This document shows, one piece after another, positions 1-64,000 of a stretch of 64,000 nt of DNA. How positions within the stretch are numbered: the stretch's first letter is position 1; each line of letters begins with the position of its first letter. The translations under genes were made by a program, and so were the position numbers. Origin of the DNA: Phallusia mammillata (lineage: Eukaryota); assembly GCA_965637545.1 (NCBI GenBank), contig OZ281496.1, positions 24,924,001 to 24,988,000 on the forward strand. Direction: 5' to 3'. The notes below the pieces were generated by a model. It did not search any database, was not told where the DNA came from, and worked only from the letters and a program-made list of their open reading frames with translations.

Positions 1-39
1 GGCAGTAATTAAAACTATGTATAGAACAACGTAATTACA

Positions 40-1290
40 TAATAAGAAACCACATTCTTACCCAAACTGGTGCTTTGACTCGTTATTACGAGGCAGACAA
101 ACAGCCAAAGATTTCCTCGCATCTTGGTCTTAACGATTGAATAATAGATAACTATATCAATTTTTGTCTAAACTTCAAGAAAAATCAGGTTGACGAAAAA
201 GCTTATTGATTTCAAAATTTATCTTAGTAATATAAGTCTCATATCACTCGCAAAAACAATGACATTTCGCTTGCTGCAAGCCGGCGCTCTGTGTTCAAAT
301 AACCTATTCATACCTTTCATTAACCTGAATCTCGCCCTTCACCACACAATCTCCGTGGATTTTTCTCGATTTGGTTTTCCTTTCACTTAGGCTGTCGTAA
401 CGAGCAGTTTTGCACTGAGACTGTTTTTACTTCCAGCTCATCATAAGTTTAATTCCCTCTAAGCAACATTAAACCTGTGGTCTGTTATGCCCCTTTTCCT
501 GGGTTTCATATATTGAAATGTGCAAATTCCTAAGCACAGCTGCGCGAACTGTCGGTATCTTCCTGTTATAGGCAAACGGGATGAGGATGTTTGTGTTTCG
601 TTGGTCGTTTATCGATGAAGCACCCAGGACTTGCGATGTGTTGCGAGCGGGCTGGGCCGTGCTTGTATTAGCTGGAAATAGTTAATGATCGATTACCTGT
701 CTAACAAGACCTGTAGTATCCCACCTTCGATTTTTTGTGGTCGCAGTTAAAGGTTATAAACGTCGTGCTAAAAAATGATCTTTAATTTAGTCTCTCTATA
801 ATGGTAGTACATCTCTCTCTGCCGACTAATTCTATTCCTTTTTCGTTCCAGGAACATTGATAACACGTTTCCCTTCATTGGCTTCAGTTTTTGTTGACTC
901 GGCTATCAGTTAAAAGTAAATGATGCACTATATATTGCCTATTTGTCCCGTCAGCAATATTAAAGTTGAAATATCAGTCATTACGTTTAACTAGAAGTCA
1001 AAAGTATGATCTGCAAATCAAATACTACTGAAACTTATTTGGTAATTAAAATTTGAAAATCTTGTGATTGCATTGAGAGGGTAAAAGTATGGTAAGCGAA
1101 TCAAACAGTACTGAAGATTATGTTGGTCATTGAAGTTTGAAAGCATTTTGATTGAATTGTGGTGAATTGACGGATTATCACATCTATTATTTCATGGCGT
1201 GACTTTTTGACTTCTATTGTTCGCAAAGGGTGCGTTGCAACATGATATCATCACATTTTTGTTTCTCTTTCACACAAAACAGATATTTCT
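40..1290. repeat. Segmental duplicate of the gene A exon 1 plus upstream region (paralogous to about 7350-8760)
   Basis: Collinear shared blocks: ctggtgctttgactcgttat (68 and 7379), gatgaggatgttt...gacttgcgatgtg (about 580 and 7812), ttcccttcattggcttc (about 868 and 8407), tattatttcatggcgtgac (about 1185 and 8623), gtgatatcatcacatttttgtttctcttt (about 1242 and 8682). Confidence 0.85.
62..122 (-). CDS. Exon 1 (signal peptide MRGNLWLFVCLVITSQSTSL) of a further aGPCR paralog that continues off the left edge
   Basis: ATG at 122, hydrophobic leader, GTAAGA donor after 62. It is near-identical in sequence and length (61 nt, phase 1) to exon 1 of gene A at 7374-7434. Confidence 0.8.
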
Positions 1291-2161
1291 GTAATATGTA
1301 CGCAATGCTAGTACAATATTATTTCTGTAGCATTCTGAACAATCTGTTTGTTTTATGTTTTGAACCCTCGCCCAATAGTAATTTAAAACAAGTCATTTGC
1401 AATTAACGTCCTGTTTACACAATATCTACTACACTATTTTACTATGCGTTTGAAACATCATATACGCTTTCATTAGATTTATTTACATTTCCGATAACAA
1501 TGCAGTCCACTTATAGTTCCAATTAATTGTTACTTGATAATAGTATTTGGTATGGATTCGCGATTTTGGTATGCACGATCGCTGTTTAAATAGTAAAACT
1601 AGAATGTAGATAACAAAATCTGAACTTAAACACACACACACGTTTACGCAGTTTAAACACTTTTCTCTAACGGTCTACGTTTTCCACAGTATGTACACGT
1701 TTTACATTTGGCTACATTTAAACCAACAATGGAAAACAACACTTTAGAAAAACATTAAACACAAAAATGTAACCCAAACTTGCACCAAAGTATGCTTTTG
1801 CAAGCAGGCCATACAATGTTTGAAATTTTTTTTACAACATTTTTGTGACAGAGACCGTGTTTGATTTACGATTCGATTGTCGTTCAGTTTTTGGATGCGC
1901 ATGAGTAAGATTGTTATTGGTCAAATATTAACATCGATTCCATATTGTCGTTAACATGTGGGTCGTAGACTCGTATTATACACGGTAAACAGGTAAGAAA
2001 AATCCATATTGGCAAGCTGTACGTCCATCTATATGTTTTGATAACATTGTTATTTACACAGCATTACATGTTTCACACAAACACGCAGTTACATTGACTT
2101 ACAGGAAATTATCTGTGTTCAGAGAGTTCAGCTTTCTACTCAACACTTTTTTTCTATAATA

Positions 2162-3866
2162 TCACAGACGAGTTGAAACTGATCCCGCAGAACTCCTTGG
2201 TCCTTTGTTGTGCTCATTTTTTCTGCACATAATGAAGGATACACACGCTCCCCACCACATAACACGGATCTTGTTTTGGCGCAGGCAGTTTAGGACGAAA
2301 ATTAGAAATCCCTGGTGTACACAGAAACGAAAGCTGTAAGCTGTAAAAAAGTGTTGCCGCGGTGTTAAAACTTACCTGTGTGGAATTGAAAATGGTGAAC
2401 AACCAGCTCATTATAGTTTGGTATGTTACGTTGTCAGCAAGTAACATAAAGAATCCAAAGACCCAAGTAAGACCCATCATGATGCAAACAGCCACTGCCA
2501 CTGCAAAATCATCTTTGGGATTGCGTTCTCGAGATGTTGAGGACACCTGTTCAATTTTTAACTTCAATTGCAAAGTTTGTGTGGACATCATCGAAATTTC
2601 AGTACAAAAAATATGGCAGGCAAATTGACAAGTTGCAAAGTGTTTCGAGTTCCTACTAGATATTTCTTACTTTACCGACCGTCATCGGAACATATATTGA
2701 TTGTTTCGTTTGACATAAGAGCCTTTGTTTTCGAATAAGAAAACAAGAACACTTTTATGAATACATTTTGTGAGATGATGGGACTGGAAGTCGTCATACA
2801 CAGTTGTTCGTTTCCCTACCTTAGTTCTTAGACAAGTTATCTTGCATATTACTATGACGAACGAGGCGATGTTGCATAGTGCAAGAATTCCAACTGGCAA
2901 AAGAAACCCGTAATTCATCGAGTGCTCGCTTAGCCAGCACATATGCCTTGCTTTATAGACTGATGTAAAGAAAATGTCATCTAAAAACAAATTTTAAAGT
3001 AATAAAATATTTTCTTCGATATTTTAACTCGCGTAAAAACTCATTTAGATTGACAACACGATTTATTGTTTTGTAGTCTACCTGGAAAGTAGTTGGTTCT
3101 ATCCACCACCGCTGAAATTGTGCTGTTAATGGCTACAATCACCATTGGTCCAACATAACAGATAATCGCTGGTATGATAGGTGATGTACCACCGATGTAA
3201 GCCATCTAAAACAGTTTTTACAAAAACAAACTTTCAGTAATGCATTTTTGACTGCTTTAAAAGTACTTAAAATATGCACTTGAAAGTATTTAAAAGTCAT
3301 TTAGAAATTTGCCGCTAGTGTGTATAATATTACCGTAGTCAGAGCTTTGTACATGTTGTAAGCGTTGGCGCTCATCCAAAACCAAGTGGTGAGCAAAAAG
3401 TAATGGAGAAGACCCGTGACAATGTAACATCCAATCGTATTTGAAGTCCAACCAACACCAAACAGGAAGATAATATCAGCTATCAGAAGGTTGAAACATA
3501 TGTTCAACAAGAACACTGTCGGTTGTCGCTGACGAAGTTCCCTGCAAAGTTAATGTTTCTGCCATTTTTCCGGAAAGTTTACTGGTGACGCATGTTTTTT
3601 TTGCAACGAAAGGAATGAAAAATAACGAGGGTTAAGGATTTGCTTAAACTATGCCAAGATTTTCCCTATTTACTCGAACAGCCACTTTTACATATTGTTC
3701 TTGACTAGATGAGGAAACTCAGTCTATATAGTTCATTTGCGGAAAACGTGACTTACTTGATGCCCATGTATATTCCAATGGTGGCCGTCAAGCCGAGGAC
3801 CGATAATGCACAACCGATGTAACTAACAACTCCCATTGCGAAAGCGCTCGGAAGGATCTTTGTGCT
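2162..3866 (-). CDS. Gene A 7TM region (adhesion/secretin-class)
   Basis: TM1 VVSYIGCALSVLGLT; TM2-3 LLNICFNLLIADIIFLFG...GCYIVTGLLHYFLLTTWFWM; ECL2 MCWL; TM6 IMMGLTWVFGF; TM7 WLFTIFNSTQGFLIFVLNC. These are typical aGPCR motifs. Confidence 0.93.
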
Positions 3867-6800
3867 CTTAAGATAAAATATATTCAGTTCATTTTTGTTG
3901 TGAGACGTCAATCTATGATAGAAAAAAATGACCTACCACTATCATAGAGAAACTTGCCAAAACTGCACATGCACATTTTGGTGGAGAACTTCCAGCAATC
4001 AATCTACAGCTGTTGGGAATCCATTTTCCGCTGGCGTGGTAAACGCTACACTGTGTCCTGGTTACAACATCCTGTGGATTTAACCAGAACACGCTTTTTA
4101 TTGTTTTTCTAGCATTGCAGATTTAAAATTATTGTATCCGAAATTTTGTCTAACAGTTTACAGTAAACGTGAATTTCGAAATGTAGCACGATATGTTGAC
4201 TTTGCCGTACCACACAATTGAAGTGGTTTACCTTTAACGATCCGTTTGTAAACGGAACATTTCCTTGCTTTTCACTTATGTTGGTGAAAGTTAATTCAAC
4301 TGGTGCTTTAATTGCCATTCCCTTGTGGTCTTTCACATTAACAGTGATTACCTAAAACACAACTCAAGTTTTGAATAAGGTATTTATTATTGTGAACCAA
4401 ATTACTGTTCAATGTAATGTTGGACCAGTTGTTTAGAAGCACTGTTAGTCTAATCGGTTTGATGCCACATAAACCATACTTGCATTGATCTATCTTACCA
4501 TGGGTGCTTTCTCAGCTGCAGGAAAGAGTGTTGAGCTTGAATGAAAAATAAAACTCGCTCGGACGCTTGTGTTTCCGCCTGTTGAGCCAACGGCGTCCAA
4601 TACCGACCCGGGAATAGTTGCTGTTACCACATTTGTTCCAGTTATTGCGCTGTTGTTTCCAGGGGCAAATGAAACTGGAGCATACTTGTTTTGCGCAGTT
4701 TTTTTGGTTTGGCTGACCTATCAAGTAATCAGTAATCTTATGTACAGTTCGTGACTCTTAGTCTAGGATACGTTAAGTTTTGAAATACCGCGTTGGCCAA
4801 ATTAAAACTTAAGTGTGTCTTAGAATAATGAGTATAGTAATCTTGTTGTACCTGTATTGTTGTTTGTATAGTCGATATGGTTAGTACAGTGGTGTTTGCA
4901 GGCAACGTTACTCGGTTAGTGAAAGACTCCACGCTTTTGATAAGAAAAGATTTTTGACTTGCGGCGGTTCTACGTAAAACGCACTCATTAAGTCAAATGC
5001 TTTACCACATGGATTTAAACTTCGTTTTTTACGTACTTGCTGTCTGTGGTATTTTGAAAGGTAACAGCAACCTGGTTTGTCGTTAACAGCACGTCGTACA
5101 TCGTGTTAACTGTGATCTAAAAAAGTTTGTCGAAATTGTTGGTTCCTGTAATGCTTTATTGCTGCACAGAGTGAGCTAGAAACGTTATACAATCAGTCCA
5201 AGATTTTGTCTAACCTGAACTTTTAGGGGATCCGTGTAACTCAGCGCATTAAGGACAGATATGGCGTTTGCAACATCTGCCTTATTCAGTTTGGGTGGGC
5301 TACTTGTCAGTAGCTTCAGCTTCGCAACAGTTGTGGTCACACTTGATGTTGTAGCTTGTGACACATTGACCTGCAATAAACACAAGTTGTAATTACTTTA
5401 CTGAGGCTAAAAATACTTGCGTGTGATTTTTGTTTTCATTGGATATGGAAATCGAGTGTGGCTCTGGTGGAAAATTTATTTACCGTTGTTGACAAGCTTC
5501 CTAGTGTTGTTCCGCAGCTGATTATAATCGGTTTGCCGAAGTACGCAGATTTCGCATCTGTTGCGTTTTGTAAACAGGGTGCTGATGCCTCAGGATTTCC
5601 TGTTGCGTTGCAAGTTGTTATGTAAGTTTCAAAACTGCGTTGCACTTAAACTGACCAAAGAAAGTATTTTTTAATGTACGTAGGGCACCAAACCATGCGT
5701 ATTTTAGCACTTGGTACTTCTTACAGTATTTTGTCACTAACCTGTTAAAGAACACGTCTGTTGTGAAACTGCAGTTTGTCCTACCTCGACTTGAGCGAAA
5801 TTAAAGGTTTTGTTGGACGCAGAAACAACTGTTGTCTTGCAAAACACTGTAATACATCAGCACGTTTTTTTATATATAAGCATATCAAAAAATACTTCAA
5901 CTTTCAAAAGGTTATTTCCTTAAACAACTTTTTTGTGCGTTATTGGTAACACTTGAAGTAATATGTGTGTTTACCCTTTATGACAGAATTCTGTGTTTCC
6001 AACGCAGAACTAGTCAGTGTGTTTGGCTTACGACTTGTCGTTGCCAGGGGTGTCATCGTCACAATGGGTGTCCTCGTCGCAAGAGGTGTTGTCGTCGTTG
6101 CCAGGGGTGTCGTCTTTGCTAGTATTGTGGTCGTCGCTAGCGGTGTCATCGTTGCCAAGGATGTCTTTGTCGCCAGGGATGTCGTCCTCGCTAAGGTTGT
6201 CGACGTTGCCATGGATGTCTTTGTCGCCAGGGGTATCGTCGTTGCCAGGAGAGTTGTCGTCGCTAGGGGTGTCGTCGTCGCCAGAAGAGTTGTCGTCGTT
6301 GCCAAGGGTGGGGTCGTTGTCAGAGGAGTGGGTGCTGCAGACGGATAATCTATTATTGTCAGCATGTTTTATGGTTTACCTGATACGAATTGATGCATTC
6401 ACTTGCGGATTTGTCTGCTTGTCACATAAAATCGTATAAGTTCCGTTTAACATTGCTGAAAACACCACATACGTGTTTTTTCGGGACAAATTTGTTAGTA
6501 AAACCAATAAAACAAACATTTTTGTTGAAAGCATTTGGTATGAGAAAAAAAAAGAGTGCAACCTATTTTGCTCCTCCAAAATATGCTCGCATCTTCTACT
6601 TACTTGATGTCTTTCGCTGGCATAGACTGTACTTTTTTTGTGTGCAAACTCTTGAGACCCACCACATATATGGTTTTACAGCAACGCAATCAGGACTTGC
6701 ACCGTTGACGTTTGTAATTTTTCCGTCTAAAAAAGTTTTTTCGCTTTCCAACAACGGCGTGCCATCAATCCAAGTGTAATTTTTTGTAAAACCAATTTTG

Positions 6801-7434
6801 TCCTCCAAGCCAATCCACGTCGCCGCTGCGTAAAACAAGTAGAACTGGCTAACATAAAATAAATTGCCAACTTTCTGGTTTAAAGTTATAATTTGCTGCA
6901 ACCACTTTTGCGCGATGTTGCGAAAATGTTTTGTGGCAAATGTATAGATTTATACATTTGCAAAATACACATTGTCTTACTGCATTTTTTGCAATTATAT
7001 GGGACAAAATTTTTAAAACACAGTATAAATATAACCATGATACTGCATTATATTGCACACTTATGTTACTTCCTTTATAAAGATAACAATACCTGTCACT
7101 ATGTTGGTCCCGTTAAGAAAAGCTGTTGTGCCAGCTGACTTTATTATGGCCAAAGTCCCGTTTAATGACATGCATCTCAAAGCCGCGTTAGTAAAGTTCA
7201 GTTTAGTCGAACCAACCGCATATTCGAATTTTCCGTTAGAAACCCAAGTCAATCCTGCAAAATTAAAACAAAAAGCTGACGATCTAAGCCTTGCCACTGT
7301 TTGAAACTAATTTTTTTAACTTGTAATAATGCTCACAGTAAAAAAATCACAACATAACAAATCTTACTCTCACCGATACTGGTGCTTTGACTCGTTATAA
7401 CGAGACAGACAAACAGCAGAAGATTCCATCGCAT
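2162..7434 (-). CDS. Gene A: spliced adhesion GPCR (signal peptide, C-type lectin, Thr-rich stalk, HRM-like, GAIN/GPS, 7TM)
   Basis: Exon 1 7374-7434 reads MRWNLLLFVCLVITSQSTSI. CTLD, mucin, HRM-like (FCKTTVSASNKTFNFAQVEVGQTAVSQQTC), GPS and 7TM exons follow in frame. The last exon reads GFLIFVLNCLRQNKIRVMWW...SVSTRL with TGA at 2162. Confidence 0.9.
3937..4071 (-). CDS. Gene A GPS exon
   Basis: 135-nt exon: DVVTRTQCSVYHASGKWIPNSCRLIAGSSPPKCACAVLASFSMIV. C..W..C..CxC pattern directly before TM1. Confidence 0.88.
5975..6345 (-). repeat. Gene A mucin-like exon built from an 18-bp (LATTTP-like) coding repeat
   Basis: ORF 5940-6365 shows repeated LATTTx/LATKTx hexapeptides. Confidence 0.85.
6604..7254 (-). 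CDS. Gene A C-type lectin domain (2 exons, about 7093-7254 and 6604-6825)
   Basis: LNFTNAALRCMSLNGTLAII...WIGLED...YTWIDG...CVAV...WVSRVCTQKKYSLCQR: WIGL motif and CTLD cysteine spacing. Confidence 0.9.
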
Positions 7435-8760
7435 CTTGCTTTTAACGTTAAAATAAGGAAGAGAATGGGATCAGTTTTTTGTTTGCGCAACTACAAAAAT
7501 GTCCTGCTGACGTAAAATTTATTCATTTTAATATTTATCTCAAAAAATAAGCCACATATCATTCGCAAGAACGTGGACGTTTCCTTTGTTGCAAACTGGT
7601 ACTTCATGTGCCCATAAACAATGTCATATTTGCCTTTAACCTAAATCTAACAGTTCACACTGGGAATAATATGTGCAAGTTTGTCCATACATTGCCTTTC
7701 CATTTGCTCAAGCTAACGGTCTAGCAGTTATGCACTGACATTTCTTTTTAATTACAGTTGACCTGTGATCCATATTGAAACTTATAAAAGCCGTTGTATA
7801 TATGTAAAGAGGATGAGGATGTTTTTGTTCCGTTGGTCGTCTTTTGTAGAAATGCCCAGTACTTGCGATGTGCTGCAAAAGGGGCTTGGTCGGGCGTGAA
7901 TTAACGGGAAATATCACGCGATGATTGAATATCCGTCACACACATCCTGCAGTTTATTTATTTTTTACTTTACTCTTAATTAACAACAATGCGTCTTCAG
8001 GGTGTTTATGATAAACAAAATGTGTTACGCGGAACCAGTAAAATATGTTTCCCAGCCTTCATTGGACACTGCAAAATTGTATCCGGATTTCTGGACGCGG
8101 ATAAAGGTTGCAGTCCAATGACAGATTGTTCTTTTAACACTTACTTTGCGAAATTGTTAGCTGTAAAATGTTTACAAAAGAATGGAATTTCCAGGAATTT
8201 GTTAAGCTAAGCAATCACAAACAAAAGAGAGTAGTTGTCAGAATTTTTCATGCCATATTTACAGGTGGTAAATGTTGTAAAATGCGCACAAAATGTTCTT
8301 TGCGTCAATATGGGATGCCTCGACGCTTTGTAAATCTGTGGCGCGTTTTGCCGACGGATCTAAAGCTTGTTTCCGTTTTTGTTCCAGGAACTTTGATTAC
8401 AGTATTTCCCTTCATTGGCTTCGTTTTTATTGACTTATCTATCAGCTGAATGATGCACAGTTTTACCAATCTTGTTTTTGTCAGCAACATCAAAAGTGAA
8501 ATATAATTCTTCAGGTTAAATGGGTAGCAATTACATAGTTTGAATGAAAACTATGTTGGTGATGCAACTTTTATGTGCATATTGATTGATCTGTGGTAAA
8601 CCGGGGATTGTCAAATGCTTTTATTATTTCATGGCGTGACAGCATTTTAACGGCTATTGTTTGTAAAGTATGTGCCACAACGTGATATCATCACATTTTT
8701 GTTTCTCTTTTAAACACCACATATATTTTTATATCGTGTACGCAATGCTGGTGCAATGTC
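7350..8760. repeat. Second copy of the duplicated exon 1 plus upstream block (see 40-1290)
   Basis: Same collinear blocks as at 40-1290. Confidence 0.85.
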
Positions 8761-9346
8761 ACGTTAAATACGTACTGCGAGTTTTCTTTTTCTGATAGCA
8801 TTCTGGTTACACAATATCTGCAGCAAACTCGTACACAATATCTATTTAAACTTGCTTTTGACACTTTTTCTCTCTCGAAACTGTAAGAGTTTAGTTCCTT
8901 TATCTGTTTTGCAGAAAGTTTAAATAACTTTAAGGCAACCTTAACAGCGTGGTTAATTTTTATTTTGTAAAGCCTAAAATGAATTTTAGCCTGTTGCCAC
9001 ACCGTAAGTATTAAACACTAACATAATAGACGTTACATCATTTTTTTACGTTTGATTTATTTACAATTCAAGTAACAATAAGCCGCTTATAGTTGTAAAC
9101 AATTTTAACTTTGATAATTGTTATGTCGTACAGATTAATGTTTTAAGTATTCACTATTACTCTATTTCAATTTTAAAACGTCAACATGTCTTCAACAAAA
9201 GCACATAGCAAAGACATCTGCATTCAAAGAACGCACACAAAAACTAAATACTATTTCCTAACGTTGTTTTGTTTCCCACAATATGTACACAATTTACAGG
9301 TTACATTTTAGGTGCTGTTTCCATAGCATTAAACCATAAAGTATCT

Positions 9347-11275
9347 TTACGGTTTTCCTTCTGTACTTGATCTTGAAACACGTTCAAGTTGTATGTCATC
9401 GGGTTCTGGCGGGAGGCAAAGCAGGCGCGCAGTAAGTGCCCTCCACCAAACCCGTCTCGTAGCTTTATGAATGATACAGTAAACCAGAAATATCATCAGG
9501 CCCTGCAAAATCATATTTTTAACGCTGCTGATAAAATGTTTGTCTTATGACAAGTCTTCATCAAATCTAAAGAATTCGATATTTTCTCTGGAATACAATA
9601 GCTTCCGCAAAAAAGAAGGACTCATTTTATATTAAACCCCTACTATGTTCGAATCCAAAGCTGTGTAAGATTAGGCGCATTGAAATGTACTTACCAGCGT
9701 CACATTTGAAACCACAAAAAGCCAGGCAAAAGCAAGCAGCTTTGGAACAGTGTCAGCCTCCAGCATCAAGAAACAGAAGACTCCGGCGACACATACGTGA
9801 ACGATCAATCCCATGGAAATTATGAAGTCCTTAACATCAACTTGTTGGTTTTTAGTTTCCAAGCGGTCAACTTCGAGATCGAAAGACTGCACCAAAACAT
9901 GTTTCAAAGCATCAAGTCCTAATCAATGTGCGTTAGATAATTAAGGTGAATTTTTGTAATGGAGATGCCACAGAAAGATGTGCTTAAAATTGTTCATTGC
10001 TGGGTGCACGATTGCCATTATCGATTCATGGTTAATTGTGGATTAAAGATTCGTTTAACACTTGGTGTATATCGATGCTGCCAATGAGTAAGCTGATAAG
10101 GCCGTACGCCTGTTAAGGCCTGCCACCTAATTGTTGATTAAAATCCTATTTGTCTGGACCAACCTTGTTTCTACAGCAGAGTCGATTTGCGACCAGAACG
10201 CACACCATAAGAACGTCAAAAAGAGCGAGAATCCCAACATGAAGTATAAAGCCGAGGGAAAAAGAACTGTTGCCCAGCCAACACATGTTGTATGCAATAT
10301 AGGAAGACTCGAAGAAAATGTCGTCTGTATGAAAGCAAGAAAAAATAATTACTCGAGAACAAAACACACTATTTGCAGATCTGCAGCTTGAAATGAATGC
10401 TATTATCTCTAAATACGTTTTTATTCTGTTTGTCCCAAAGCTAGTCACCCTGTTACTTCATTTTGCGTATCAACTCCTATCAGGCTTAGAAGATTATTGC
10501 ACCAGCAGGTTTTTAACCTGGTGGGAAACTACTTTACCTGGTCTAAACGCCGCCTTGTCTGACACCAACACGCCAATGCAGGCAGTTATAACTGCAATCA
10601 GAAGTGGGACCAAATACGGGACGATAAAGAACGCTGTGGCAGGAGGTGGTGTAAATCCCTGTAAAACAGCAAAAACATTGTTACAACCAATCTCCCATTC
10701 ATTGAATCAGAATAGCCAAGTTATGCATGTTTTAAGATCGTTTTTGGTAACAGTTTCTTGCATTTCCTTACCTTTAATAAACAGCGACACAGGTATAATG
10801 CGTATGAAGTTACCCAGAACCACGTTGCAAGGGCGAAGTACTGTAGCAGCCCTGCGATAGCGTAACAACCAGTTTGGTTACCTGTCTTTGTAACGCCGGC
10901 TACCAGAATAATGTTGGCCACAAACAAACATATGCAGATGTTGATGATAAATGCAGAAGTGTGGCGTAGTCGAAGTTTTCTGTGTGAAATTTACGATGTT
11001 AAATCTTATGTGTCTATAAGCTATGTTTTTTATGGTTTTATTTCCATTTGTTTTTGATGTGCTGCGGAAACGTCTGTTCTCAAGCAACTAAACACTAGTG
11101 TTTTACCTATGGTTTGAGTTTACATTTTACTTTAAAACAAACACAAAGCAAATCAAATTTTATACCTGACAAACAAAAATATGCAGGCAGTGATGAACGT
11201 TCCAATGACTACGAATACAGTTCCAAGGTAGAGTCCTGGGTTGAGAACATATTCTACAGGAAACGTTTTTTTGTC
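9347..11275 (-). CDS. Gene B 7TM region
   Basis: TM1 GLYLGTVFVVIGTFITACIFLF; TM2-3 FIINICICLFVANIILVAG...GCYAIAGLLQYFALATWFWV; ECL2 MCWL; TM6 LIVHVCVAGVFCFL; TM7 AWLFVVSNVTLGLMIFLVYC. The frame stays open across the splices. Confidence 0.9.
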
Positions 11276-14200
11276 CTGGAAAAAAATCATTAGTAGTTGT
11301 CACTGTGACATTCTTGTTTTGTGTGAGAGTGGTACTCTAAAACGTAAGGATATAACTTACCACTATTATGGCATAATCACCAACTGAATAGAAAATGCAT
11401 TCGGGCGGCGAACTTCCCAGTATCAATTCGGTGCCTTCTGGAGACCAACGTAGATTGATTTCATCCCATATGTTGCATTGTGTTCTTGTGGCTATTTGCT
11501 AAAAGATGCAAAGTGTTCATAATGGAACGACAAATCGATGACGAAAGATCTTTGCTGGCAGCGATTTTATGGTTTAATTTGACTTCTGAGGTTTCCAATA
11601 AGTTTGAGCTACTAGGCTTACTTGGAGTTCGTTGTCAGATGATGGCTCTATTCCTTGAACTGCAGTTTGAAGCACAAAAGTAATCTGTAGTCCTTGGGGA
11701 ATATGAGCTTCAGTCAAACCGCTTATTCTCACTGATATCACCTATACCAACAAATGTAGTTTTATGTACAGTTATGCTAGCCTTAATTGTCTGGTGATTT
11801 TCCTTGCCATGTAAACGGGTTTATAAAAACACTGTACGCACTGGTGTATTTTACATTTAGCTTGTTTCAAAAACTATAATCTACTTACAAAGTTGTTTTG
11901 CTGGCCTTCTGGAATTATGTTATCGTTTGCGTACACCATTAGTGTTAGCCTCGGTGTGTCAGTAGCACCAGTTGCACGACGTTTTCTAGCTGATGAGATT
12001 TGGTCCAACAAGGATCCAGGGATTGAGACACCGGCAATTTGTCGGTTTAAACCGGGTTCCATTAGAGGCGAGTTTTGGTCATCGAACTGATCGTTAGCAT
12101 TTCGGGTCGGCTCTGTGATCTGTAAGCTTAGTTAGTTTATATGTTTGGAAAGAAAGGGTAGCGCTATCACCGAACCCTCGGATATAGGCAATGCCACAGC
12201 AATTAGCAAGTATCGAAATAATAATTAGTTTAATGTTATTTAATCACGACACGTACTTGACAAACATATAGTTAAAGTAGCATAAAACATAACGATGTGC
12301 CGTTATCTTGTGGGGAAAACGTCACAATTGCCCATGGCACTTTACTGACATTGTTTTCTATGTTAATCTGTGTTCATCAACATACCGTCAGTTGCGTGGA
12401 GCTAGTACTAAATGTGATAGAAGTTTGGTTTTCTGGCAATGTCACCCTCTCTGCGAACGTTCGGAAAGCGTTCAACAGTTCTTGTTGCTTTTGTTGTGCC
12501 TCGTTGCTGCATGAAAAAAATCCGAGTTGATCTTTTGCAAGCCTTACAATCGCAAATTCTTATACCTCTCGTCGTTGCTCAAAGATTTGCCGATTTGTTC
12601 CGTGCTTTCGATAATGTCATACATTGTCGAAGGGGTAATCTTACAAAAAAATACAATGAACGTGATCCATGTGTATTTTATACTTACCAAAGCCGTTATC
12701 TTACCTATTTTATAGGTAAGAATATTTATGCTAAAATGCGGAGTTTACTAGATATAAATATTCGTGTCATTGTTTGACAGCACTTTTAACTCACCTCGAC
12801 TTGTTCTGGGTCAGTTTGACTCAATGCAACAAGAACATTGACCGCGTCTGTCGCTCCGTCGGTGCTAATGTTGGAAGTCAGCAATTTGATGCCTGCAATT
12901 TGATTTTTTACCACCTCCGTCGTTGCGTTTTCAGTTGCCACCTACAACATATACTGCATTTTAGGCCGACGTGGTGCAGGTGGCACTGAAATACAGCAAG
13001 TCGACTTACCGTAATTTACGAAATCGTTAAAAACTGTGTGGGACAAACTGTGATATAAGTTAGGTTTATGTTATTGTTTACGGTTTACGCTTGCTGAGAT
13101 CCAATTTGGTATGTGGCGTTTGTTTATTGCACGTTTGAATACTGCTCATCAATTTTTTATATTTTTTCGGGTTCGGCTTACTGAATTATTATTCAACCTT
13201 TTGCATGTCAGTATCGAAGTTATAAAGCCCGAAGTGGCCGGACCCACTCCCTTGCAGCCGGTTTACAGTTTTACGATGACACAACAATTGTTTTATTTTA
13301 ACAATCTACCAACCGAGCCGAGCAAATCCCCAATGGTCGCATTGCAGCCAACAACACGAGGAGTTCCAAACCTGAAGGTATTCTGCGCCGTTTCTAAGCA
13401 AACCGCTGATGCAATTGGTCGTCCTGTATGTGCAAGTAGAATATAAGTTAACAACTTCCTCTGTGACCGTATACGTTAAGGATAGTCTTACCGTCTGAGC
13501 AGCTCTCAGCTGAAACTGCTGACTGTCCAAGCAATGATCCCGGAAAGGTGTAGGTCTCAGTTTTATAGGTTATTGAAGCTTCAGCACATGTCGGATTACT
13601 TGCTGAAATCAACAATAAACAAACTTTTTCACATCACATGATAGATTTCGATTCCATAACGTGGTGCCGATTATTAACGTAATGAAATAAAAATAAAATC
13701 ATATTTCTTGTTTTACTGGAAAAACAATACCTATCACGGTTGTCAAACCCTTCTGTGTTGTTGTCTGTCTGTGCTTTGTTGTTTCCTTGCCAAATGTGGT
13801 TGGTTCGATTGTAGTGGTAGTGTGAAAGTCTATTGTGGTTGGCCGTGTTGTTTTCGACGGGGTTGTTTCTGCTTTTGGAAAACGGTTTGTAAAATACTTT
13901 AGCACAGGTTGCCGACACTCATTTAATTTACCTGCACTTTGTGTAGTGGTGGCAACAGCTGTTGTGGTTATAGTTGTTGATGTAGTTTGTACATCCGTCT
14001 TAGTGGACCTTTCTGGTGTCGTGGCTGTTCGTTGCGTCGTGCCTTATAACAGATATTAGTCAACAGAACGCATTTATTTATGACGCTTCTTTTTCTATCT
14101 TTTGATCTTTACTAGAAACCGCTAAAGTTTAAATAGAAACAGTCATCAGTGCATTGATGTTTGTTTGCATTATTTATATGTTAGGTTAAGAATAGTAGTG

Positions 14201-17200
14201 GTATGTATTTTGTAATCTGTTCACCAGTTTGTTTTACTTTTATTTCAAATGCACTACCTCAGAGTTGTAAGTCGGGCCGGGATTTTCGGGCCTGACTTTA
14301 CACTCTGTGTCAGTATTTTTTAATTTAATAAATTTAACCAGCTAAGTAGGCAGTTGCTGGACCTGACGTAATGTCAAACAGCCCTAAACGCCTTGTTCGA
14401 GACCAATTGTCTGTTGTGTTTGTTGTCTTGGTCTTTTCTGAGCTTGTCAATCAAACTTTCGGGCCTAAACGGACTCAAAAACGATTCGGGTTCGGGCCGG
14501 GTTCGGACTCTAATTTCAGGCCCGTTTACAACCTTACACTAGTTGCCATAGTCTACTGGTGTGGAGTGTACCAAGTTGGCCTTCGAACACAGCAGTTTAA
14601 AAAAGTGTGGAGATTGCATATAATAAACACTACAAAGGCGGGTCGTACCTGGTTTCTGCAGGCGTCTTTCACATATGTATGCCCTCTCAAACGAGCATCT
14701 TCGTGTTGCCCACTTGAAATTGGTGTTCAGTATGACGCATGTTTCAGCTAAGTTAATGGACGGTTCCCCCTGATCAAATTGCTCTTGCGAAGGCATAAGC
14801 CGGTCTCCATCACTCCACGTTAAGTTAGATTCTCCGTTAAGTTTTGAAAGCCCGAACCATGCATTTCCTGCTTGATGCAAAACAATTTGTGTCAAAAATC
14901 TCAATAGAATGTTTTTAACAGTTCCATTTGCTACGATTTAGCATCTAACACCTCCAACACCTCCTAAATTTTACATTTAGTATAGCTTTGTTTTGTTACC
15001 AGAATCGTCTTTAACATAGTCATGTATGACAAACGACCCACTGGGGACAACTTACCTCTGAATGTGAGATTTTGTTTCAGGAACTCTGTTATACGGGTGT
15101 TTTTGATGGTTGCAAGCGTTGCGTTCAGTTTCTGGCAAAGTTGTTCAGCCTCAAAGAAGCTTTTTGGATCTTCACGAATAAGGTAACTCGAGTATTCGAA
15201 CTCCTTCCACACGTCAACTGAAACCATAATTGTTTGCTTATACTATTGTTACCAAACGTTCAAATGTAAGTTTTATTTCCACTGATTTTGGTAAAGTGGA
15301 TAAACGTACGATGCTGCAGCAGTTACTGCGTATTTAACGTACAACCATAAACTGGAAATTAAGGCTGGTATATGATATTTTGGTGGCTGTTCGTTTGAAA
15401 TGCATTCAAACTAAACTAGCTATTTAATATGCTGCATCTTTTTTTAGCTATTTAATATGCAATATGCTTTATTGCAATTAATAAAACATGCTACCTGGCG
15501 GAGCTTGAGTTGTTGTAGCAACCTCAGCTTGTGTTGTGGTTTCTTTTTTACCTGCTGGAGAAAAATATTTCAAATTAGTTTTGCATTGCTTTAATTGTTT
15601 TTTACTGGAAACATACCTGTTGTTGCTACTGCTACAACGCCAGTAGTGGTTGTAGGGCCTGCTGTTGTTTGATCTACAATACAGACTCAAAATATTTACG
15701 GTTTGTGCCAAAACAAAAGTTTGCAAAAACAACTTTACGTGTAGAAAATATCGTGTAACTTATGCGTGAATTACAGTTGCCACTTGCCTTCTAGCGAATA
15801 AGTTGTCGACGTTGTTGTTGTAGGAACCGGTTCTGTAGTAGGTTCAACGCCAATAGTCGTTTCAAATTCTTGCGATCAAAATATTTTTTTTGTTGGTATT
15901 AATATTAATGTGGAAGAAAAGAAAAAGACGGTTTTATTAGATTTGTTTTGTTTTTTTATTGTCACTCAAAGCGTGTGAATCGACTCTAAAACATACTATG
16001 ATTTCATTGAAAAGCATTGTAGGAAAAATGGGTTCAAAAATGGTATATTAAATAGAATTCTTGACGTTCCATAGGGTACATAACGGTTACCTAGTGTGAA
16101 TTTATGTGAAGCCATTAGAGTTCGATAAAAAGTCCATGACCATTCAACTTGTTTTGTTAATGTATATTACTCACCTGCGGTTTGGGTAGAGGTTGCTGTG
16201 GTTTCCGCAACGTAATCGTTTGTGGTTGTGACTTCCGCTGTACATATTAAATCGAATACAATTAATGTTGTAAACGTCAAAATCAGTTGTTAAATTTAAG
16301 GGCGAGTGCGCGTGCAAGAAGTTTAGGCAACTTAATAAAGAGCTTCATGGTTATTGGTGGTTTTAAACCAAAGCAATACAAGTCCTGGCAACATCACTGC
16401 TATGTTTTAATTGTGAATGTAAAGATGTGTAATCTAGTCCAGCAGGTATACGCAGTTACAAATAAATTTATCGTTGCCGGCGTTACAGCTTACCTGATGA
16501 CGTTGTTTGATCTGCTGTGGTGATGATCACATTTTCATAGGTGGTTGTTTCATATTCTAATACAAGACAGTTTAATTAGTGGTTGTGCCCAAACTTATGT
16601 CAACATGCTTATAACTTGCCTTCACTGTCAGTTGTGGTCAAGAAATTCACGTCCGTTGTTGTATCAACATCTTCAAACGAAAATAAAATATTAGTCAAAA
16701 ACTGCCAAATCAAATTTACTTTCTGTGCTTTTGTGCTATATCAGGGGTAGGCAACCTTTTTTCTACTGCGGACCGTTGTTGAAACTGAATTATTCTCGCA
16801 GACCGACCTTCAAAAAACTACAAATATTTAGTAACGAAAACGCCTAAATTAAGTTATCATTCCCGGGATAAATGGGCAAAATGTTTTTAAACACTTAACC
16901 TGAAAAATTATACGGCCCACTAGCGAACTCGTCGCGGACCGGCGGTTGCCGACGACTGTTCTATATTGCATAAAATAATAAACCAACTTAACTGTTAGTT
17001 ATACGTATGATCATTAAAACAAGTATACACTTACCGTCTTCATCGGTTGTAGCAGCAAAGTCATTGACAGTTGTCGTTTCAAAATCTTAAAACAAAATGA
17101 CATTTGGACCAAAATTTAATATCGCTTTTTGTCGGTAATTGGTCATGCTAAAAGGAAACTAAGCGAGTTTCATTGACTAAACGTCTACAATATCTTGACT

Positions 17201-20200
17201 TGCCTTTATTGTCTGTGGTGGTTGTGAAGCTGTTGTCGGTCGTTGTGGCAATACCTTAAAGCAAATTTTATTTCAAAATAATGACAAAAGTTTAGGATAT
17301 GGTTACTTTGTTGGCATTTGTTACTTTGTGCAAATTGTTTAACTGGTAGATCGGTGGTAACTTTAACATAGGTAACGTGTTGAACTTGCCTTTGTTTTCG
17401 GTTGTGAAAACGTTGTCCGTCGTTGTATCCGCATCTTTAATCAAAATAACAAATAAAAGCGTCAAAATATTGGAAACATTTGCAGTAGTGCCTGAATAAA
17501 TTGTGTGGCGCAGTAAAAGACGTTTTAACGATATTTTCCAGGAAATTAAAATAACTTACGTGTGGAGGTCGCGTTGGTTGTTTGTACATTTTCAAGACTG
17601 CCTGTTGTTGTTTCTGGAACCCCAGAAAATAAAAGTTCTAAGTAATACATAAATCTGATCCCAGTTATGAATTTATGTTCATCTTAAGTAATACATACTA
17701 ACACAAAGCTTGTGAAAAACGTTAGGATTCAGGGTTGTTTAAAACAATAAGGTGTTATTAGAACACACGGCTTTCGGTTTGCTTTGAACCATCAATCAAT
17801 CTTAAATCACATTGTTTTAACATCATAACCTGCAGCAAGTCGACCATAGGCTTCTGCTCATGCCTAATTGATTTTAGAAACGTTTTTCGTAGCCTTTTTG
17901 AAACGTTTTCAAGCACTTCTGTATATCATTTTCATACCCAATGTTGTTACGAGTGTTCCATAAACAGTTGACGTTTCTACATTTTCTATTGCGTCCTGGG
18001 TTGTTTTGTCCGAGATGCCATCTAAGTTATTTTTGTGATAAACTAGTTCTTTATAGTTATTCGTCGATGAGTTACCTGTCTCAGTGGTTTGTGTGTTAAC
18101 GGTCATCGGCACTGTGGCTTTATCAGTTTGTGACTGCGTTCTAAAGACTGTTGACGTTTTAACATTTCCGTTTGTTTGCTGTCTTGTTTTTTCTGTGGTG
18201 ATGCCTGCGTTTTCGTAAGTTAAGTGTCTTTTAATACCTTAGGACAGTGGTTCCCAAACTGTGGGCTATGGCCCAGAACTGGGCCACCAAGACATTTTCA
18301 ATGGGCCACAGAGCCATTTGAATAGATTCTACTGTTTTGTTATACTGTAAATAGTATGCGCTTTGTTTTGAAAAAAGTGATTTTTGCAAAGAATTCTGAA
18401 TCTTGTAGCCAAATTTCAGGAGCATGTATCTCATTAAAATAAATTGCTAGAAAATGTCGCCTGTTTTTTGAATTTTTTTGTTTGTGCCCAAATATACAGC
18501 ACATGGTGGGCCACGAATCACTATTAAATAGACATTTGGGCCACAGACCATAAAAGTTTGGGAACCCCTGCCTTAGGAAATGTTTTACCTGTCCAAGTTG
18601 TTTTTGTGTTGGCAGCCGTTGGATTAGTTAGCTTTTCAGTTTGTTCTTGTGTGGTTAAAAGTATCACATAATTTGTTGACGTTTTACCATTTCCGTTTGT
18701 TTGTTGGCTTGTTTTTTCTGTGGTGAAATCTGCGTTTTTTGTGTTATATGTTTTTATTGGTTGAGAAAACAGATTTACCTGTCCAAGTTGTATTTGCGCT
18801 AATAGCCGTCGGTATTGTTAGCAGCCTGGTTAGTTTTTGTGTAGTTGCTGGTGTTCCATAGACTGTTGTCATTTCAACTTTTTTGGTTGTTCCATGTGTC
18901 GTTTTTCCCGTCGTAAACTCTACGCTTTATGTTTTAATCGAGCTTTTCATTGTACATTTAACTGTATTACCTGGCCCAGTTGTTGTTTTGTTCATATTCA
19001 TTGTTGTTTCAAACTTTCCAGTCGTTTGTTTTGTTGTATGTTTCCCTCCTACGCGAAATACTAGTCCTTTATTAAGTTTTTTTTTTTCTTGGATTAAAGT
19101 TACCTGTTGGCGTGAAAAATTGTTTTGTTGTTTCAAAACGTTGCGTTGTCTGTTTTGTAGTTTGTCTCGCGGAAATATCTGAGTGTTAATCATAAATCAT
19201 CAGGAGTTAATTTGTGATTTTTGTTCAGTTAACCTTTCTATACCTGATGTAGAGATCTGTGTCGCAGAATATGATGATTTATGAAAATTGTCAGTAGTTT
19301 GTTGGGTTGTTTGTGCCGTGGTTACCCCTACGTGAAAATTTGTTATACTTTGGTAAATTGGGTCAAAAAATATTTAGATTATTATTTACCTTTAATGAAA
19401 GTTGTGGGAGTTGTGTAAGAATCTGTCGGTGTTTTAACCACTTTAGTTTTGAACTGGGTTGTTTGTGTTGCAGTAAAACCTAAACATATGTTTTTAACAA
19501 TGTGTAATATTTGTATGCCAAAAGCATACATTATCCAAAGTAAAGGAATTTCGAATAGTTTTAGCAGTATTCTGTGTTTTAAAAGTCATTTTTATTAAGC
19601 CCGTTTTTTTAAATTTGGTGCTAATATCTGGTAAGAGTGTGGTCCCCTTGTGTTGGAGTGTTGTTTACAATTCCTTCGGCACTTCGGTGGCATGCATAGA
19701 CATGATTTTAGTGTTTTATGGACTTGTTGATTTATTTAGCTGACTCAAGTAATATTCTGTACAAAATAGGGTTTTACGGGAGTATTTGTTGATAATCGAA
19801 CGGTAATTTCCTTATAATTACCTTCAGTAACAGGTCGTTGACAAACGTAGGAACGTTTGTGCCCACACTTTCTGGCATGCCAGTTAACATCCCTGTCAAC
19901 AATAACGCAAACACTATGGTTGAGTAGATGTGATAGTAGTTGGACTTGGATGTATGGTGGTTCATTTACATTTAACTCTGTACCATCAATCCAAAAATAG
20001 GTTGTTCGGTTTCCGCGGAGTCCAATCCAAACATTTTTTAAGGTGCCAGATAACCCTGTATTGCATTGTAGAAAAAAATGCTTGAAGTTGAATAAAAGTT
20101 CTTCATCACATGTTTTTGCACAGAATACAACACTTTTCGATGTTACAGCCGTGAAGGAAGCGAACCCACCTTCTTGTTTTCCGATTAATGTCACCACTGC

Positions 20201-23200
20201 AAGAATAAATCTTATTGCTTCATCTGTCTTGACTATCACAAGTGATCCACCTTCTGCTTGGCAAGCATCATTCGATGCCGTGAAGTTACGACGTATTGTA
20301 CCAAGGTAGAACTCTGTGTTGCCTACTCTCACCCACTCTGGTGTTGCAGAGACAGGTTGGTTACGTTTCGCCAAAAAGATAGACCACATAGGAATTCATG
20401 ACGTGAGAAACAAAATTTATGTTTGTTTTTTTCTTTTTTTCTGTCCTATTTGATTTGAGAATACCAGGCTGATGACTCTTACACAACATAGTTTGCTTCT
20501 ATGTTCAGCAAGTATTTTTTGCTGTTCAAATGCGTGTAGCGTCAGATACCGGGCCTGTATTTAGTGAGGATGTTTAGCGGAAGGTAGTGTAAGTTTAGGA
20601 ATGACTTTGTTATTTTAATTTGTGGTTGTCGGAGTTGCGTCGGTTTTATATGCTGTGATGGTACATGGCAGTATAGGCGTTTCGTTGCACATTTAAATAA
20701 TGTTTACGACACCTAATTCTTGTTCTACCTAAAACCTACCGTCTGGTGTTACAATGATGTTTTGTCCAAAACCAGTGGTAAACCGTTGGGTAGTATCTGA
20801 AAAAGGCGGTCTTAATCAAAGTAAAAAATTGATGAAGGTACAACGGTTTATCGGTCACTACATAGTTTATAATTTTACTATCAAACATCACAGTTTGGTA
20901 ACCTGTGGCTTGTGTTGTGGATTGTAATGCTGTTTCAGCTGCAATGGTGATTTTAGTCGTCTTTTCTGATGTACCTGCAGTGGTAGCTGCGTTTGCCTCT
21001 TCTGTTGTGGCTGCATTGAAATCTTTGGTTGTCTTCTCTTTTGTTGTTGCAGTGCTAACGTCAGTTATCTCTTCGGTTGTAGTTGAGCCTATTGCTTCAC
21101 TTGTAATATGTGTAGTCGCTGCAGACGTGGCTTCGGTTGTTTCTTCGGTTGTCGCTGCAGTGGTGGCTTCGGTTGACTCTTGTGTTTTGGTTGCAATGGT
21201 AGCTTCGGTTGTGACTGCAATGGTAGCTTCGGTTGACTCTTCGGTTGTAGCTTCATTAGTGACTTCGGTTGTCTCTTCGGTTGTGACTGCAATGGTAGCT
21301 TCGGTTGACTCTTCGGTTGTAGCTTCATTAGTGACTTCGGTTGTATCTTCGGTTGTGACTGCAGTGGTAGCTTTGGTTGTAAATTCTGCCATAGCTTCAG
21401 TCGTGACTTCGGTTGTGACTGCAATGGTAGCTTCGGTTGACTCTTCGGTTGTAGCTTCATTAGTGACTTCGGTTGTCTCTTCGGTTGTGACTGCAATGGT
21501 AGCTTCGGTTGACTCTTCGGTTGTAGCTTCATTAGTGACTTCGGTTGTATCTTCGGTTGTGACTGCAGTGGTAGCTTTGGTTGTAATATCTGCCTTAGCC
21601 TCAGTCGTGACTTCGGTTGTCTCTTTAGGTGTAGTTGAGCCGATGGTTGTCATTTGTGTTGTCGCTGCAGTGATGGCATCGGTTGTAATTTTTGTTGTGG
21701 CCGTAGTGATAGCTTGGAATGGAATCGTTTCCGTATGTTCAGTTGTAAATGCCGTTGAAGGCGTTGTTGCATATTCCCGTACAAGTTTATCTAAATGCAA
21801 TAGTTGAGTTTTTTTTAAGTTTACCACTTAAACAAGTTTTTTTTAACAATATTCATTTTATCGAAAGTTTAACGTTAAATTAGCAGGGAATAAATTATTT
21901 ACCAAATAGCGCAGTCCAATTGATCTCAAGAAAGTTCCCATTCTGCTGAAGTGTGTCTCTTTTTCTTTTTGCCACTATTTGCGATATTAGTACAATAAAA
22001 TGGTCGTTAAAGATATTTTGAACCGCGACAGTAACATCCAACGTACTGACGGACAGTCTTATTTTGCTCGGAGGGTCGCGAAACCAACGCTTAAAATGTA
22101 TTGTTACCACACTATTAGAAGCGTAGTGAGTTATTATTGTTGTTCCATTAATTCGACCTGCAAAAACATACAACGCAGTGTTATTTGGCGGGGTTTTAAA
22201 AAGTAAGGGCAGATGTGTTGTTTTTGTGCTTTTTTTCTGCTGATGACTTGCAAACTATTGTCAAACATATTTCTTTTAGCGTTTTTTTGTTGATTTAAAA
22301 GGTTAACAACGTAATTACCGTAATAAGCTTTCCAGTGGACTATTGGGCCTGCACTGTGCCAATGCCTGCCTGGAATATCGGTTCTGAAAACTGAAACGTT
22401 GAATCCGCAGTAATCGATCTCAACAAAATCATACGAGAAAATCAAATATTGAGGCATGTCAGTCGTGTCAAACTGTATTTCTATTTCCTTCGGTAGCACG
22501 TCGTAACACTCGTCAAATTCTTGTGTAGCATATTGGATCGCGGATAAAAGCTTTGGCTTTATATCAAACCTGCCAAACTGAGACTCTGCGAATGCAAAAA
22601 CCGCGTTTAATGTCGCTATAATGTTACAAAAAAATCATTTTAATACAAACAAAATATTTGACCAAATGAGGTTAGTAAAATGTTTTTGTGTCGATCTTTC
22701 ATTTAAAAATAAGCGTTGAAAGAATGCCCAACCGCTTGTACATTTAGTGTTGATGATGCAATGATTCTGTACAATACAAGGATTTTGGAGCACAGGGGAA
22801 CAAAGTTAACGAACCATAGTGTTTCGCACAGCTTCTTGCCTGGAAAATATTACCTTACATTTTCAGTCGCGCAGTGACGAGCCTAATGGTCAGGGGTGGG
22901 GAAGCCGTATGCGGCCCGCTTGCCTTTTTAATGTGGCCCGCGTCACAATTTTGGTACAGCATAAAACAAAGCATCGAAAAACAACAATAAAATGTTTATG
23001 TACAATTTACTTGAAAAGAATTCGACATTTCCACATTTGTCGCCAAACTTATTAAAATTGCCACACATTCAACCACTTGCTGTGTTTGTGACGTAACAGT
23101 CACTCGATTGTCTCTCCTTGCAGTAACAAATCATTTGCCATGTGGTGTTAGTTTTAAATTGATTTTAGAGGTATTAGCGTGGATCCTTATATTGTTACAT

Positions 23201-26200
23201 AAAATATATTCGGTATAACGGAGCTAGGGTGTTCCAGAAAGAATGGACAGATTTTAGTCGAATTAAGTGATAAACCTGTATGCCTTGTTTGTTGCAAACA
23301 AGTAACAGCAAAGAAAAAAAATTTGGAGCGATGAAATATAAAATCACTTGTGTGCTTAGGGTATTACATGGAATTTGAAAATAAAAAAATATTTGGCCGG
23401 CCCGAAAATGTTGTGCAATTCATGCGGCCCGCAGTACTAAGTAGGTTCCCCACCCCTGCTATAGGTAAACAACAAATGTATGTGCATTGTGTATCCTTAC
23501 GTTTCGGGACTAGTCGAGAATACTTGGTTGTGGCTACTTGAGTAGTTGCTGTTGTCACGGCGGAAGTGATTCTTGTAGTTGCTGTTTGTTCTTCTTGAAT
23601 ATAAAGGTCTGTATGTACCAGAATATTTTATTGTATACATGTAGTTTACGTGCTTTAACTTTTTAACAACGTGTCGGAAATAATTACTAAAAGGATGGGC
23701 TGCAACGAAGATATTGATGTATGTAATTAAAAATTAGTACCGCTTTATGATTTAATGCCTTTTAACAAATGGTCTAAAATGTAAACTAGTTGCTACATTG
23801 CACTTCACCTAGCTCTCATCTCGCGTTTGAATGCACAATTTACCCCACTTAGCTAATATAACTTATGCGCCTTAACTGTTTGGTATGTCACCACGTTTTT
23901 ACACAAGTACCCAATCTTACCGTATAAGGCAACCCAGTCGAAAGAGGCTACACGGATTGGAAGAATTTCTCTTTTTCTTTTTCCCACTGGGACTTGGACT
24001 GTAAATCGGTCATTGAAGATTTCGTAAACCTCAATGACGGACCCCAAAGTTAATGTTATGTAGACTTTGTTTGGTGGATTCGTGTACGTTTTTGGAAAAT
24101 ACACAGTTCCCACACTTCCATTAGGAATAGGCAAAGTAACACTTCCAGAAACTTTACCTTTAAAAAATATGTTTTGGTCTTAGCTTGTTTAGGAATGTTG
24201 AATTCAGTTGATAAGCACACATAGATATAGATAGGAAAAACATATTTTTTGGTTTGTTTGTTTATTGCTGTTCACGGTGGTAGACCCAAATGCGTAAAGC
24301 TCAAAACGACTTGACCATTGGTCTCCTTATCTTCTTGCAAGTCTGTTGGATCTATTTTACTTTAGCAACCCAAATACAATGTATTTACGTAATTGTTTTG
24401 TTTTGTACTATTCGCAGACATGAACTTGAATAGTAAAGTTTATAGAGCTCTTCTGGCAAGTGTTTTTATTTCGACGTCCTATACAGGTCGCCTTCATCCG
24501 GGTAAATAATACTGAATGCGCGTAGTACAGTGCACGATAAACAAAGGAAAAAAGAACGCAAACACGTCGAAAATAGGCGTCGAAACGTCGGAATAAAAAT
24601 ACTTGCCAGAAGTCCCGACAAACTTGATACCATGCCTGACAGCAATAGCTTATATAAAATAGCGATAAATTACCTCGAAATGCACTTACCGAAATAAGCT
24701 CTCCATACAATTGTCGGTCCAAATTCTTGCCATATACCGTCCCTAACATCTGTCCTGAAAACTGAAACATTCACACCGCAGTTGTCGACATCCAGCACAT
24801 TATAAGAGAACGTGTATGTGTCTGGCATGCCGCTTGTGTCAAGCTCAATTTCAATTTCCTTTGGCTTTACATCATAACTCTCGTCAAACTTTAGCGTAAC
24901 ATACTGGATGGCAGCTGGGGGATTTGGAAATACCTTGACTTCGCCTCTTTGGGGTTCTAAAAAACGTTACATTTACATGAAAGCGTGTTTTGTTGGGTAA
25001 AACATAAAAGTGGTCAGTGACACATCATACGAGTGTAGAATGTCTATGACTCACATCAATTGCGTTGTTTTGGGTCGGGACGTTTTGAAGTATATAACGC
25101 CTTAACCCAAAATCCTTTATAACCCAAATGGCCAAAATAATATTTTAAGCACTTTTATACACCAATAGTCAGTTGTTGTCTTTTTAAGTATTTCGTAGTT
25201 TTTAGTGAAATTTTGTACCTTTTGGGTAATTTTTCGGACTTGCAGTTGTGGTAGGAGCCCAAGTGGTCGTTTCTACATGTAATTATATAGAAAATCATAG
25301 CCATTATGTTTGTATTGCAAGTTTCGAAAAGCAAACACAGTCTATCTGTCCAGGCTAGGGTAATATTGAAAAAACTGTCCCCTACCGTTTGTTGGTGTGC
25401 TTGCGGTGAAATATGGGTATAAGTCGTCTTGAATAGGTGAACAACCTGCAAGAGATATTGTTATTTTTGTTTATGTTGTTCCAGCCAACTTATTTCCTGC
25501 TACATGCAACATTCAGTTGTGCTTGTTAGCATTATTACGGTTACTGGACAGTCGATGGATGCCAATTTTTGAGTTGTGAGAATTGCTGTAAATTACGATA
25601 GGTGTCTGCAAACTTACAAAAACTTTGACTTCAGTTCTTGGTTGGAAAATACTGTTTTTACACATTTGACGTAAAGGTGTGAAAATCATAAACGTATATA
25701 CAGTCAGTTACCAAAGTCTACTTTCCACTCCAAACTCAATGTTGTGTTTTGCCATCCTGCAAAACCGGTTGTCTGTGTATCGATTTTTTCAACGGCTGCT
25801 TCAAATCCGCATTCTTCATAGAAAATCACATGCGCTGCAAACTCCGATTCATAATTTTGCACATTTAAGGTTGTGCGAAGTGGGCGGTTTGCAAAACACT
25901 CTCCATAGAATATGTAGACACTTTTAACTCCACTTGTACTTCCGTCGAAGTCACTGACATTCATGATTCCCGAAATTGGTCCTACCACGTGAAATATATG
26001 TAGACAGTTGCGTGAGTCGAGGTGCTTAGTTTTTAGGTCGTAAATTCAATATTATGGTGCTAAACATAGTATTACAGCAATGGTGTGGCGATTTTTATAA
26101 AATATTTGTGGTTTGTTTAGTATTTCTCAGTATTTAACATATATGTACCTTTCCCATTCTTGTCACGAAACGTGCAGTTTTCTTGTGGGTCACCTGTAAC

Positions 26201-29200
26201 AAAGTCACGATTACTATCACGAACTGCTGTGTTCCCAACCCCGGGTCATATGCATGCCCAAAATTTGGCCCTATACCCGAAAGTAAAAGCTCAAAGCCCG
26301 GCCTTTTAAACACAACAAACTCCGAATAAGGTTTTAAAGTTGGTGTTATTGCGGCACAAAAGATACTGAATGTGAAGTCAGGCACAAATTAATCTCGTTG
26401 TTTTTAAACTTCCTAAACCCTACCCGAAAAAACGGGCTCTGCCCTAACCCAATCACATTTCTTACCTTGACACACCACCCACGCCAGGTAGAGTTTTTCG
26501 ACGTCATATGATTCATTACGTAACCAAACCACTGACGCTGTAAACCCACAGAGACTAATACTGAGTATTTCCACGTCAATGCAATCAACTTGGTCTCCAG
26601 ACGGGTTTTGCAGCTTGTACGAAATGTTATTGGGTCTTTGGTTAAAACACTTCTTGAAGGACACATGCTCTATGTTTGGTTTGGAATTATTGTATCGTAG
26701 TTTGGAAATACGATGGGTGTTGTTGATACATTCTGTGAGAAGAAGTATGAGTTGATGTATGTCAGCAAATGTGAATGTAGATTGCCTTGGTAATATTTCC
26801 ATGTTTTAGAAATTTAATCTTTAGACTTTAGATTTGATTAAACGTTTTTCAGAAGACGAAATTGATTTAAATAACCAAAGCGTATTTCAAACGAACGGAC
26901 ATAGTTATCCCAATTAAGGTGACCAAATCGTTAAACGTTCTAAAAAGATTTAACTATGCTCAAACAGTCATTTTGATGCATGTTTTTGTTAAAAAGACAA
27001 TTTTGTGCACTAGGTTTAGCAATATTCCTTGGTCATAATTTGTATGCTTTTCTTACCGCTCACGTTCACATTCGGGTAAAGGTTCCCGGGAAGTTCTTTG
27101 TCGTAGTCACAAGAACAATTTTGTGTGGCACCTAAAATACATGTTTTACAATTTTCTATTCATAAGCATAATTTTTAGGTACCGTTTTACCGTTTTTTTT
27201 ACACATTTTAAAAAATAGTAATTGCTTGCAGCATGTTAGTTAAACCACACTTTGTACTTAATGTGCTTTAAATAAGACGACTGTTTTTTCATTAGTTTCA
27301 TTTTTATCAATCTTCATCTCTCCTAATTGTAATGTAAAGTGTGTTTGTATATTTAAACGTTCTTAAAGGCCACATAAGGCTGTAAAGAGCAGGGGTGTCA
27401 AACTCGAACACTCAACAACAATTGCAGTATTTTGTCAGATTTTTATCTAATTACAATGAATTTGTCTTACTTTTCAAAGCTATTACTTAAAAAAGTGAAA
27501 GCTATTGTTTAAACAGACATTTACAGAAATTTAATTATAAATAATAATTCATATGTTATGAATAGAAACGATAGTAATCAAACCGTTCCTCAAACCAGAT
27601 AGCCACATGCGGCCGCAGAAACGAGTTTGTGGGCCTATTGTGTGCAAACAATGCGAAAAACAGTCACCAAAAGCGTCACAATTTAGATTATGAGGTAATA
27701 AACAGTTAAAACTGATCTTCATACTGTGCAGCTCAATCTCTGCATCAAGTTGGAAATCTGGGATTTGGGGGCGTCAGTAGATGGTATATACATGATATAA
27801 ACCTTATTCTTTACATCTGTAATTTTGAAACAAAAACCAGCAGGTAATTTGCGCCTGTTGGTGAAATAAGGATCTGCAATGTGGCCGTCATAGCGAAAAA
27901 GTTGTTTATGTGTATAAAACTTGATTAAAAATCACATGCGACCCTCGGCATAATTTTTAAACTGCAATGTGGCCCTCTAACCCAACGAGTTTGACACCCC
28001 TGGTATAGAGGGTGCTAGGACATACCGTGTTTTATCCGCCACTTTATAACTGTTCCTGTATCCTCCCATCCAGTATAATCCCCTGTGGCATTCTGGTCAG
28101 ACCTTTGCACGCTTGCAATAAAGCCACAACGCCCGTATGTAACAACGGAAGCATTAAAGCCAATATCGTTGTATTCATTGTCCAATGCCAGACACACGTT
28201 ACATGGCAGATTGTTGAAGCACTTTTCGAAATTGATGTAGATCAGTTTGGGAGTATTCGGGTGTCCTTCAAACTTGCCCACGTCAACTGAACCATTCGTT
28301 GCTGGCAAATCTAAATATTTTGCATTTTGTTGTGCTGAAGCAAAATTTGCTAACAGACAGGAAACTATATAATACTGCTCATGCCCTTAACGAAACTCCA
28401 AACCCAGAAACATATCATGCTTGGTTGGTGGCGTGGTACCCTTTTTTCATACAGTAAGTTTAACGATAAAAATAACGGCCCAAAAAGACCTAAACAGCGA
28501 CTTGCTTTATTGTTCACACCCATCGGCAAATGCTCATGCTATCATCAGTGACACCATTCTTTGATCAAATGGAACGAAATTCGCAGGCGGAAACAGGGAA
28601 TTGTAGCCTATGTGACTCAACAGCACTTAAAACCTAAATAGTTCCTTCCTGACAATCTGAAAAACACAGCGCACTAAAATGTCGCGACGTTTTTTCCTAC
28701 CGTTGTTCCATCGTATTTAGTCGCTTATGGTTTACTTTGTTGATTTACGCTACAAGGCCATGTCAACTGTTATAATTAAGTATTGTTACGACAATACTTA
28801 AAAATATATTTAAGTTGCCGCCTTTCGTTATTGTCAAGCCAAACGCTTTAGTAAATGGATGTCTTAAATCAACTCAATTTAAGTTTATTATGTATTTCCG
28901 CATTTGCTCTAGTATGGAGTAAATATCTCCATAAAATGGATGTCTTAAATCCACTCAATTTAAGTTTATTTTGTATTTCCGCATTGCTCTAGTATGGAGT
29001 AAATATCTCCATAAGACGAACAATTACCGCAATTTTTGTCACACAAACTTACCATGTTCAATGCGTTCGCAAATGAAGAATCTGTTAGCAGAACAATCAT
29101 CAACGAACCAGCCTTCGTTCTTTTCCGTTGCTACACAGCCATGTGATATACTGGGCTCGCCTCTACCAAATCTTATCTCCTCAGCTTTTAGTTCGCTTCC

Positions 29201-30063
29201 GTCGCTCCAAGTGTACTGATTTTCTTGAATGTTGTAAGATATTCCAATCCAAAATCTTTTGTCTGTCGCAAAACGTGAGGATATTTGCCGCATCCCTTAG
29301 TGGCTCACACAACACTTTTTTATAAACTTAACAGTAATCTAAAGTCTCAAACTCAAACTTCTGCTAATATTTTAAAAAAATGTATGATTTGTTCTACACT
29401 GTTGGCATTGTATTCTTATGAATCACAGGAAGATTTGGTATTTAAATCACAATGGAATTTTTTATGGCATGTTTTATTGTTCAACTTACCGTAAATTGCA
29501 CATTTTAGCGAATTTAAATTACTAATACCGATTACCTTGAGGCATGTTTTCATTCAAGAAGTCATTTTTTTCTTCTGTTTTAGAGTGAACAAGATTGCCG
29601 TTGTATTTTTGACAATAATCTAGAGCTTTGTTGTAGTCATATTTGAAAGTGGAAAACCAGATAAGCCCATTTTCAAATTCCAAAATTTCTGCAACAAAAT
29701 TACAGTTACATTACTAAAGGATATATGTTTGTACATATGTTGTTTACTATCATACAATAATTCGCTGTCCTTATATTTTTGGTGCATTTTTCAATCAGAA
29801 AAGTTATGTTATGTACCATATTTTGCCAATTGTTAATTAGCTAATATCTATGCATGACTTGTATTATCTAAGATAAAAAAAATGTTGAATTTTTAATTCA
29901 CAGTTTCCATCAGTATTCTTAAAGGTTAAAAGTAAAATTCACCGTGAGAATAGACTATTACAGGCATAATTTCAAGTAAAAATCTGCCTTCAAAAGTTTA
30001 ACATCTAGATATACCTGCATCGGCCGCCGTATAAAACAGCAAACACAGAAGACTCTTCCACAT
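9347..30063 (-). CDS. Gene B: large spliced adhesion GPCR (signal peptide, CTLD1, seven H-type-lectin-like modules, mucin, CTLD2, mucin micro-exons, CTLD3, mucin, HRM/GAIN, 7TM)
   Basis: Exon 1 30015-30063 reads MWKSLLCLLFYTAADA. The ectodomain exons checked are phase-1 symmetric and splice in frame. The last exon reads GLMIFLVYCIIHKATRRVWW...STEGKP with TAA at 9347. No second signal-peptide exon was found inside, but a two-gene split cannot be fully excluded. Confidence 0.75.
11361..11498 (-). CDS. Gene B GPS exon (degenerate)
   Basis: 138-nt exon: QIATRTQCNIWDEINLRWSPEGTELILGSSPPECIFYSVGDYAIIV. Same position and TRTQC/GSSPP motifs as in gene A. Confidence 0.85.
14260..14536. mobile_element. 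Possible MITE remnant
   Basis: Imperfect terminal inverted repeats (agagttgtaagtcgggcc / ggcccgtttacaacct), internal tcgggcc repeats, and flanking 8-mers cactacct / cactagtt (6 of 8 match). Confidence 0.45.
14649..15217 (-). CDS. Gene B CTLD3 (2 exons)
   Basis: KSFFEAEQLCQKLNATLATI...AWFGLSKL...TWSDG...GEPSINLAETCVIL...WATRRCSFERAYICER. Confidence 0.9.
15495..19480 (-). CDS. Gene B Thr-rich mucin stalk encoded by a run of about 45-140 nt phase-1 micro-exons
   Basis: Repeated AG|...TT...|GT or GC exons, e.g. DADTTTDNVFTTENK, DVDTTTDVNFLTTTDSE, EFETTIGVEPTTEPVPTTTTSTTYSLE. Confidence 0.7.
16742..16958. mobile_element. hAT-type MITE (intronic)
   Basis: TIRs caggggtaggcaacc / ggttgccgacgactg; 8-bp flanks tgctatat / ttctatat (7 of 8 match). 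Confidence 0.7.
18245..18570. mobile_element. hAT (Charlie-like) MITE (intronic)
   Basis: TIRs cagtggttcccaaact / agtttgggaacccctg; perfect 8-bp target-site duplication ccttagga at 18237-18244 and 18571-18578. Confidence 0.9.
19822..20337 (-). CDS. Gene B CTLD2 (2 exons)
   Basis: RRNFTASNDACQAEGGSLVIV...NVWIGLRG...YFWIDG...CVIV...WHARKCGHKRSYVCQR. Confidence 0.9.
20903..21790 (-). repeat. Gene B large acidic mucin exon (888 nt) with 72-bp units (TTEESTEATIAVTTEETTEVTNEA) and a 180-bp higher-order duplication
   Basis: ORF 20736-21827; AG and GT boundaries at 21790 and 20903 give an in-frame phase-1 exon. Confidence 0.85.
21903..22157 (-). CDS. Gene B H-type-lectin-like module Y2 (contains KRKRD)
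   Basis: 255-nt phase-1 exon: ...VVTIHFKRWFRDPPSKIRLSV...VAVQNIFNDHFIVLI...KRKRD...INWTALFG. Confidence 0.7.
22319..22585 (-). CDS. Gene B H-type-lectin-like module X2
   Basis: 267-nt phase-1 exon: ...FDECYDVLPKEIEIQF...IDYCGFNVSVFRTD...WHSAGPIVHWKAYYG. Confidence 0.72.
22891..23458. mobile_element. hAT-type MITE (intronic)
   Basis: TIRs caggggtggggaa / ttccccacccctg, internal gcggccc motifs, degenerate 8-bp flanks ctaatggt / ctataggt. Confidence 0.75.
23921..24157 (-). CDS. Gene B H-type-lectin-like module Y1 (contains KRKRE)
   Basis: 237-nt phase-1 exon: ...GTVYFPKTYTNPPNKVYITL...EVYEIFNDRFTVQV...KRKRE...FDWVALYG. Confidence 0.72.
24690..24956 (-). CDS. Gene B H-type-lectin-like module X1
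   Basis: 267-nt phase-1 exon: EPQRGEVKVFP...LKFDESYDVKPKEIEIEL...DNCGVNVSVFRTD...WQEFGPTIVWRAYFG. Clear paralog of X2. Confidence 0.72.
25712..25981 (-). CDS. Gene B H-type-lectin-like module
   Basis: 270-nt exon: ...VYIFYGECFANRPLRTTL...EECGFEAAVEKID...GWQNTTLSLEWKVDFG. Confidence 0.68.
26466..26732 (-). CDS. Gene B H-type-lectin-like module
   Basis: 267-nt exon: ...HVSFKKCFNQRPNNISYKL...SLCGFTASVVWL...LYLAWVVCQG. Confidence 0.65.
27390..28002. mobile_element. hAT-type MITE (intronic)
   Basis: Perfect 16-bp TIRs caggggtgtcaaactc / gagtttgacacccctg; flanks gtaaagag / gtatagag (7 of 8 match). Confidence 0.88.
28026..28310 (-). CDS. Gene B H-type-lectin-like module (most N-terminal)
   Basis: 285-nt exon: ...IYINFEKCFNNLPCNVCLAL...GRCGFIASVQRSD...GWEDTGTVIKWRIKHG. 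Confidence 0.7.
28856..29013. repeat. About 80-bp direct tandem duplication in an intron
   Basis: atggatgtcttaaatc...ctagtatggagtaaatatctccata occurs twice in succession. Confidence 0.85.
29053..29689 (-). CDS. Gene B CTLD1 (2 exons)
   Basis: YDYNKALDYCQKYNGNLVHS...RFWIGISY...YTWSDG...GEPSISHGCVA...WFVDDCSANRFFICER. Confidence 0.88.
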
Positions 30064-31635
30064 TACTTGATCCATGAGCACAATTCACAAACTACACAAA
30101 TGTTTATATCTATAACACGAATTATTGCGCACTTGTAAAACTATAACTTTTTGGCCACAGTTTTATCGTTAGTGCGACGTAGGTGCTTAGTAGTTCGATT
30201 CGTAATGAAAAGTTAACCTAATTGCTGTGAAAAATACCTGCCTATTGAAACAAAGAATGCGAGCGCTGCAGTGTACGTTTTTATTGTTCTCTTCTTTGCA
30301 AAGAAATAGACAACAAAAATAGGTTGCGCATATTTTGACATTCGTAACCCGATTGTGTGAAAGCAACATTTATGATTGACGCATTTTTTGCGCTGCGAAG
30401 CTGGACGGAAATGAATCAGATTGCCTCGTGACTCTCTCTATTACGTGCGTTGTATTGTTATGGGGAATGTCATTCTATTTCGACTTGCTTTCTGTTTTCG
30501 CTGGTAAAAGTTCAATTAGAGGATAAAACCATTTATTTGTTTGAACCCGTTGATCCTTCTTTGTAAAATAGTACACGGTTTTACCATTTTTAACATAGCC
30601 GTTAAACTTTGTATGAATCGTAATTAATGCAAAAAAATTAAGGTTAGACAATTTGTACACAACTTGATAACGAGTTTGAGTTTGTACTATATAGGCTTAA
30701 TTTGTACTCATATAATGCTACGTAGACATATCCCAAAATCTAATCGAAAAAAACGTGTTTCTGCTCCAGTAAAACAAACTTGTTTCAAATGTAAACCCTG
30801 TGTAGATTATTGATCAAACATTTTTTTCGTGTTGTAGTACTCTTGCACTGGTAGTGGTAATTTATTGTCGCCAATTGCAACTATAGCTGTTTATCAGAAA
30901 AGCGGCGGCCTTTAATTTGTTATTGATTTAGGCGTAATTTATGTGCCAATTTTGTGGATTGTTTAAGGTTCTTTGTGTCTGATTTATAGCAACGCAAAAT
31001 CATATCTTTATTCTCTAATGAAAAAGAACTTTTACTTTAAGATCTATACAAGGTGTTTTAAAAGTATTTAATGTCAAGTACATAGGCCTGGTTTAGCTTT
31101 TTTTCGTTAAGTTTGTAACTACGACAAAAAGACTCACTGGTCTTAATCTGTGTAAACGCAGTCTACATAATATCAAGCAAACAAAAAATCGAAATCATTT
31201 GCCACAAACGGCCCTTCTTTGTGTCTTTTTTAATGTTTGCATTAAAAAATACGTCTCTCACGCCATATAACTTACCAGTAAAGTACACATGCATTTTATT
31301 TCTTAAAATAAGTAACAAAGTCAATAGCCTGTATATTTGTTAAAAATTCGTATTCATTTTCACACATTTTCTGCGTGCTTTTGCAGTGATTTAATGTATC
31401 AGTTAAATCGGGTTTGAAATAATTTGTAGACGTTGGAGAACGGTGCATCAAAGCGATCATCTTAAACATATACAAGCGTTATTATGGGGACTAGATTTTT
31501 AAAAACCATCAGACTTCCAAACGCAAAATCATCTGCAGCTTGTGGCAAGAGCAGGAATGCTGCAAGCATCAGTTACGTCACATCGAGTCGATTTGACGGT
31601 TGCGTAAGGGCCGAGTGACATTTCGACTACTAGCG

Positions 31636-31666
31636 TTCTGATTGGTCGAACAAAAAAGAAAAAAGG
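31636..31666 (+). promoter_or_regulatory. Promoter-like element, copy 1 (inverted CCAAT plus A6-G-A6-GG)
   Basis: ttctgattggtcgaacaaaaaagaaaaaagg, followed by a CpG-containing stretch and a CAG|GTAATC donor at 31793. Confidence 0.5.
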
Positions 31667-31699
31667 CAAAGCACCTTGGTCTTGTGAGCTTGAAGTGTC

Positions 31700-32900
31700 A
31701 TTCTTTTCTTGCGGCGCGCGTTGAAGGTTGTAGTTGCGAAGTACTGAGCGAGGTCAAAAAGGAAGATTACTTGCCAGCGCAGAATATATGCAGGTAATCA
31801 TTTTAATATAACTGGACGCTTTTGTGCCGTTACAGACTGAAAACGCTAGTTTACTTATGTGTCAATATAGGAACACAATTTTGAATTAGTCATGTACAGC
31901 AAGTTTAATTTATGTACTGCGCAATTCTACACGGCGTGTTTTGTCACAGAACCACGTGCGTCTTTTGACCAAGAACGGAACGGATTGATTTATGACTATA
32001 CGTAAGTGACTTTTTAAATGAGAATTAATTTGTTTGAAGTACCAATTAGGTTAAATAAGTTACAATAAGTCATGAAATGTTGGTTACTATATAATGACGG
32101 CGGAACGGGTACTTATTTTGTGTTTGCATGCTAACACATTACAATAGCTAATACGTACGGGATATGCCTACATAACTTAACTTATTGCCCTTTCCTTTGC
32201 AGAAAAATACGCATTTTTGACATCACAATTCGATGAAAGCTTGCAAGATTTAAGTTAAGTGACCTTGTTGTTTTATATTGCACAATACCATTTTAGGGTT
32301 TACTTATCATTAGGCTACTCACTAATTACAAATGTAATGTCCGCAGACATTTGTCTTGGCAATTTTGAATTAATACGTTATTGTCTACACGAACATCGGT
32401 AGTTTGTGTTGCAATATATATTTGTAACCTTGCCCCACATTACATGTCTCTTATTTTTATGGAGATATTAGAAACTCTTAACTTAGATAAATTGATATAA
32501 TGGGATGTGTTTTTTAGTGAGAATTAAGAAGAGTTAATTAAGGTTGTCAACCAACTGTGTTGTATTGTACTGTTTTGGCCGCAGTTTTTCTACCTTAATT
32601 AACTCTTCTTAATTCTCACTGACGGTCCTTTTATGTTGCATGTCACTTGTGTTTCGGTGGCATATCGGCAGAAGTGTCCACATAAATAGACTCCACTAAG
32701 CTCAAATGAGTGGAGTTAGGCAAAGTTAAATCTGAGCGTTACTAATGCAGCAGAACTATTGTTTAGGCCTACTTTTCTGAATAACAAGCTTAAAAACTAA
32801 ACAAATGACATTTGTTTCATGTGTTCTTTCAGATGGATCTCCAACGTTTACGAAATCCAAACATGAAGACACTACTATTTTGTGTGATGATGACCAATCG
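31700..32900 (+). ncRNA. Candidate spliced ORF-poor transcript 1
   Basis: Exon-like segments end at 31793, span 31950-32001 (AG...|GTAAGT), and start at 32203 and 32833 after pyrimidine tract plus AG. The joined frames give only very short ORFs. Confidence 0.35.
32516..32620. repeat. 29-bp perfect inverted repeat with 47-nt spacer (hairpin or mini-MITE)
   Basis: agtgagaattaagaagagttaattaaggt (32516-32544) is the exact reverse complement of 32592-32620. Confidence 0.9.
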
Positions 32901-34115
32901 GGTTTTCTTTACTCGTGCTGTGCTCCGTGCTCCTAATTTGGTTGTTGCAATTAGAAAAGTGCAGTGTTCTCCTGATTTAAACCACACTCTTTAGGGCTGT
33001 TTGTCGCTTGTGCTTGTTTCAAAATAAATTAATAATATGTTGTTACTGTAACCTAATGACCAACATCCTACCGTGCCCGGAATGTTCACCTGAATGTTGT
33101 GAATTTAGCCTACATGTTTTTCTGCTTGTTTATTTCGTTTCAATATCTTTTATACGAGTCAGTTCTGTGAAATGGCCAAATGAGAACTGCCTATAGATGC
33201 TATTTAACAGTAAACCTATGTTGCATACCTTTAGTTATTATTTATTGAAAACATTTTTATATTACTATTTGTATAACCTACCGTTAACTTCAAGCTATCT
33301 TCGCAACATCTGGGATGGGAGCAGTTACACCTTGCAGGTAGCCTAATAGATAATCATCACTATTGATAAGTCGAATGCATTAATAAGTCACTATATAGAA
33401 TTATGAAATTAATCACTTACTCAATACAAACTAATGATTTTCGGCTTCTCTATGTGTAACTGTGCTAACTCAGTTAATTGTTTTAATGCTGAGGTAAACC
33501 TGTGTTTACACCTGTTGCTCTTGACAAACTGCTATTGTTTAAATGTTTGATTTGTTTTAGCAATGACATGTTGAACTCGCAATATTGATCGTCGCACTAC
33601 ACCACGGTCGGCATCGATGTCCACAAATAATAAAATACTTCACAAAGTGAGTGTGGTTTAAAGTTGACAGTAAAGTGCGGCAGAGCCCTTTTTGGACCTC
33701 CGTTCCGTATCTATTTTGACAAGTAGATATCTAATAATGAAGCATATTTAGGCTATACAATAATATGAATAACTTCGAAATCTAATTTAATAACAGCAAT
33801 GTGAGAAAGCTAATATAGATTAATTAAAAATGTTGTTGGCTAAAAGTTTTAAACAACGATAAAGTGAACTTCATATTTCATGCAGACATTGATATGAAAC
33901 AATTATTGTTTTCCAGAGGGTTACCCAACATTCAACCAATCCTTGACTTCATAAGTGGTTCGCACTGTTATTAGGCTCTTTGCCCTCGGGGTCAAGCCAG
34001 AGGAGGTTGTGACCTGCCTAAAGCGCAAATTCCAAGTCAAATTTTACTGATTAGGTAAAGCGGTTACTTGAGTGGTTGATTTTTATCCGCCCTTGTGACG
34101 TTACATTATGGGGCA

Positions 34116-34147
34116 TTTTGATTGGTTTAGAAAAAAAGAAAAAAGGG
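34116..34147 (+). promoter_or_regulatory. Promoter-like element, copy 2
   Basis: ttttgattggtttagaaaaaaagaaaaaaggg has the same ATTGG-to-G spacing as copy 1; followed by a CAA|GTGAGT donor at about 34270. Confidence 0.5.
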
Positions 34148-35454
34148 AACGCTTCATCCGTTGACCTATCCGCCCTTTCATTCCGCTTTAGCAGCCGTGG
34201 TGAAGGCTGTGCTGTTGCGCAAGTCACAGAATTTGCTTGAAAAAGGGTTTACAGCAAGTTTATTCAAGTGAGTGTATACATATCAGTTTTGACCTAAATT
34301 TAAACTTAAGTTTAGATTATTGAGCTCGAATCTTACTTAGGAAAACCAGGCAATTGAGTGGGCATATGAGTTGTAACTATTTTGTTATTTTTCAGGAATC
34401 GCTAAACCGTTTTAAGCTTTGAAGACCTGCCAGTTTGCGAAAGGTTCCTGGAATACAAGTTAATAAGGTAACTTTGTTTTGATAAGTTTATATTTTATTT
34501 TTTTATTTTACTTTCGGTATTTTGTCACAGGGCCTGATATGGACTCGGTTTAATTCTTCAATGGAAACCTGAACAATCACAAGTAAGTAAATGTTACACG
34601 TTTTAATTTAGTAACTTACTTTTGTTAATTAACCCGATAATGTTGTTTTGCACAATTATAATAGAATTTTAAATTGAGTTGTGAAATTAATTTAGCTTGT
34701 AAGATAGAAATGTTTCCCTAATCCCTATGTTGTTTATGCTTTAATAGTTCACTAACGCTTTTTTAAGATATTTTTTATCAGGTTGCTGTAAATTATTGCT
34801 TGACAAATACTATGCTTCTGCAGGTCGTTTATTGTTCTGAATGGAGGTATAACTGTCCTGAAATTAGTTGTCAAGTTTAGACGTATTGGAAAAAATGCGA
34901 AATGTAAGTGAACAAATTATATTTACTGAAGATAGGTTCGATAAAATTTGTTAAGAAGACCATAACATCGTTTAAGTGTTGAATGTGCTTGTAGTGCCTA
35001 AATTGTATTCAGTTTGTTGTAATATCAGCATAACACAAACTTGGAGCAATAATGTCTTCGGAAAAGTAAACGTTTCAAATTTTTACCATAGCATTTATTT
35101 AATTTTGCAGAAACAATTCATGAATTCCAAATTCGGATGCACGTCAGTTTGAAGTAGGTTACTTGATTTTCAGTCATGCCTTTATCACAATTTATGTTTA
35201 TTAGTATAAGTTACTGATTGTAAGTTACTGTGTAATAGGTTGTACAAACGTCATAAAAATCCTTCCACTACCTTGTTAAACAATTATTTTGTTTTAACAG
35301 ACATATAACTCTAGTTGTATATTTACTTTTATAGCGACTTTTTTACCTACAGAGCCATCGGATACAAGGGACATTACATCTTGCAGTACCACATATTACC
35401 CAAGTTTTATAAAAGATAAGTTCATGTTATAGATATTTTTAATGTAGTCATGAT

Positions 35455-36000
35455 AAAGTGTTGTAAGTTAAAACAAGGACCACAGTAACAAAGGACCACA
35501 GCGCAACACCGCGGCGCGTAAACAGGACCACAGCTGGTGCATTACCAGCATCACTTCGCAGACAACTGGATCCACGGAAACAGAGGACCACAGCGCAGCA
35601 CCGGCGCGAGCACAAGTGCCACGGCGCATTTGATAACTTTGTGTATTATTTTGCTGAATATTATTCCTTTAGCCGCAAATAATTAATTTTACTTGTTTTA
35701 TTGTACAGGAACATCGTGTACGACAACCTGGTGCAGAAGAAACATGCGGTAAGGCATCGTCCCAAGAATTTACAAAGATAAGTTATTGTTGTACATATTT
35801 AACTTGCTTTAGTCGTTATAAAGTGTGTAAGTTAAAACAAGGACCACTGTAACAGAGGACCACAGCGCATCACCGCGGCGCGTAAACAGGACCACAGCTG
35901 GTACATTACCAGCACCACTTCGCAGACAACTGGAACCACCGCAACAAAGGACCACAGCGCAGCACCGGCGCGAGCACAAGAGTCACAGCGCGTGTTATAA
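35455..36000 (+). repeat. Two GC-rich about 180-bp direct repeats containing multiple ggaccacag motifs
   Basis: gtaagttaaaacaaggaccac...caccggcgcgagcacaag at about 35463-35630 and 35827-35990. Confidence 0.85.
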
Positions 36001-36250
36001 TTTTGAAAATTGTTATGTTGAATACTAAACTTTTCGCCGTATAGAACTGATATTATATACTTTATTTTTCAGAAACATCTTCTACGACGACCTCGAGCGG
36101 AAGAAAACGGAGGTTTCTGAGATGAAGACGTTCTTATTGTCGTTGCGAATTTATTCGATATTTTGTTGTGCTTTACGATTATCGCTTTTACAAAAAAAAA
36201 CAAAAACACAACACTTTCGGGAACACGAAGAACGACAACTGATCAACGAC

Positions 36251-36350
36251 CACTTTGGACCACTCACACAAGGATCACTTTGGACCACCCACACAAGGAT
36301 CACTTTGGACCACCCACACAAGGATCACTTTGGACCACCCTCACAAGGAA
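36251..36350 (+). repeat. 25-bp minisatellite, 4 copies (cactttggaccacccacacaaggat)
   Basis: Units start at 36251, 36276, 36301 and 36326. Confidence 0.9.
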
Positions 36351-37619
36351 CACATGGACCGCTCACACAAACACCACACTCCACACACATACCACGAATA
36401 CAGTTGGACCATATTACACAAGGACATCAATGGACCACATTACAAAAAGGAGCACATTACACAAACACCGCTGTATATGGACACAACATACACGTGGTGT
36501 TTTGTTGATCGCTATTTTTTAAATAAATTTATTTTTTACATTTATTGCTGTTTGTTAAGAATTGTATTTCTACAATACAGAAATTATATAGCACTGTAAA
36601 ATACCTGTAATTGCGGAAAAGACGTTTTATACATAGATTTGCTGTGGTTTCTGTTGATCGCTATTTTTTCAAATAAATTTGTTTTTTACATTTATTGGTG
36701 TTTGTTAGAAATGATTTTACCTAAATACACGGTTTCGGGAAAAATAGAAATCGTAGCATTTGCAAAAATAACGTTTGGTCCAGATAAAAGTCAGTCAAGC
36801 AGTATCCTGCTGTTTGTGAGTCTAAAATATTGAATACTGTCACACAGTACGCCAGGCCCATTGAAGGCACTATACCGAATCAGCCGGTCACCAAGCATTC
36901 ACCACCATATGGCAAGGCGTAGGCTAGAAAAATCTGTCACACAGTTAACAAATATCTTACTTTCAACTGAGATCGTAGGATTTTTGGTTTCGAGTACCTT
37001 GACTTGAAATCATGGCACGCCAGGCCTATATAATTGAGGCGTTTTACCGAATCAGCTGGTCACAAAGCATTCACGTTGTAGCAAGGCGCAGGCGGTAGGA
37101 TTTGAACACACGATTTTGATTTCAGAAACTACGGATTTTTAATTCCCTTTCAAAACGGCATGCTATGGTTATTACCTGTCAGCTGGAGAGGATCGGCGAA
37201 AAGAACGCATTATAGAAAAAAACGTGTTGTGACACATATTACAGAAAATATTTACGGTTCTTCATTTACGTTGTGCATGCGTTTCGTGTGTCTTTTCCGT
37301 AAACGCTTTTTATGTATTTTTTGCAATCCAAACCATTATTTCTTGTGTGTTGCATGTTTGTGCAATGTGTGCTAGGTGCTGTTCCTTGACATGTTGTATG
37401 ATTTGCGTTTCCATCGAATATTCCATGTGTTCGCTCCATGTGCAGGTGTTTCCATGTGTATCCGTGTGAGTGTGTGTGAGTTCCTGTGAGTGATATCCTT
37501 GTGACGTTTGTCGAGGCCATTCATTCATTCCTGGAAGACGAGTTCCTTTGTTGTGACCTCCTGTTGCTGCCAGAGTCCATTTCGTTTCCATACGAAGTGG
37601 GTTGGGTTTTCCTTGGAGA

Positions 37620-39570
37620 TTCCGTGTTGGCCGGGGTTCGAACTGTGTCCGGAGGATCGGGAAGCTGGAGACTTACCTCTACACTGCGACTGCTGACAAT
37701 GATTGAATGTTTAAATGGTGTTTATTAGTTTTGACTTGCGTACCGACCTTGTGAGTTAAAATTAAATATTGAAGAGCATTGTAGGTTAGAACGCTTTCTT
37801 TACCGGGGTTCGAACAGCATCCAGAGGATGGGGAAGCTGGAGACTTACCTCTAGACTGCGACTGCTGACTATCAACTGCGGTTTAAATGGTGTTTATTAG
37901 TTTTGACTTGCGTACCAACCTTATGAATTAAAAGGAAGTATTGAAAAGCATTGTAGGTTAGAGGTGAGAACGCTTCCTTACCTGGGGTTCGAACAGCATC
38001 CAGAGGATCGGGAAGCAGGAGACTTACCTCTACACTGCGACTGGTGACAATGATTGAATGTTTAAATGGTGTTTATTAGTTTTGACTTGCGTACCAACCT
38101 TGTGAATTAAAAGGAAGTATTGTAGGTTAGAACGCTTTCTTACCGGGGTTCGAACAGCATCCAGAGGAAGGGGAAGCAGGAGACTTACCTCTACACTGCG
38201 ACTGGTGACAATGATTGAATGTTTAAATGGTGTTTATTAGTTTTGACTTACGTACCGACCTTGTGAGTTAAAATTAAATATTGAAGAGCATTGTAGGTTA
38301 GAACGCTTTCTTTACCGGGGTTCGAACAGCATCCAGAGGATCGGGAAGCAGGAGACTTACCTCTACACTGCGACTGGTGACAATGATTGAATGTTTAAAT
38401 GGTGTTTATTAGTTTTGACTTGCGTACCAACCTTGTGAATTAAAAGGAAGTATTGTAGGTTAGAACGCTTTCTTACCGGGGTTCGAACAGCATCCAGAGG
38501 AACGGGAAGCAGGAGACTTACCTCTACACTGCGACTGGTGACAATGATTGAATGTTTAAATGGTGTTTATTAGTTTTGACTTGCGTACCAACCTTGTGAA
38601 TTAAAAGGAAGTATTGTAGGTTAGAACGCTTTCTTACCGGGGTTCGAACAGCATCCAGAGGAACGGGAAGCAGGAGACTTACCTCTACACTGCGACTGCT
38701 GACAATGATTGAATGTTTAAATGGTGTTTATTAGTTTTGACTTACGTACCGACCTTGTGAGTTAAAATTAAATATTGAAGAGCATTGCAGGTTAGAACGC
38801 TTTCTTTACCGGGGTTCGAACAGCATCCAGAGGATGGGGAAGCTGGAGACTCACCTCTAGACTGCGACTGCTGACTATCAACTGCGGTTTAAATGGTGTT
38901 TATTAGTTTTGACTTGCGTACCAACCTTGTGAATTAAAAGGAAGTATTGAAGAGCATTGTAGGTTAGAGGTGAGAACGCTTCCTTACCTGGGGTTCGAAC
39001 AGCATCCAGAGGATCGGGAAGCAGGAGACTTACCTCTACACTGCGACTGGTGACAATGATTGAATGTTTAAATGGTGTTTATTAGTTTTGACTTGCGTAC
39101 CAACCTTGTGAATTAAAAGGAAGTATTGTAGGTTAGAACGCTTTCTTACCGGGGTTCGAACAGCATCCAGAGGAACGGGAAGCAGGAGACTTACCTCTAC
39201 ACTGCGACTGGTGACAATGATTGAATGTTTAAATGGTGTTTATTAGTTTTGACTTGCGTACCAACCTTGTGAATTAAAAGGAAGTATTGTAGGTTAGAAC
39301 GCTTTCTTACCGGGGTTCGAACAGCATCCAGAGGAACGGGAAGCAGGAGATTTACCTCTACACTGCGACTGCTGACAATGATTGAATGTTTAAATGGTGT
39401 TTATTAGTTTTGACTTGCGTACCGACCTTGTGAGTTAAAAGTAGGTATTGAAGAGCATTGTAGGTTAGAGGTGAGAACGCTTCTTTTAGCGGGGTTCGAA
39501 CAGCATCCAGAGGATCGGGAAGCATGAGACTTACCTCTACACTGCGACTGGTGACAATGATTGGATGTTT
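37620..39570 (-). repeat. Tandem array of 12 units (about 160-180 bp), each with a tRNA-like A-box/B-box cassette
   Basis: ggggttcgaac recurs at about 37632, 37805, 37984, 38144, 38317, 38477, 38639, 38811, 38990, 39151, 39312 and 39491. The minus strand reads gcagtgtagaggtaag...gttcgaaccccgg. Confidence 0.85.
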
Positions 39571-39631
39571 AAATGTCGTTTATTAGTTTTTGCTTGTACA
39601 CAGACTTATGCAAAAAAAGGACTTTTAATTT

Positions 39632-39708
39632 GGTGCACGATGGGATTCGAACGCAGGGCGATGGGTTGTGGGACAGCACCTTTACCCCTACACTACACCA
39701 CGTAACCA
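39632..39708 (-). pseudogene. Degenerate tRNA-like or SINE-head sequence related to the array unit
   Basis: Minus strand ggttacgtggtgtagtgtaggggtaa...gcgttcgaatcccatcgtgcacca: A-box and B-box at tRNA spacing, imperfect acceptor stem. Confidence 0.55.
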
Positions 39709-39774
39709 ACAGTGAACAATAAAGTGACCTAGACAAGTTTTTAGGTGTTTAAACTTAAAACACAAAAGTTTGGA

Positions 39775-39850
39775 TGCTTAGAGCGGGTGTTGAACCACCA
39801 ACCAGTGGATTTGTAATCCAAGCTCATCACCACTTGACCACAGGCGGCAG
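39775..39850 (-). pseudogene. Degenerate tRNA-like sequence (anticodon-like loop TTACAAA in a TGGA/TCCA stem)
   Basis: Minus strand gcctgtggtcaagtggtgatgagcttggattacaaatccactggttggtggttcaacaccc. Confidence 0.45.
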
Positions 39851-40984
39851 ACTGTGAAGATTTGATTTACTTGGTTAAGTTATTTATAGATTCATACACA
39901 TATTTGAAAAATAAATAGGAAGTTAAAATAATAATGATCACAATGATACTGTATATTTTTAACTGCAGGGAGTAATAATATATTTTTCATTCATTCTTAT
40001 TTTTAACGCCAAATACATATGTTGTAATGTTGTTGCCAGTAACATACAATTAGATGTAACACAATGGTTTAACAACGCAAGGTTCAACAAGTGGATTTGA
40101 ATTTAAAAACAAAATAAAAAAAACATATGCACCATCAATATCCTAACACATTAGATGTTCAAATTTACAAACATGTACACGAAAACTACACATAACGACG
40201 GAACAAACGCATATGATATGAAGATGAACATGTATGTGCGCCTATCTCCATCTTCATGTTGCAAAAGCGATAAAAACAAAAATACAAAACAAAAAACAAC
40301 GAAAATCAAACAAAAAATATCCGCTGGTTTAGAAACTTTTGAGCGGACGTCGAAGCGTCGTCAGAAGTTTGGATTCATTTGGTTTGGGAGCACCTGCAAC
40401 AAAACTAACAACTGCATTCGAATGTACGTAAAGCCTTATAAAATATTGAAATTAGATATATTTTTGTGTAGGTTGGTTGCATTGTTGACGCCCAGTTACT
40501 GGTCTATTGTTAACTTTTGAAGCTAATGATGCGAAATCATTTCGTTGATATACTTTTTCCAATGCTGCATACATAAAGGTGTTGACATGCAAAATACAAA
40601 GTGCAACATGCTACAAGCACCAACAAAATTTTAGCTCTTCCGGCAGTTTTTTATTCTATTTTAATATGCCAACGTTTCGATGTCCCATACGAAACACCTT
40701 CATCAGGGTAATGACATACATTGCAAACACAAGTTGTTGATACGTTATGCCTGGCAGCAACAGTGTATTCATGCTACAAGCACCATTTGGAAAAATTGTT
40801 TACATTATACAACTAAGTTACTGGCCAGGAATTTGTAATAAATAACGTACTGCAAGTTCCCAACTTATCCAGCAAAACAAACATACCGGTAATATTTATT
40901 TGCTTTTAGCATTTGGTTTTAGTGTAAACTAGGAGCGCTATTTTACTTACATGTACTTTTCGTAAACACTTGCATGGTGGATAC

Positions 40985-42740
40985 GTTAACTTTAAATATC
41001 GACTGTCCGCTGGAGGTTGCCTGTCAGATGAAAGCCTGTAACAAAACAACACTATTTGGAGTCGCAACAATAGGTAGATAACTGGGCTGATACTTCTAGA
41101 AAATATATGTAAGTTTATTTGCACATAATCACAAATTTTAATTACTATATTTAAAGCTTCTAACTAACGCTAAGCTATACGTGACGTTCCTGATGCAACA
41201 GACAAGCTTTGATGGCGAAATAGTTTTTGTTTAGCAATTAGGGCCTAACAATAGATGCTGAAACGTACATTGCATTCTTTAATTGGTACGTATTGTATGT
41301 CGAAATAACAACGAAAAAGAATTTACTTGAAATCTATACAGATCCACATTTCCCCTCTTGGTCTGCAAGAAAGAAAACACGCCATTTCACTTTGCTCTGT
41401 AGTCCGTTCTGCAAAGAAAATTAAATAGTTAGCAGTATATAACGTATTTATTGTGACACCTAGCTACTGGTAGGAAAAAGGCCAAGTAAACTTTTAATGT
41501 CATAGTCCAAAACTGTGGAGTTTATTAACGTACAATCTTAAAAATATTTGGATAGATGTCAAAATGTACTTGCCTGTTAAATAAATTTCCAAGGTAGAAG
41601 TAAATTTCATCGAAACCCTTTCAATTTTCTGTCTGTTTCGGCTCAAGGTTTGTTTATCGTTCAACAAAGAGCATCTAGAAAAACATTTTAACAGCAGTAT
41701 TGTGTGTGTGTTGAAAATTACGGTATCGGTGCAAGTAGTCTACTTACACTTTAAAGCGCTTCAGACTACCAGTATTTGGATAGTGCAGTCATGGTTCCAA
41801 CTGTTGGCGCCACATTTTTCTAGAACACATTTTTATTCGTGAGATAAATGCTTTCAAGAGGATTTAAAACACTACTTAGTAGGTAATAACATTTCTGACT
41901 TCCGGCACATTAACCAACTAATTTTTTTTTGTCCGAAGGGGGTATGTAACCTAGCTTACTTTATTTAACAATTAAAACTACCTGCATTTGGATTGTAAAA
42001 TCTTGGCTCCAACTCAGGGGACGCGACGTTTTTTCTAGAAAAGAACTCAGTCAACAACCTAATTGTCAAAACTTTTCAAACGAATTAAAAATAAACAAAC
42101 TAAAAGTTATAAGTTCGACACACCTGGTAGGTTCAAGAAAAAAATATTCTGTTGCATGGCAGTTTCTTGGTACGCAAATAGTTAATAACTTCATTTTAAT
42201 ATTTTTTTATAAGGCACATGGGGATTTTACAATTACCACATTGCAGGTTTACTTTACAGCATGCGTTAAGTTTATTAGCATTTCAATGCTATAATAATTT
42301 GTTTTAATATTGCATAAAGCACTTTACAGTATGTGTAAACTTACTTTGATCTCGGTAGAGAGTTTCGGTCCAACCTTAAACTTGTCCGTGCTTTGGCGTC
42401 TTGATCTACTACGTCGAAAACCTGCAACAACAAAACTAGAAGGCAGATACTTGCAACATACTTCGCAGTCAAGCATTAACTTCAAACTCAATTATAAACT
42501 TAATTGTACTGGGTATTTGCGCAAAAGGAAAGTGAGGTGCACCCTCAATTTACCTCTCCGTTTATATCACAATACAACAAATAATGATACAAAATTACCA
42601 ATTATATCATGAACAACAAATATAACCTTAAGCTTTCAGTGGTGTCATTCCAATGTCAAAACGCACGGACAAAAAAAACGTCCTCTCTCCACAGCAACTA
42701 GTGACAAATGGAACACAACACAAGTCACTGCAACTCTTGT
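40985..42740 (-). ncRNA. Candidate multi-exon ORF-poor transcript 3
   Basis: Exon-like segments with AG and GT/GC boundaries at 42345-42421, about 41748-41820 (stops in all three frames), about 41574-41683, 41340-41410 and 40985-41037. Confidence 0.3.
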
Positions 42741-42741
42741 T

Positions 42742-42775
42742 CCCTTTTTTCTTTTTTCATTCGACCAACCAGAAA
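42742..42775 (-). promoter_or_regulatory. Promoter-like element, copy 3 (opposite orientation)
   Basis: Minus strand ttctggttggtcgaatgaaaaaagaaaaaaggg, preceded by attgg, ccaat and tgacgt motifs; followed by an AAG|GTTATA donor at 42627. Confidence 0.5.
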
Positions 42776-43821
42776 TTCGGTTTTGCAACGTCATTGGCCC
42801 TTAAAAATCAACCAATCGTAAGGTTGATTGCATAATTTACCAAATCTTTGCCTGGAATGTGCCCCAAACTATACATAGTTTTTAATAAACTCGTAATGAT
42901 TTGCACATGGTTGCGATAAATGTTATCCACCTGACAGAAAAAATTTTCTCATAACATTTGCGTTAATTTCGACATAGATAAGATTTTTTTGGCTGTTAAA
43001 ACTAAGTAAACAGTTTGATGTTTTGTAAAGCTAACGATGTGTCTTTTTAAAGCCTTTGAGATTTAACAAGAGCTATTGCTGTATTATTGAAAATGTTTCT
43101 TAAAATGTGATTTAATTGCACGAATATATAATTGTGACAAAAACATATCTAAAAAATTGTGCTGTGATCATGGAGTATCCTGTTTTTTAAACTGAAACAT
43201 GACTTATGGCTACGTAACACGCAGTTAATGACTAAAACTTATTACTCAACAATTGTTTTACACCCAAAAATCATATTTTAAAAACGCCCTTTAAGTCTGG
43301 TTAAAATATTGCGTTCTTGCCTCCGATTAAAACCAAGAACGATTAGTAGGTAAAGGTTTTCTAAAACTTAAAACCACTTTAATTATGTAAAACCTTAATA
43401 GAACTTCAACAAAACCACGCTTGGACAAAGGTCTCATGATTAATCATGCATTGCTGCAAAACTGCACAACCAATATCAACAAACATTTTATTCTGAGTAC
43501 AGTGAAATGTGACATGAAATTCCACACAGAAAGGTGAACAAACTGTGAGTAACAAATTGCAAGTCAGTACCTTTATTGTTTTATCGGATTAGTTTCCGTA
43601 CATCTTAACTGTACCACAAACTGTGATGATTAAAACATCTTTTGTCTTTGCAATCATCTTATCTGTTAATTTATAAAAACACATGTATTAATTAAGGGCC
43701 GTAAGTGTCATTTAACAACCACCAAAACACCCAAAACATTCATATATATTCAAAACTGGGTATACATCCTATATACAGTTTACACACTTAAGCAATGTGT
43801 GCTCTTTCCATAGTAAAAAGC

Positions 43822-46800
43822 CTATGCTTTCGCTCCTGGCCTCTCTTCTGAAACATGTTCTCTCGACTCCTCCACCACTCCTTGCTCACTTTCCTCCTCT
43901 TTCTCTTTTCCTTTCTTCATTTCATCTTTTTTCTTGCAGCAAACAAAGGCGATCAGCATGGCTCGAATCACGGCTGGGAAGAAGCAGTACACCAGAAACA
44001 TGACGACACCCTGAAACGAGAAAAACATTTTGCTGTTTCGTCAGTGGCACTGCCAAGACTTTTGGTTAGTTTTAGAGTTTTAATGTGGTCTGCACAATTT
44101 CATTTCAAAGCATAACTTTTTTCCAGCGGGCATGGGCACACTACGTACAATATATATATATTTATTTATATTACTTGACGTTTATGTGATCCCTATTCCT
44201 GCAACGTTTATTGTCTTTGTGCCGTACTTTTTGATTAAGCCCCATACACTTTAGGCTTAGGGGTAGTTTTGTCAAGAAAAAATACCCGCAACAGTTGCTT
44301 TCTAAATTTTGTAAGTGCTTGTGCAACCGCTCCAAACGCATTAATTTTACAGTTATAGTCACACAGAGTTTTAAACGGGACACAGATGTATGCGAGTGTT
44401 AAGTCAGTCCTGAATTAAACACGCTTTATTCAAACTACAGCTCCGTCTCGTCTTACAACTCTATGCAACTCTAACCAATCTTACCATGATGCCGTTCAGC
44501 AGGCCAAACATCCACGCACAACCGTCTAATTGTGATTGATTGGTTGCGTGCAACATCACAAATCCAAAGACCCATGCTATCGCGAAGCCGAAAAGCAAGA
44601 GAACAGAGAAAACAAAATCCAGCTTTGCATGTCCGTGCGGGTGTTTTTGAGGTTGCTCCGGTTTCTAGGTGGAAAATAAATCAGTTCTGTTAGTTTGCTA
44701 TTTGGTTCTTACAGCAGATTGTAGATATGCCTGTTATGGTTACGACTGCCTTTATGCATGACATTACTTAAACAAAGAGGGAATTGAACTAAGAATTTCA
44801 TGTTAATGGACGCAATACTTGCCACAAAGTGTTTTGTTGTAGCGCATAAACAATAACCTGCAATTACTCATAACGATTGCATTGCGCACCCATATAGAAA
44901 ACCGGGTGATCGATACAAAATAATTTAAACCATATTGATTCTATTCAAAAGTTTACGACTTTGGCTGAATGCATCTTACAAATAGCTTTTTTCCTTACCG
45001 GTCTTTTGCAGCACAGAAGCCTGGCCAACACCAGTGCTACAAGGATAATCACCAAGACAAGCGACAACATCACCGGTAAAATGAAACCCACTGAGAATGA
45101 GGAGCCATGAATCCAGCACATGTGTCTTGCCACGTATGTTGACACAAAGAAGATATCGTCTGACAACAAAAAGTCACGAAACTTGTAAGTATCTCATTCC
45201 CCAAAACGCCATTAAATTTGGGAAAATAGTTTTAGCCAAGGGTAAAATATAGAAACGAAAGAGAAACACATTACGGAACGGGTTTCAAACAAAGTGGTTG
45301 ATTATACATGCTGCAACTTATTTGGGGGTCATGTCGCTTAAAATGGCATTTTCAAAGCTTTTACTTCAGGGGTTCTTAACCAGGGGCATAAGACCTGCGA
45401 CTTTGAGATGCAAGGATACCGACTTAGTGAGGTGCAGTAGTAATAATTACTTCACGGAAAAACAGTAGTTGCAAGAACTACTTGATTAATTCGAATAGGT
45501 TCCAGCAAGAAATAAATGTTAAGAACTGCTGGCATCATCGCATAGCCCGCTTTACCTGGTCTGTAAAATCCGTTGTCGAAACTAATAGCAACGAAGGCAG
45601 TGATCAGTACGATGAAGAAAGGTACTATGTAGCAAAGAGCCGCGATCAGAGCCGGTGATTTTGCACCCTCAATCTAAAAAAGATAGAGTTGTAGTGAAGG
45701 CTTAGTGATAAAAAGAGGGCAGAGAAACTGGTTGACGCTGAAAATAAATTCACTTTAGTATTTAAATTCTGATACAATTGTTATTGCTAACTCATATACA
45801 AAGTGCGAAACAGAACAAGGTCATCGTTAAGTTCTAAAACATCAAAATATTAAGAACTTCTAAAAAATCCCCTAACGGCCATAATAGAGGCGGCAACGAA
45901 GCTTGAAAGCAACCCAAACCCTAATATGTTACTATTTAACAAACTCTCAATAATGCGCTTTTTGGTAGTAAACAAAAAAAAACGATTAGCCAGTCTTTAC
46001 ACGGAAAGGAGAGACAAAGTTACCCAAAAAATATAAATTTTCAAGCATAAAATGACGCATAACCGGTCAAAACATTTTCGTAAGCGACTTACATTTAGCA
46101 TAGCCTCGCTTGCATGGTAGATATTTGCAACAAGCCAGAACCAGGCGACCAGAAAGAAGTACTGCATGAATATACCAGAGGCATAACAGGTAGTTCGAAT
46201 AAAAACCTCACTGGTTCCTGTATAGATCTCGTCGATTCCCGCAATAAAGGCCACGTTGCAGATGAACAAAATCACGCAGATGTTACAAACGTACACGGCG
46301 CTTGGGTGCTCGCGAAGTTTTCTGCAAGTAGAATGCAAGTTTGAAAAATCGTATTGCACTAACATTGTGGCTAACACAGTAAACCTCGGTTAAACCGGAT
46401 TCGGTTAATCCGACAAAACTTGACGTATAAATGATTCGCAATGTGGCGAGGCTTCAACTGATCGACATCGGTTAATCCAGATCTTCACCTAATCGGGACT
46501 AATTTTTTGGTCCAAACGGGTCCTGGTTAACCGAGGTTTTTACTGTACATACGTTTTTGATCGGGCTTTTGCTAAACACACGTTAATGTAAGAAATGCGG
46601 GCAAAGGTATTCAAGTAAAGCGACAACCTTTTAATTGATTTTTAACAACATACACATTCGTAAGTCAAATCAACTCATTGGTACTGGATGGTTATGTAAG
46701 TTTTGCTGATTTCGTATTCAACTTACGTGATAAGCAAGAAACACAGGAAGGTTATCGCCAGAGCTATGATACAGATAATGAAGCCGAAGTAGGATGGACC

Positions 46801-46836
46801 GGTGAGAACAAAAGGGGCATCCATTATCCTGTGTTC
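43822..46836 (-). CDS. Gene C 7TM region
   Basis: TM1 SYFGFIICIIALAITFLCFLL; TM3 CYASGIFMQYFFLVAWFWL; ECL2 MCWI; TM6 LLLFGFAIAWVFGF; TM7 AWMFGLLNGIMGVVMFLVYC. Confidence 0.9.
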
Positions 46837-49800
46837 CTGTAACAAAACACTGATTGAATTGGCAGAACCAGTGTTTTTTTAAGGTGTTTTTCAAGTTTCT
46901 CCAGCGGTTTCCCAAAATTTGGACATGGCTATTTTTGGTATTTAAATGAAACACTTGCGGTCTCTTAAAACTACTTAGCGGTCACCCAAACCAAACCTTA
47001 AAAAAACCCTGGGCAGAACTGTTGTGTTTTCGGTGGGATTTTATTTGACATATATGTCTGATTTAGTTTTAGACTACAATCCGAAATGTGCAGGCTGGCT
47101 AGTGTTGCAAACCGGCCTAAAATTGGTCTAAGCGCGGAAGTAAAAGGCAAAACGGATTGTTGTTGTTTTTTCAAAAAAACAAAAAAACAGCCCGAGTTAG
47201 GCTCGCAAGTTAGGTTACCAAACGGAAAATTAAGAGGCAAATGTGAACTAAATCAAGCCATATTCGTTTAAACCGAACGAGACACAAATAGCCCGGCTCA
47301 ACTTAAAACTCTAGTGCAGGCGTGTTTCTAATGTAAAAATTTGGTACACCGTTTATCAGAATTTAATAAATTTTAACATACAGCCTTTCTGTTTTAAAAT
47401 TTTACACACCGAAAGAGCACAAATCAAAATACCAAATTTTGACATTTTATTACTTACAACAACTAGTGAGTAGTCAGTGACTTGTTTGCAGATGCACATC
47501 TGTGGAAAGCTGTTGAGAACATAGGAGCAATCTTGAGCCGTCCATTGGCCCAGTGCCGTTTTATAGGACTTGCACTGAGTTCTTGTCACGTATTCCTAAA
47601 CCAAGTTGGCTGTTGTCATTATATTTGATTCTCGTTCAATAAATGGCTTCACAAAGCGGTGACTTTGAAATGATAATGCTATGCGCAATTGGAGCAAATG
47701 CTCTTGTAAGTACGGTTTTACAGATAAAAAATATTTGCAGCAAAATGGTAATGCAAAATGCCGTCTGTGGACAATGTAAGCAAAACAATCAACCATAAAC
47801 AAAAAATGTCATTGAGGTCTGAAATTTATGCTTTTCTAATTCTACCAGCGTTTTACAAAGGCAATTTTCTGACATTTTTACAGCCTGGTCAGACTATTTT
47901 ACCTTGAGAGTTGTGTTGGGAAAAAGAACAGCAGATTGTTTCTCCCGATTTGTGAGATAAATAATGGTGACGGGAATGTTCGAAGTGGTCTTGTTTCCGG
48001 TTGTAACACTGGTCGATACAATCTGTTAAAACAAAAATTTTGGTAATTAGATATCATCGACAGGAGTTGATGTAGGAGTTTACTTTTTACGAGTTCATGG
48101 TATCCATAATAATTAAAATGTGGAAAGATGCTTTAGAACACTATATACGTTTCGGCAAATGCTTACGCCATCATCAGGGATATGAAAGATGCTTTTTGAT
48201 AAACAAGACTTTAAGAAATCAAGGGCAAATCAGTAATTTGCAATGTCATATCGTTTTAAACACTACTGTCATATCGTTTTAAACACACTACAGATGTTTA
48301 ATGTATTGAAAACACACTACAGATGTCAACTGTTTTGTTAAGTAAGGGCGTCAAAAGATTACTTTTCTTTGGAAACTTTTTATGCGCACTTGACTATTTT
48401 AAACGTAATGTAAAAATATTGTGTAAAAAAAAATATATACAAGCTCGACACCCTGTCCGAAGTTCAGTTTAGACACATATGTTTCCCAACAAACACCACT
48501 GTTATGCTAGGTATAGGCACAGCGCAAAGCCAAACATCATAACTTCTGAATCCTCATGTGATATGAGCAGCAGCACTTACAAACTGTGACGTGCCAGCTG
48601 GAGGAAAAAGGCCCGGGTCCAGCAAAATCCAAAAGCTCATCCGAACTGTGCCGGTTGTTGATAGAGCTCGCTTTACTCTCGCTTTTGCAGCCTGATCAAT
48701 TTCCTTTCCAGCTATACGCACAATGACCACCTGTTTGGGGAAAGTATATATTATACAATTTGAAACCTTCATAAATTGAAAATCAACACCGTGTATTTGA
48801 TTTGTATGATAAAATAAATTTTAAACACAAACTGTGATGTTCTTATTTTAAACAGTGTACAAATAAATATAAATGTCAACATCAGAAAGTACATCAGTAC
48901 GCAGCAGATAGATAACACTGTTTTGACCTATAAGGTCTTATCTTTGCAGTGTATCTTACCATAAGTGATTGAGCGTATGCGTTAATATTCCACCTTATGG
49001 TAGTGCAGTGTATATATTCTGACATCCCTATAAATTGTGCTTAGGAATTGTTATTTGGGGATTACCTGTTGACCGGTTTGGGGGTTAACCAATGTACTGT
49101 TAACGTCTTTGTATTTGTTGTTTGCATCCAATTGTACATCGGTCACCTATAAAGTTGGTTGTCGTTAGGAGGAAAAAGTTTCAAAACAGAACTGTAATAA
49201 AGGTCTAATAGAGCGTATTTAGTATCAATCTGTCATAAAATTGATGTTTTCATTGGAAAATTATACAGTATCATTTACAGACATTGCAAAATTTAATGAA
49301 AAATGGTTAAAATTACAAAAAGCAATGGACATCAAAACAAAAATAAACGTTCACCTGCACACTCGTCTTATTGGTCTTGAGACTGATAAAGTTTTGGTTG
49401 GCTGGCATCACAACGCGATCAGTTAATTTGCGTAGACCAGTTTTCAGTTTTTGTTTGCTAGTTTTCGCGCTGGGAAAAAAACAAAATGTATTTAAACCAT
49501 GGCACAACACACCAACAACAGTACTCTGAGCCAGCATCTAAAACACTCCATGGTCTGCAAACGTATTCGCATTAATACAGCAATTCAATTAACGCTATCA
49601 ACTTAGTGCAACAGCAAAAATGCACTTACGTTGTTGTGTTTCCTAAAGCTGTTGATATTTTATCTGAGCTTACAATGGCATCAAAAAGAGTGGATGGTGC
49701 GATCTGTCAACAAATAAAAAAACATTAGCTAACGGAAAACCCCATTTCCAATAAGCAAAAAACGTAAAATATTTTCGAGTAACAAAATCAGTCAGTTAAT

Positions 49801-52800
49801 ATCATGGGATATACTTTTCGCCTAACTAGCATATTCAGACTAATTTCGTTACTTGAAAAATACAATCCGTTCTTGCTTACAGTGGTCGTAGATGACCATG
49901 CTGTTTGTTGGAGGGTCTGAAAAAAGTAATATAACATGACAAAACCCACCTGGACTGTCGTTGGATTCGTGTTAATAAGTGCTTCAAGATAGGCGGTAGC
50001 GTTTTCCGCCAATGTTTGGTTGACCGGTGTTGACAGCAGTAATTTAAGTTCGGCCATCTGCGCTTGAACTTCTTGTGTGGTGGCATTAGTCGCAGGTACC
50101 TGCAAATGTATTTGGCCAACAACTTAAAGAACTAAGGTTGGCAATACGAAAATATGGATTGAGCTGCAGCCATCAAGTACAGAAGTTCTCAGGAACGGTT
50201 AAATGGTATCTTGTTTGGAGTTAACATAACGCAACTAAAGGATTAGATACTTGATACGGTGCTTGTGTTAGCTATGCAGATCATAGTAAAGTAGGGTAAA
50301 CAATTATAGCGTATCGCATACCTTGTTAAACAGTTGATTTAAAGAGGCATTGCAAACAACGACAGTTGTTGATTGGAATTTGGCAACACTGCTTGTTTGA
50401 CGAACGCATTGACTTGTTGCTATCGGTCGACCTGGTAAACAACAAAAACGTAAGGTATTGACCAGTTTTATATTGGAATACTATTGGTAATGGTGCATTA
50501 AATATCTGTGTCGTAAAATTTACCCCAAAAGCCCAGCAGTGAACGGCAATAGACAACGAAAGACAGATTTACCATCGATGTCACACAATGGCTATTAACA
50601 ACACTAAAATTTGTTTCAAAGTGACAGGAAAAAAAACGTTTAGACAAACAAGCTCCGACAAGGAATAACTGAACTAGTTTTGAATATTGAATTTGCGTAT
50701 GCATAATAACTTAATAAATGTTTTTAAGCAGACTATAATACTTCCTATCAAATTACAACATTTTTTGACAATATTTCGTTTTAGCTGAAAAATGTAGACA
50801 CACAAATGTTTTAAAGCAGACTATAATATTAACCATCAAATCAAAACAGTTTTTGATAATATTTCGCTTGTTTAAAAAGCTGAATATTTTAGTTCATTCA
50901 CTATACAATCCCGAATGATATATTTGAGATAAAAGAAGGAAACTAACCATCTTTGCAAGTTTCAGCTGATGTGGCGGATATCCCAACTTCGGTTTGAGCA
51001 AAATTGTATGTCGTTCCACCAACCAGAATAGCGGTCTTCGGGCAGTATATGGTTTCTGTACAAAGTAAGTTCTTCATATCCTGATTGAGCATTTGTTAAA
51101 CTGTTTCCAATAAACTTACTTATTACTGCAGAAGCGGTGACTGTTATGGCTGGTGTAGGTTTCAAGGAGCTTGTCGTTGCTAAACAATCACAATGGTATT
51201 TAAAAAAAACAAGAAATTTGAAATTTTGAAATATTTCGGAGCGTTATTGATTTTAAATGTTATTTTAAATGAATCAAGTAATTTAGGGAAAATTCAATTA
51301 GACATTTAGCGTAATTTGAAAGGTAACCAGGCTTTAAAAATGCAAAGCAATTTATATTGAGTCGTTATTTGACATATATTTCTAACACTAATAAAGATGC
51401 GCTGCATATATTTTTGTTTATCAGATACCACATTCAAATTCCATTCAAATTCCGTCGGATAAGTGGAATTGATAAGGAAGTACAAAATGACCTTGGAAAT
51501 GTTTCTAACGTGTTAGGAATAAGGAACATGATTCCTACTATATTTATGTAAAGTAAAACTATTTTTTATTGTAAATGTCTAACTGCAAAATCGTAATGTC
51601 GAATTCCAACGTATTCGTGCAAAAGCAGGCTGAAACTAAATTTGTCGATAGACGTAGATTTTACATACCCGATGTCAACGTAACCGGGGCAACCGTCGTC
51701 ACTAAGGGAGTAGTGGTCTCTGCAAGATATAAAGGTATATTTTTTTACAAAATGTACAATGAATGTCACCCACTTTAGGTACAGACAAAGTTATGCAAGA
51801 ATGTGCTAAAAAACGCCTACTTTGGGCAAGTTTTTTTCCCTCTGGGAGTACAAAGAATGTCTCCAAACCGAAAGCAAGAACTTAAACTAATTATACAAAG
51901 AAGCTATAATATTTCCACAGAGCTTTTAGAACAATACAGGCAACGTCACATATACTATATATGTTATATCACGAAAGTTATATACAGTAAACCACGGTTA
52001 AAACGGATTTAGATAATGCGGATCTTCGCCTAATTCGGACAAAACTTGAGGTACACATGATTTGTAATGTGGTGAGGCCTTAACGAATCAAAATTAACCG
52101 AGGTTTACTTTTTAATCTTCGAATCTACAGACAAGATATAACATGTTCCCAAAATATGTTTACGTGAAAGATGACAGTACTTTCCATTATGATGAAAGTT
52201 GACAGCACCATACGATATATGGCGATTTTCGTATTTTCCAGCCTAGGTCGGACCCCCCTTAGTATTATAAATCTCTCAACATTTGGTTAACCGGATACAG
52301 GACCTTAATTTCTTATATTGAATAATGGCCCAAAATGGCACATTGGTCTGAAATTTGATACTTAATTACTTCCTTAATCACTCACGGTTTACTAATTTCC
52401 AATCGATAGTCAGTGTGGAATTGTGTCCTGCTTTTTTATCCGTCCTTTCGATTCTAACAGTGAAGCAACAATCCGTGATGTTTGTAACGTTAATTTTGAA
52501 CGTTGCCGGTTTGCCACCACTCAAAGTCGCTGTAACGGTTTGGTTTCTGAACTTGATTGCCGTGTTGAATGGAATTGTCAAGGTTTGAACAGGAGTTGTG
52601 CTTCCAGTAACGTTTGTCAAACCCTTTTGTAGCACTAAAAAATTAATGTATGTATCAGTATGAACAGACATTGAAACACGCAAAATGCATTGATAAATAC
52701 GGTAAATTTTAACTTTCAACCAAAATCTTCCAGCTGATTGCTAGGTGGATGAAGACTGCAATGAACCTTATGCTTATTGATTGATTCAAATTTATTAATT

Positions 52801-55800
52801 CATTAAGTCATCCATCCTTATGAATTGATATAAATATATTTCGTCTATGCGGCATCTGCAGTGTCTTATTCCACTAAAATGCATTGATAAAAGTCGAAAA
52901 ATGTTTTTTTTACCAGTCGGGCTTGTTGCTGTCAGTGCCACTGGTGCAGGCTCTATAAAACATAAAAAACAAATACCTTTTATGGCCAAAACAAAACAAC
53001 TTAAATTCAAAAGTAAAAAAACGCATCTGGTTTGGTAAGTGGTCGGCTAAACCAAGTATTAAATTTGCTGAACTTTTCCATCAATAAAACATACTATTTT
53101 CTTAACGCAGTGGTTCCCAACTGGGAAGGAATTCCTCTCAAGAGAGAAAAAGAAGAAGAATTTACTTTCATATGTAAATGTGGTTTGTAAATTGACACTC
53201 TAGTTTTGGAAGTAAAACCTGTAAAGTTAATAAAATACCCAATTTTAAATAAACTTTGTATGGTTAAGCATCTCCTATGTAGTCTATTGGGGAGAAATCA
53301 ATAAATGTTTCGAATTGTTAAGTGAGGAATTCGTCTATCAAGGTTCGGAACCACTGTCTTAACCGTTTTGAGATGCACGATAGCCATGTTTTTAATCGCA
53401 AGTAATATGCGATTAACCGGAACAGTCCTAGCAAACTGTTTAAAGCCTCAAATCGAGTGACGGTTTGTCATACCTTGAAGTTCAAACTGGACAATAAAAG
53501 AAGCGTTCCACCCAGAAACTTTGTCAATTCTGTTAACAATGCTATCGAACGAAGTTGGTAATATTTTGTCAACATTAACTTGGAAAATGTGACCAGGCGG
53601 CTGTTTCCACGATAGTTTAACTGTTGCCTTGTTGCTGTGCGGTATGAGGGGCACTGCGACCTTTTGACTGGACTTCTTGTTGTCTTTTACCACAAACCAT
53701 CCGACTTGTTTCACTGTAATACGAAGTTTTTAGTCAGCACCATGGAAATTTCGAATCAAATATCCGTCTACTGGTCTGTAGTTGCAGTCTGCAGAGTTGC
53801 AATAGTCATGATGCTTATTAAAGCGAAATGCATTTGTTTTTGTAAAACAATAAAAATACAGCGACTGATTCGGTGTTTTCATTTCAAAATTTCCGGCCTT
53901 CATGAATTAATGACCCTGAATCGTCGCAGTCCTTTGCTTTTACTTGGGAGATTTCATTAATAAGAAAAGATTTACTACAAATCAAACAGTAATTTTAAGA
54001 ATATAATGGACCATATCGCAAAAACGTCATGTTTTTTAATACATGCTTCGGCACAAAATAGAACGTCTGTCATAATTTTGTTCATAAAGATAGTTTTTAT
54101 TTCAGGTCAAAAGAGTTTGTTTGAACTGCATATTTTGAACTATGTCCGGTTCCAATGGAAACATCATATCCTTTGGAAATAACGCTTACCTGTCGGCCCT
54201 TGTGGTGTTGTAGGGGTGGCAGAAATGCTGTTCAACTTGGAATCTAAAGCACAAGGTACATGAGTTTCACTTAACACCATTAAGTGGTATGACAGTATTA
54301 AAGTAGCATTAAAATGGCATAACAGTAATTATTTAATAGTTTCTCTTAAACCTGTTAACTTTCGTCAAACAGATTCATGTCTGGGATCAGCTCTGTGCGT
54401 TCATGTAGACAAGCGACCAAGGCACATTTATACTAGCCCTATTTCCGTCGTTATATCTAAGCAAGTCAGCTTGCCAGGCATTTTCACACGGTAGGAAAAA
54501 AAGGTAGAAAAATCTCGGTGGGATTCGAACCCCAGATAGGAGTCTAACGCCTTAGAATCCGTGCTCTTTAACCGGGTATGCTGTATACACAAGTGTATAT
54601 CGCATCAAACCTGGGATGCACGAAGGGAATGACCTGCTTGTTGTGAATATTATTGCGTCAGTAATGCGAAAGATGAAGTAATAGGCAAGCTGGAGTGTTG
54701 TACTTTGTAGCTTAGTTTACATCTCAAGTCGCCTACCGTTTATGGCACGCCATTGGAGGATTGGCGAGTCGCTCCATCCAGCAACCTGGTCCGTCCGTAC
54801 CACAGTAACATTAAAGCCAGTATCGGTGATAGCAGTAATCAACATGTCAAAGGTCTTTAGTGGGGCACCAACTAACTGTAACTTGATGCTTGCACTTGAG
54901 TTAAGGCAGTGTGGAAATTTGATTGATAGTGATTTGACGTTGCTTGCGCTAGGCCCAACATTGAACAGACCTCTTTGAAGGACTGCAAACATAAAAGTTT
55001 ACATTGTTTTGTAACACTTACTTTACCAGTCCATGCATTTAACAGGGCTTATATTACTATCAGTATTGTATTCCCTTGACAAATATTGTACCTATAGGTT
55101 TCAGCTTTAGACTTTGAAACGGGAATGGATTATTTTTAGAGCGTGTGATTAAAGACGATTTCTACACAAGCTCAGGCGTAACTTTAAATTTATGTTAAGC
55201 CTCGAGCTATAACTAACACATTTTCATTGACAGTAATAAAAGGTCAGTTTTGCGCAATTGTTTCAATTGGCTGCAACTAGTCCTACGTTAAATTTTATAA
55301 CTAGTAAAGTAAAGACTAGTAAAGATGTTATAGAGTCCATTAAAAAAAAAAGATATCTAGTAAAGATGTTATAGAGTCAATTCTTTCTATTTATGTTAGC
55401 CATACCAAACACATTTTTATTTACCAGTAAGTGAATGCAGGGTTACAGGAAAGGTTTGTTTCCAAAATTGCTACTCACTGCTGAACTACGTTTTTAATAT
55501 GGAGTTGTCCCGACAGAAATTCTAGTAAATTGGCTAGTTTTTGCAACAAAGAAACAAAGCAATAATACCCACCATCAGGGACTTTGGCCGAAGGAACAAC
55601 TGTTGTGGTCTTGTTGTTTAATGCAGCAGGGCCTGCGTATGTGTTAGCGTTAGTAACAAAAGTAACAAAATTAAGCAAAAATTGCGTAGCACAGAAAGAA
55701 CTGTTCAACACATAACAAAATTGTGGGTATTTTACAGATTGTAGAATTGTTTTTTAGCAATTTTACTACTCGTATATTTAGGGTTATCATCAGTCTGAAG

Positions 55801-58800
55801 GGATTTTGGTTTAGATTCAGAGAAAAAAACGAATACCAATTAATCACCATGATAAGCTGTTCAGGCATTGTAAAAAGAAGACTGACTTAGCAACAAAACG
55901 TACCAGGAAAGACTTCTACATGTAACGGGAAGGATTTCTTCCAGCCGGAGTTGGAGTCGGTTCTTGTAACCCTCACCGAGAGTGACGAATCACAGATTTT
56001 GGTTACTTCAGGAACAAAGGTATGATATGGAAGACAGGCTACAGAAATTCTTATTTCCACATTCTTGTTAAATGTTTTGCTTAACGGCAAATTCATTGTC
56101 AAAGACGGGTTTGGACTACTTGGGACTTCCATCCATTCCTGTTGCAAAACTGTAAAGCGAAATGTTTAAAGTAAATATTTGGTTTGCTGTTAGTTTAAAA
56201 CGTCCTTTTACCAATTCTTCCACTGGTAGCATTTATTGGCGTCTCAACTCTTTTGGTTTCTGAAAAAAAAATCAGCCATAATAAGCAGTGATTGTTGTGT
56301 TAAACCAGTGGTTCCCAACCTGTGGTACGCGAAGGTTTTTCAGGTGGTACGCGAGTAGTTTCCGTTTTTTTTTTCACAAAAAGTAGATGCGGCCGGAAAT
56401 GACTTTCGACGCGCTGTTAGCAAATTTACACCGCGCATCGACCAATTGGTGGACGGTAAACAAAAACAAAAATCTCAGTAAATTTAGTTACGGTGCTTTA
56501 GTGTTATTTTAGTAGGCCAATATTATTCTTCTGAATAAAACGTGATGCGACCAAATTAGTTGTTCTGCAAGAAGTGGTACGTGTGGCAGTACAAAACATC
56601 TAAATGGTACGAGATCGTAAAAAGGTTGGGAACCCCTGTGTTAAACGAACTAGCCAATGACGCCATTTAGAAAGGGGGAATAGTTTAGACTGAATTTCCA
56701 CTACCAAAAAAATAGACATATATAAATATCACAGACATTAAATGGGGCTTATATTAGTATACTGTAATATTTCGAAACAGCTGTTTATGCAAACGCACAT
56801 TGATTCCCATAGACAAGAATTCCATAGACAAAAACGGTTGAATTTTCCTATCACTCAGTTGTAAAGTGCCTTTACAAAGCCGTGTTACAGCAGAGGTCAA
56901 ATAATATGTCAATACTGCGCTCTCCAGCCAACTTTGGACCAAACTGTAGCCAAGATTTTTCAAACAGGGCATTTTTAAACGAGTTGGTAACGCCTACAAC
57001 AATTAGCATTGCCAAAATGTTTTGTCAATCAATTAGGTAATGGCTTATTCATTGACAAAACCTGCAATTAAAAGACAAATGCCATTGTTACTATAATTAC
57101 CAGGCAAGACTTTGAATTGCAATGGGAATGATTGGTTCCATCCTGATGGCAAATCAGTTCGTTTCACTTCCACAGTGAAATTGGAGTCACAAATTTGGGT
57201 GACTTTCAAAGTAAAGGTATGTTTGGGTAAACCAGGTGCAGTCACCATCACTTCAACACTCTTGTTCAAAGTTTTCTTGAGAGGAAAGGTAAATGATGCA
57301 GTTGGAGTAGAACTGCTCGGAATGGTCATTGAACCAGTCTGCAAAGCTGAAAAACAACAGAGAAGTAAAGAGTCGATCATATTTTTCACACAAATCTAGT
57401 GGCAAAGGGACTTACTTTGGGGCACACTTGGTGTAGTGGTAGTGATATTTTTGTTGGCAAGAGATTTGGGTTCTGAAACAAAACACAAATTTGAAATTTG
57501 ATTTTTAATGTTTCCAATATTAACTGTGCATGAGAGCGGTACTCTATCTGGGAACACGACACACAGCAAAATATTTCAATTTTAAGAACTCAATCTCATT
57601 ACCTGGATGGATTTCATAGTGCAATGGAAATGAATTGTTCCACCCTGATGGCAAATCAGTTCGTTTCACTTCCACAGTGAAATTGGAGTCACAAATTTTA
57701 GTGACTTTCAAAGTAAAGGTATGCTTGGGTAGACCAGGCGCAGTAACCATCACTTCAACACTCTTGTTCAAAGTTTTATTGAAAGGAAAGGTAAATGAGG
57801 CAGTTGGAGTAGAACTGCTCGGAATGGCCATTGAACCAGTCTGCAGAGCTGAAAAACAATAAAAAAATAAAGAGTCAGTCAGATTTTTCACACAAATGTA
57901 ATGGATTAAAGGCCTTACTTTGGGGCACACTTGGTGTGGTGGTGGTGATATTTTTGTTGGCAAGCGCTTTGGGTTCTGAAACAAAACACAAACTTGAAAT
58001 CTAATTTCCAATGTTTGCAATATTAATCATAATCAAAAGCATTACACTATTTGCCATGCAATGCAAACAACAATCTTCGAAATTTAACATCACAAACTCA
58101 TTACCTGGAAAAACTTCATAGTGCAATGGAAATGATTGGTTCCACCCTGATGGCAAATCAGTCCGTTTCACTTGTACAGTAAAATTGGAGTCACAAATTT
58201 TGGTGACTTTCAAAGTAAAGGTATGCTTGGGTAATCCAGGTGCAGTCACCATCACTTCAACACTCTTGTTCAAAATTGTCTTGAGCGGAAAGGTAAATGA
58301 TGCAGTTGGAGCAGAACTGCTCGGAATGGTCATTGAACCACTCTGCAAAGCTGAAAAACAACAAAGAAATGAAGAGTCAGCTATTTTTTGCACCAATCTA
58401 CTGGATAAAGGCCTTACTTTGGGATACACTTGGTGTAGTGGTAGCAACATTTTTGTTGGCAAGGGCTTTGGGTTCTGAAACAAAACACAAACTTGATAAT
58501 TGATTTTGAATGTTTACAATATAAATTGTGCATAAACAACGTAACACTATTTGGCAAGCAACACAAGAAACAATCATCGAATTTCAACATCACAAACTCA
58601 TTACCTGGAAAAACTTCATAGTGCAATGGAAATGATTGGTTCCACCCTGATGGCAAATCAGTTCGTATCACTTGCACAGTGAAATTGGAGTCACAAACTT
58701 TTATGACTTTCAAATTAAAGGTATGCTTGGGTAGACCAGGTGCTGTCACCATCACTTTAACGCTCTTGTCCAAAGTTGTATTGAAAGGAAAGGTAAATGA

Positions 58801-61800
58801 GGCAGTTGGAGTAGAACTGCTTGGAATGGTCATTGAACCAGTCTGCAAAGCTGAAAAACAAAAAATAAATAAAGAGTCAGTCAGATTTTTCGCACCAATC
58901 TACTGGACAAAGGGTCTTACTTTGGGGCACACTTGGTGTGGTGGTGGTAGTGATATTTTTGTTGACAAGCGCTTTGGGTTCTGAAACAAAACATAAACTT
59001 GAAATGTAATTTCCATTGTTCGCAATATTAATCATAATCAAAAGCATTACACTATTTGGCATGCAATGCAAACAACAATCTTCGAAATTCAACATCACAA
59101 ACTCATTACCTGGAAAAACTTCATAGTGCAATGGAAATGATTGGTTCCACCCTGATGGCAAATCAGTTCGTTTCACTTGCACAGTGAAATTGGAGTCACA
59201 AACTTCTATGACTTTCAAATTAAAGGTATGCTTTGGTAGACCAGGTGCAGTCACCATCACTTCAACGCTCTTGTCCAAAGTTGTATTGAAAGGAAAGGTA
59301 AATGAGGCAGTTGGAGTAGAACTGCTCGGAATGGTCATTGAACCAGTCTGCAAAGCTGAAAAACACAAAGAAATGAAGAGTCAGTCAGATTTTTCGCACC
59401 AATCTACTGGACAAAGGGCCTTACTTTGGGGCACACTTGGTGTGGTGGTGGTAGTGATATTTTTGTTGACAAGGGCTTTGGGTTCTGAAACAAAAGACAA
59501 ACTTCATGTTTGATGTTTCATGTTTGCAATAATAACTGTGCATAAAGAGCGTTACTCTTTTAGGAACACAACACAAGGAAAAATATTTAAATTTTAAGAA
59601 CACGATCTCATTACCTGGATAGATTTCATAGTGCAATGGAAATGATTGGTTCCACCCTGATGGCAAATCAGTTCGTTTCACTTGCACAGTGAAATTGGAG
59701 TCACAAACTTCTATGACTTTCAAATTAAAGGTATGCTTTGGTAGACCAGGTGCAGTCACCATCACTTCAACGCTCTTGTCCAAAGTTGTATTGAAAGGAA
59801 AGGTAAATGAGGCAGTTGGAGTAGAACTGCTCGGAATGGTCATTGAACCAGTCTGCAAAGCTGAAAAACACAAAGAAATGAAGAGTCAGTCAGATTTTTC
59901 GCACCAATCTACTGGACAAAGGGCCTTACTTTGGGGCACACTTGGTGTGGTGGTGGTAGTGATATTTTTGTTGACAAGGGCTTTGGGTTCTGAAACAAAA
60001 GACAAACTTCATGTTTGATGTTTCATGTTTGCAATAATAACTGTGCATAAAGAGCGTTACTCTTTTAGGAACACAACACAAGGAAAAATATTTAAATTTT
60101 AAGAACACGATCTCATTACCTGGATAGATTTCATAGTGCAATGGAAATGATTGGTTCCACCCTGATGGCGAATCAGTTCGTTTCACTTGCACAGTGAAAT
60201 TGGAGTCACAAACTTTTATGACTTTCAAATTAAAGGTATGCTTTGGTAGACCAGGTGCTGTCACCATCACTTTAACGCTCTTGTCCAAAGTTGTATTGAA
60301 AGGAAAGGTAAATGAGGCAGTTGGAGTAGAACTGCTTGGAATGGTCATTGAACCAGTCTGCAAAGCTGAAAAACAAAAAATAAATAAAGAGTCAGTCAGA
60401 TTTTTCGCACCAATCTACTGGACAAAGGGTCTTACTTTGGGGCACACTTGGTGTGGTGGTAGTGATATTTTTGGTGGCAAGCGCTTTGGGTTCTGAAACA
60501 AAACAGAAACTTGAAATGTAATTTCCATTGTTCGCAATATTAATCATAATCAAAAGCATTACACTATTTGGCATGCAATGCAAACAACAATCTTTGAAAT
60601 TCAACATCACAAACTCATTACCTGGAAAAACTTCATAGTGCAATGGAAATGATTGGTTCCACCCTGATGGCAAATCAGTTCGTTTCACTTGCACAGTGAA
60701 ATTGGAGTCACAAACTTCTATGACTTTCAAATTAAAGGTATGCTTTGGTAGACCAGGTGCAGTCACCATCACTTCAACGCTCTTGTCCAAAGTTGTATTG
60801 AAAGGAAAGGTAAATGAGGCAGTTGGAGTAGAACTGCTCGGAATGGTCATTGAACCAGTCTGCAAAGCTGAAAAACACAAAGAAATGAAGAGTCAGTCAG
60901 ATTTTTCGCACCAATCTACTGGACAAAGGGCCTTACTTTGGGGCACACTTGGTGTGGTGGTGGTAGTGATATTTTTGTTGACAAGGGCTTTGGGTTCTGA
61001 AACAAAAGACAAACTTCATGTTTGATGTTTCATGTTTGCAATAATAACTGTGCATAAAGAGCGTTACTCTTTTAGGAACACAACACAAGGAAAAATATTT
61101 AAATTTTAAGAACACGATCTCATTACCTGGATAGATTTCATAGTGCAATGGAAATGATTGGTTCCACCCTGATGGCGAATCAGTTCGTTTCACTTGCACA
61201 GTGAAATTGGAGTCACAAACTTTTATGACTTTCAAATTAAAGGTATGCTTGGGTAGACCAGGTGCTGTCACCATCACTTTAACGCTCTTGTCCAAAGTTG
61301 TATTAAAAGGAAAGGTAAATGAGGCAGTTGAAGTAGAACTGCTCGGAATGGTCATTGAACCAGTCTGCAAAGCTGAAAAACAACAAAGAAATGAAGAGTC
61401 AGTCAGATTTTTCGCACCAATCTACTGGACAAAGGGCCTTACTGTGGGGCACACTTGGTGTGGTGGTGGTGGTAGTGATATTTTTGTTGGCAACGGCTTT
61501 GGGTTCTGAAACAAAACACAAACTTCATGTTTGATGTTTCATGTTTGCAATAATAACTGTGCATAAAGAGTGTTACTCTTTTAGGAACACAACACAAGAA
61601 AAAATATTTAAATTTTAAGAACACAATCTCATTACCTGGAAAAACTTCATAGTGTAATGGAAATGATTGGTTCCACCCTGATGGCAAATCAGTTCGTTTC
61701 ACTTGCACAGTAAAATTGGAGTCACAAATTTTAGAAACTTTTAAAGTAAAGGTATGCCTGGGTAATCCAGGTGCTGTCACCATCACTTCAACACTCTTGT

Positions 61801-64000
61801 TCAAAATTGTCTTGAGCGGAAAGGTAAATGAGGCAGTTGGAGTAGAACTGCTCGGAATGGTCATTGAACCACTCTGCAAAGCTGAAAAACAACAAAGAAA
61901 TGAAGAGTCAGTCAGATTTTTTACACAAATCAACTCGACAGGGGGCCTCACTTTGGGGCACACTTGGTGTGGTGGTGGTGGTGATATTTTTGTTAGCAAG
62001 CGCTTTGGGTTCTGAAACAAAACACAAACTTGAAATCTAATTTCCAATGTTTGCAATATTAATCATAATCAAAAGCATTACACTATTTGCCATGCAATGC
62101 AAACAACAATCTTCGAAATTTAACATCACAAACTCATTACCTGGAAAAACTTCATAGTGCAATGGAAATGATTGGTTCCACCCTGATGGCAAATCAGTTC
62201 GTATCACTTGCACAGTGAAATTGGAGTCACAAACTTTGGTGACTTTCAAAGTAAAGGTATGTTTGGGTAAACCAGGTGCAGTCACCATCACTTCAACACT
62301 CTTGTTCAAAGTTTTCTTGAGAGGAAAGGTAAATGATGCAGTTGGAGTAGAACTGCTCGGAATGGTCATTGAACCAGTCTGCAAAGCTGAAAAACAACAG
62401 AGAAGTAAAGAGTCGATCATATTTTTCACACAAATCTAGTGGCAAAGGGACTTACTTTGGGGCACACTTGGTGTAGTGGTAGTGATATTTTTGTTGGCAA
62501 GAGATTTGGGTTCTGAAACAAAACACAAATTTGAAATTTGATTTTTAATGTTTCCAATATTAACTGTGCATGAGAGCGGTACTCTATCTGGGAACACGAC
62601 ACACAGCAAAATATTTCAATTTTAAGAACTCAATCTCATTACCTGGATGGATTTCATAGTGCAATGGAAATGAATTGTTCCACCCTGATGGCAAATCAGT
62701 TCGTTTCACTTCCACAGTGAAATTGGAGTCACAAATTTTAGTGACTTTCAAAGTAAAGGTATGCTTGGGTAGACCAGGCGCAGTAACCATCACTTCAACA
62801 CTCTTGTTCAAAGTTTTATTGAAAGGAAAGGTAAATGAGGCAGTTGGAGTAGAACTGCTCGGAATGGTCATTGAACCATTCTGCAAAGCTGAAAAACACA
62901 AAGAAATGAAGAGTCAGTCAGATTTTTCGCATCAATCTACTGGACAAAGGGCCTTACTTTGGGGCACACTTGGTGTGGTGGTGGTAGTGATATTTTTGTT
63001 GACAAGGGCTTTGGGTTCTGAAACAAAAGACAAACTTCATGTTTGATGTTTCATGTTTGCAATAATAACTGTGCATAAAGAGCGTTACTCTTTTAGGAAC
63101 ACAACACAAGGAAAAATATTTAAATTTTAAGAACACGATCTCATTACCTGGATAGACTTCATAGTGCAATGGAAATGATTGGTTCCACCCTGATGGCAAA
63201 TCAGTTCGTTTCACTTGCACAGTGAAATTGGAGTCACAAACTTTGGTGACTTTCAAATTAAAGGTATGCTTGGGTAGACCAGGTGCTGTCACCATCACTT
63301 TAACGCTCTTGTCCAAAGTTGTATTGAAAGGAAAGGTAAATGAGGCAGTTGGAGTAGAACTGCTCGGAATGGTCATTGAACCAGTCTGCAAAGCTGAAAA
63401 ACAAAAAACAGATAAAGAGTCAGTCAGATTTTTCGCACCAATCTACTGGACAAAGGGTCTTACTTTGGGGCACACTTGGTGTGGTGGTAGTGATATTTTT
63501 GGTGGCAAGCGCTTTGGGTTCTGAAACAAAACATAAACTTGAAATGTAATTTCCATTGTTCGCAATATTAATCATAATCAAAAGCATTACACTATTTGGC
63601 ATGCAATGCAAACAACAATCTTTGAAATTCAACATCACAAACTCATTACCTGGAAAAACTTCATAGTGCAATGGAAATGATTGGTTCCACCCTGATGGCA
63701 AATCAGTTCGTTTCACTTGCACAGTGAAATTGGAGTCACAAACTTCTATGACTTTCAAATTAAAGGTATGCTTTGGTAGACCAGGTGCAGTCACCATCAC
63801 TTCAACGCTCTTGTCCAAAGTTGTATTGAAAGGAAAGGTAAATGAGGCAGTTGGAGTAGAACTGCTCGGAATGGTCATTGAACCAGTCTGCAAAGCTGAA
63901 AAACACAAAGAAATGAAGAGTCAGTCAGATTTTTCGCACCAATCTACTGGACAAAGGGCCTTACTTTGGGGCACACTTGGTGTGGTGGTGGTAGTGATAT
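43822..64000 (-). CDS. Gene C: adhesion GPCR with at least 18 H-type-lectin-like modules, mucin, HRM/GAIN and 7TM; its 5' end lies beyond the window
   Basis: Last exon GVVMFLVYCFFPAVIRAML...ERPGAKA* (stop at 43822). 7TM, GPS, GAIN and HRM-like (IYCPKTAILVGGTTYNFAQTEVGISATSAETC) exons follow in order. Upstream modules are phase-1 exons that splice in frame. Confidence 0.8.
46377..46545. mobile_element. Tc1/pogo (Tigger-like) MITE
   Basis: TIRs cagtaaacctcggttaa / ttaaccgaggtttttactg, followed by TA. Confidence 0.7.
47458..47595 (-). CDS. Gene C GPS exon
   Basis: 138-nt exon: EYVTRTQCKSYKTALGQWTAQDCSYVLNSFPQMCICKQVTDYSLVV. Confidence 0.88.
51985..52110. mobile_element. Second copy of the same Tc1/pogo-like MITE family
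   Basis: ta|cagtaaaccacggttaa ... ttaaccgaggtttact; internal similarity to 46377-46545. Confidence 0.65.
52386..52634 (-). CDS. Gene C diverged H-type-lectin-like module
   Basis: 249-nt exon: ...LTIPFNTAIKFRNQTVTATL...FKINVTNITDCCFTVRIERTDKKAGHNSTLTIDWKLV. Confidence 0.72.
53108..53356. mobile_element. hAT-type MITE
   Basis: TIRs cagtggttcc / ggaaccactg; flanks tcttaacg / tcttaacc (7 of 8 match). Confidence 0.8.
53474..53713 (-). CDS. Gene C diverged H-type-lectin-like module
   Basis: 240-nt exon: ...FQVNVDKILPTSFDSIVNRIDKVSGWNASFIVQFELQG. Confidence 0.68.
54512..54592 (-). pseudogene. tRNA-derived SINE head or tRNA pseudogene in an intron
   Basis: Minus strand ends ...ctgggttcgaatcccaccg (perfect B-box/T-arm). 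No convincing full cloverleaf. Confidence 0.5.
54737..54982 (-). CDS. Gene C diverged H-type-lectin-like module
   Basis: 246-nt exon: ...SIKFPHCLNSSASIKLQL...FDMLITAITDTGFNVTVVRTDQVAGWSDSPILQWRAING. Confidence 0.75.
55904..56149 (-). CDS. Gene C array-proximal diverged copy of the array module
   Basis: 246-nt exon: ...LSKTFNKNVEIRISV...TKICDSSLSVRVTRTDSNSGWKKSFPLHVEVFP. Confidence 0.78.
56306..56638. mobile_element. hAT (Charlie-like) MITE
   Basis: TIRs cagtggttcccaacct / aggttgggaacccctg; perfect 8-bp TSD tgttaaac. Confidence 0.9.
57101..64000 (-). repeat. Coding tandem array: 14 complete ~504-bp units (246-nt domain exon, about 57-63 nt linker exon, two introns), continuing off the right edge
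   Basis: First domain exon 57101-57346, last 63650-63895. Each encodes LQTGSMTIPSSSTPTASFTFPF...VCDSNFTVQVKRTDLPSGWNQSFPLHYEVFP; linker (E)PKxLxNKNITTTTPSVPQ. All exons checked are phase 1. Confidence 0.93.

Follow-up and report, generated by a model that had tools for sequence, protein, structure and literature searches.

In the ascidian Phallusia mammillata, two genes for adhesion GPCRs, here called B and C, carry the motif R-x-[K/R]-R at the same point in a loop of GAIN subdomain B, and the evidence assembled below suggests, with a probability of roughly 55%, that these motifs are under selection as targets of cleavage by a furin-type (kexin-like) convertase and that their presence is independent of the competence of the GPS. 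R-x-[KR]-R is found in the same loop in five separate clades (among approximately 40 receptor loci), compared to approximately 0.04 expected by chance. The motifs of B and C are not chance occurrences, and each is probably a real protease site. The finding bears on a question that concerns the field as a whole, namely how adhesion GPCRs are activated without GPS self-cleavage.

Results

The motif sites in genes B and C

Genes A, B and C are adhesion GPCR genes on the minus strand of the window, the stretch of 64,000 nucleotides that was analysed. The preliminary description of this DNA had reported RKRR in gene B and RVKR in gene C, and on that strand the two are indeed found in frame, at the coordinates given (Table 1); the GAIN peptides it gave for A, B and C match the translation exactly, and its claim that the two motifs occupy an equivalent position in the GAIN loop is borne out by a common register, D-Q-x3-A-R-x-[KR]-R-A. 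In the alignment of B and C the loop is preceded by a conserved strand (IPGSxLD / IAGKEID), and the distance from the P1 arginine to the -1 residue of the GPS is 107 residues in both. The two sequences, RKRR followed by A in gene B and RVKR followed by A in gene C, satisfy the R-X-[K/R]-R consensus with a P1' residue that is non-basic and small or polar. They are encoded by different codons, and are therefore not the product of recent gene conversion. They are also the only instances of R-x-[KR]-R in the true coding exons of the seven genes of the cluster. The site lies in the GAIN domain, in the extracellular part of the 7TM receptor, and approximately 125 residues separate it from TM1, which follows; in neither B nor C is there a Cys N-terminal of it within the GAIN domain. 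The site is followed directly by Ser/Thr residues that might carry O-glycans and so block cleavage.

The exon that contains the site in gene B was delimited by splice-site scoring and by intron phases kept in A, B and C, with no RNA support; its acceptor at 12119 is the best among several candidates, of which the plausible ones all lie upstream of the motif. Both ends of the corresponding exon of gene C are confirmed by spliced contigs from 4 runs, its secondary structure being taken from the structural model, and the RVKR motif is identical in the RNA contigs, with zero differences. The GPS exons were found with local HMMs.

Table 1. Coordinates in the window of the features of genes A, B and C
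Feature	Position	Strand	Description	Basis
Gene A GPS exon	3937..4071	-	triad V-L-A, non-canonical	
Gene A site exon	4499..4717	-	same strands, shorter loop, without basic motif	
Gene B core	9350..12941	-	GAIN helices, GAIN subdomain B, 7TM	12 exons, 598 aa, zero stops
Gene B GPS triad	11379..11387	-	S-V-G; no His, no Ser/Thr nucleophile	GPS exon 11361-11498
Gene B site exon	11889..12119	-	strand IPGSLLD, RKRR loop, strand RLTLMVY	splice scoring
Gene B motif	11976..11987	-	RKRR (P4-P1), then A-T-G (P1'-P3')	in-frame translation, paralog alignment
Gene C core	43825..50105	-	GAIN + 7TM	C-terminal ~600 aa of P0011
Gene C GPS triad	47476..47484	-	Q-V-T; no catalytic His	GPS exon 47458-47595
Gene C site exon	48581..48730	-	strand VVIVRI, short helix, RVKR loop, strand VRMSFWILL	
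Gene C motif	48668..48679	-	RVKR (P4-P1), then A-L-S (P1'-P3')	P0011 residues 640-643
Gene C 27-codon exon	49146-49066	-		RNA contigs + P0011

Structure of the loop

The database protein that corresponds to gene C (P0011) was modelled over residues 479-765 with a pTM of 0.73, and the model has a GAIN fold: its top 11 Foldseek matches in the PDB are all adhesion GPCR GAIN structures, with E values from 4e-10 to 3e-5, and include those of Gpr126, BAI3, GPR110, BAI2, ADGRL3, CL1, CD97, CELSR1 and GPR56. A profile search of PDB sequences gave matches that are weak (E 0.3-2) and supportive only, three of the four being to latrophilin GAIN, at the strand that follows the loop. For gene B, we infer a GAIN fold from exon-by-exon homology only.

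The motif is flanked on either side by a strand of GAIN subdomain B; it is not in a SEA domain loop, where the S2 site of ADGRG6 lies. In the AlphaFold models of C and of Clavelina P0014 it falls in the sole stretch of low pLDDT (<50) between confident strands, residues 163-168 and 165-175 of the respective models, where it must be borne in mind that neither model is better than moderate in quality (pLDDT 69.6 and 76.4, from shallow alignments) and that a low pLDDT indicates exposure only indirectly. At the locus L011 the same loop has an insert of approximately 70 aa that is mucin-like.

Recurrence of the motif

The receptors were collected by means of a profile of paralogs, which yielded 48 exon copies in Phallusia, all but about 9 of which were inspected. 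Receptors that bear the motif, B and C among them, belong to a family of ADGRG7-like ascidian adhesion GPCRs that has undergone a lineage-specific expansion and is tunicate-specific. The Poisson probability of finding the motif in five clades is approximately 1e-9 if the clades are independent, and the tree requires at least 4 changes of the motif across well supported branches. In Phallusia the same loop columns contain RTRR or RARR at L017, L018 and L040, RRKR at L029 and L030, and RNKR at L028. Among four paralogs from Clavelina lepadiformis, which have 42-50% GAIN identity, the motif reads RKKR in P0014 and P0037 and RRKR in P0036, while P0035 has the merely dibasic IKKR, with Ile at P4. 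Three further carriers, P0017, P0018 and P0022, have a best identity of 39-48% in the Phallusia genome and are therefore proteins of other species and not Phallusia genes.

Conservation, which the preliminary description had named as a check, is thus found in one sense and not in the other: the motif occurs in other clades and species, but word-based protein searches, which cover only proteins of similar length, returned no protein of another species that is orthologous to B or C themselves. A search of this type with the GAIN region of C gave nothing beyond C itself, and a genome search with the site exon of gene B alone gave that exon and a weak match to C only.

Gene models and the status of gene B

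The gene C model is identical over 529 aa to P0011 (CAB3229160.1, annotated as 'CD97 antigen-like', Phallusia mammillata), and all 10 of the introns inside 43800-49500 (between 44010 and 49355) are confirmed by RNA contigs. The Pfam domain 7tm_2 (cut-off 20.6 bits) is detected in the TM2-3 exon of both genes, at 31.8 bits in gene B (10772-10978) and at 24.1 bits in gene C. When the whole of P0011 is searched against Pfam at E<=0.01 there is no 7tm_2 or GPS match, which marks gene C as divergent; the relatives P0004, P0014 and P0037 have 7tm_2 scores of 87-110 bits. Pfam searches with single short exons of gene B gave no GAIN or GPS match. The ectodomains rich in lectin modules that had been attributed to both receptors are confirmed for B, with at least 3 Lectin_C domains in Pfam, but not for C, which has only a sub-threshold H_lectin match; gene A also carries 1 Lectin_C.

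The rival explanation that survives best applies to gene B only, and holds that the gene is silent or decaying and that its RKRR is a remnant that no longer serves a function. This is rather unlikely, but there are several observations on its side. The RNA runs contain 0-2% of the words of the gene B core, compared to 23% for gene C, and a word-based protein search with the site-exon ORF found no database entry. The GPS region of gene B is badly degraded, having lost one Cys pair, and has no Pfam GPS match; together with the lack of RNA support in the runs examined, this means that the gene may be silent or decaying, which speaks against a convertase site in it. On the other hand, all 12 of the 12 core exons are open, the splice phases and TM motifs are conserved, and the RNA runs, small in number, stem from only a few studies, so that absence from them is weak evidence.

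The motif and the state of the GPS

The adhesion GPCR family includes known cleavage-deficient members, and a dead GPS does not exclude a receptor from it. The preliminary description was right to regard the GPS of both B and C as dead (SV/G and QV/T, both without the catalytic His), and the GPS of gene C reaches only 18.3 bits in Pfam, under the cut-off of 22.5. Gene A, which it had set beside B and C, is not a self-cleaving control, since the GPS of that gene reads VL/A and also has no His. The autoproteolysis-competent triad H-[LIM]-[ST] is found in none of A, B and C, and the His is missing from all seven receptors of the cluster, with KL/A, IL/A and VL/A among the readings.

These data bear directly on the switch from self-cleavage to convertase cleavage that the preliminary description had proposed. 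If convertase cleavage has replaced GPS autoproteolysis, then the site arose or was kept because the GPS died, and furin now handles the release of the ectodomain or the exposure of the Stachel. Motif and His-less GPS do occur together in B, in C and in the clade of L017, L018 and L040; something similar has been suggested for human ADGRF4, and in ADGRA3, whose GPS is dead, other proteases make the cut. Within the cluster, however, the motif is confined to B and C although all seven receptors are GPS-dead, and nine GPS-dead clades are without it. At the level of clades the motif is carried by 3 of 12 that are GPS-dead and 2 of 8 that are canonical (Fisher p = 1.0), or by 3 of 9 canonical clades if L028 is added. 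The motif is combined with a canonical HL/T GPS (C-x-C-N-H-L-T) in L028, L029 and L030 of Phallusia and in the four Clavelina paralogs, and since the site of the canonical clade is common to two ascidian orders, it is older there than any loss of the GPS. Replacement is accordingly improbable as a general account, and the proposed association of the motif with a dead GPS is rejected. The idea of a switch may nevertheless hold in a weaker sense for B and C alone, because these two could become two-chain receptors only through cleavage by a convertase.

Constraint on the motif

A basic cluster might also be kept for a role that does not involve proteolysis, such as the binding of sulfated glycans or acidic ligands or a trafficking signal. 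Basic patches in ectodomains often bind glycosaminoglycans, and a basic residue is present at P3 in 9 of 13 non-redundant sequences. The pattern across these 13 sequences nonetheless makes such a role a poor candidate: P1 is Arg in all 13 and P4 is Arg in 12, with Lys at neither position, P2 is K or R in all 13, P3 varies freely (V, A, T, N, Q and M occur), and the residues P1'-P5' are never basic. A positional grammar of this kind indicates a kexin-type convertase site and not a charge patch, where Lys and Arg would replace one another, and the loop is in any case predicted to be flexible and not part of a surface.

That the motifs are neutral, having arisen by chance or been inherited as a basic stretch in a fast-evolving loop, is the least probable of the alternatives: the loop does vary greatly in length and sequence, the segment is missing in many paralogs, and shuffling of residues within the loop, given its basic residues, remakes the motif in 1.5-8% of trials, but the five clades far exceed the chance expectation and the motif stays across species at 40-50% identity and while its flanks diverge (L029 compared to L030; L017, L018 and L040; the four Clavelina paralogs), motif-less relatives showing a gap or a decayed remnant.

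Discussion

A possible mechanism

The motif, its register, its conservation pattern, the GAIN fold, the predicted flexibility of the loop, the transcription of gene C and the convertase genes of the genome are observed; cleavage and all of the consequences described here are inferred. Late in the secretory pathway a convertase would cut behind the P1 Arg, and the two chains would remain together non-covalently through the GAIN beta-sandwich, as they do in the furin-cut domain of Notch and SEA domain of ADGRG6, until the pull of a ligand parted them and shed the adhesive ectodomain. At least 4 loci of the genome have matches to P_proprotein (PF01483) that exceed the cut-off, which indicates that a convertase is present in Phallusia mammillata. 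For B and C, with no catalytic His in the GPS, the convertase cut would be the sole route to a two-chain, dissociable receptor, while receptors with a canonical GPS would be cut a second time.

A more speculative extension, which is doubtful as matters stand, is that in ascidian ADGRG7-like receptors a convertase cut in the GAIN beta-sandwich provides a second, genetically separable way to make a receptor dissociable. Canonical receptors would then consist of three pieces, with a free GAIN fragment of approximately 107 residues, and in GPS-dead receptors the cut alone would license shedding and the force-dependent exposure of the tethered agonist. If this is true, it would constitute a natural solution like that of Notch S1, inside a GAIN domain.

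A putative convertase-type site in GAIN subdomain B is thus conserved across paralogs, across two ascidian orders, and in both GPS-competent and GPS-dead receptors. The family offers matched natural constructs, with and without the motif and with an intact or dead GPS, which could be used to probe the stability of a two-chain GAIN domain, shedding, and tethered-agonist signalling after a cut in the loop. The immediate impact is moderate, since the receptors are tunicate-specific and the site is putative.

Relation to known systems

To our knowledge, the adhesion GPCR ectodomains for which convertase cleavage is known, those of ADGRG6 and BAI1, are cut outside the GAIN domain, and the one further case is an untested suggestion for ADGRF4. 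Human ADGRG6/GPR126 has a furin (S2) site, (R/K)-X-K-R, in its SEA domain, where cleavage has been shown with the mutation R468A, and the fragments remain joined until they are pulled apart (PMC6954182). The ascidian receptors resemble it in three respects: a loop within a folded ectodomain module holds a furin-type motif, the site is retained in some lineages and absent from others (zebrafish lacks it), and it occurs alongside GPS autoproteolysis (PMC6954182). The SEA site of ADGRG6, however, is far upstream of the GAIN domain, while the putative Phallusia site is inside GAIN subdomain B.

The idea that a convertase can stand in for autoproteolysis is not new, having been put forward earlier for human ADGRF4/GPR115, which has no canonical GPS and has a furin consensus in its GAIN domain that was hypothesised to be a substitute (bioRxiv 10.1101/2022.07.14.500097). 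That motif is in another loop, approximately 30 residues before the tethered agonist as opposed to 107 residues here, and it was described for one human receptor with no conservation analysis, whereas the ascidian motif is found in many paralogs, including those with an intact GPS.

In the account of Notch S1 contained in PMC6954182, furin cuts an exposed loop of the heterodimerisation (SEA-like) domain to give a non-covalent heterodimer that is separable by force. A cut in the exposed loop of a compact domain is the point of likeness, both the cleavage and the exposure of the loop being putative for the ascidian receptors; the differences are that Notch is a receptor of an unrelated class and fold, and that its downstream events are ADAM and gamma-secretase cleavage and not the exposure of a tethered agonist.

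ADGRA3/GPR125 has a divergent GPS (SLS) and is not self-cleaved, but still sheds an N-terminal fragment (PMC13631675); it differs from the present receptors in that the metalloproteases ADAM10/17 are implicated and that there is no furin consensus (PMC13631675). The ectodomain of BAI1 is processed by a convertase/MMP-14 cascade at sites which fall outside the GAIN domain (Cork et al. 2012). What ADGRA3 and BAI1 have in common with the proposal for the ascidian receptors is that the ectodomains of adhesion GPCRs are processed by cellular proteases.

Two basic motifs in the same GAIN loop

Two of the three adhesion-GPCR (aGPCR) genes in the window, B and C, encode an R-x-[KR]-R motif (RKRR and RVKR respectively) in identical register, D-Q-x3-A-R-x-[KR]-R-A, after a conserved strand (IPGSLLD in B, IAGKEID in C), and in both genes the P1 arginine lies 107 residues before the -1 residue of the GPS, which bears out the claim of the preliminary description that the sites are equivalent. 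The motif codons are unlike between the two genes, so recent gene conversion is excluded. The minus strand holds 15 R-x-[KR]-R motifs in ORFs of at least 50 amino acids in the 144 kb examined, and only two of these, the B and C sites, lie within real receptor exons (see the table). The ectodomain of gene B also carries K-R-K-R in two homologous modules whose sister modules have K/V-R-T-D; with lysine at P4 this reads as a dibasic rather than a strict furin site, and it could mark further processing sites or a mere module variant.

Positions of features in the window and in the upstream part of the receptor cluster
Feature	Position	Strand	Remark
Gene A, aGPCR	about 7300 to 2165	minus	
Gene B, aGPCR	about 29700 to 9350	minus	
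Gene B, RKRR	11976-11987	minus	in frame
Gene B, module K-R-K-R	23970-23981	minus	VGKRKREILP
Gene B, module K-R-K-R	21958-21969	minus	VAKRKRDTLQ
Gene C, aGPCR	beyond 64000 to 43825	minus	
Gene C, RVKR	48668-48679	minus	in frame
Gene C, exon in RNA contigs	48730-48581		zero differences
Gene C, spliced junctions	44010-48581		GT..AG
Gene C, intron between GPS and TM1 exons	46856-47046		
ORF with the P0011 N-terminus	56165-55890		
Module-exon array	57000-64000	minus	period about 505/1007 bp
Tandem array, B-C gap	~37400-39800		period about 161 bp
Seven cluster receptors	-34000 to 48000		
Receptor L011, mucin-like insert	L011:3011-3328 (C3:24867961-24876160)	minus	about 70 residues

Recurrence of the motif within and beyond Phallusia

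The loci of the closest paralogs were fetched, and a profile of the site exon, which holds the GAIN strand, the motif loop and the next strand, was then searched across the genome, where 48 copies of this exon type were found. Among the roughly 40 receptor loci surveyed, further motifs occupy the same alignment columns as those of B and C: RTRR at L017 and RARR at L018 and L040, each followed by N and with GPS Q-L-G, RRKR followed by A at L029 and L030 (canonical GPS, C-N-H-L-T), and RNKR followed by E at L028 (canonical GPS). The remaining aligned sequences lack a furin-type motif and have a gap at these columns; L035, a motif-less relative, has a decayed 'FKRN' in its place. In a maximum-likelihood tree built from site-exon and GPS-exon sequences, the motif character changes at least four times across well supported branches, with C in a clade with A-type receptors and L011, B apart, the L017 group sister to the motif-less L025, and L029 and L030 among the canonical-GPS receptors. 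The motif is observed in this loop in five clades, against about 0.03-0.05 expected from the exon's own composition. Should the motif instead be ancestral, what counts is that it persisted while all its surroundings changed.

A profile search over 1.84 billion representative proteins gave 26 matches. Apart from C itself, these include a Clavelina lepadiformis protein with canonical GPS (P0014; RKKR followed by N) and three proteins from metagenome or ENA contigs (P0017, RRKR; P0018, RQKR; P0022, RRKR), all with the motif in the same loop. The latter three are not Phallusia genes, since their best matches in its genome are 39-48% identical; for P0018 and P0022 these matches are exactly L029 and L030. 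A search with the GAIN region of P0014 added three full-length Clavelina paralogs (42-50% identity), all with canonical GPS, which carry RRKR (P0036), RKKR (P0037) and the dibasic IKKR with isoleucine at P4 (P0035). Outside Phallusia the motif is conserved in P0014, P0036, P0037, P0017, P0018 and P0022; relatives that lack it include a protein of Styela clava and an ADGRG7-like one of Acanthaster.

When 13 non-redundant sequences are anchored on P1, this position is arginine in 13/13 and never lysine, P2 is lysine or arginine in all 13, P3 is free, and P4 is arginine in 12 and never lysine; P1' is small or polar, no basic residue occurs from P1' to P5', and P10 to P5 show no conservation. As a sequence pattern, this positional grammar is that of a kexin-type convertase site, not of a charge patch. 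Serine or threonine recurs directly after the motif (A-T-G-A-T, A-L-S-T-T, A-T-S, T-T-A and A-V-S-S in B, C, L029, P0018 and P0022). Because O-glycosylation close to convertase sites can block cleavage, these residues at P1'-P5' could be regulatory.

Structure of the loop

An AlphaFold model of residues 479-765 of P0011, the gene C product, was obtained from a seven-sequence alignment (pLDDT 69.6, pTM 0.73), and its top eleven PDB matches are aGPCR GAIN domains. The loop with RVKR at 162-165 is predicted to follow a strand (145-150) and a short helix (152-160) and to precede a strand (171-180), with pLDDT below 50 at 163-168. The model of Clavelina P0014 is better (pLDDT 76.4, pTM 0.77) and has the same arrangement, with RKKR (167-170) within a low-confidence stretch (165-175). 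In both models the motif lies in a low-confidence stretch between strands, which is a proxy for loop exposure. A weak sequence-profile match aligns the strand after the loop with 'VKVVFILYNN' of the latrophilin-1 GAIN domain (PDB 4DLQ). GAIN-domain loops vary greatly in length (PMC11697300). In L011, a cluster receptor upstream, the motif loop contains a Thr/Pro-rich mucin-like insert, for which reason the loop is taken as exposed and insertion-tolerant.

Relation to GPS self-cleavage

Both motifs lie upstream of a dead GPS, as the preliminary description stated. The catalytic histidine is lacking in each: the triad, canonically H-L-T, is S-V-G in B, where one cysteine pair is also lost, and Q-V-T in C (47476-47484). 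It is V-L-A in A and K-L-A, I-L-A or V-L-A in the four upstream cluster receptors; the histidine is therefore absent from every cluster member, and gene A provides no self-cleaving comparison. The proposed switch from self-cleavage to convertase cleavage is unsupported, because most GPS-dead receptors lack the motif, canonical receptors can carry it, and the association test gave p = 1.0. A weaker form of the handover idea survives for B and C alone, because a convertase cut would be their only route to a two-chain receptor. In all seven cluster receptors x-L-A or similar replaces H-L-T, as it does in roughly twelve relatives outside the cluster whose GPS exons are of the 'TRTQC' type; together they make up a large subfamily of presumably cleavage-deficient aGPCRs in Phallusia.

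Interpretation and known systems

The reading preferred here, to which we assign a probability slightly above one half (about 0.55), is that the motif is a putative selected proprotein-convertase site in GAIN subdomain B, shared by several clades within an expansion of ADGRG7-like receptors in ascidians. This affinity is suggested by weak GPR128_N signals and by 'G7-like' source names. Convertases are encoded in the genome, with P-domain matches above cut-off at at least four loci. No cysteine was found N-terminal of the site in the GAIN domain of B and C, so the two chains would be held by non-covalent contacts only. By analogy with ADGRG6 and Notch, whose SEA domains are cut by furin (PMC6954182), the fragments could stay associated, and ectodomain shedding with agonist exposure could follow the cut.

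In ADGRG6, furin cleavage is established in the SEA domain, at a site that mammals and birds retain and zebrafish lacks, and it co-exists with GPS cleavage (PMC6954182). BAI1 is reported to be processed by a convertase/MMP-14 cascade, CELSR/Flamingo has putative prodomain sites, and in the case of ADGRA3, which is GPS-dead, shedding is the work of other proteases (PMC13631675). A furin consensus inside the GAIN domain of human ADGRF4 has been suggested as a substitute for autoproteolysis (bioRxiv 10.1101/2022.07.14.500097), but it sits in a different loop from the B and C motif, some 30 residues ahead of the tethered agonist. Among the aGPCRs of the Ciona repertoire, 24 are listed as unclassified and have no clear vertebrate ortholog (PMC2396169). 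The literature search turned up no account of a convertase motif being conserved in this GAIN loop, and none for ascidian receptors. The motif is thus firmer as an observation than the preliminary description could know and less novel as an idea, with cleavage putative.

Gene models and cluster context

The window is AT-rich animal DNA and belongs to C3, a chromosome-scale contig in the 240 Mb genome of the ascidian Phallusia mammillata. The cluster continues upstream, with four further receptor cores within 35 kb. GAIN-7TM core models were built using splice-site scoring and the intron phases conserved among A, B and C, and all three spliced models are stop-free. Gene C was checked against the contigs of four runs, probably of RNA, that belong to a single study: these splice all predicted junctions between 44010 and 48581 and added one 27-codon exon to the splice-scored model, and the last 529 residues of P0011 (1086 aa, CAB3229160.1, 'CD97 antigen-like') are identical to the model. 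Gene B has no support in the RNA runs and no database entry. Pfam recognises 7tm_2 above cut-off in the TM2-3 exon of B and in that of C; the GPS exon of C falls below cut-off, and that of B has no match. The whole of P0011 gives neither 7tm_2 nor GPS in Pfam at E<=0.01, although C's TM2-3 exon passes the 7tm_2 cut-off. Gene C is strongly divergent, yet the fold search with its modelled GAIN region is unambiguous.

The intron between the GPS and TM1 exons of gene C reaches an RNA contig depth of 1300-5400, against 10-30 on exons, and many contigs there end in unrelated sequence; the peak probably reflects an element that is strongly expressed or present in very many copies. Upstream of C's catalogued N-terminus, near-identical module exons form an array that may be part of C's transcript; RNA contigs 2.9-3.6 kb long run beyond 49469. 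The tandem array between B and C, whose ORFs are repeated frames of 66-67 amino acids, is probably satellite and not coding.

Follow-up and report, generated by a model that had tools for sequence, protein, structure and literature searches.

Tandem adhesion GPCR genes of the ascidian Phallusia mammillata with ectodomain modules of predicted H-type-lectin fold

Adhesion-class G protein-coupled receptors (GPCRs) take their definition from the ligands of their ectodomains, and most of them are orphans. The giant member ADGRV1 (VLGR1) carries about 35 repeats of one beta-sandwich, the Calx-beta domain, and a domain of lectin type (SUEL/RBL) is found in the latrophilins (ADGRL). The sugar site of known H-type lectins is located between the protomers of a trimer, and Helix pomatia agglutinin (HPA), discoidin, the coral lectin SLL-2 and the feet of R-pyocins share the same fold and bind sugars. 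In molluscs and brachiopods the H-type lectin family has been described as small and unexpanded (PMC8878817). For the ascidian Ciona it was reported that the 'unclassified Adhesion' GPCRs form an ascidian-specific expansion without vertebrate orthologues and that the GPS was all that could be recognised N-terminally in 21 of 30 receptors (Kamesh et al., 2008, PMC2396169). No paper of the literature searched describes an H-type lectin domain in combination with an animal adhesion GPCR; the sole co-occurrence of the two found there is the Toxoplasma CRMP complex, in which the lectin and the GPCR-like proteins are separate chains.

Here, a window of 64,000 nucleotides from Phallusia mammillata was analyzed, which is free of N runs and in which GPCR genes of the adhesion class (B2) lie in tandem, with all features on the minus strand (Table 1). 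Two of them, gene C and by prediction gene B, have ectodomains built of modules that belong to a diverged subfamily with the predicted H-type-lectin fold. The locus as a whole is read as encoding tandem adhesion GPCRs with ectodomains of H-lectin-fold modules, these being candidate glycan-binding domains, and with an uncleaved GPS; we put the probability of this reading at about 0.6. Strings of lectin-fold modules as the ectodomain of an adhesion GPCR would be a receptor design new to the literature searched. The preliminary description of this DNA had spoken of a possibly undescribed family, which stands insofar as no paper on the architecture was found, while UniProt and nr already contain a truncated gene C product under the name 'CD97 antigen-like' (A0A6F9D8Z6, Phallusia mammillata), whose modules bear no annotation. 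As gene C has no EGF repeats, 'CD97-like' is a best-BLAST label only.

Table 1. Positions in the window of the features of genes C and B, and the basis on which each was called
Feature	Positions	Strand	Basis
Gene C proximal array, 14 near-identical units, each ~505 bp	57101..63895	minus	
Gene C proximal modules, in-frame codons	57099-57344, 57601-57846, 58103-58348, 58603-58848, 59108-59353, 59613-59858, 60118-60363, 60620-60865, 61125-61370, 61634-61879, 62139-62384, 62641-62886, 63146-63391, 63648-63893	minus	
Gene C diverged module, 15th exon of the series in the window; first exon in public P0001	55904..56149	minus	
Gene C module exon, the folded copy	54737..54982	minus	HMM, splice sites, model
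Gene C module exon, diverged	53474..53713	minus	HMM, splice sites
Gene C last module exon, RTD present, GH for GW	52386..52634	minus	RNA-spliced downstream
Gene C Thr/Pro-rich stalk exons, two, short	51669-51719, 51120-51179	minus	RNA joints, GT..AG, open frame
Gene C small Cys-containing domain, two exons	50948-51055, 50322-50431	minus	RNA joints; Pfam GPR128_N weak
Gene C GAIN exons	49950-50099, 49630-49703, 49355-49469, 49066-49146	minus	RNA joints, one open frame
Gene C GAIN exons	48581-48730 (RVKR furin-type site), 47903-48022	minus	RNA joints, one open frame
Gene C GPS exon	47458..47595	minus	C..W..C..CICKQV/TDYSLVV; RNA joints
Gene C TM1	46727-46836	minus	RNA joint
Gene C TM2-3	within 46000-46389	minus	open-frame bounds; Pfam 7tm_2
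Gene C TM4	within 45455-45673	minus	open-frame bounds
Gene C TM5	within 44948-45193	minus	open-frame bounds
Gene C TM6	within 44464-44664	minus	open-frame bounds
Gene C TM7 and tail to stop	within 43825-44040	minus	open-frame bounds
Gene B N-terminal C-type lectin domain, two exons	within 29525-29710 and 29042-29296	minus	Pfam Lectin_C 24.8, 38 bits
Gene B module 1, type A, RSD...GW	28026..28304	minus	HMMs, splice sites
Gene B module 2, type B, RxD..GW absent	26466..26732	minus	external HMM E 6.5e-8; splice sites
Gene B module 3, type A	25712..25981	minus	HMMs, splice sites
Gene B module 4, type A	24690..24956	minus	HMMs, splice sites
Gene B module 5, type B, KRKR in beta5-beta6 loop	23921..24157	minus	external HMM E 2.7e-3; phase-1 sites
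Gene B module 6, type A	22319..22585	minus	HMMs, splice sites
Gene B module 7, type B	21903..22157	minus	external HMM; folded
Gene B Thr/Glu-rich mucin-like exon	20739..21827	minus	tandem 72/204-nt repeats
Gene B predicted remainder	9350..20395	minus	Pfam, open frames
Gene B C-type lectin domains in remainder; mucin-like exons present too	19748-20395 and 14542-15242	minus	Pfam Lectin_C
Gene B GAIN-like exons including RKRR site	11877-12131	minus	open frames
Gene B degenerate GPS, CIFYSVGDYAIIVV	11340-11498	minus	open frame
Gene B 7TM exons	about 11299-9350	minus	Pfam 7tm_2 36 bits on exon 10724-10990

All 25 module copies counted in the preliminary description were found. Gene C has 18 of them (52384-63893) and gene B has 7 (21901-28302), and the start given in that description, 21903, coincides exactly with the 3' end of gene B's last module exon. 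Its figure of at least 18 copies in gene C was understated: the series continues beyond the window and, with 50 kb past the window end included, comprises 83 module exons, all of them intact and in the same orientation (one assembly). With the obvious copies as seeds, an iterated HMM identified 22 modules in the window. A reciprocal HMM, for which 169 domains from 139 proteins outside the window were the sole input, recovered all 25, with 23 at E<1e-6 and the two weakest (23856.. and 21898..) at E 3-5e-3, noise starting from E 0.7. As had been proposed, every copy is encoded by a phase-1 symmetric exon. Each has a G|GT donor and an AG acceptor located 2 nt ahead of the first full codon, and the exons have a size of 240-279 nt, i.e., 80-93 aa. 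The motifs quoted earlier are present in the modules. In an alignment of 56 sequences F44, R62, D64, W69 and W77 are each at least 90% conserved, and the R-x-D...G-W motif, positioned in the beta5-beta6 loop, is found in 71 of the 83 gene C modules and absent from 12. The modules contain about three N-glycan sequons each, one adjoining this conserved loop, and many of them read GWNQS, placing a sequon directly behind the conserved GW. Diversity is 0.064 in the module exons compared to 0.16-0.22 in the introns, so that conservation of the exons is 2-3x that of their introns, and variability is highest at the third codon position; judged by these values, purifying selection acts on the gene C module exons. 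Genome-wide, at least 150 module exons were counted in GPCR and non-GPCR genes, a large exon-shuffling expansion of the H-type-lectin fold in a chordate relative. The order module-GPS-7TM is repeated at loci on C2 and C5, and C5 also has module arrays without a 7TM nearby.

In the repeat unit of the proximal gene C array a module exon of 249 nt (82-83 aa) is followed by an intron, a Thr/Pro linker exon of 57-60 nt and a second intron, the linkers having about 20 aa (for example EPKALVNKNITTTTTPSVPQ at 59930-59989). Tandem Repeats Finder did not report this array, because the unit of ~505 bp exceeds its longest period of 500 bp. The genomic series of gene C also holds two LCCL domains, a 2349-bp array next to the 505-bp one and a candidate signal peptide, whose exon is located 39.4 kb beyond the end of the window. 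C-type lectin domains (CTLDs) had been ascribed to the cluster as a whole; Pfam finds them in gene B, while gene C has LCCL domains instead.

In gene C, module exons are spliced to the GAIN, GPS and 7TM exons, as was seen in RNA-derived contigs that join both. Contigs in four runs of one study lead from a module exon to TM1 via 12 GT..AG introns with an open frame of 505 aa, and the contigs continue into the TM2-3 exon, so that the objection that the modules are not spliced to the 7TM part fails for this gene. One transcribed open frame of gene C has the order module-linker repeats, Cys-containing domain, GAIN, GPS and 7TM, and the public proteins P0001 and P0002 are in accordance with this splicing. 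The short-read RNA contigs contain the last four or five gene C modules and one two-module fragment, and the cDNA-derived protein P0002 displays module-linker-module splicing of array modules. It is unlikely, in our estimate, that a short form with about four modules is alone the real receptor and that the distal 79 modules (beyond ~56 kb) constitute a separate secreted or mucin-like gene or rare cassette exons. Such a short form would agree with the RNA contigs reaching only ~1 kb upstream of 52635, with the C5 module arrays without nearby 7TM and with the public protein P0001 (1086 aa), which has four modules and its initial Met inside the module 55902-56147; however, this module has an ordinary phase-1 acceptor, which is typical of a truncated repeat assembly, and short-read assemblies collapse repeats of this kind. 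Moreover, constraint acts on all 83 exons, which are intact, run in one direction and are compatible in phase, no terminal exon, stop or promoter-like break was seen between the arrays, and P0002 represents expression of array modules.

The neighbours of the gene C GAIN region in the atlas are adhesion GPCRs, all of which possess a GPS or GAIN domain. The GPS exon scores 17.4 bits with the Pfam GPS model, under the cut-off of 22.5, and it was aligned with the GPS of ADGRG2 in a PDB search, its Cys/Trp pattern being located 15 residues ahead of TM1. The earlier assignment of a dead GPS holds for both genes, as the catalytic His is absent from CICKQVTDY in gene C and from CIFYSVGDY in gene B; in place of the autoproteolytic consensus H-L/x-S/T these read Q-V-T and S-V-G, respectively. 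Autoproteolysis of the gene C GPS is unlikely because Gln-Val stands for the canonical His-Leu before the Thr, and the Stachel-like TDYSLVV is retained. Since several accepted adhesion GPCRs also lack GPS cleavage, the missing consensus is compatible with membership in this class. The furin-type dibasic sites were also confirmed, RVKR in gene C and RKRR in gene B being placed at equivalent GAIN positions. With regard to the membrane part, the gene C exon 46000-46389 scores 24.3 bits with Pfam 7tm_2 (cut-off 20.6), the 7TM region contains seven hydrophobic segments, and a phmmer search of P0001:690-1086 against PDB resulted in ADGRG2 (E 2e-11), aligned from the GPS to TM7, and furthermore in six other adhesion GPCRs, including ADGRE1, G6, D1, F1 and G1. 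Pfam gave no 7tm_2 match on the longer spliced piece P0001:740-1086, behind which a composition bias is suspected. By its sequence, and decisively by the PDB search, the gene C 7TM is of the adhesion-GPCR type.

For gene B, the link from the modules to the 7TM exons is predicted from their co-orientation and compatible exon phases. The phase-1 acceptor of its mucin-like exon fits the donor of module 7, and the mucin stalks claimed before are directly recognisable in the sequence as Thr-rich mucin-like exons. Gene B, composed of CTLD, seven modules, mucin, CTLDs, GAIN and 7TM, is predicted to work like gene C.

The H-type-lectin character of the modules, which had been proposed by eye, was recovered at the level of fold and remote homology and failed at the level of the Pfam H_lectin model (PF09458), the gathering score of 24 bits being reached by none of the window modules. 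P0001:1-400 came closest with 17.8 bits (E 0.0036), a six-frame genome search with PF09458 gave no match inside the window, and ten module exons scanned singly with Pfam gave no lectin match at E<=1. Structure prediction of single modules was carried out for the gene C module 54737..54982 (AF2 model m1dafd06030be, pLDDT 90.6) and for gene B module 7 (m754eb2b26f35, pLDDT 89.1), and both have the same H-lectin-fold matches, proteins with this fold ranking first. The predicted structure is a six-stranded antiparallel beta-sandwich of ~82 aa that is superposable on HPA or discoidin. Foldseek placed pyocin and HPA at the top ranks (E 2e-3 to 3e-2), the structure atlas gave TM values of 0.82-0.84 to the H_lectin and Gp53-like_C clusters, and the language-model neighbours of the module are H_lectin clusters with a score of 0.95. 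Among 1.84 billion sequences the module profile matches 262 proteins. In many of these, including P0003, P0004, P0005, P0007, P0009, P0012-P0015, P0019 and P0020, matched with E 1e-22 to 1e-8, Pfam H_lectin is above threshold on the module-matched residues, e.g., 273-340 within the module match 256-340 of P0004 and 561-624 within 545-624 of P0013. On profiles and models, the module is supported as a remote homologue of the Pfam H_lectin proteins with a predicted H-type-lectin fold, and its family ranges over bacteria, phage-like proteins, amphioxus and ascidians. That the likeness is convergent or generic, i.e., that the module is an unrelated small beta-sandwich of common topology, is very improbable: the Foldseek E values are only in the range given above and the identity to solved structures is 10-20%, but H-lectin-fold proteins came first in each of four independent searches, HMMER ties the modules to H_lectin-called residues, and the reciprocal HMM from outside proteins recovers exactly the window modules. 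No solved H-type lectin came up when PDB sequences were searched with the module profiles, the result being limited to a weak local similarity between the 'V.V.RTD..GW' stretch and an RcGTA/HK97-type capsid protein (E 0.06-0.1), and a word-based, length-limited homologue search with the P0001 module region returned P0001 alone. Rhamnose-binding, C-type and discoidin (F5/8) lectins were discarded as identities of the module, none of them being among the structural matches.

A complex prediction with three module copies gave a score of 0.00, i.e., no answer, and speaks neither for nor against a trimer. Mucin-linked tandem modules of a single chain may not form protomer-interface sites, and the sequon in GWNQS could mask the conserved loop, two considerations that count against a lectin reading. 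Possible, if somewhat unlikely, is an explanation by which the modules are structural spacers: they would build a long stiff or elastic stalk with O-glycosylated linkers that sets reach and compliance, and ligands would be bound at the terminal LCCL domains in gene C or C-type lectin domains in gene B. Comparable stalks are the Calx-beta repeats of ADGRV1 and the Ig/FN3 strings of other receptors. Distinct terminal domains do exist, the canonical H_lectin signature is undetected in the window modules, the trimer prediction is neutral and gives no support, the sequons include one beside the conserved loop, and the near-identical copies fit selection on length or valency rather than diverse specificities; furthermore, this fold serves for assembly at the C-terminus of the Sf6, LKA1 and phi297 tailspikes. 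However, conservation of the R-x-D...G-W loop is 90% or higher in a family reaching from bacteria to ascidians, which is more than a spacer needs, purifying selection covers the whole module, and the fold relatives of established function named above bind sugars.

In the preferred reading of a glycan-binding receptor, all 83 modules would be encoded behind the predicted signal peptide in one gene, giving a protein of ~9,000 aa that would have the shape of a long bottle-brush with heavy O- and N-glycosylation. The conserved R-x-D...G-W surface loop, which we take, as a lead only, to lie at the W83-H84...Y89 loop of HPA, would be the likely though putative ligand site, and the ligand would probably be a carbohydrate by analogy with the H-type lectins of snail, slime mould and coral and with the feet of pyocin and phage fibres. 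Through the sum of many weak contacts the receptor could adhere with high avidity, and it would relay pull or movement to the GAIN-7TM unit. As the GPS reads QV/T and not HL/T, the receptor is probably not self-cleaving, and it may signal as an uncleaved receptor or after a cut at the furin-type site RVKR in GAIN. A more far-reaching proposal, which we regard as quite doubtful, is that of an ascidian lineage-specific family of glycan-sensing adhesion GPCRs that gains valency by rapidly amplifying exon arrays, with 1-83 copies per gene, and senses patterns or self versus non-self with high avidity, examples being microbes, the tunic and cues for settlement; no known adhesion GPCR would be larger than gene C at ~9,000 aa, which would signal without GPS autoproteolysis and perhaps furin-cut in GAIN, and the copy number would possibly vary between individuals.

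The string of lectin-fold modules would offer a tractable case linking valency, force and signalling and enlarges the repertoire of adhesion GPCRs by a new ectodomain module. The R-x-D...G-W subfamily itself is widespread, invisible to Pfam and without a solved structure. Some of the N-termini described as 'GPS-only' in ascidian receptors would also receive a name through the module; in the Ciona study no N-terminal module was named, whereas the Phallusia receptors provide an identified one (PMC2396169).

Compared with the H-type lectins (PF09458; HPA, the C-terminal domain of discoidin I/II, SLL-2), the modules fall below the Pfam threshold and have their own R-x-D...G-W signature in the beta5-beta6 loop; H-type lectins are small soluble trimers or hexamers, whereas up to 83 modules would be arranged in tandem in one membrane receptor chain. 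The foot and tailspike domains of phages and pyocins (Gp53-like_C, PF21882; R1/R2 pyocin, LKA1 gp49, AP22 gp53) are C-terminal domains of homotrimeric fibres, in contrast to the Phallusia module, which is a eukaryotic exon-shuffled internal repeat. With the adhesion GPCRs of class B2 (ADGRG2, ADGRE1, ADGRG6, ADGRD1, ADGRF1) gene C has in common the GAIN-GPS-7TM core, a Stachel-like sequence T-x-Y-x-L-V-V and a long modular ectodomain, and it differs from them in the H-lectin-fold modules of this ectodomain, unseen in the literature searched, in the GPS without His and Leu (QV/T) and in the furin-type site in GAIN. The lectin domain of the latrophilins is single and has another fold. In comparison to ADGRV1, gene C uses a different repeat fold in a larger number (83 repeats, ~9,000 aa predicted), and its array is evolutionarily young and ascidian-specific.

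Gene C is an adhesion GPCR with a formerly unannotated, massively repeated ectodomain of H-lectin fold. It lies on the minus strand, as do all relevant genes of the window (G000:C3:24924001-24988000 in a 240-Mb genome; G+C 36-40%, no N runs). The preliminary description had counted 25 modules in this window, and their presence was confirmed: 22 were detected by an HMM that started from the evident copies and was refined iteratively over stop-to-stop fragments, and a reciprocal HMM built from 169 domains matched in 139 proteins, none of them from the Phallusia genome, regained 25/25, 23 of these with E<1e-6. The weakest two (23856.. and 21898..) were found with E-values of 3-5e-3, and the first unrelated fragment followed at 0.7. 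One module corresponds to one exon of 240-279 nt, and since the acceptor AG is placed 2 bases ahead of the first full codon and a donor G|GT is found at the end, each of these is a symmetric phase-1 exon, as originally proposed. At 57-64 kb the gene C array is composed of ~505-bp units, each a module exon and a phase-1 Thr/Pro linker exon of 57-60 nt; the array was missed by Tandem Repeats Finder in the window scan because this unit exceeds the period limit of 500.

Features of the window and of the distal gene C array (window coordinates unless otherwise stated)
Feature	Coordinates	Strand	Details
Gene C modules in window	52384-63893	minus	n=18, HMM
Gene B modules	21901-28302	minus	n=7, HMM
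Thr/Pro linker exon, example	59930-59989	minus	EPKALVNKNITTTTTPSVPQ
Gene C 7tm_2 exon	46000-46389	minus	Pfam 24.3 bits, cut-off 20.6
Gene C GPS exon	47359-47595	minus	Pfam 17.4 bits, sub-threshold
Gene C furin-type dibasic site	48581-48730	minus	RVKR, GAIN region
Gene B furin-type dibasic site	11877-12131	minus	RKRR, equivalent GAIN place
Third gene, C-type-lectin-like exon pair	6599-7306	minus
Third gene, Thr/Pro mucin exon	5943-6368	minus
Third gene, GPS	3916-4122	minus	CACAVLASF, without His
Third gene, GAIN-like exons, then 7TM exons	down to ~2165	minus
LCCL domains	L004:1490-2057 and L003/L004 junction (fetched genome pieces; G000:C3, 29.5-32.1 kb past window end)		interleaved with distal gene C modules
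Candidate signal-peptide exon, gene C	39.4 kb past window end		MRNLAPIVVALAFLAQSITA, phase-1 donor CAG|GTAAAA
Intergenic tandem array, genes B-C	37631-39590 (also 35412-36106, 36244-36370)		161/333-bp unit, 11.6 copies, 87% match, start CCGGGGTTCGAAC...

Splicing was shown to connect the gene C modules with an adhesion-GPCR core whose GPS is non-canonical. A single study contributed four runs, used as assembled contigs and probably RNA, and in each run one contig links the last module exon (52386-52635) with the TM1 exon (46727-46836) across 12 introns, every one of them GT..AG in minus-strand orientation, which bears out the module-7TM linkage claimed for gene C. These contigs extend ~1 kb at either end, into the 7tm_2 exon and into ~4 further modules, and the reported exons, when spliced, form a single 505-aa open frame without stop. 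The gene C product is also the top database match of the module profile, P0001 (CAB3229160.1 / UniProt A0A6F9D8Z6, 'CD97 antigen-like', Phallusia mammillata, 1086 aa), which has four modules and their linkers, a GAIN region and seven hydrophobic helices; P0002 (CAB3262703.1), a two-module piece of the gene C array, shows module-linker-module splicing. P0001:690-1086 aligns with ADGRG2 from GPS to TM7 (E 2e-11) and further matches ADGRE1, G6, D1, G4, F1 and G1, and the ESM Atlas neighbours of the receptor part are all adhesion GPCRs. Among the best 150 of 262 public matches, P0001 is the sole protein with multiple membrane helices. Contigs of the RNA runs also pile up over gene C introns at 46841-47040 and 51841-52240, with depths of hundreds to thousands and numerous loose ends; both stretches probably belong to a dispersed repeat that is expressed from other places.

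In gene B, Pfam finds a 7tm_2 exon (36 bits) and three C-type lectin domains, which had been attributed to the cluster. Phases are compatible across its seven module exons and the next mucin exon, and continuity from modules to 7TM is predicted; the public protein collection contains no module-bearing product of gene B. The gene C GPS reads CICKQV/TDYSLVV, with other residues in place of the His and Leu found in the canonical H-L-S/T, so that self-cleavage is unlikely; a Stachel-like sequence is kept. The gene B GPS, CIFYSVGDY, is more degenerate. The proposed dead GPS and the furin sites were both recovered, the catalytic His being absent in genes B and C, and as the furin-type sites occupy equivalent GAIN positions in these two receptors, convertase cleavage may stand in for autoproteolysis. 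A third adhesion-GPCR-like gene (2165-7306, minus strand) contains no H-lectin modules and shows neither feature at the place equivalent to the furin sites. The intergenic tandem array separating gene B from gene C has a unit that resembles a tRNA-derived (SINE-like) box B, and a duplicated 364-bp unit and a 25-bp microsatellite-like repeat are found nearby.

The proposed H-type-lectin identity stands as predicted fold and remote homology, not at the Pfam threshold. Single-sequence scans of the modules gave no Pfam H_lectin match above the cut-off (best score 17.8 bits, cut-off 24) and only weak Gp53-like_C matches, and a six-frame PF09458 search of the whole genome had no match within the window. 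However, in prediction the module was shown to have the H-lectin fold: the AlphaFold2 model from the 15-module alignment A1 (pLDDT 90.6) has six main strands, its top-ranked PDB structures in Foldseek are the R1 pyocin fibre and Helix pomatia agglutinin (HPA), and the ESM Atlas returns clusters with H_lectin or Gp53-like_C by shape (TM 0.82-0.84) and H_lectin clusters by language-model features (score 0.95). The A1 profile matched 262 proteins at E<=1e-3 (HMMER, 1.84 billion representatives), and in many of these Pfam H_lectin exceeds its gathering score on residues overlapping the module-profile match (module profile/H_lectin: P0004, 256-340/273-340; P0009, 152-222/159-223; P0013, 545-624/561-624; P0020, 225-304/240-303). 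As both profiles coincide on the same residues, the modules are, by profile comparison, divergent homologues of the H_lectin family that themselves score below the Pfam threshold. In a 56-sequence alignment including bacterial, metagenomic, amphioxus and Clavelina members, F44, R62, D64, W69 and W77 are >=90% conserved, and the R-x-D...G-W signature defines a subfamily, for which a profile search of the PDB found no solved structure. The most conserved stretch, V.V.RTD..GW, weakly and locally matches residues 124-150 of the Rhodobacter gene transfer agent major capsid protein (PDB 6tb9/6tba, ASVVNVEATSFDVLVDKTDMGSGWASE; E 0.06-0.1), which may reflect chance or a common insertion domain. As a lead only, the R-x-D...G-W loop may lie at the place of W83-H84...Y89 in HPA, part of its GalNAc site.

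Over the 50 kb examined past the window end, the gene C series continues to a total of 83 intact co-oriented phase-1 module exons (52384 to 100941). It comprises 26 proximal units of ~505 bp, ~9 super-units of 2349 bp with five module types each, two LCCL domains (Pfam 50 and 26.5 bits) and two further modules; if the whole series is one transcript, the protein would have ~9,000 aa. The 83 modules represent 56 distinct peptides with a mean of 3.2 N-glycosylation sequons each. Across 25 proximal units, nucleotide diversity is 0.064 in the module exon and 0.088 in the linker exon, 0.218 and 0.164 in introns 1 and 2, and 0.055, 0.046 and 0.093 at codon positions 1, 2 and 3; thus, the module exons are under purifying selection. 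Directly upstream of the candidate first exon, an LTR element with reverse transcriptase and integrase forms an 877-aa open frame (extended coordinates 105883-108513, L005, G000:C3:25028001-25038000), followed by a glycosyltransferase-like gene at 110.9-113.8 kb.

The main rival explanation is that the modules form a purely structural stalk and that recognition is performed by the LCCL or C-type lectin domains. R-x-D...G-W is kept in 71/83 gene C modules, and the 'LQEGKM' type, which recurs in the super-units, does not contain it. In the lectin-receptor interpretation, all 83 modules would be joined in one protein, the conserved loop would mediate multivalent binding of a ligand that is probably a carbohydrate, and force or conformational change would be passed on to an uncleaved or furin-processed GAIN-7TM. 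Structure and architecture bear out the original proposal; the glycan-sensing function is putative.

Genome-wide, a search with alignment A2 revealed at least 150 module exons, including further matches directly upstream of the window. Modules followed by a GPS and a 7TM, all on one strand, are found again in one gene at C2:21.69 Mb and in two tandem genes at C5:17.42 Mb. At C5:18.27-18.31 Mb (L012-L015, G000:C5:18270001-18310000), a Cys-containing variant (YDRCY...WGF...RTD..GW) is dense on both strands, in arrays of eight modules per repeat set followed by an EGF-like exon. No GAIN or 7TM was found within 40 kb; therefore the module is used in non-GPCR genes too, and these arrays probably encode secreted or single-pass multi-module proteins. 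The R-x-D...G-W module adjoins LDLa and a C-type lectin domain in amphioxus P0010 (Branchiostoma floridae C3XSG4) and is also found in P0007/P0015/P0017 of another ascidian, Clavelina lepadiformis, all without multiple membrane helices, and it is therefore older than the Phallusia expansion.

The suggestion of a new ectodomain type holds in so far as no paper linking animal adhesion GPCRs to H-type lectin domains was found in the literature searched, nor was the combination of LCCL, H-lectin fold and adhesion GPCR; a truncated gene C product was already public as A0A6F9D8Z6. The sole literature co-occurrence is the Toxoplasma CRMP complex, in which the H-type lectin and the GPCR-like component are separate proteins. 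H-type lectins are described as poorly characterised and as showing no expansion in molluscs or brachiopods (PMC8878817). In Ciona, 21 of 30 adhesion GPCRs were reported to have the GPS as only recognisable N-terminal feature, and 24 were left unclassified and deemed probably ascidian-specific (PMC2396169).

What the first reader, a model, noticed from the sequence alone, without database searches (positions are those of the whole stretch)
57101..64000. Young, mosaic exon-intron array: likely copy-number-variable receptor ectodomain
Introns are almost as identical as exons across 14 units. Units 1-2 resemble units 11-12 (5040 bp apart) and 7-8 resemble 13-14, but with swapped sub-segments (e.g. 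KVTQIC..VEVKRT versus KVTKVC..VQVIRT; NQSF versus NNSF; FNTTLD versus LKKTLN versus LKTILN). This pattern points to gene conversion and unequal crossover. No stop or frameshift was seen in any domain exon, and linker ACC runs vary only in whole codons, implying selection on the reading frame. Symmetric exons also allow combinatorial skipping. The array would generate allelic and isoform diversity in valency and reach, as in polymorphic immune or allorecognition receptors (inference).
Basis: partly seen in the sequence, partly recalled or inferred. Interest (0 to 1): 0.75.

Follow-up and report, generated by a model that had tools for sequence, protein, structure and literature searches.

The report
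Lectin-domain exon array of sea-squirt receptor
A sea squirt (Phallusia mammillata) adhesion-type G-protein-coupled receptor gene carries a recently expanded row of at least 14 near-identical two-exon modules, each encoding a divergent H-type lectin domain plus a threonine-rich linker; this receptor build turned up in no paper I searched, but it arises by an ordinary repeat-expansion process.

Summary
Window 57101-64000, on the minus strand, has 14 units of 500-509 bp. Each unit is a 246-bp domain exon, a ~70-bp intron, a 57/60/63-bp Thr-rich linker exon and a ~128-bp intron. All exons are phase 1-1, all splice sites are intact, and no domain exon has a stop or frameshift. The array runs off the window end.

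Mosaicism is real: exact blocks of up to 630 bp recur out of register, Sawyer's test gives P<=0.001 and Rm>=18. One correction: introns are less alike (79-90%) than exons (93.5-94%), and pN/pS is 0.39.

New findings:
- The 82-residue domain is a divergent H-type lectin domain (AF2 pLDDT 93; HPA Z 9.2; hhalign 99%, E 2e-18). Pfam misses it.
- RNA contigs splice the last array exon into four older copies of the domain, a GPS motif and a 7TM region. This part equals the public fragment 'CD97 antigen-like' of Phallusia mammillata, so the array is an adhesion-GPCR ectodomain.
- All four RNA runs also contain array-less transcripts that start at a non-coding exon.
- Part of the array has a three-unit higher-order repeat.

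Not tested: copy-number variation, exon skipping, sugar binding. An immune or allorecognition role remains speculation. Earlier scan notes on neighbouring DNA mention the same 'giant gene'.

The parts
57101..64000 (-). Tandem array of 14 two-exon modules (U1 at low coordinates to U14). It is the 3'-most part of an array that continues past the window end.
   Evidence: Unit lengths are 500-509 bp.
57101..57346 (-). U1 domain exon (246 bp), the last H-type lectin-like domain of the array
   Evidence: Open frame. The RNA joint 56259->57101 in runs X7 and X8 links it to the receptor body.
57416..57472 (-). U1 linker exon (57 nt, Thr-rich, carries an N-I-T sequon)
   Evidence: The joint 57472->57603 in X8 confirms intron A.
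57603..57848 (-). U2 domain exon
57919..57975 (-). U2 linker exon (57 nt)
58105..58350 (-). U3 domain exon
58418..58474 (-). U3 linker exon (57 nt)
58605..58850 (-). U4 domain exon
58921..58980 (-). U4 linker exon (60 nt)
59110..59355 (-). U5 domain exon; this is the domain that was modelled
   Evidence: pLDDT 92.9, H-type lectin fold.
59425..59484 (-). U5 linker exon (60 nt)
59615..59860 (-). U6 domain exon
59930..59989 (-). U6 linker exon (60 nt)
60120..60365 (-). U7 domain exon
60436..60492 (-). U7 linker exon (57 nt)
60622..60867 (-). U8 domain exon (unit identical to U5)
60937..60996 (-). U8 linker exon (60 nt)
61127..61372 (-). U9 domain exon
61443..61505 (-). U9 linker exon (63 nt, six Thr codons)
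61636..61881 (-). U10 domain exon
61952..62011 (-). U10 linker exon (60 nt)
62141..62386 (-). U11 domain exon
   Evidence: It shares the 630-bp exact block with U1-U2.
62456..62512 (-). U11 linker exon (57 nt)
62643..62888 (-). U12 domain exon
62958..63017 (-). U12 linker exon (60 nt)
63148..63393 (-). U13 domain exon
63464..63520 (-). U13 linker exon (57 nt)
63650..63895 (-). U14 domain exon (identical to U5 and U8 over the part inside the window)
56799..56938 (-). Alternative non-coding exon, apparently a first exon, that gives array-less transcripts
   Evidence: The joint 56259->56799 is present in all four RNA runs. The receptor's reading frame has three stops inside this exon and its junction codon with the next exon is TAA; the one open frame runs into a stop early in the next exon.
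56212..56259 (-). 48-nt linker exon between the array and the older domain copies
   Evidence: Joints 56149->56212, 56259->57101 and 56259->56799; frame checked.
55904..56149 (-). Older domain copy d1 (47% identical to the array domain)
   Evidence: P0002 starts at its internal Met.
55573..55632 (-). Linker exon after d1
54737..54982 (-). Older domain copy d2
54190..54243 (-). Linker exon after d2
53474..53713 (-). Older domain copy d3
52914..52952 (-). Linker exon after d3
52386..52634 (-). Older domain copy d4
47458..47595 (-). Exon with the GPS motif. It has Q-V-T where cleaving receptors have H-L-T/S.
   Evidence: Pfam GPS E 0.006, the P0002 sequence, and an ADGRG2 alignment that spans GPS plus 7TM.
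43825..46389 (-). 7TM and C-terminal exons of the adhesion GPCR. The stop codon follows 43825.
   Evidence: Pfam 7tm_2 at 24.6 bits against a cut-off of 20.6. ADGRG2, E1, G6, D1 and E5 hits at E 8e-12 to 1e-6. tblastn of P0002.

Best explanation
The region is the membrane-proximal end of a tandem exon array in the ectodomain of a fast-evolving adhesion GPCR of the ascidian Phallusia mammillata; I found no close relative in other species.

Shown:
- Each ~503-bp unit encodes an 82-residue divergent H-type lectin domain, a six-stranded beta-sandwich, on one phase 1-1 exon.
- A second phase 1-1 exon encodes a 19-21-residue Thr-rich linker that carries an N-glycosylation sequon.
- The units are spliced head to tail. 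The last unit is spliced through a 48-nt linker exon into four older, diverged copies of the same domain, then a stalk, a GPS motif and a 7TM region.

Inferred from the pattern of identity:
- The array grew recently by unequal crossing-over in registers of one unit and of three units (about 1512 bp).
- Gene conversion then patch-homogenised it in tracts of 0.3-0.6 kb that ignore exon and unit borders, so introns travel with exons.
- Purifying selection keeps the frame, the fold and an invariant R-T-D...G-W-N motif.

Inferred function:
- The protein is a long, heavily N- and O-glycosylated beads-on-a-string stalk that displays many lectin-like modules.
- It may bind a repetitive glycan surface (microbe, tunic, matrix or another cell) multivalently, or simply set the reach of the receptor, and pass binding or pulling to the 7TM.
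- The GPS has Q-V-T in place of H-L-T/S, so the receptor is probably not autoproteolytically cleaved and would signal as one chain.
- Array-less transcripts also exist, starting at what looks like an internal alternative first exon (only contig ends mark its start). Their open frame lacks a signal peptide, so what they produce is unclear.

The confidence of 0.75 applies to the anatomy, the domain and gene identity, and the mode of evolution. The ligand-binding part alone I put at about 0.4.
For: - Anatomy and intact splice sites.
- Splicing: the public transcript-derived P. mammillata fragments P0001 and P0003 read linker-domain-linker and domain-linker-domain. RNA contigs show GT..AG joints for every intron laid, including 56259->57101 (array to receptor body) in X7 and X8.
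- Receptor identity: P0002, 'CD97 antigen-like' CAB3229160.1, maps at ~100% to exons between 56132 and 43825. The 7tm_2 hit is above Pfam's cut-off. The closest solved chains are ADGRG2, E1, G6, D1 and E5.
- Fold: AF2 mean pLDDT 92.9 with six strands. The top eight structural matches are the three solved H-type lectins listed (HPA, discoidin I, SLL-2) and C-terminal domains of phage tailspikes or pyocin tail fibres: LKA1 gp49 Z 10.4, HPA 2ccv Z 9.2 (79 of 81 residues, 2.2 A), discoidin I Z 9.1, SLL-2 Z 7.4.
- Homology: a profile of this gene's domains against 14 Pfam-H_lectin-positive domains gives hhalign probability 99.0%, E 2.4e-18, over all 82 columns. The window profile retrieves H_lectin proteins, including ascidian ones from Clavelina and Ciona.
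- Turnover: exact out-of-register blocks; SSCF P<=0.001 and Rm>=18; a three-unit periodicity, with intron-A types 1-4-4 repeating and 94-99% identity at offsets 3, 6 and 9 against 89-92% at other offsets.
- Constraint: pN/pS 0.39; no indels in domain exons against five in the introns.
- Beads on a string: a three-domain AF2 model has well-folded domains, disordered linkers and pTM 0.42.
Against: - Pfam itself does not call H_lectin on the array domain (no hit at E<=10). Only a paralogous exon of the neighbouring gene reaches E 0.08.
- The residues that contact GalNAc in Helix pomatia agglutinin are not kept, so sugar binding is unproven. The domain could be a purely structural spacer.
- Characterised H-type lectins act as trimers, with sites between protomers. 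No such packing was predicted here.
- The gene's 5' end, its signal peptide and the total unit number lie outside the window.
- Runs X11 and X12 show the receptor body but no array contigs, so the array-bearing form is not the universal product.
- The GPS hit is below Pfam's cut-off (17.5 against 22.5 bits).
- The exact copy number depends on an assembly that I could not check with spanning reads.
Confidence: 0.75

Rival explanations
1. One reading: a polymorphic, copy-number-variable immune or allorecognition receptor. Unit number and unit mosaics would differ between individuals, and exon skipping would add isoforms, under diversifying or balancing selection.
For: - The architecture is that of human DMBT1, a domain exon plus linker exon array with proven CNV that binds bacteria (PMC4851238, PMC9038570).
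- The array shows recent unequal exchange and conversion.
- Domains in the public transcript fragments P0001 and P0003 match no window unit better than 96% and 93%, so further unit variants or alleles exist.
- Amino-acid variation clusters in a few places (residues 22-27, 45-51, 76-80) and toggles N-glycosylation sequons.
- Lectin domains suit non-self recognition.
Against: - No individual-level data were examined.
- pN/pS is 0.39 overall, which points to constraint rather than diversification.
- The extra variants could simply be units beyond the window end.
- No exon-skipping joint was seen (one unit only).
- None of the known ascidian allorecognition genes that I recall is an adhesion GPCR (own knowledge).
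Confidence: 0.2
2. The array is a passive glycosylated spacer. The H-type lectin fold has lost ligand binding and serves only as a rigid bead in a mucin-like stalk that sets the height of the receptor above the membrane. Copy number would drift nearly neutrally.
For: - The HPA sugar-contact residues are not conserved.
- The domain carries three or four N-glycosylation sequons, and the linkers are Thr-rich.
- The predicted arrangement is beads on a string.
- Array-less transcripts exist.
Against: - The R-T-D...G-W-N motif, which sits at the alignment positions of HPA's W83, H84 and Y89, is invariant in all 14 units. Its core (R, D, G) is invariant in the four old copies too and common in the bacterial and ascidian relatives.
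- That is more conservation than a spacer needs, although it could be structural.
Confidence: 0.25
3. Assembly artefact: the number and order of units, or part of the mosaic pattern, come from mis-joining of near-identical repeats or of two haplotypes.
For: - Exact repeats of up to 630 bp are present and three units are identical. Such arrays are error-prone, and ascidian genomes are highly heterozygous (own knowledge).
- Spanning reads were not examined.
Against: - At least 11 of the 14 units are distinct in sequence, differing by up to 18%.
- Every unit keeps exact exon lengths, an open frame and intact splice sites.
- Several different unit variants are present in independent transcript data.
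- A multi-unit array must therefore exist, even if its exact count is uncertain.
Confidence: 0.1

Closest known systems
H-type lectins (Pfam PF09458): Helix pomatia agglutinin, the discoidin I/II C-terminal domain, coral SLL-2, and the related C-terminal domains of phage tailspikes and pyocin fibres
   Same: The same six-stranded beta-sandwich (Z 7.4-10.4 over 78-81 of 81 residues). Profile-profile homology to PF09458 members is clear (99%, E 2e-18). The shared sequence pattern is Q-x-G ... F-P ... T-F ... F-x-V-x-V-x-R-x-D ... G-W.
   Different: Below Pfam's own threshold. The HPA GalNAc-contact residues are replaced. The last conserved Trp is Tyr or Phe in the array copies. There is one apparently unpaired Cys per domain. 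The domains are strung 14 or more times in one chain with mucin-like linkers and tied to a 7TM receptor, whereas the characterised lectins are small soluble homotrimers or hexamers.
Adhesion GPCRs (class B2), e.g. ADGRG2 (closest solved 7TM), ADGRE5/CD97 with its alternatively spliced EGF array, and latrophilins with an RBL lectin domain
   Same: A large modular ectodomain, a GPS motif just before TM1, and a secretin/adhesion-type 7TM. The domains are encoded by symmetric exons. An alternative promoter gives N-terminally different transcripts, as catalogued for mammalian aGPCRs (PMC6667449).
   Different: The ectodomain type (H-type lectin) is absent from the domain list of the 2026 consortium review (PMC13197933). 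The GPS lacks the His-Leu|Thr cleavage triad. The 7TM is very divergent: the best non-self word-search hit is 23% identical. The array is far younger and more repetitive than EGF or cadherin arrays.
Human DMBT1 (gp340, salivary agglutinin): SRCR/SID exon array
   Same: A regular array of about 13 domain units interspersed with short linker (SID) units. Repeats are near-identical, and copy number changes by unequal exchange (PMC4851238). The product is a multivalent glycoprotein.
   Different: DMBT1 is secreted, uses SRCR domains, and its CNV and bacterial binding are demonstrated. Here the domains are H-type lectin-like, the protein is a 7TM receptor, and neither CNV nor ligand binding has been shown.
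'Unclassified Adhesion' GPCRs of Ciona (Kamesh et al. 2008, PMC2396169)
   Same: Ascidian-specific adhesion GPCRs without vertebrate orthologues. In 21 of the 24, no N-terminal domain other than GPS was recognised. That is what a Pfam-only scan would report for this gene too.
   Different: No direct orthology was established here, and the Ciona models may be truncated. This locus shows that at least in Phallusia such receptors can carry Pfam-invisible lectin-type domains.

Membership tests
H-type lectin domain (PF09458) | Six-stranded antiparallel beta-sandwich as in HPA and discoidin | tested here: met
   AF2 pLDDT 92.9 with six strands. 2ccv Z 9.2, rmsd 2.2 A, 79 of 81 residues; 2w94 Z 9.1; 3wmp Z 7.4.
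H-type lectin domain (PF09458) | Sequence homology to family members | tested here: met
   hhalign of A2 against A3 (all 14 members Pfam H_lectin positive) gives probability 99.0%, E 2.4e-18, over 82 columns.
H-type lectin domain (PF09458) | Reaches Pfam's gathering score on its own | tested here: not met
   No H_lectin hit at E<=10 for three array domains or the four old copies. A domain of the neighbouring gene reaches E 0.082.
H-type lectin domain (PF09458) | HPA-type GalNAc-contact residues (N61, R63, W83, H84, Y89) | tested here: not met
   Chaining the alignments, these positions hold H-T, R-T-D and W in the array domain. The site position is conserved, its chemistry is not. The HPA alignment itself is weak (E 0.85).
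H-type lectin domain (PF09458) | Trimeric assembly with sugar sites between protomers | tested here: inconclusive
   A three-domain AF2 model gives pTM 0.42 and no confident packing, but its alignment is shallow. Inter-chain assembly cannot be tested here.
H-type lectin domain (PF09458) | Carbohydrate binding | not testable with these tools
   Needs a glycan array or binding assay.
Adhesion GPCR (class B2) | Secretin/adhesion-type 7TM domain | tested here: met
   7tm_2 at 24.6 bits against a cut-off of 20.6 on exon 46000-46389. ADGRG2 E 8.4e-12 and other aGPCR chains. A crude hydropathy window count on P0002 gives seven hydrophobic segments.
Adhesion GPCR (class B2) | GPS motif directly N-terminal of TM1 | tested here: inconclusive
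   Pfam GPS E 0.006, 17.5 bits, below the 22.5 cut-off. The Cys pattern and the C-x-C motif are present. The ADGRG2 alignment starts upstream of the 7TM. The GAIN fold was not modelled.
Adhesion GPCR (class B2) | Autoproteolysis triad H-L|T/S | tested here: not met
   The sequence reads Q-V-T at that place. Uncleaved aGPCRs are known, so this does not exclude membership.
Adhesion GPCR (class B2) | Large adhesive ectodomain on the same transcript | tested here: met
   Joint 56259->57101 in X7 and X8, in frame.
Adhesion GPCR (class B2) | N-terminal signal peptide | not testable with these tools
   The 5' end of the gene lies beyond the window end.
DMBT1-like copy-number-variable exon array (works like) | Repeating domain exon plus linker exon, all of one phase | tested here: met
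   246-bp and 57/60/63-bp exons, phase 1-1.
DMBT1-like copy-number-variable exon array (works like) | Unit number differs between individuals | not tested

The most novel reading that the evidence does not exclude
The three-unit higher-order repeat may reflect function. Successive H-type lectin domains, or domains of neighbouring chains linked through the one unpaired Cys per domain, would assemble into the trimeric sugar-binding units typical of this lectin family. The receptor would then be a copy-number-polymorphic, multivalent glycan sensor for microbes or for self/non-self contact, a DMBT1-like pattern-recognition array wired directly to a G-protein-coupled receptor.
Probability: 0.1. Interest if true: 0.8.

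Novelty: new variant of a known kind. Interest (0 to 1): 0.5.

Why it matters
- It gives adhesion GPCRs an ectodomain type, the H-type lectin, that is absent from the domain list of the 2026 consortium review and that I found in no paper on these receptors.
- It suggests that the ascidian 'GPS-only' orphan adhesion GPCRs may carry domains that Pfam cannot see.
- It offers a compact, transcribed example of a DMBT1- or LPA-like exon array attached to a signalling receptor, in which repeat number could tune valency or reach.
- It is a tractable case for asking how ectodomain length and multivalency feed into adhesion-GPCR activation, and whether such arrays vary in natural ascidian populations.

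Tried and rejected
- TRF found nothing, because the period exceeds its 500-bp limit. Units were defined by motif anchors instead.
- Pfam on the array domain and on the older copies gave only chance-level hits: NPCBM_assoc, Gp53-like_C, T26-6p.
- A PDB sequence search with the domain profile gave nothing significant; the best hit was CBM21 glucoamylase at E 0.075.
- The word-index protein search found only the species' own fragments and, for the 7TM, a nematode latrophilin at 23% identity.
- The look-up of encoding contigs had no record of P0002 or P0003, so no second assembly of the locus could be compared.
- The idea that three consecutive domains fold into an intramolecular pseudo-trimer got no support: pTM 0.42. 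It is not refuted either.
- The bacterial promoter scan of the alternative-exon region is irrelevant to a eukaryote.
- A search for other 7TM proteins among the 150 best domain hits found none.
Exons were searched one by one by reference, and the public transcript-derived proteins P0001-P0003 served wherever a joined sequence was needed.
Full report
**What is there.**
On the minus strand of 57101-64000 lie 14 head-to-tail units of 500-509 bp. TRF missed them because the period exceeds its 500-bp limit.

Read 5' to 3' on the minus strand, a unit consists of:
- intron A, about 128 nt;
- a linker exon of 57, 60 or 63 nt;
- intron B, about 70 nt;
- a domain exon of exactly 246 nt.

All 27 exons have canonical AG/GT borders. 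Every intron is phase 1, so each exon can be added or removed without changing the frame. The linker encodes a short Pro/Lys stretch, an N-I-T sequon and four to six Thr. It differs in length only by whole ACC codons. The array runs off the window end, so 14 is a minimum.

**How alike the units are.**
Mean pairwise identity by part:

| Part | Identity |
|---|---|
| Domain exon | 93.5% |
| Linker exon | 94.2% |
| Intron B | 90.0% |
| Intron A | 78.6% |

Intron A falls into four types. So introns are homogenised along with the exons, but they are not 'almost as identical'. Synonymous divergence in the domain exon (pS 0.125) is of the same order as intron divergence. Replacement divergence is lower (pN 0.048, ratio 0.39). 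Introns carry five small indels in 200 bp, the domain exons none in 246 bp, and the linkers only 3- or 6-nt length differences. The frame and the protein are therefore under purifying selection.

**Mosaic structure.**
Exact blocks recur at multiples of the unit length but out of register with unit and exon borders:

| Length | First copy | Second copy | Offset |
|---|---|---|---|
| 630 bp | 57198-57827 | 62238-62867 | 5040 |
| 619 bp | 59625-60243 | 60632-61250 | 1007 |
| 581 bp | 59084-59664 | 60596-61176 | 1512 |
| 545 bp | 59120-59664 | 59625-60169 | 505 |
| 466 bp | 60507-60972 | 63535-64000 | 3028 |

On 153 polymorphic sites of the 13 complete units:
- Sawyer's sum of squared fragment lengths exceeds all 1000 permutations.
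- 1222 of 3916 informative site pairs fail the four-gamete test.
- The Hudson-Kaplan minimum is 18 exchanges.

I also found a three-unit higher-order repeat. Intron-A types along U1-U13 read 3 1 2 1 4 4 1 4 4 1 3 4 1. Within U4-U14, identity at offsets of 3, 6 and 9 units is 94, 95 and 99%, against 89-92% at other offsets. The simplest history is unequal crossing-over in one-unit and three-unit registers, followed by short conversion tracts.

**What the domain is.**
Pfam gives nothing for the array domain.

*Older copies in the window.* An HMM of the domain finds four older copies just downstream on the same strand, at 55904-56149, 54737-54982, 53474-53713 and 52386-52634. They are 23-47% identical to the array domain. 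It also finds more distant copies in a neighbouring gene at 21.9-28.4 kb.

*Fold.* With these as an alignment, AlphaFold2 gives a six-stranded sandwich at mean pLDDT 92.9. An exhaustive structural search puts H-type lectins and the structurally similar C-terminal domains of phage tailspikes and pyocin tail fibres in the first eight places:

| Match | Z | Note |
|---|---|---|
| LKA1 gp49 C-terminal domain | 10.4 | |
| Helix pomatia agglutinin (2ccv) | 9.2 | 79 of 81 residues, 2.2 A |
| phi297 gp61 | 9.2 | |
| Discoidin I H-type domain | 9.1 | |
| R1 pyocin fibre | 8.7 | |
| SLL-2 | 7.4 | |

*Sequence homology.* A profile search of 1.84 billion representatives returns 243 proteins at E<=0.001. 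The better hits carry Pfam H_lectin. They include several proteins of the ascidian Clavelina lepadiformis, one of Ciona and one of amphioxus. A profile made only from this gene's domains aligns to 14 bona fide H_lectin domains with probability 99.0% and E 2.4e-18 over all 82 columns. The domain is therefore a divergent H-type lectin domain.

*Binding site.* I chained the weak but full-length HPA alignment to the profile-profile alignment. HPA's sugar-contact residues N61/R63, W83/H84 and Y89 then fall on H-T, R-T-D and the W of G-W. Those residues are invariant in all 14 units. The core (R, D, G) is also invariant in the four old copies. So the site position is conserved but its chemistry differs, and specificity cannot be inferred.

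*Variable residues.* Variable positions cluster at residues 22-27, 45-51 and 76-80, and several of them create or destroy N-glycosylation sequons. Each array domain has a single Cys. Related domains of the neighbouring gene have a second Cys that the array domain lacks.

**What gene it belongs to.**
*Public fragments.* The best database hit, P0002 (1086 aa, CAB3229160.1, 'CD97 antigen-like', Phallusia mammillata), maps at ~100% to exons between 56132 and 43825. This identifies the species. It also shows that downstream of the array lie four old domain copies with their own Thr/Pro linkers, a stalk, a GPS motif and seven transmembrane helices. Evidence for the receptor part:
- Pfam 7tm_2 is above its cut-off on one exon, and GPS is just below its cut-off.
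- The closest solved chains are ADGRG2 (E 8e-12), ADGRE1, G6, D1 and E5.

P0001 and P0003, filed as 'LOC100182044', are transcript-derived fragments of the array itself. They confirm both splice junctions of the unit.

*RNA contigs.* I laid RNA contigs of four public runs on 52300-57700.
- Every intron is removed at GT..AG on the minus strand.
- In runs X7 and X8, the last array exon (57101) is joined to a 48-nt linker exon (56212-56259) and from there to the old copies, in frame. So the array is part of the adhesion-GPCR transcript.
- All four runs also contain a joint from a 140-nt exon at 56799-56938 to the same linker exon. In the receptor's frame that exon carries three stops and forms a TAA at the junction; the one frame that stays open runs into a stop early in the next exon.
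- X11 and X12 show no contigs on the array.

There is thus an array-less transcript, apparently from an internal promoter. P0002 is its conceptual product, and it starts inside the first old domain without a signal peptide.

*GPS motif.* The GPS reads Q-V-T where cleaving receptors have H-L-T/S. By established knowledge of GAIN autoproteolysis, this predicts an uncleaved receptor.

**How it probably works.**
A three-domain model gives well-folded domains, disordered linkers and pTM 0.42, that is, beads on a string. My best reading is a long, heavily glycosylated stalk that displays many lectin-type modules, so that the receptor can engage a repetitive glycan surface multivalently, or simply reach further. 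Module number would be set by unequal exchange. The binding step is inference. A spacer-only role is a serious rival.

**Comparison and novelty.**
- The gene-structure analogue is human DMBT1, with SRCR and SID exons and proven CNV (PMC4851238).
- The receptor class is the adhesion GPCR.
- The 2026 consortium review lists RBL as the only lectin-type ectodomain and does not mention tunicates (PMC13197933).
- Papers holding both 'H-type lectin' and 'adhesion GPCR' concern Toxoplasma proteins only.
- The Ciona GPCR survey found only a GPS in 21 of 24 unclassified adhesion receptors (PMC2396169).
- None of the 150 best domain hits has a related 7TM, and the 7TM has no close relative in the word search.

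I rate it a new variant of a known kind.

**Limits.**
- Copy-number variation, exon skipping, ligand binding, the gene's 5' end and the total unit number were not tested.
- Earlier scan notes place parts of a 'giant gene', including its intron 1, 27-38 kb beyond the window end. I could not read that DNA.

Noticed in passing
window 9300-29750, minus strand: A second adhesion-GPCR gene lies downstream on the same strand. It has C-type lectin exons (29042-29296, 19748-20395, 14542-14937; Pfam Lectin_C E 3e-9 to 6e-11). It has seven distant copies of the same H-type lectin-like domain (21898-28386; one reaches Pfam H_lectin E 0.08). It also has a long Thr/Glu-rich mucin-like exon (20739-21827) and 7TM exons at about 9350-11000.
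   Followed up: partly
window 2160-7310, minus strand: A third adhesion-GPCR paralogue, with a C-type-lectin-like exon (6599-6949), a Thr-rich exon (5943-6368), a GPS-like exon (3916-4122, reading A-V-L-A at the cleavage place) and 7TM exons (2165-3549). The window therefore holds a tandem cluster of three lectin-bearing adhesion GPCRs.
   Followed up: no
window 56799-56938, minus strand: A non-coding alternative exon spliced to 56259 in all four RNA runs. Contigs end at 56937/56938 in two runs and no AG acceptor is present there, so it looks like an internal transcription start that gives array-less transcripts whose open frame lacks a signal peptide.
   Followed up: partly
window 56300-56650: A short element with inverted ends (GGTTCCCAACC ... 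GGTTGGGAACC, with internal GGTACGCG motifs) sits in the intron between the array and the receptor body. RNA contigs from elsewhere pile up on it and run on into unrelated sequence, as expected for a dispersed MITE-like repeat.
   Followed up: no
window 54737-54982: One X8 contig joins 54243 to 55573 with 246 other letters in place of this 246-bp domain exon. This may be a very divergent allele of the exon or a contig from a paralogue.
   Followed up: no
window 37500-39600, minus-strand frames: Open-frame segments of about 66-67 codons recur, most often at about 160-bp spacing, with near-identical translations. This suggests a satellite-like tandem repeat between the first and second receptor genes.
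   Followed up: no
window 57101-63895, each domain exon: Each array domain has exactly one Cys, in the turn before the fifth strand. Related domains in the neighbouring gene pair it with a second Cys that is missing here, so 14 or more apparently unpaired extracellular thiols are predicted. Variable residues also switch N-glycosylation sequons (N-T-T, N-K-T, N-K-S) on and off.
   Followed up: partly
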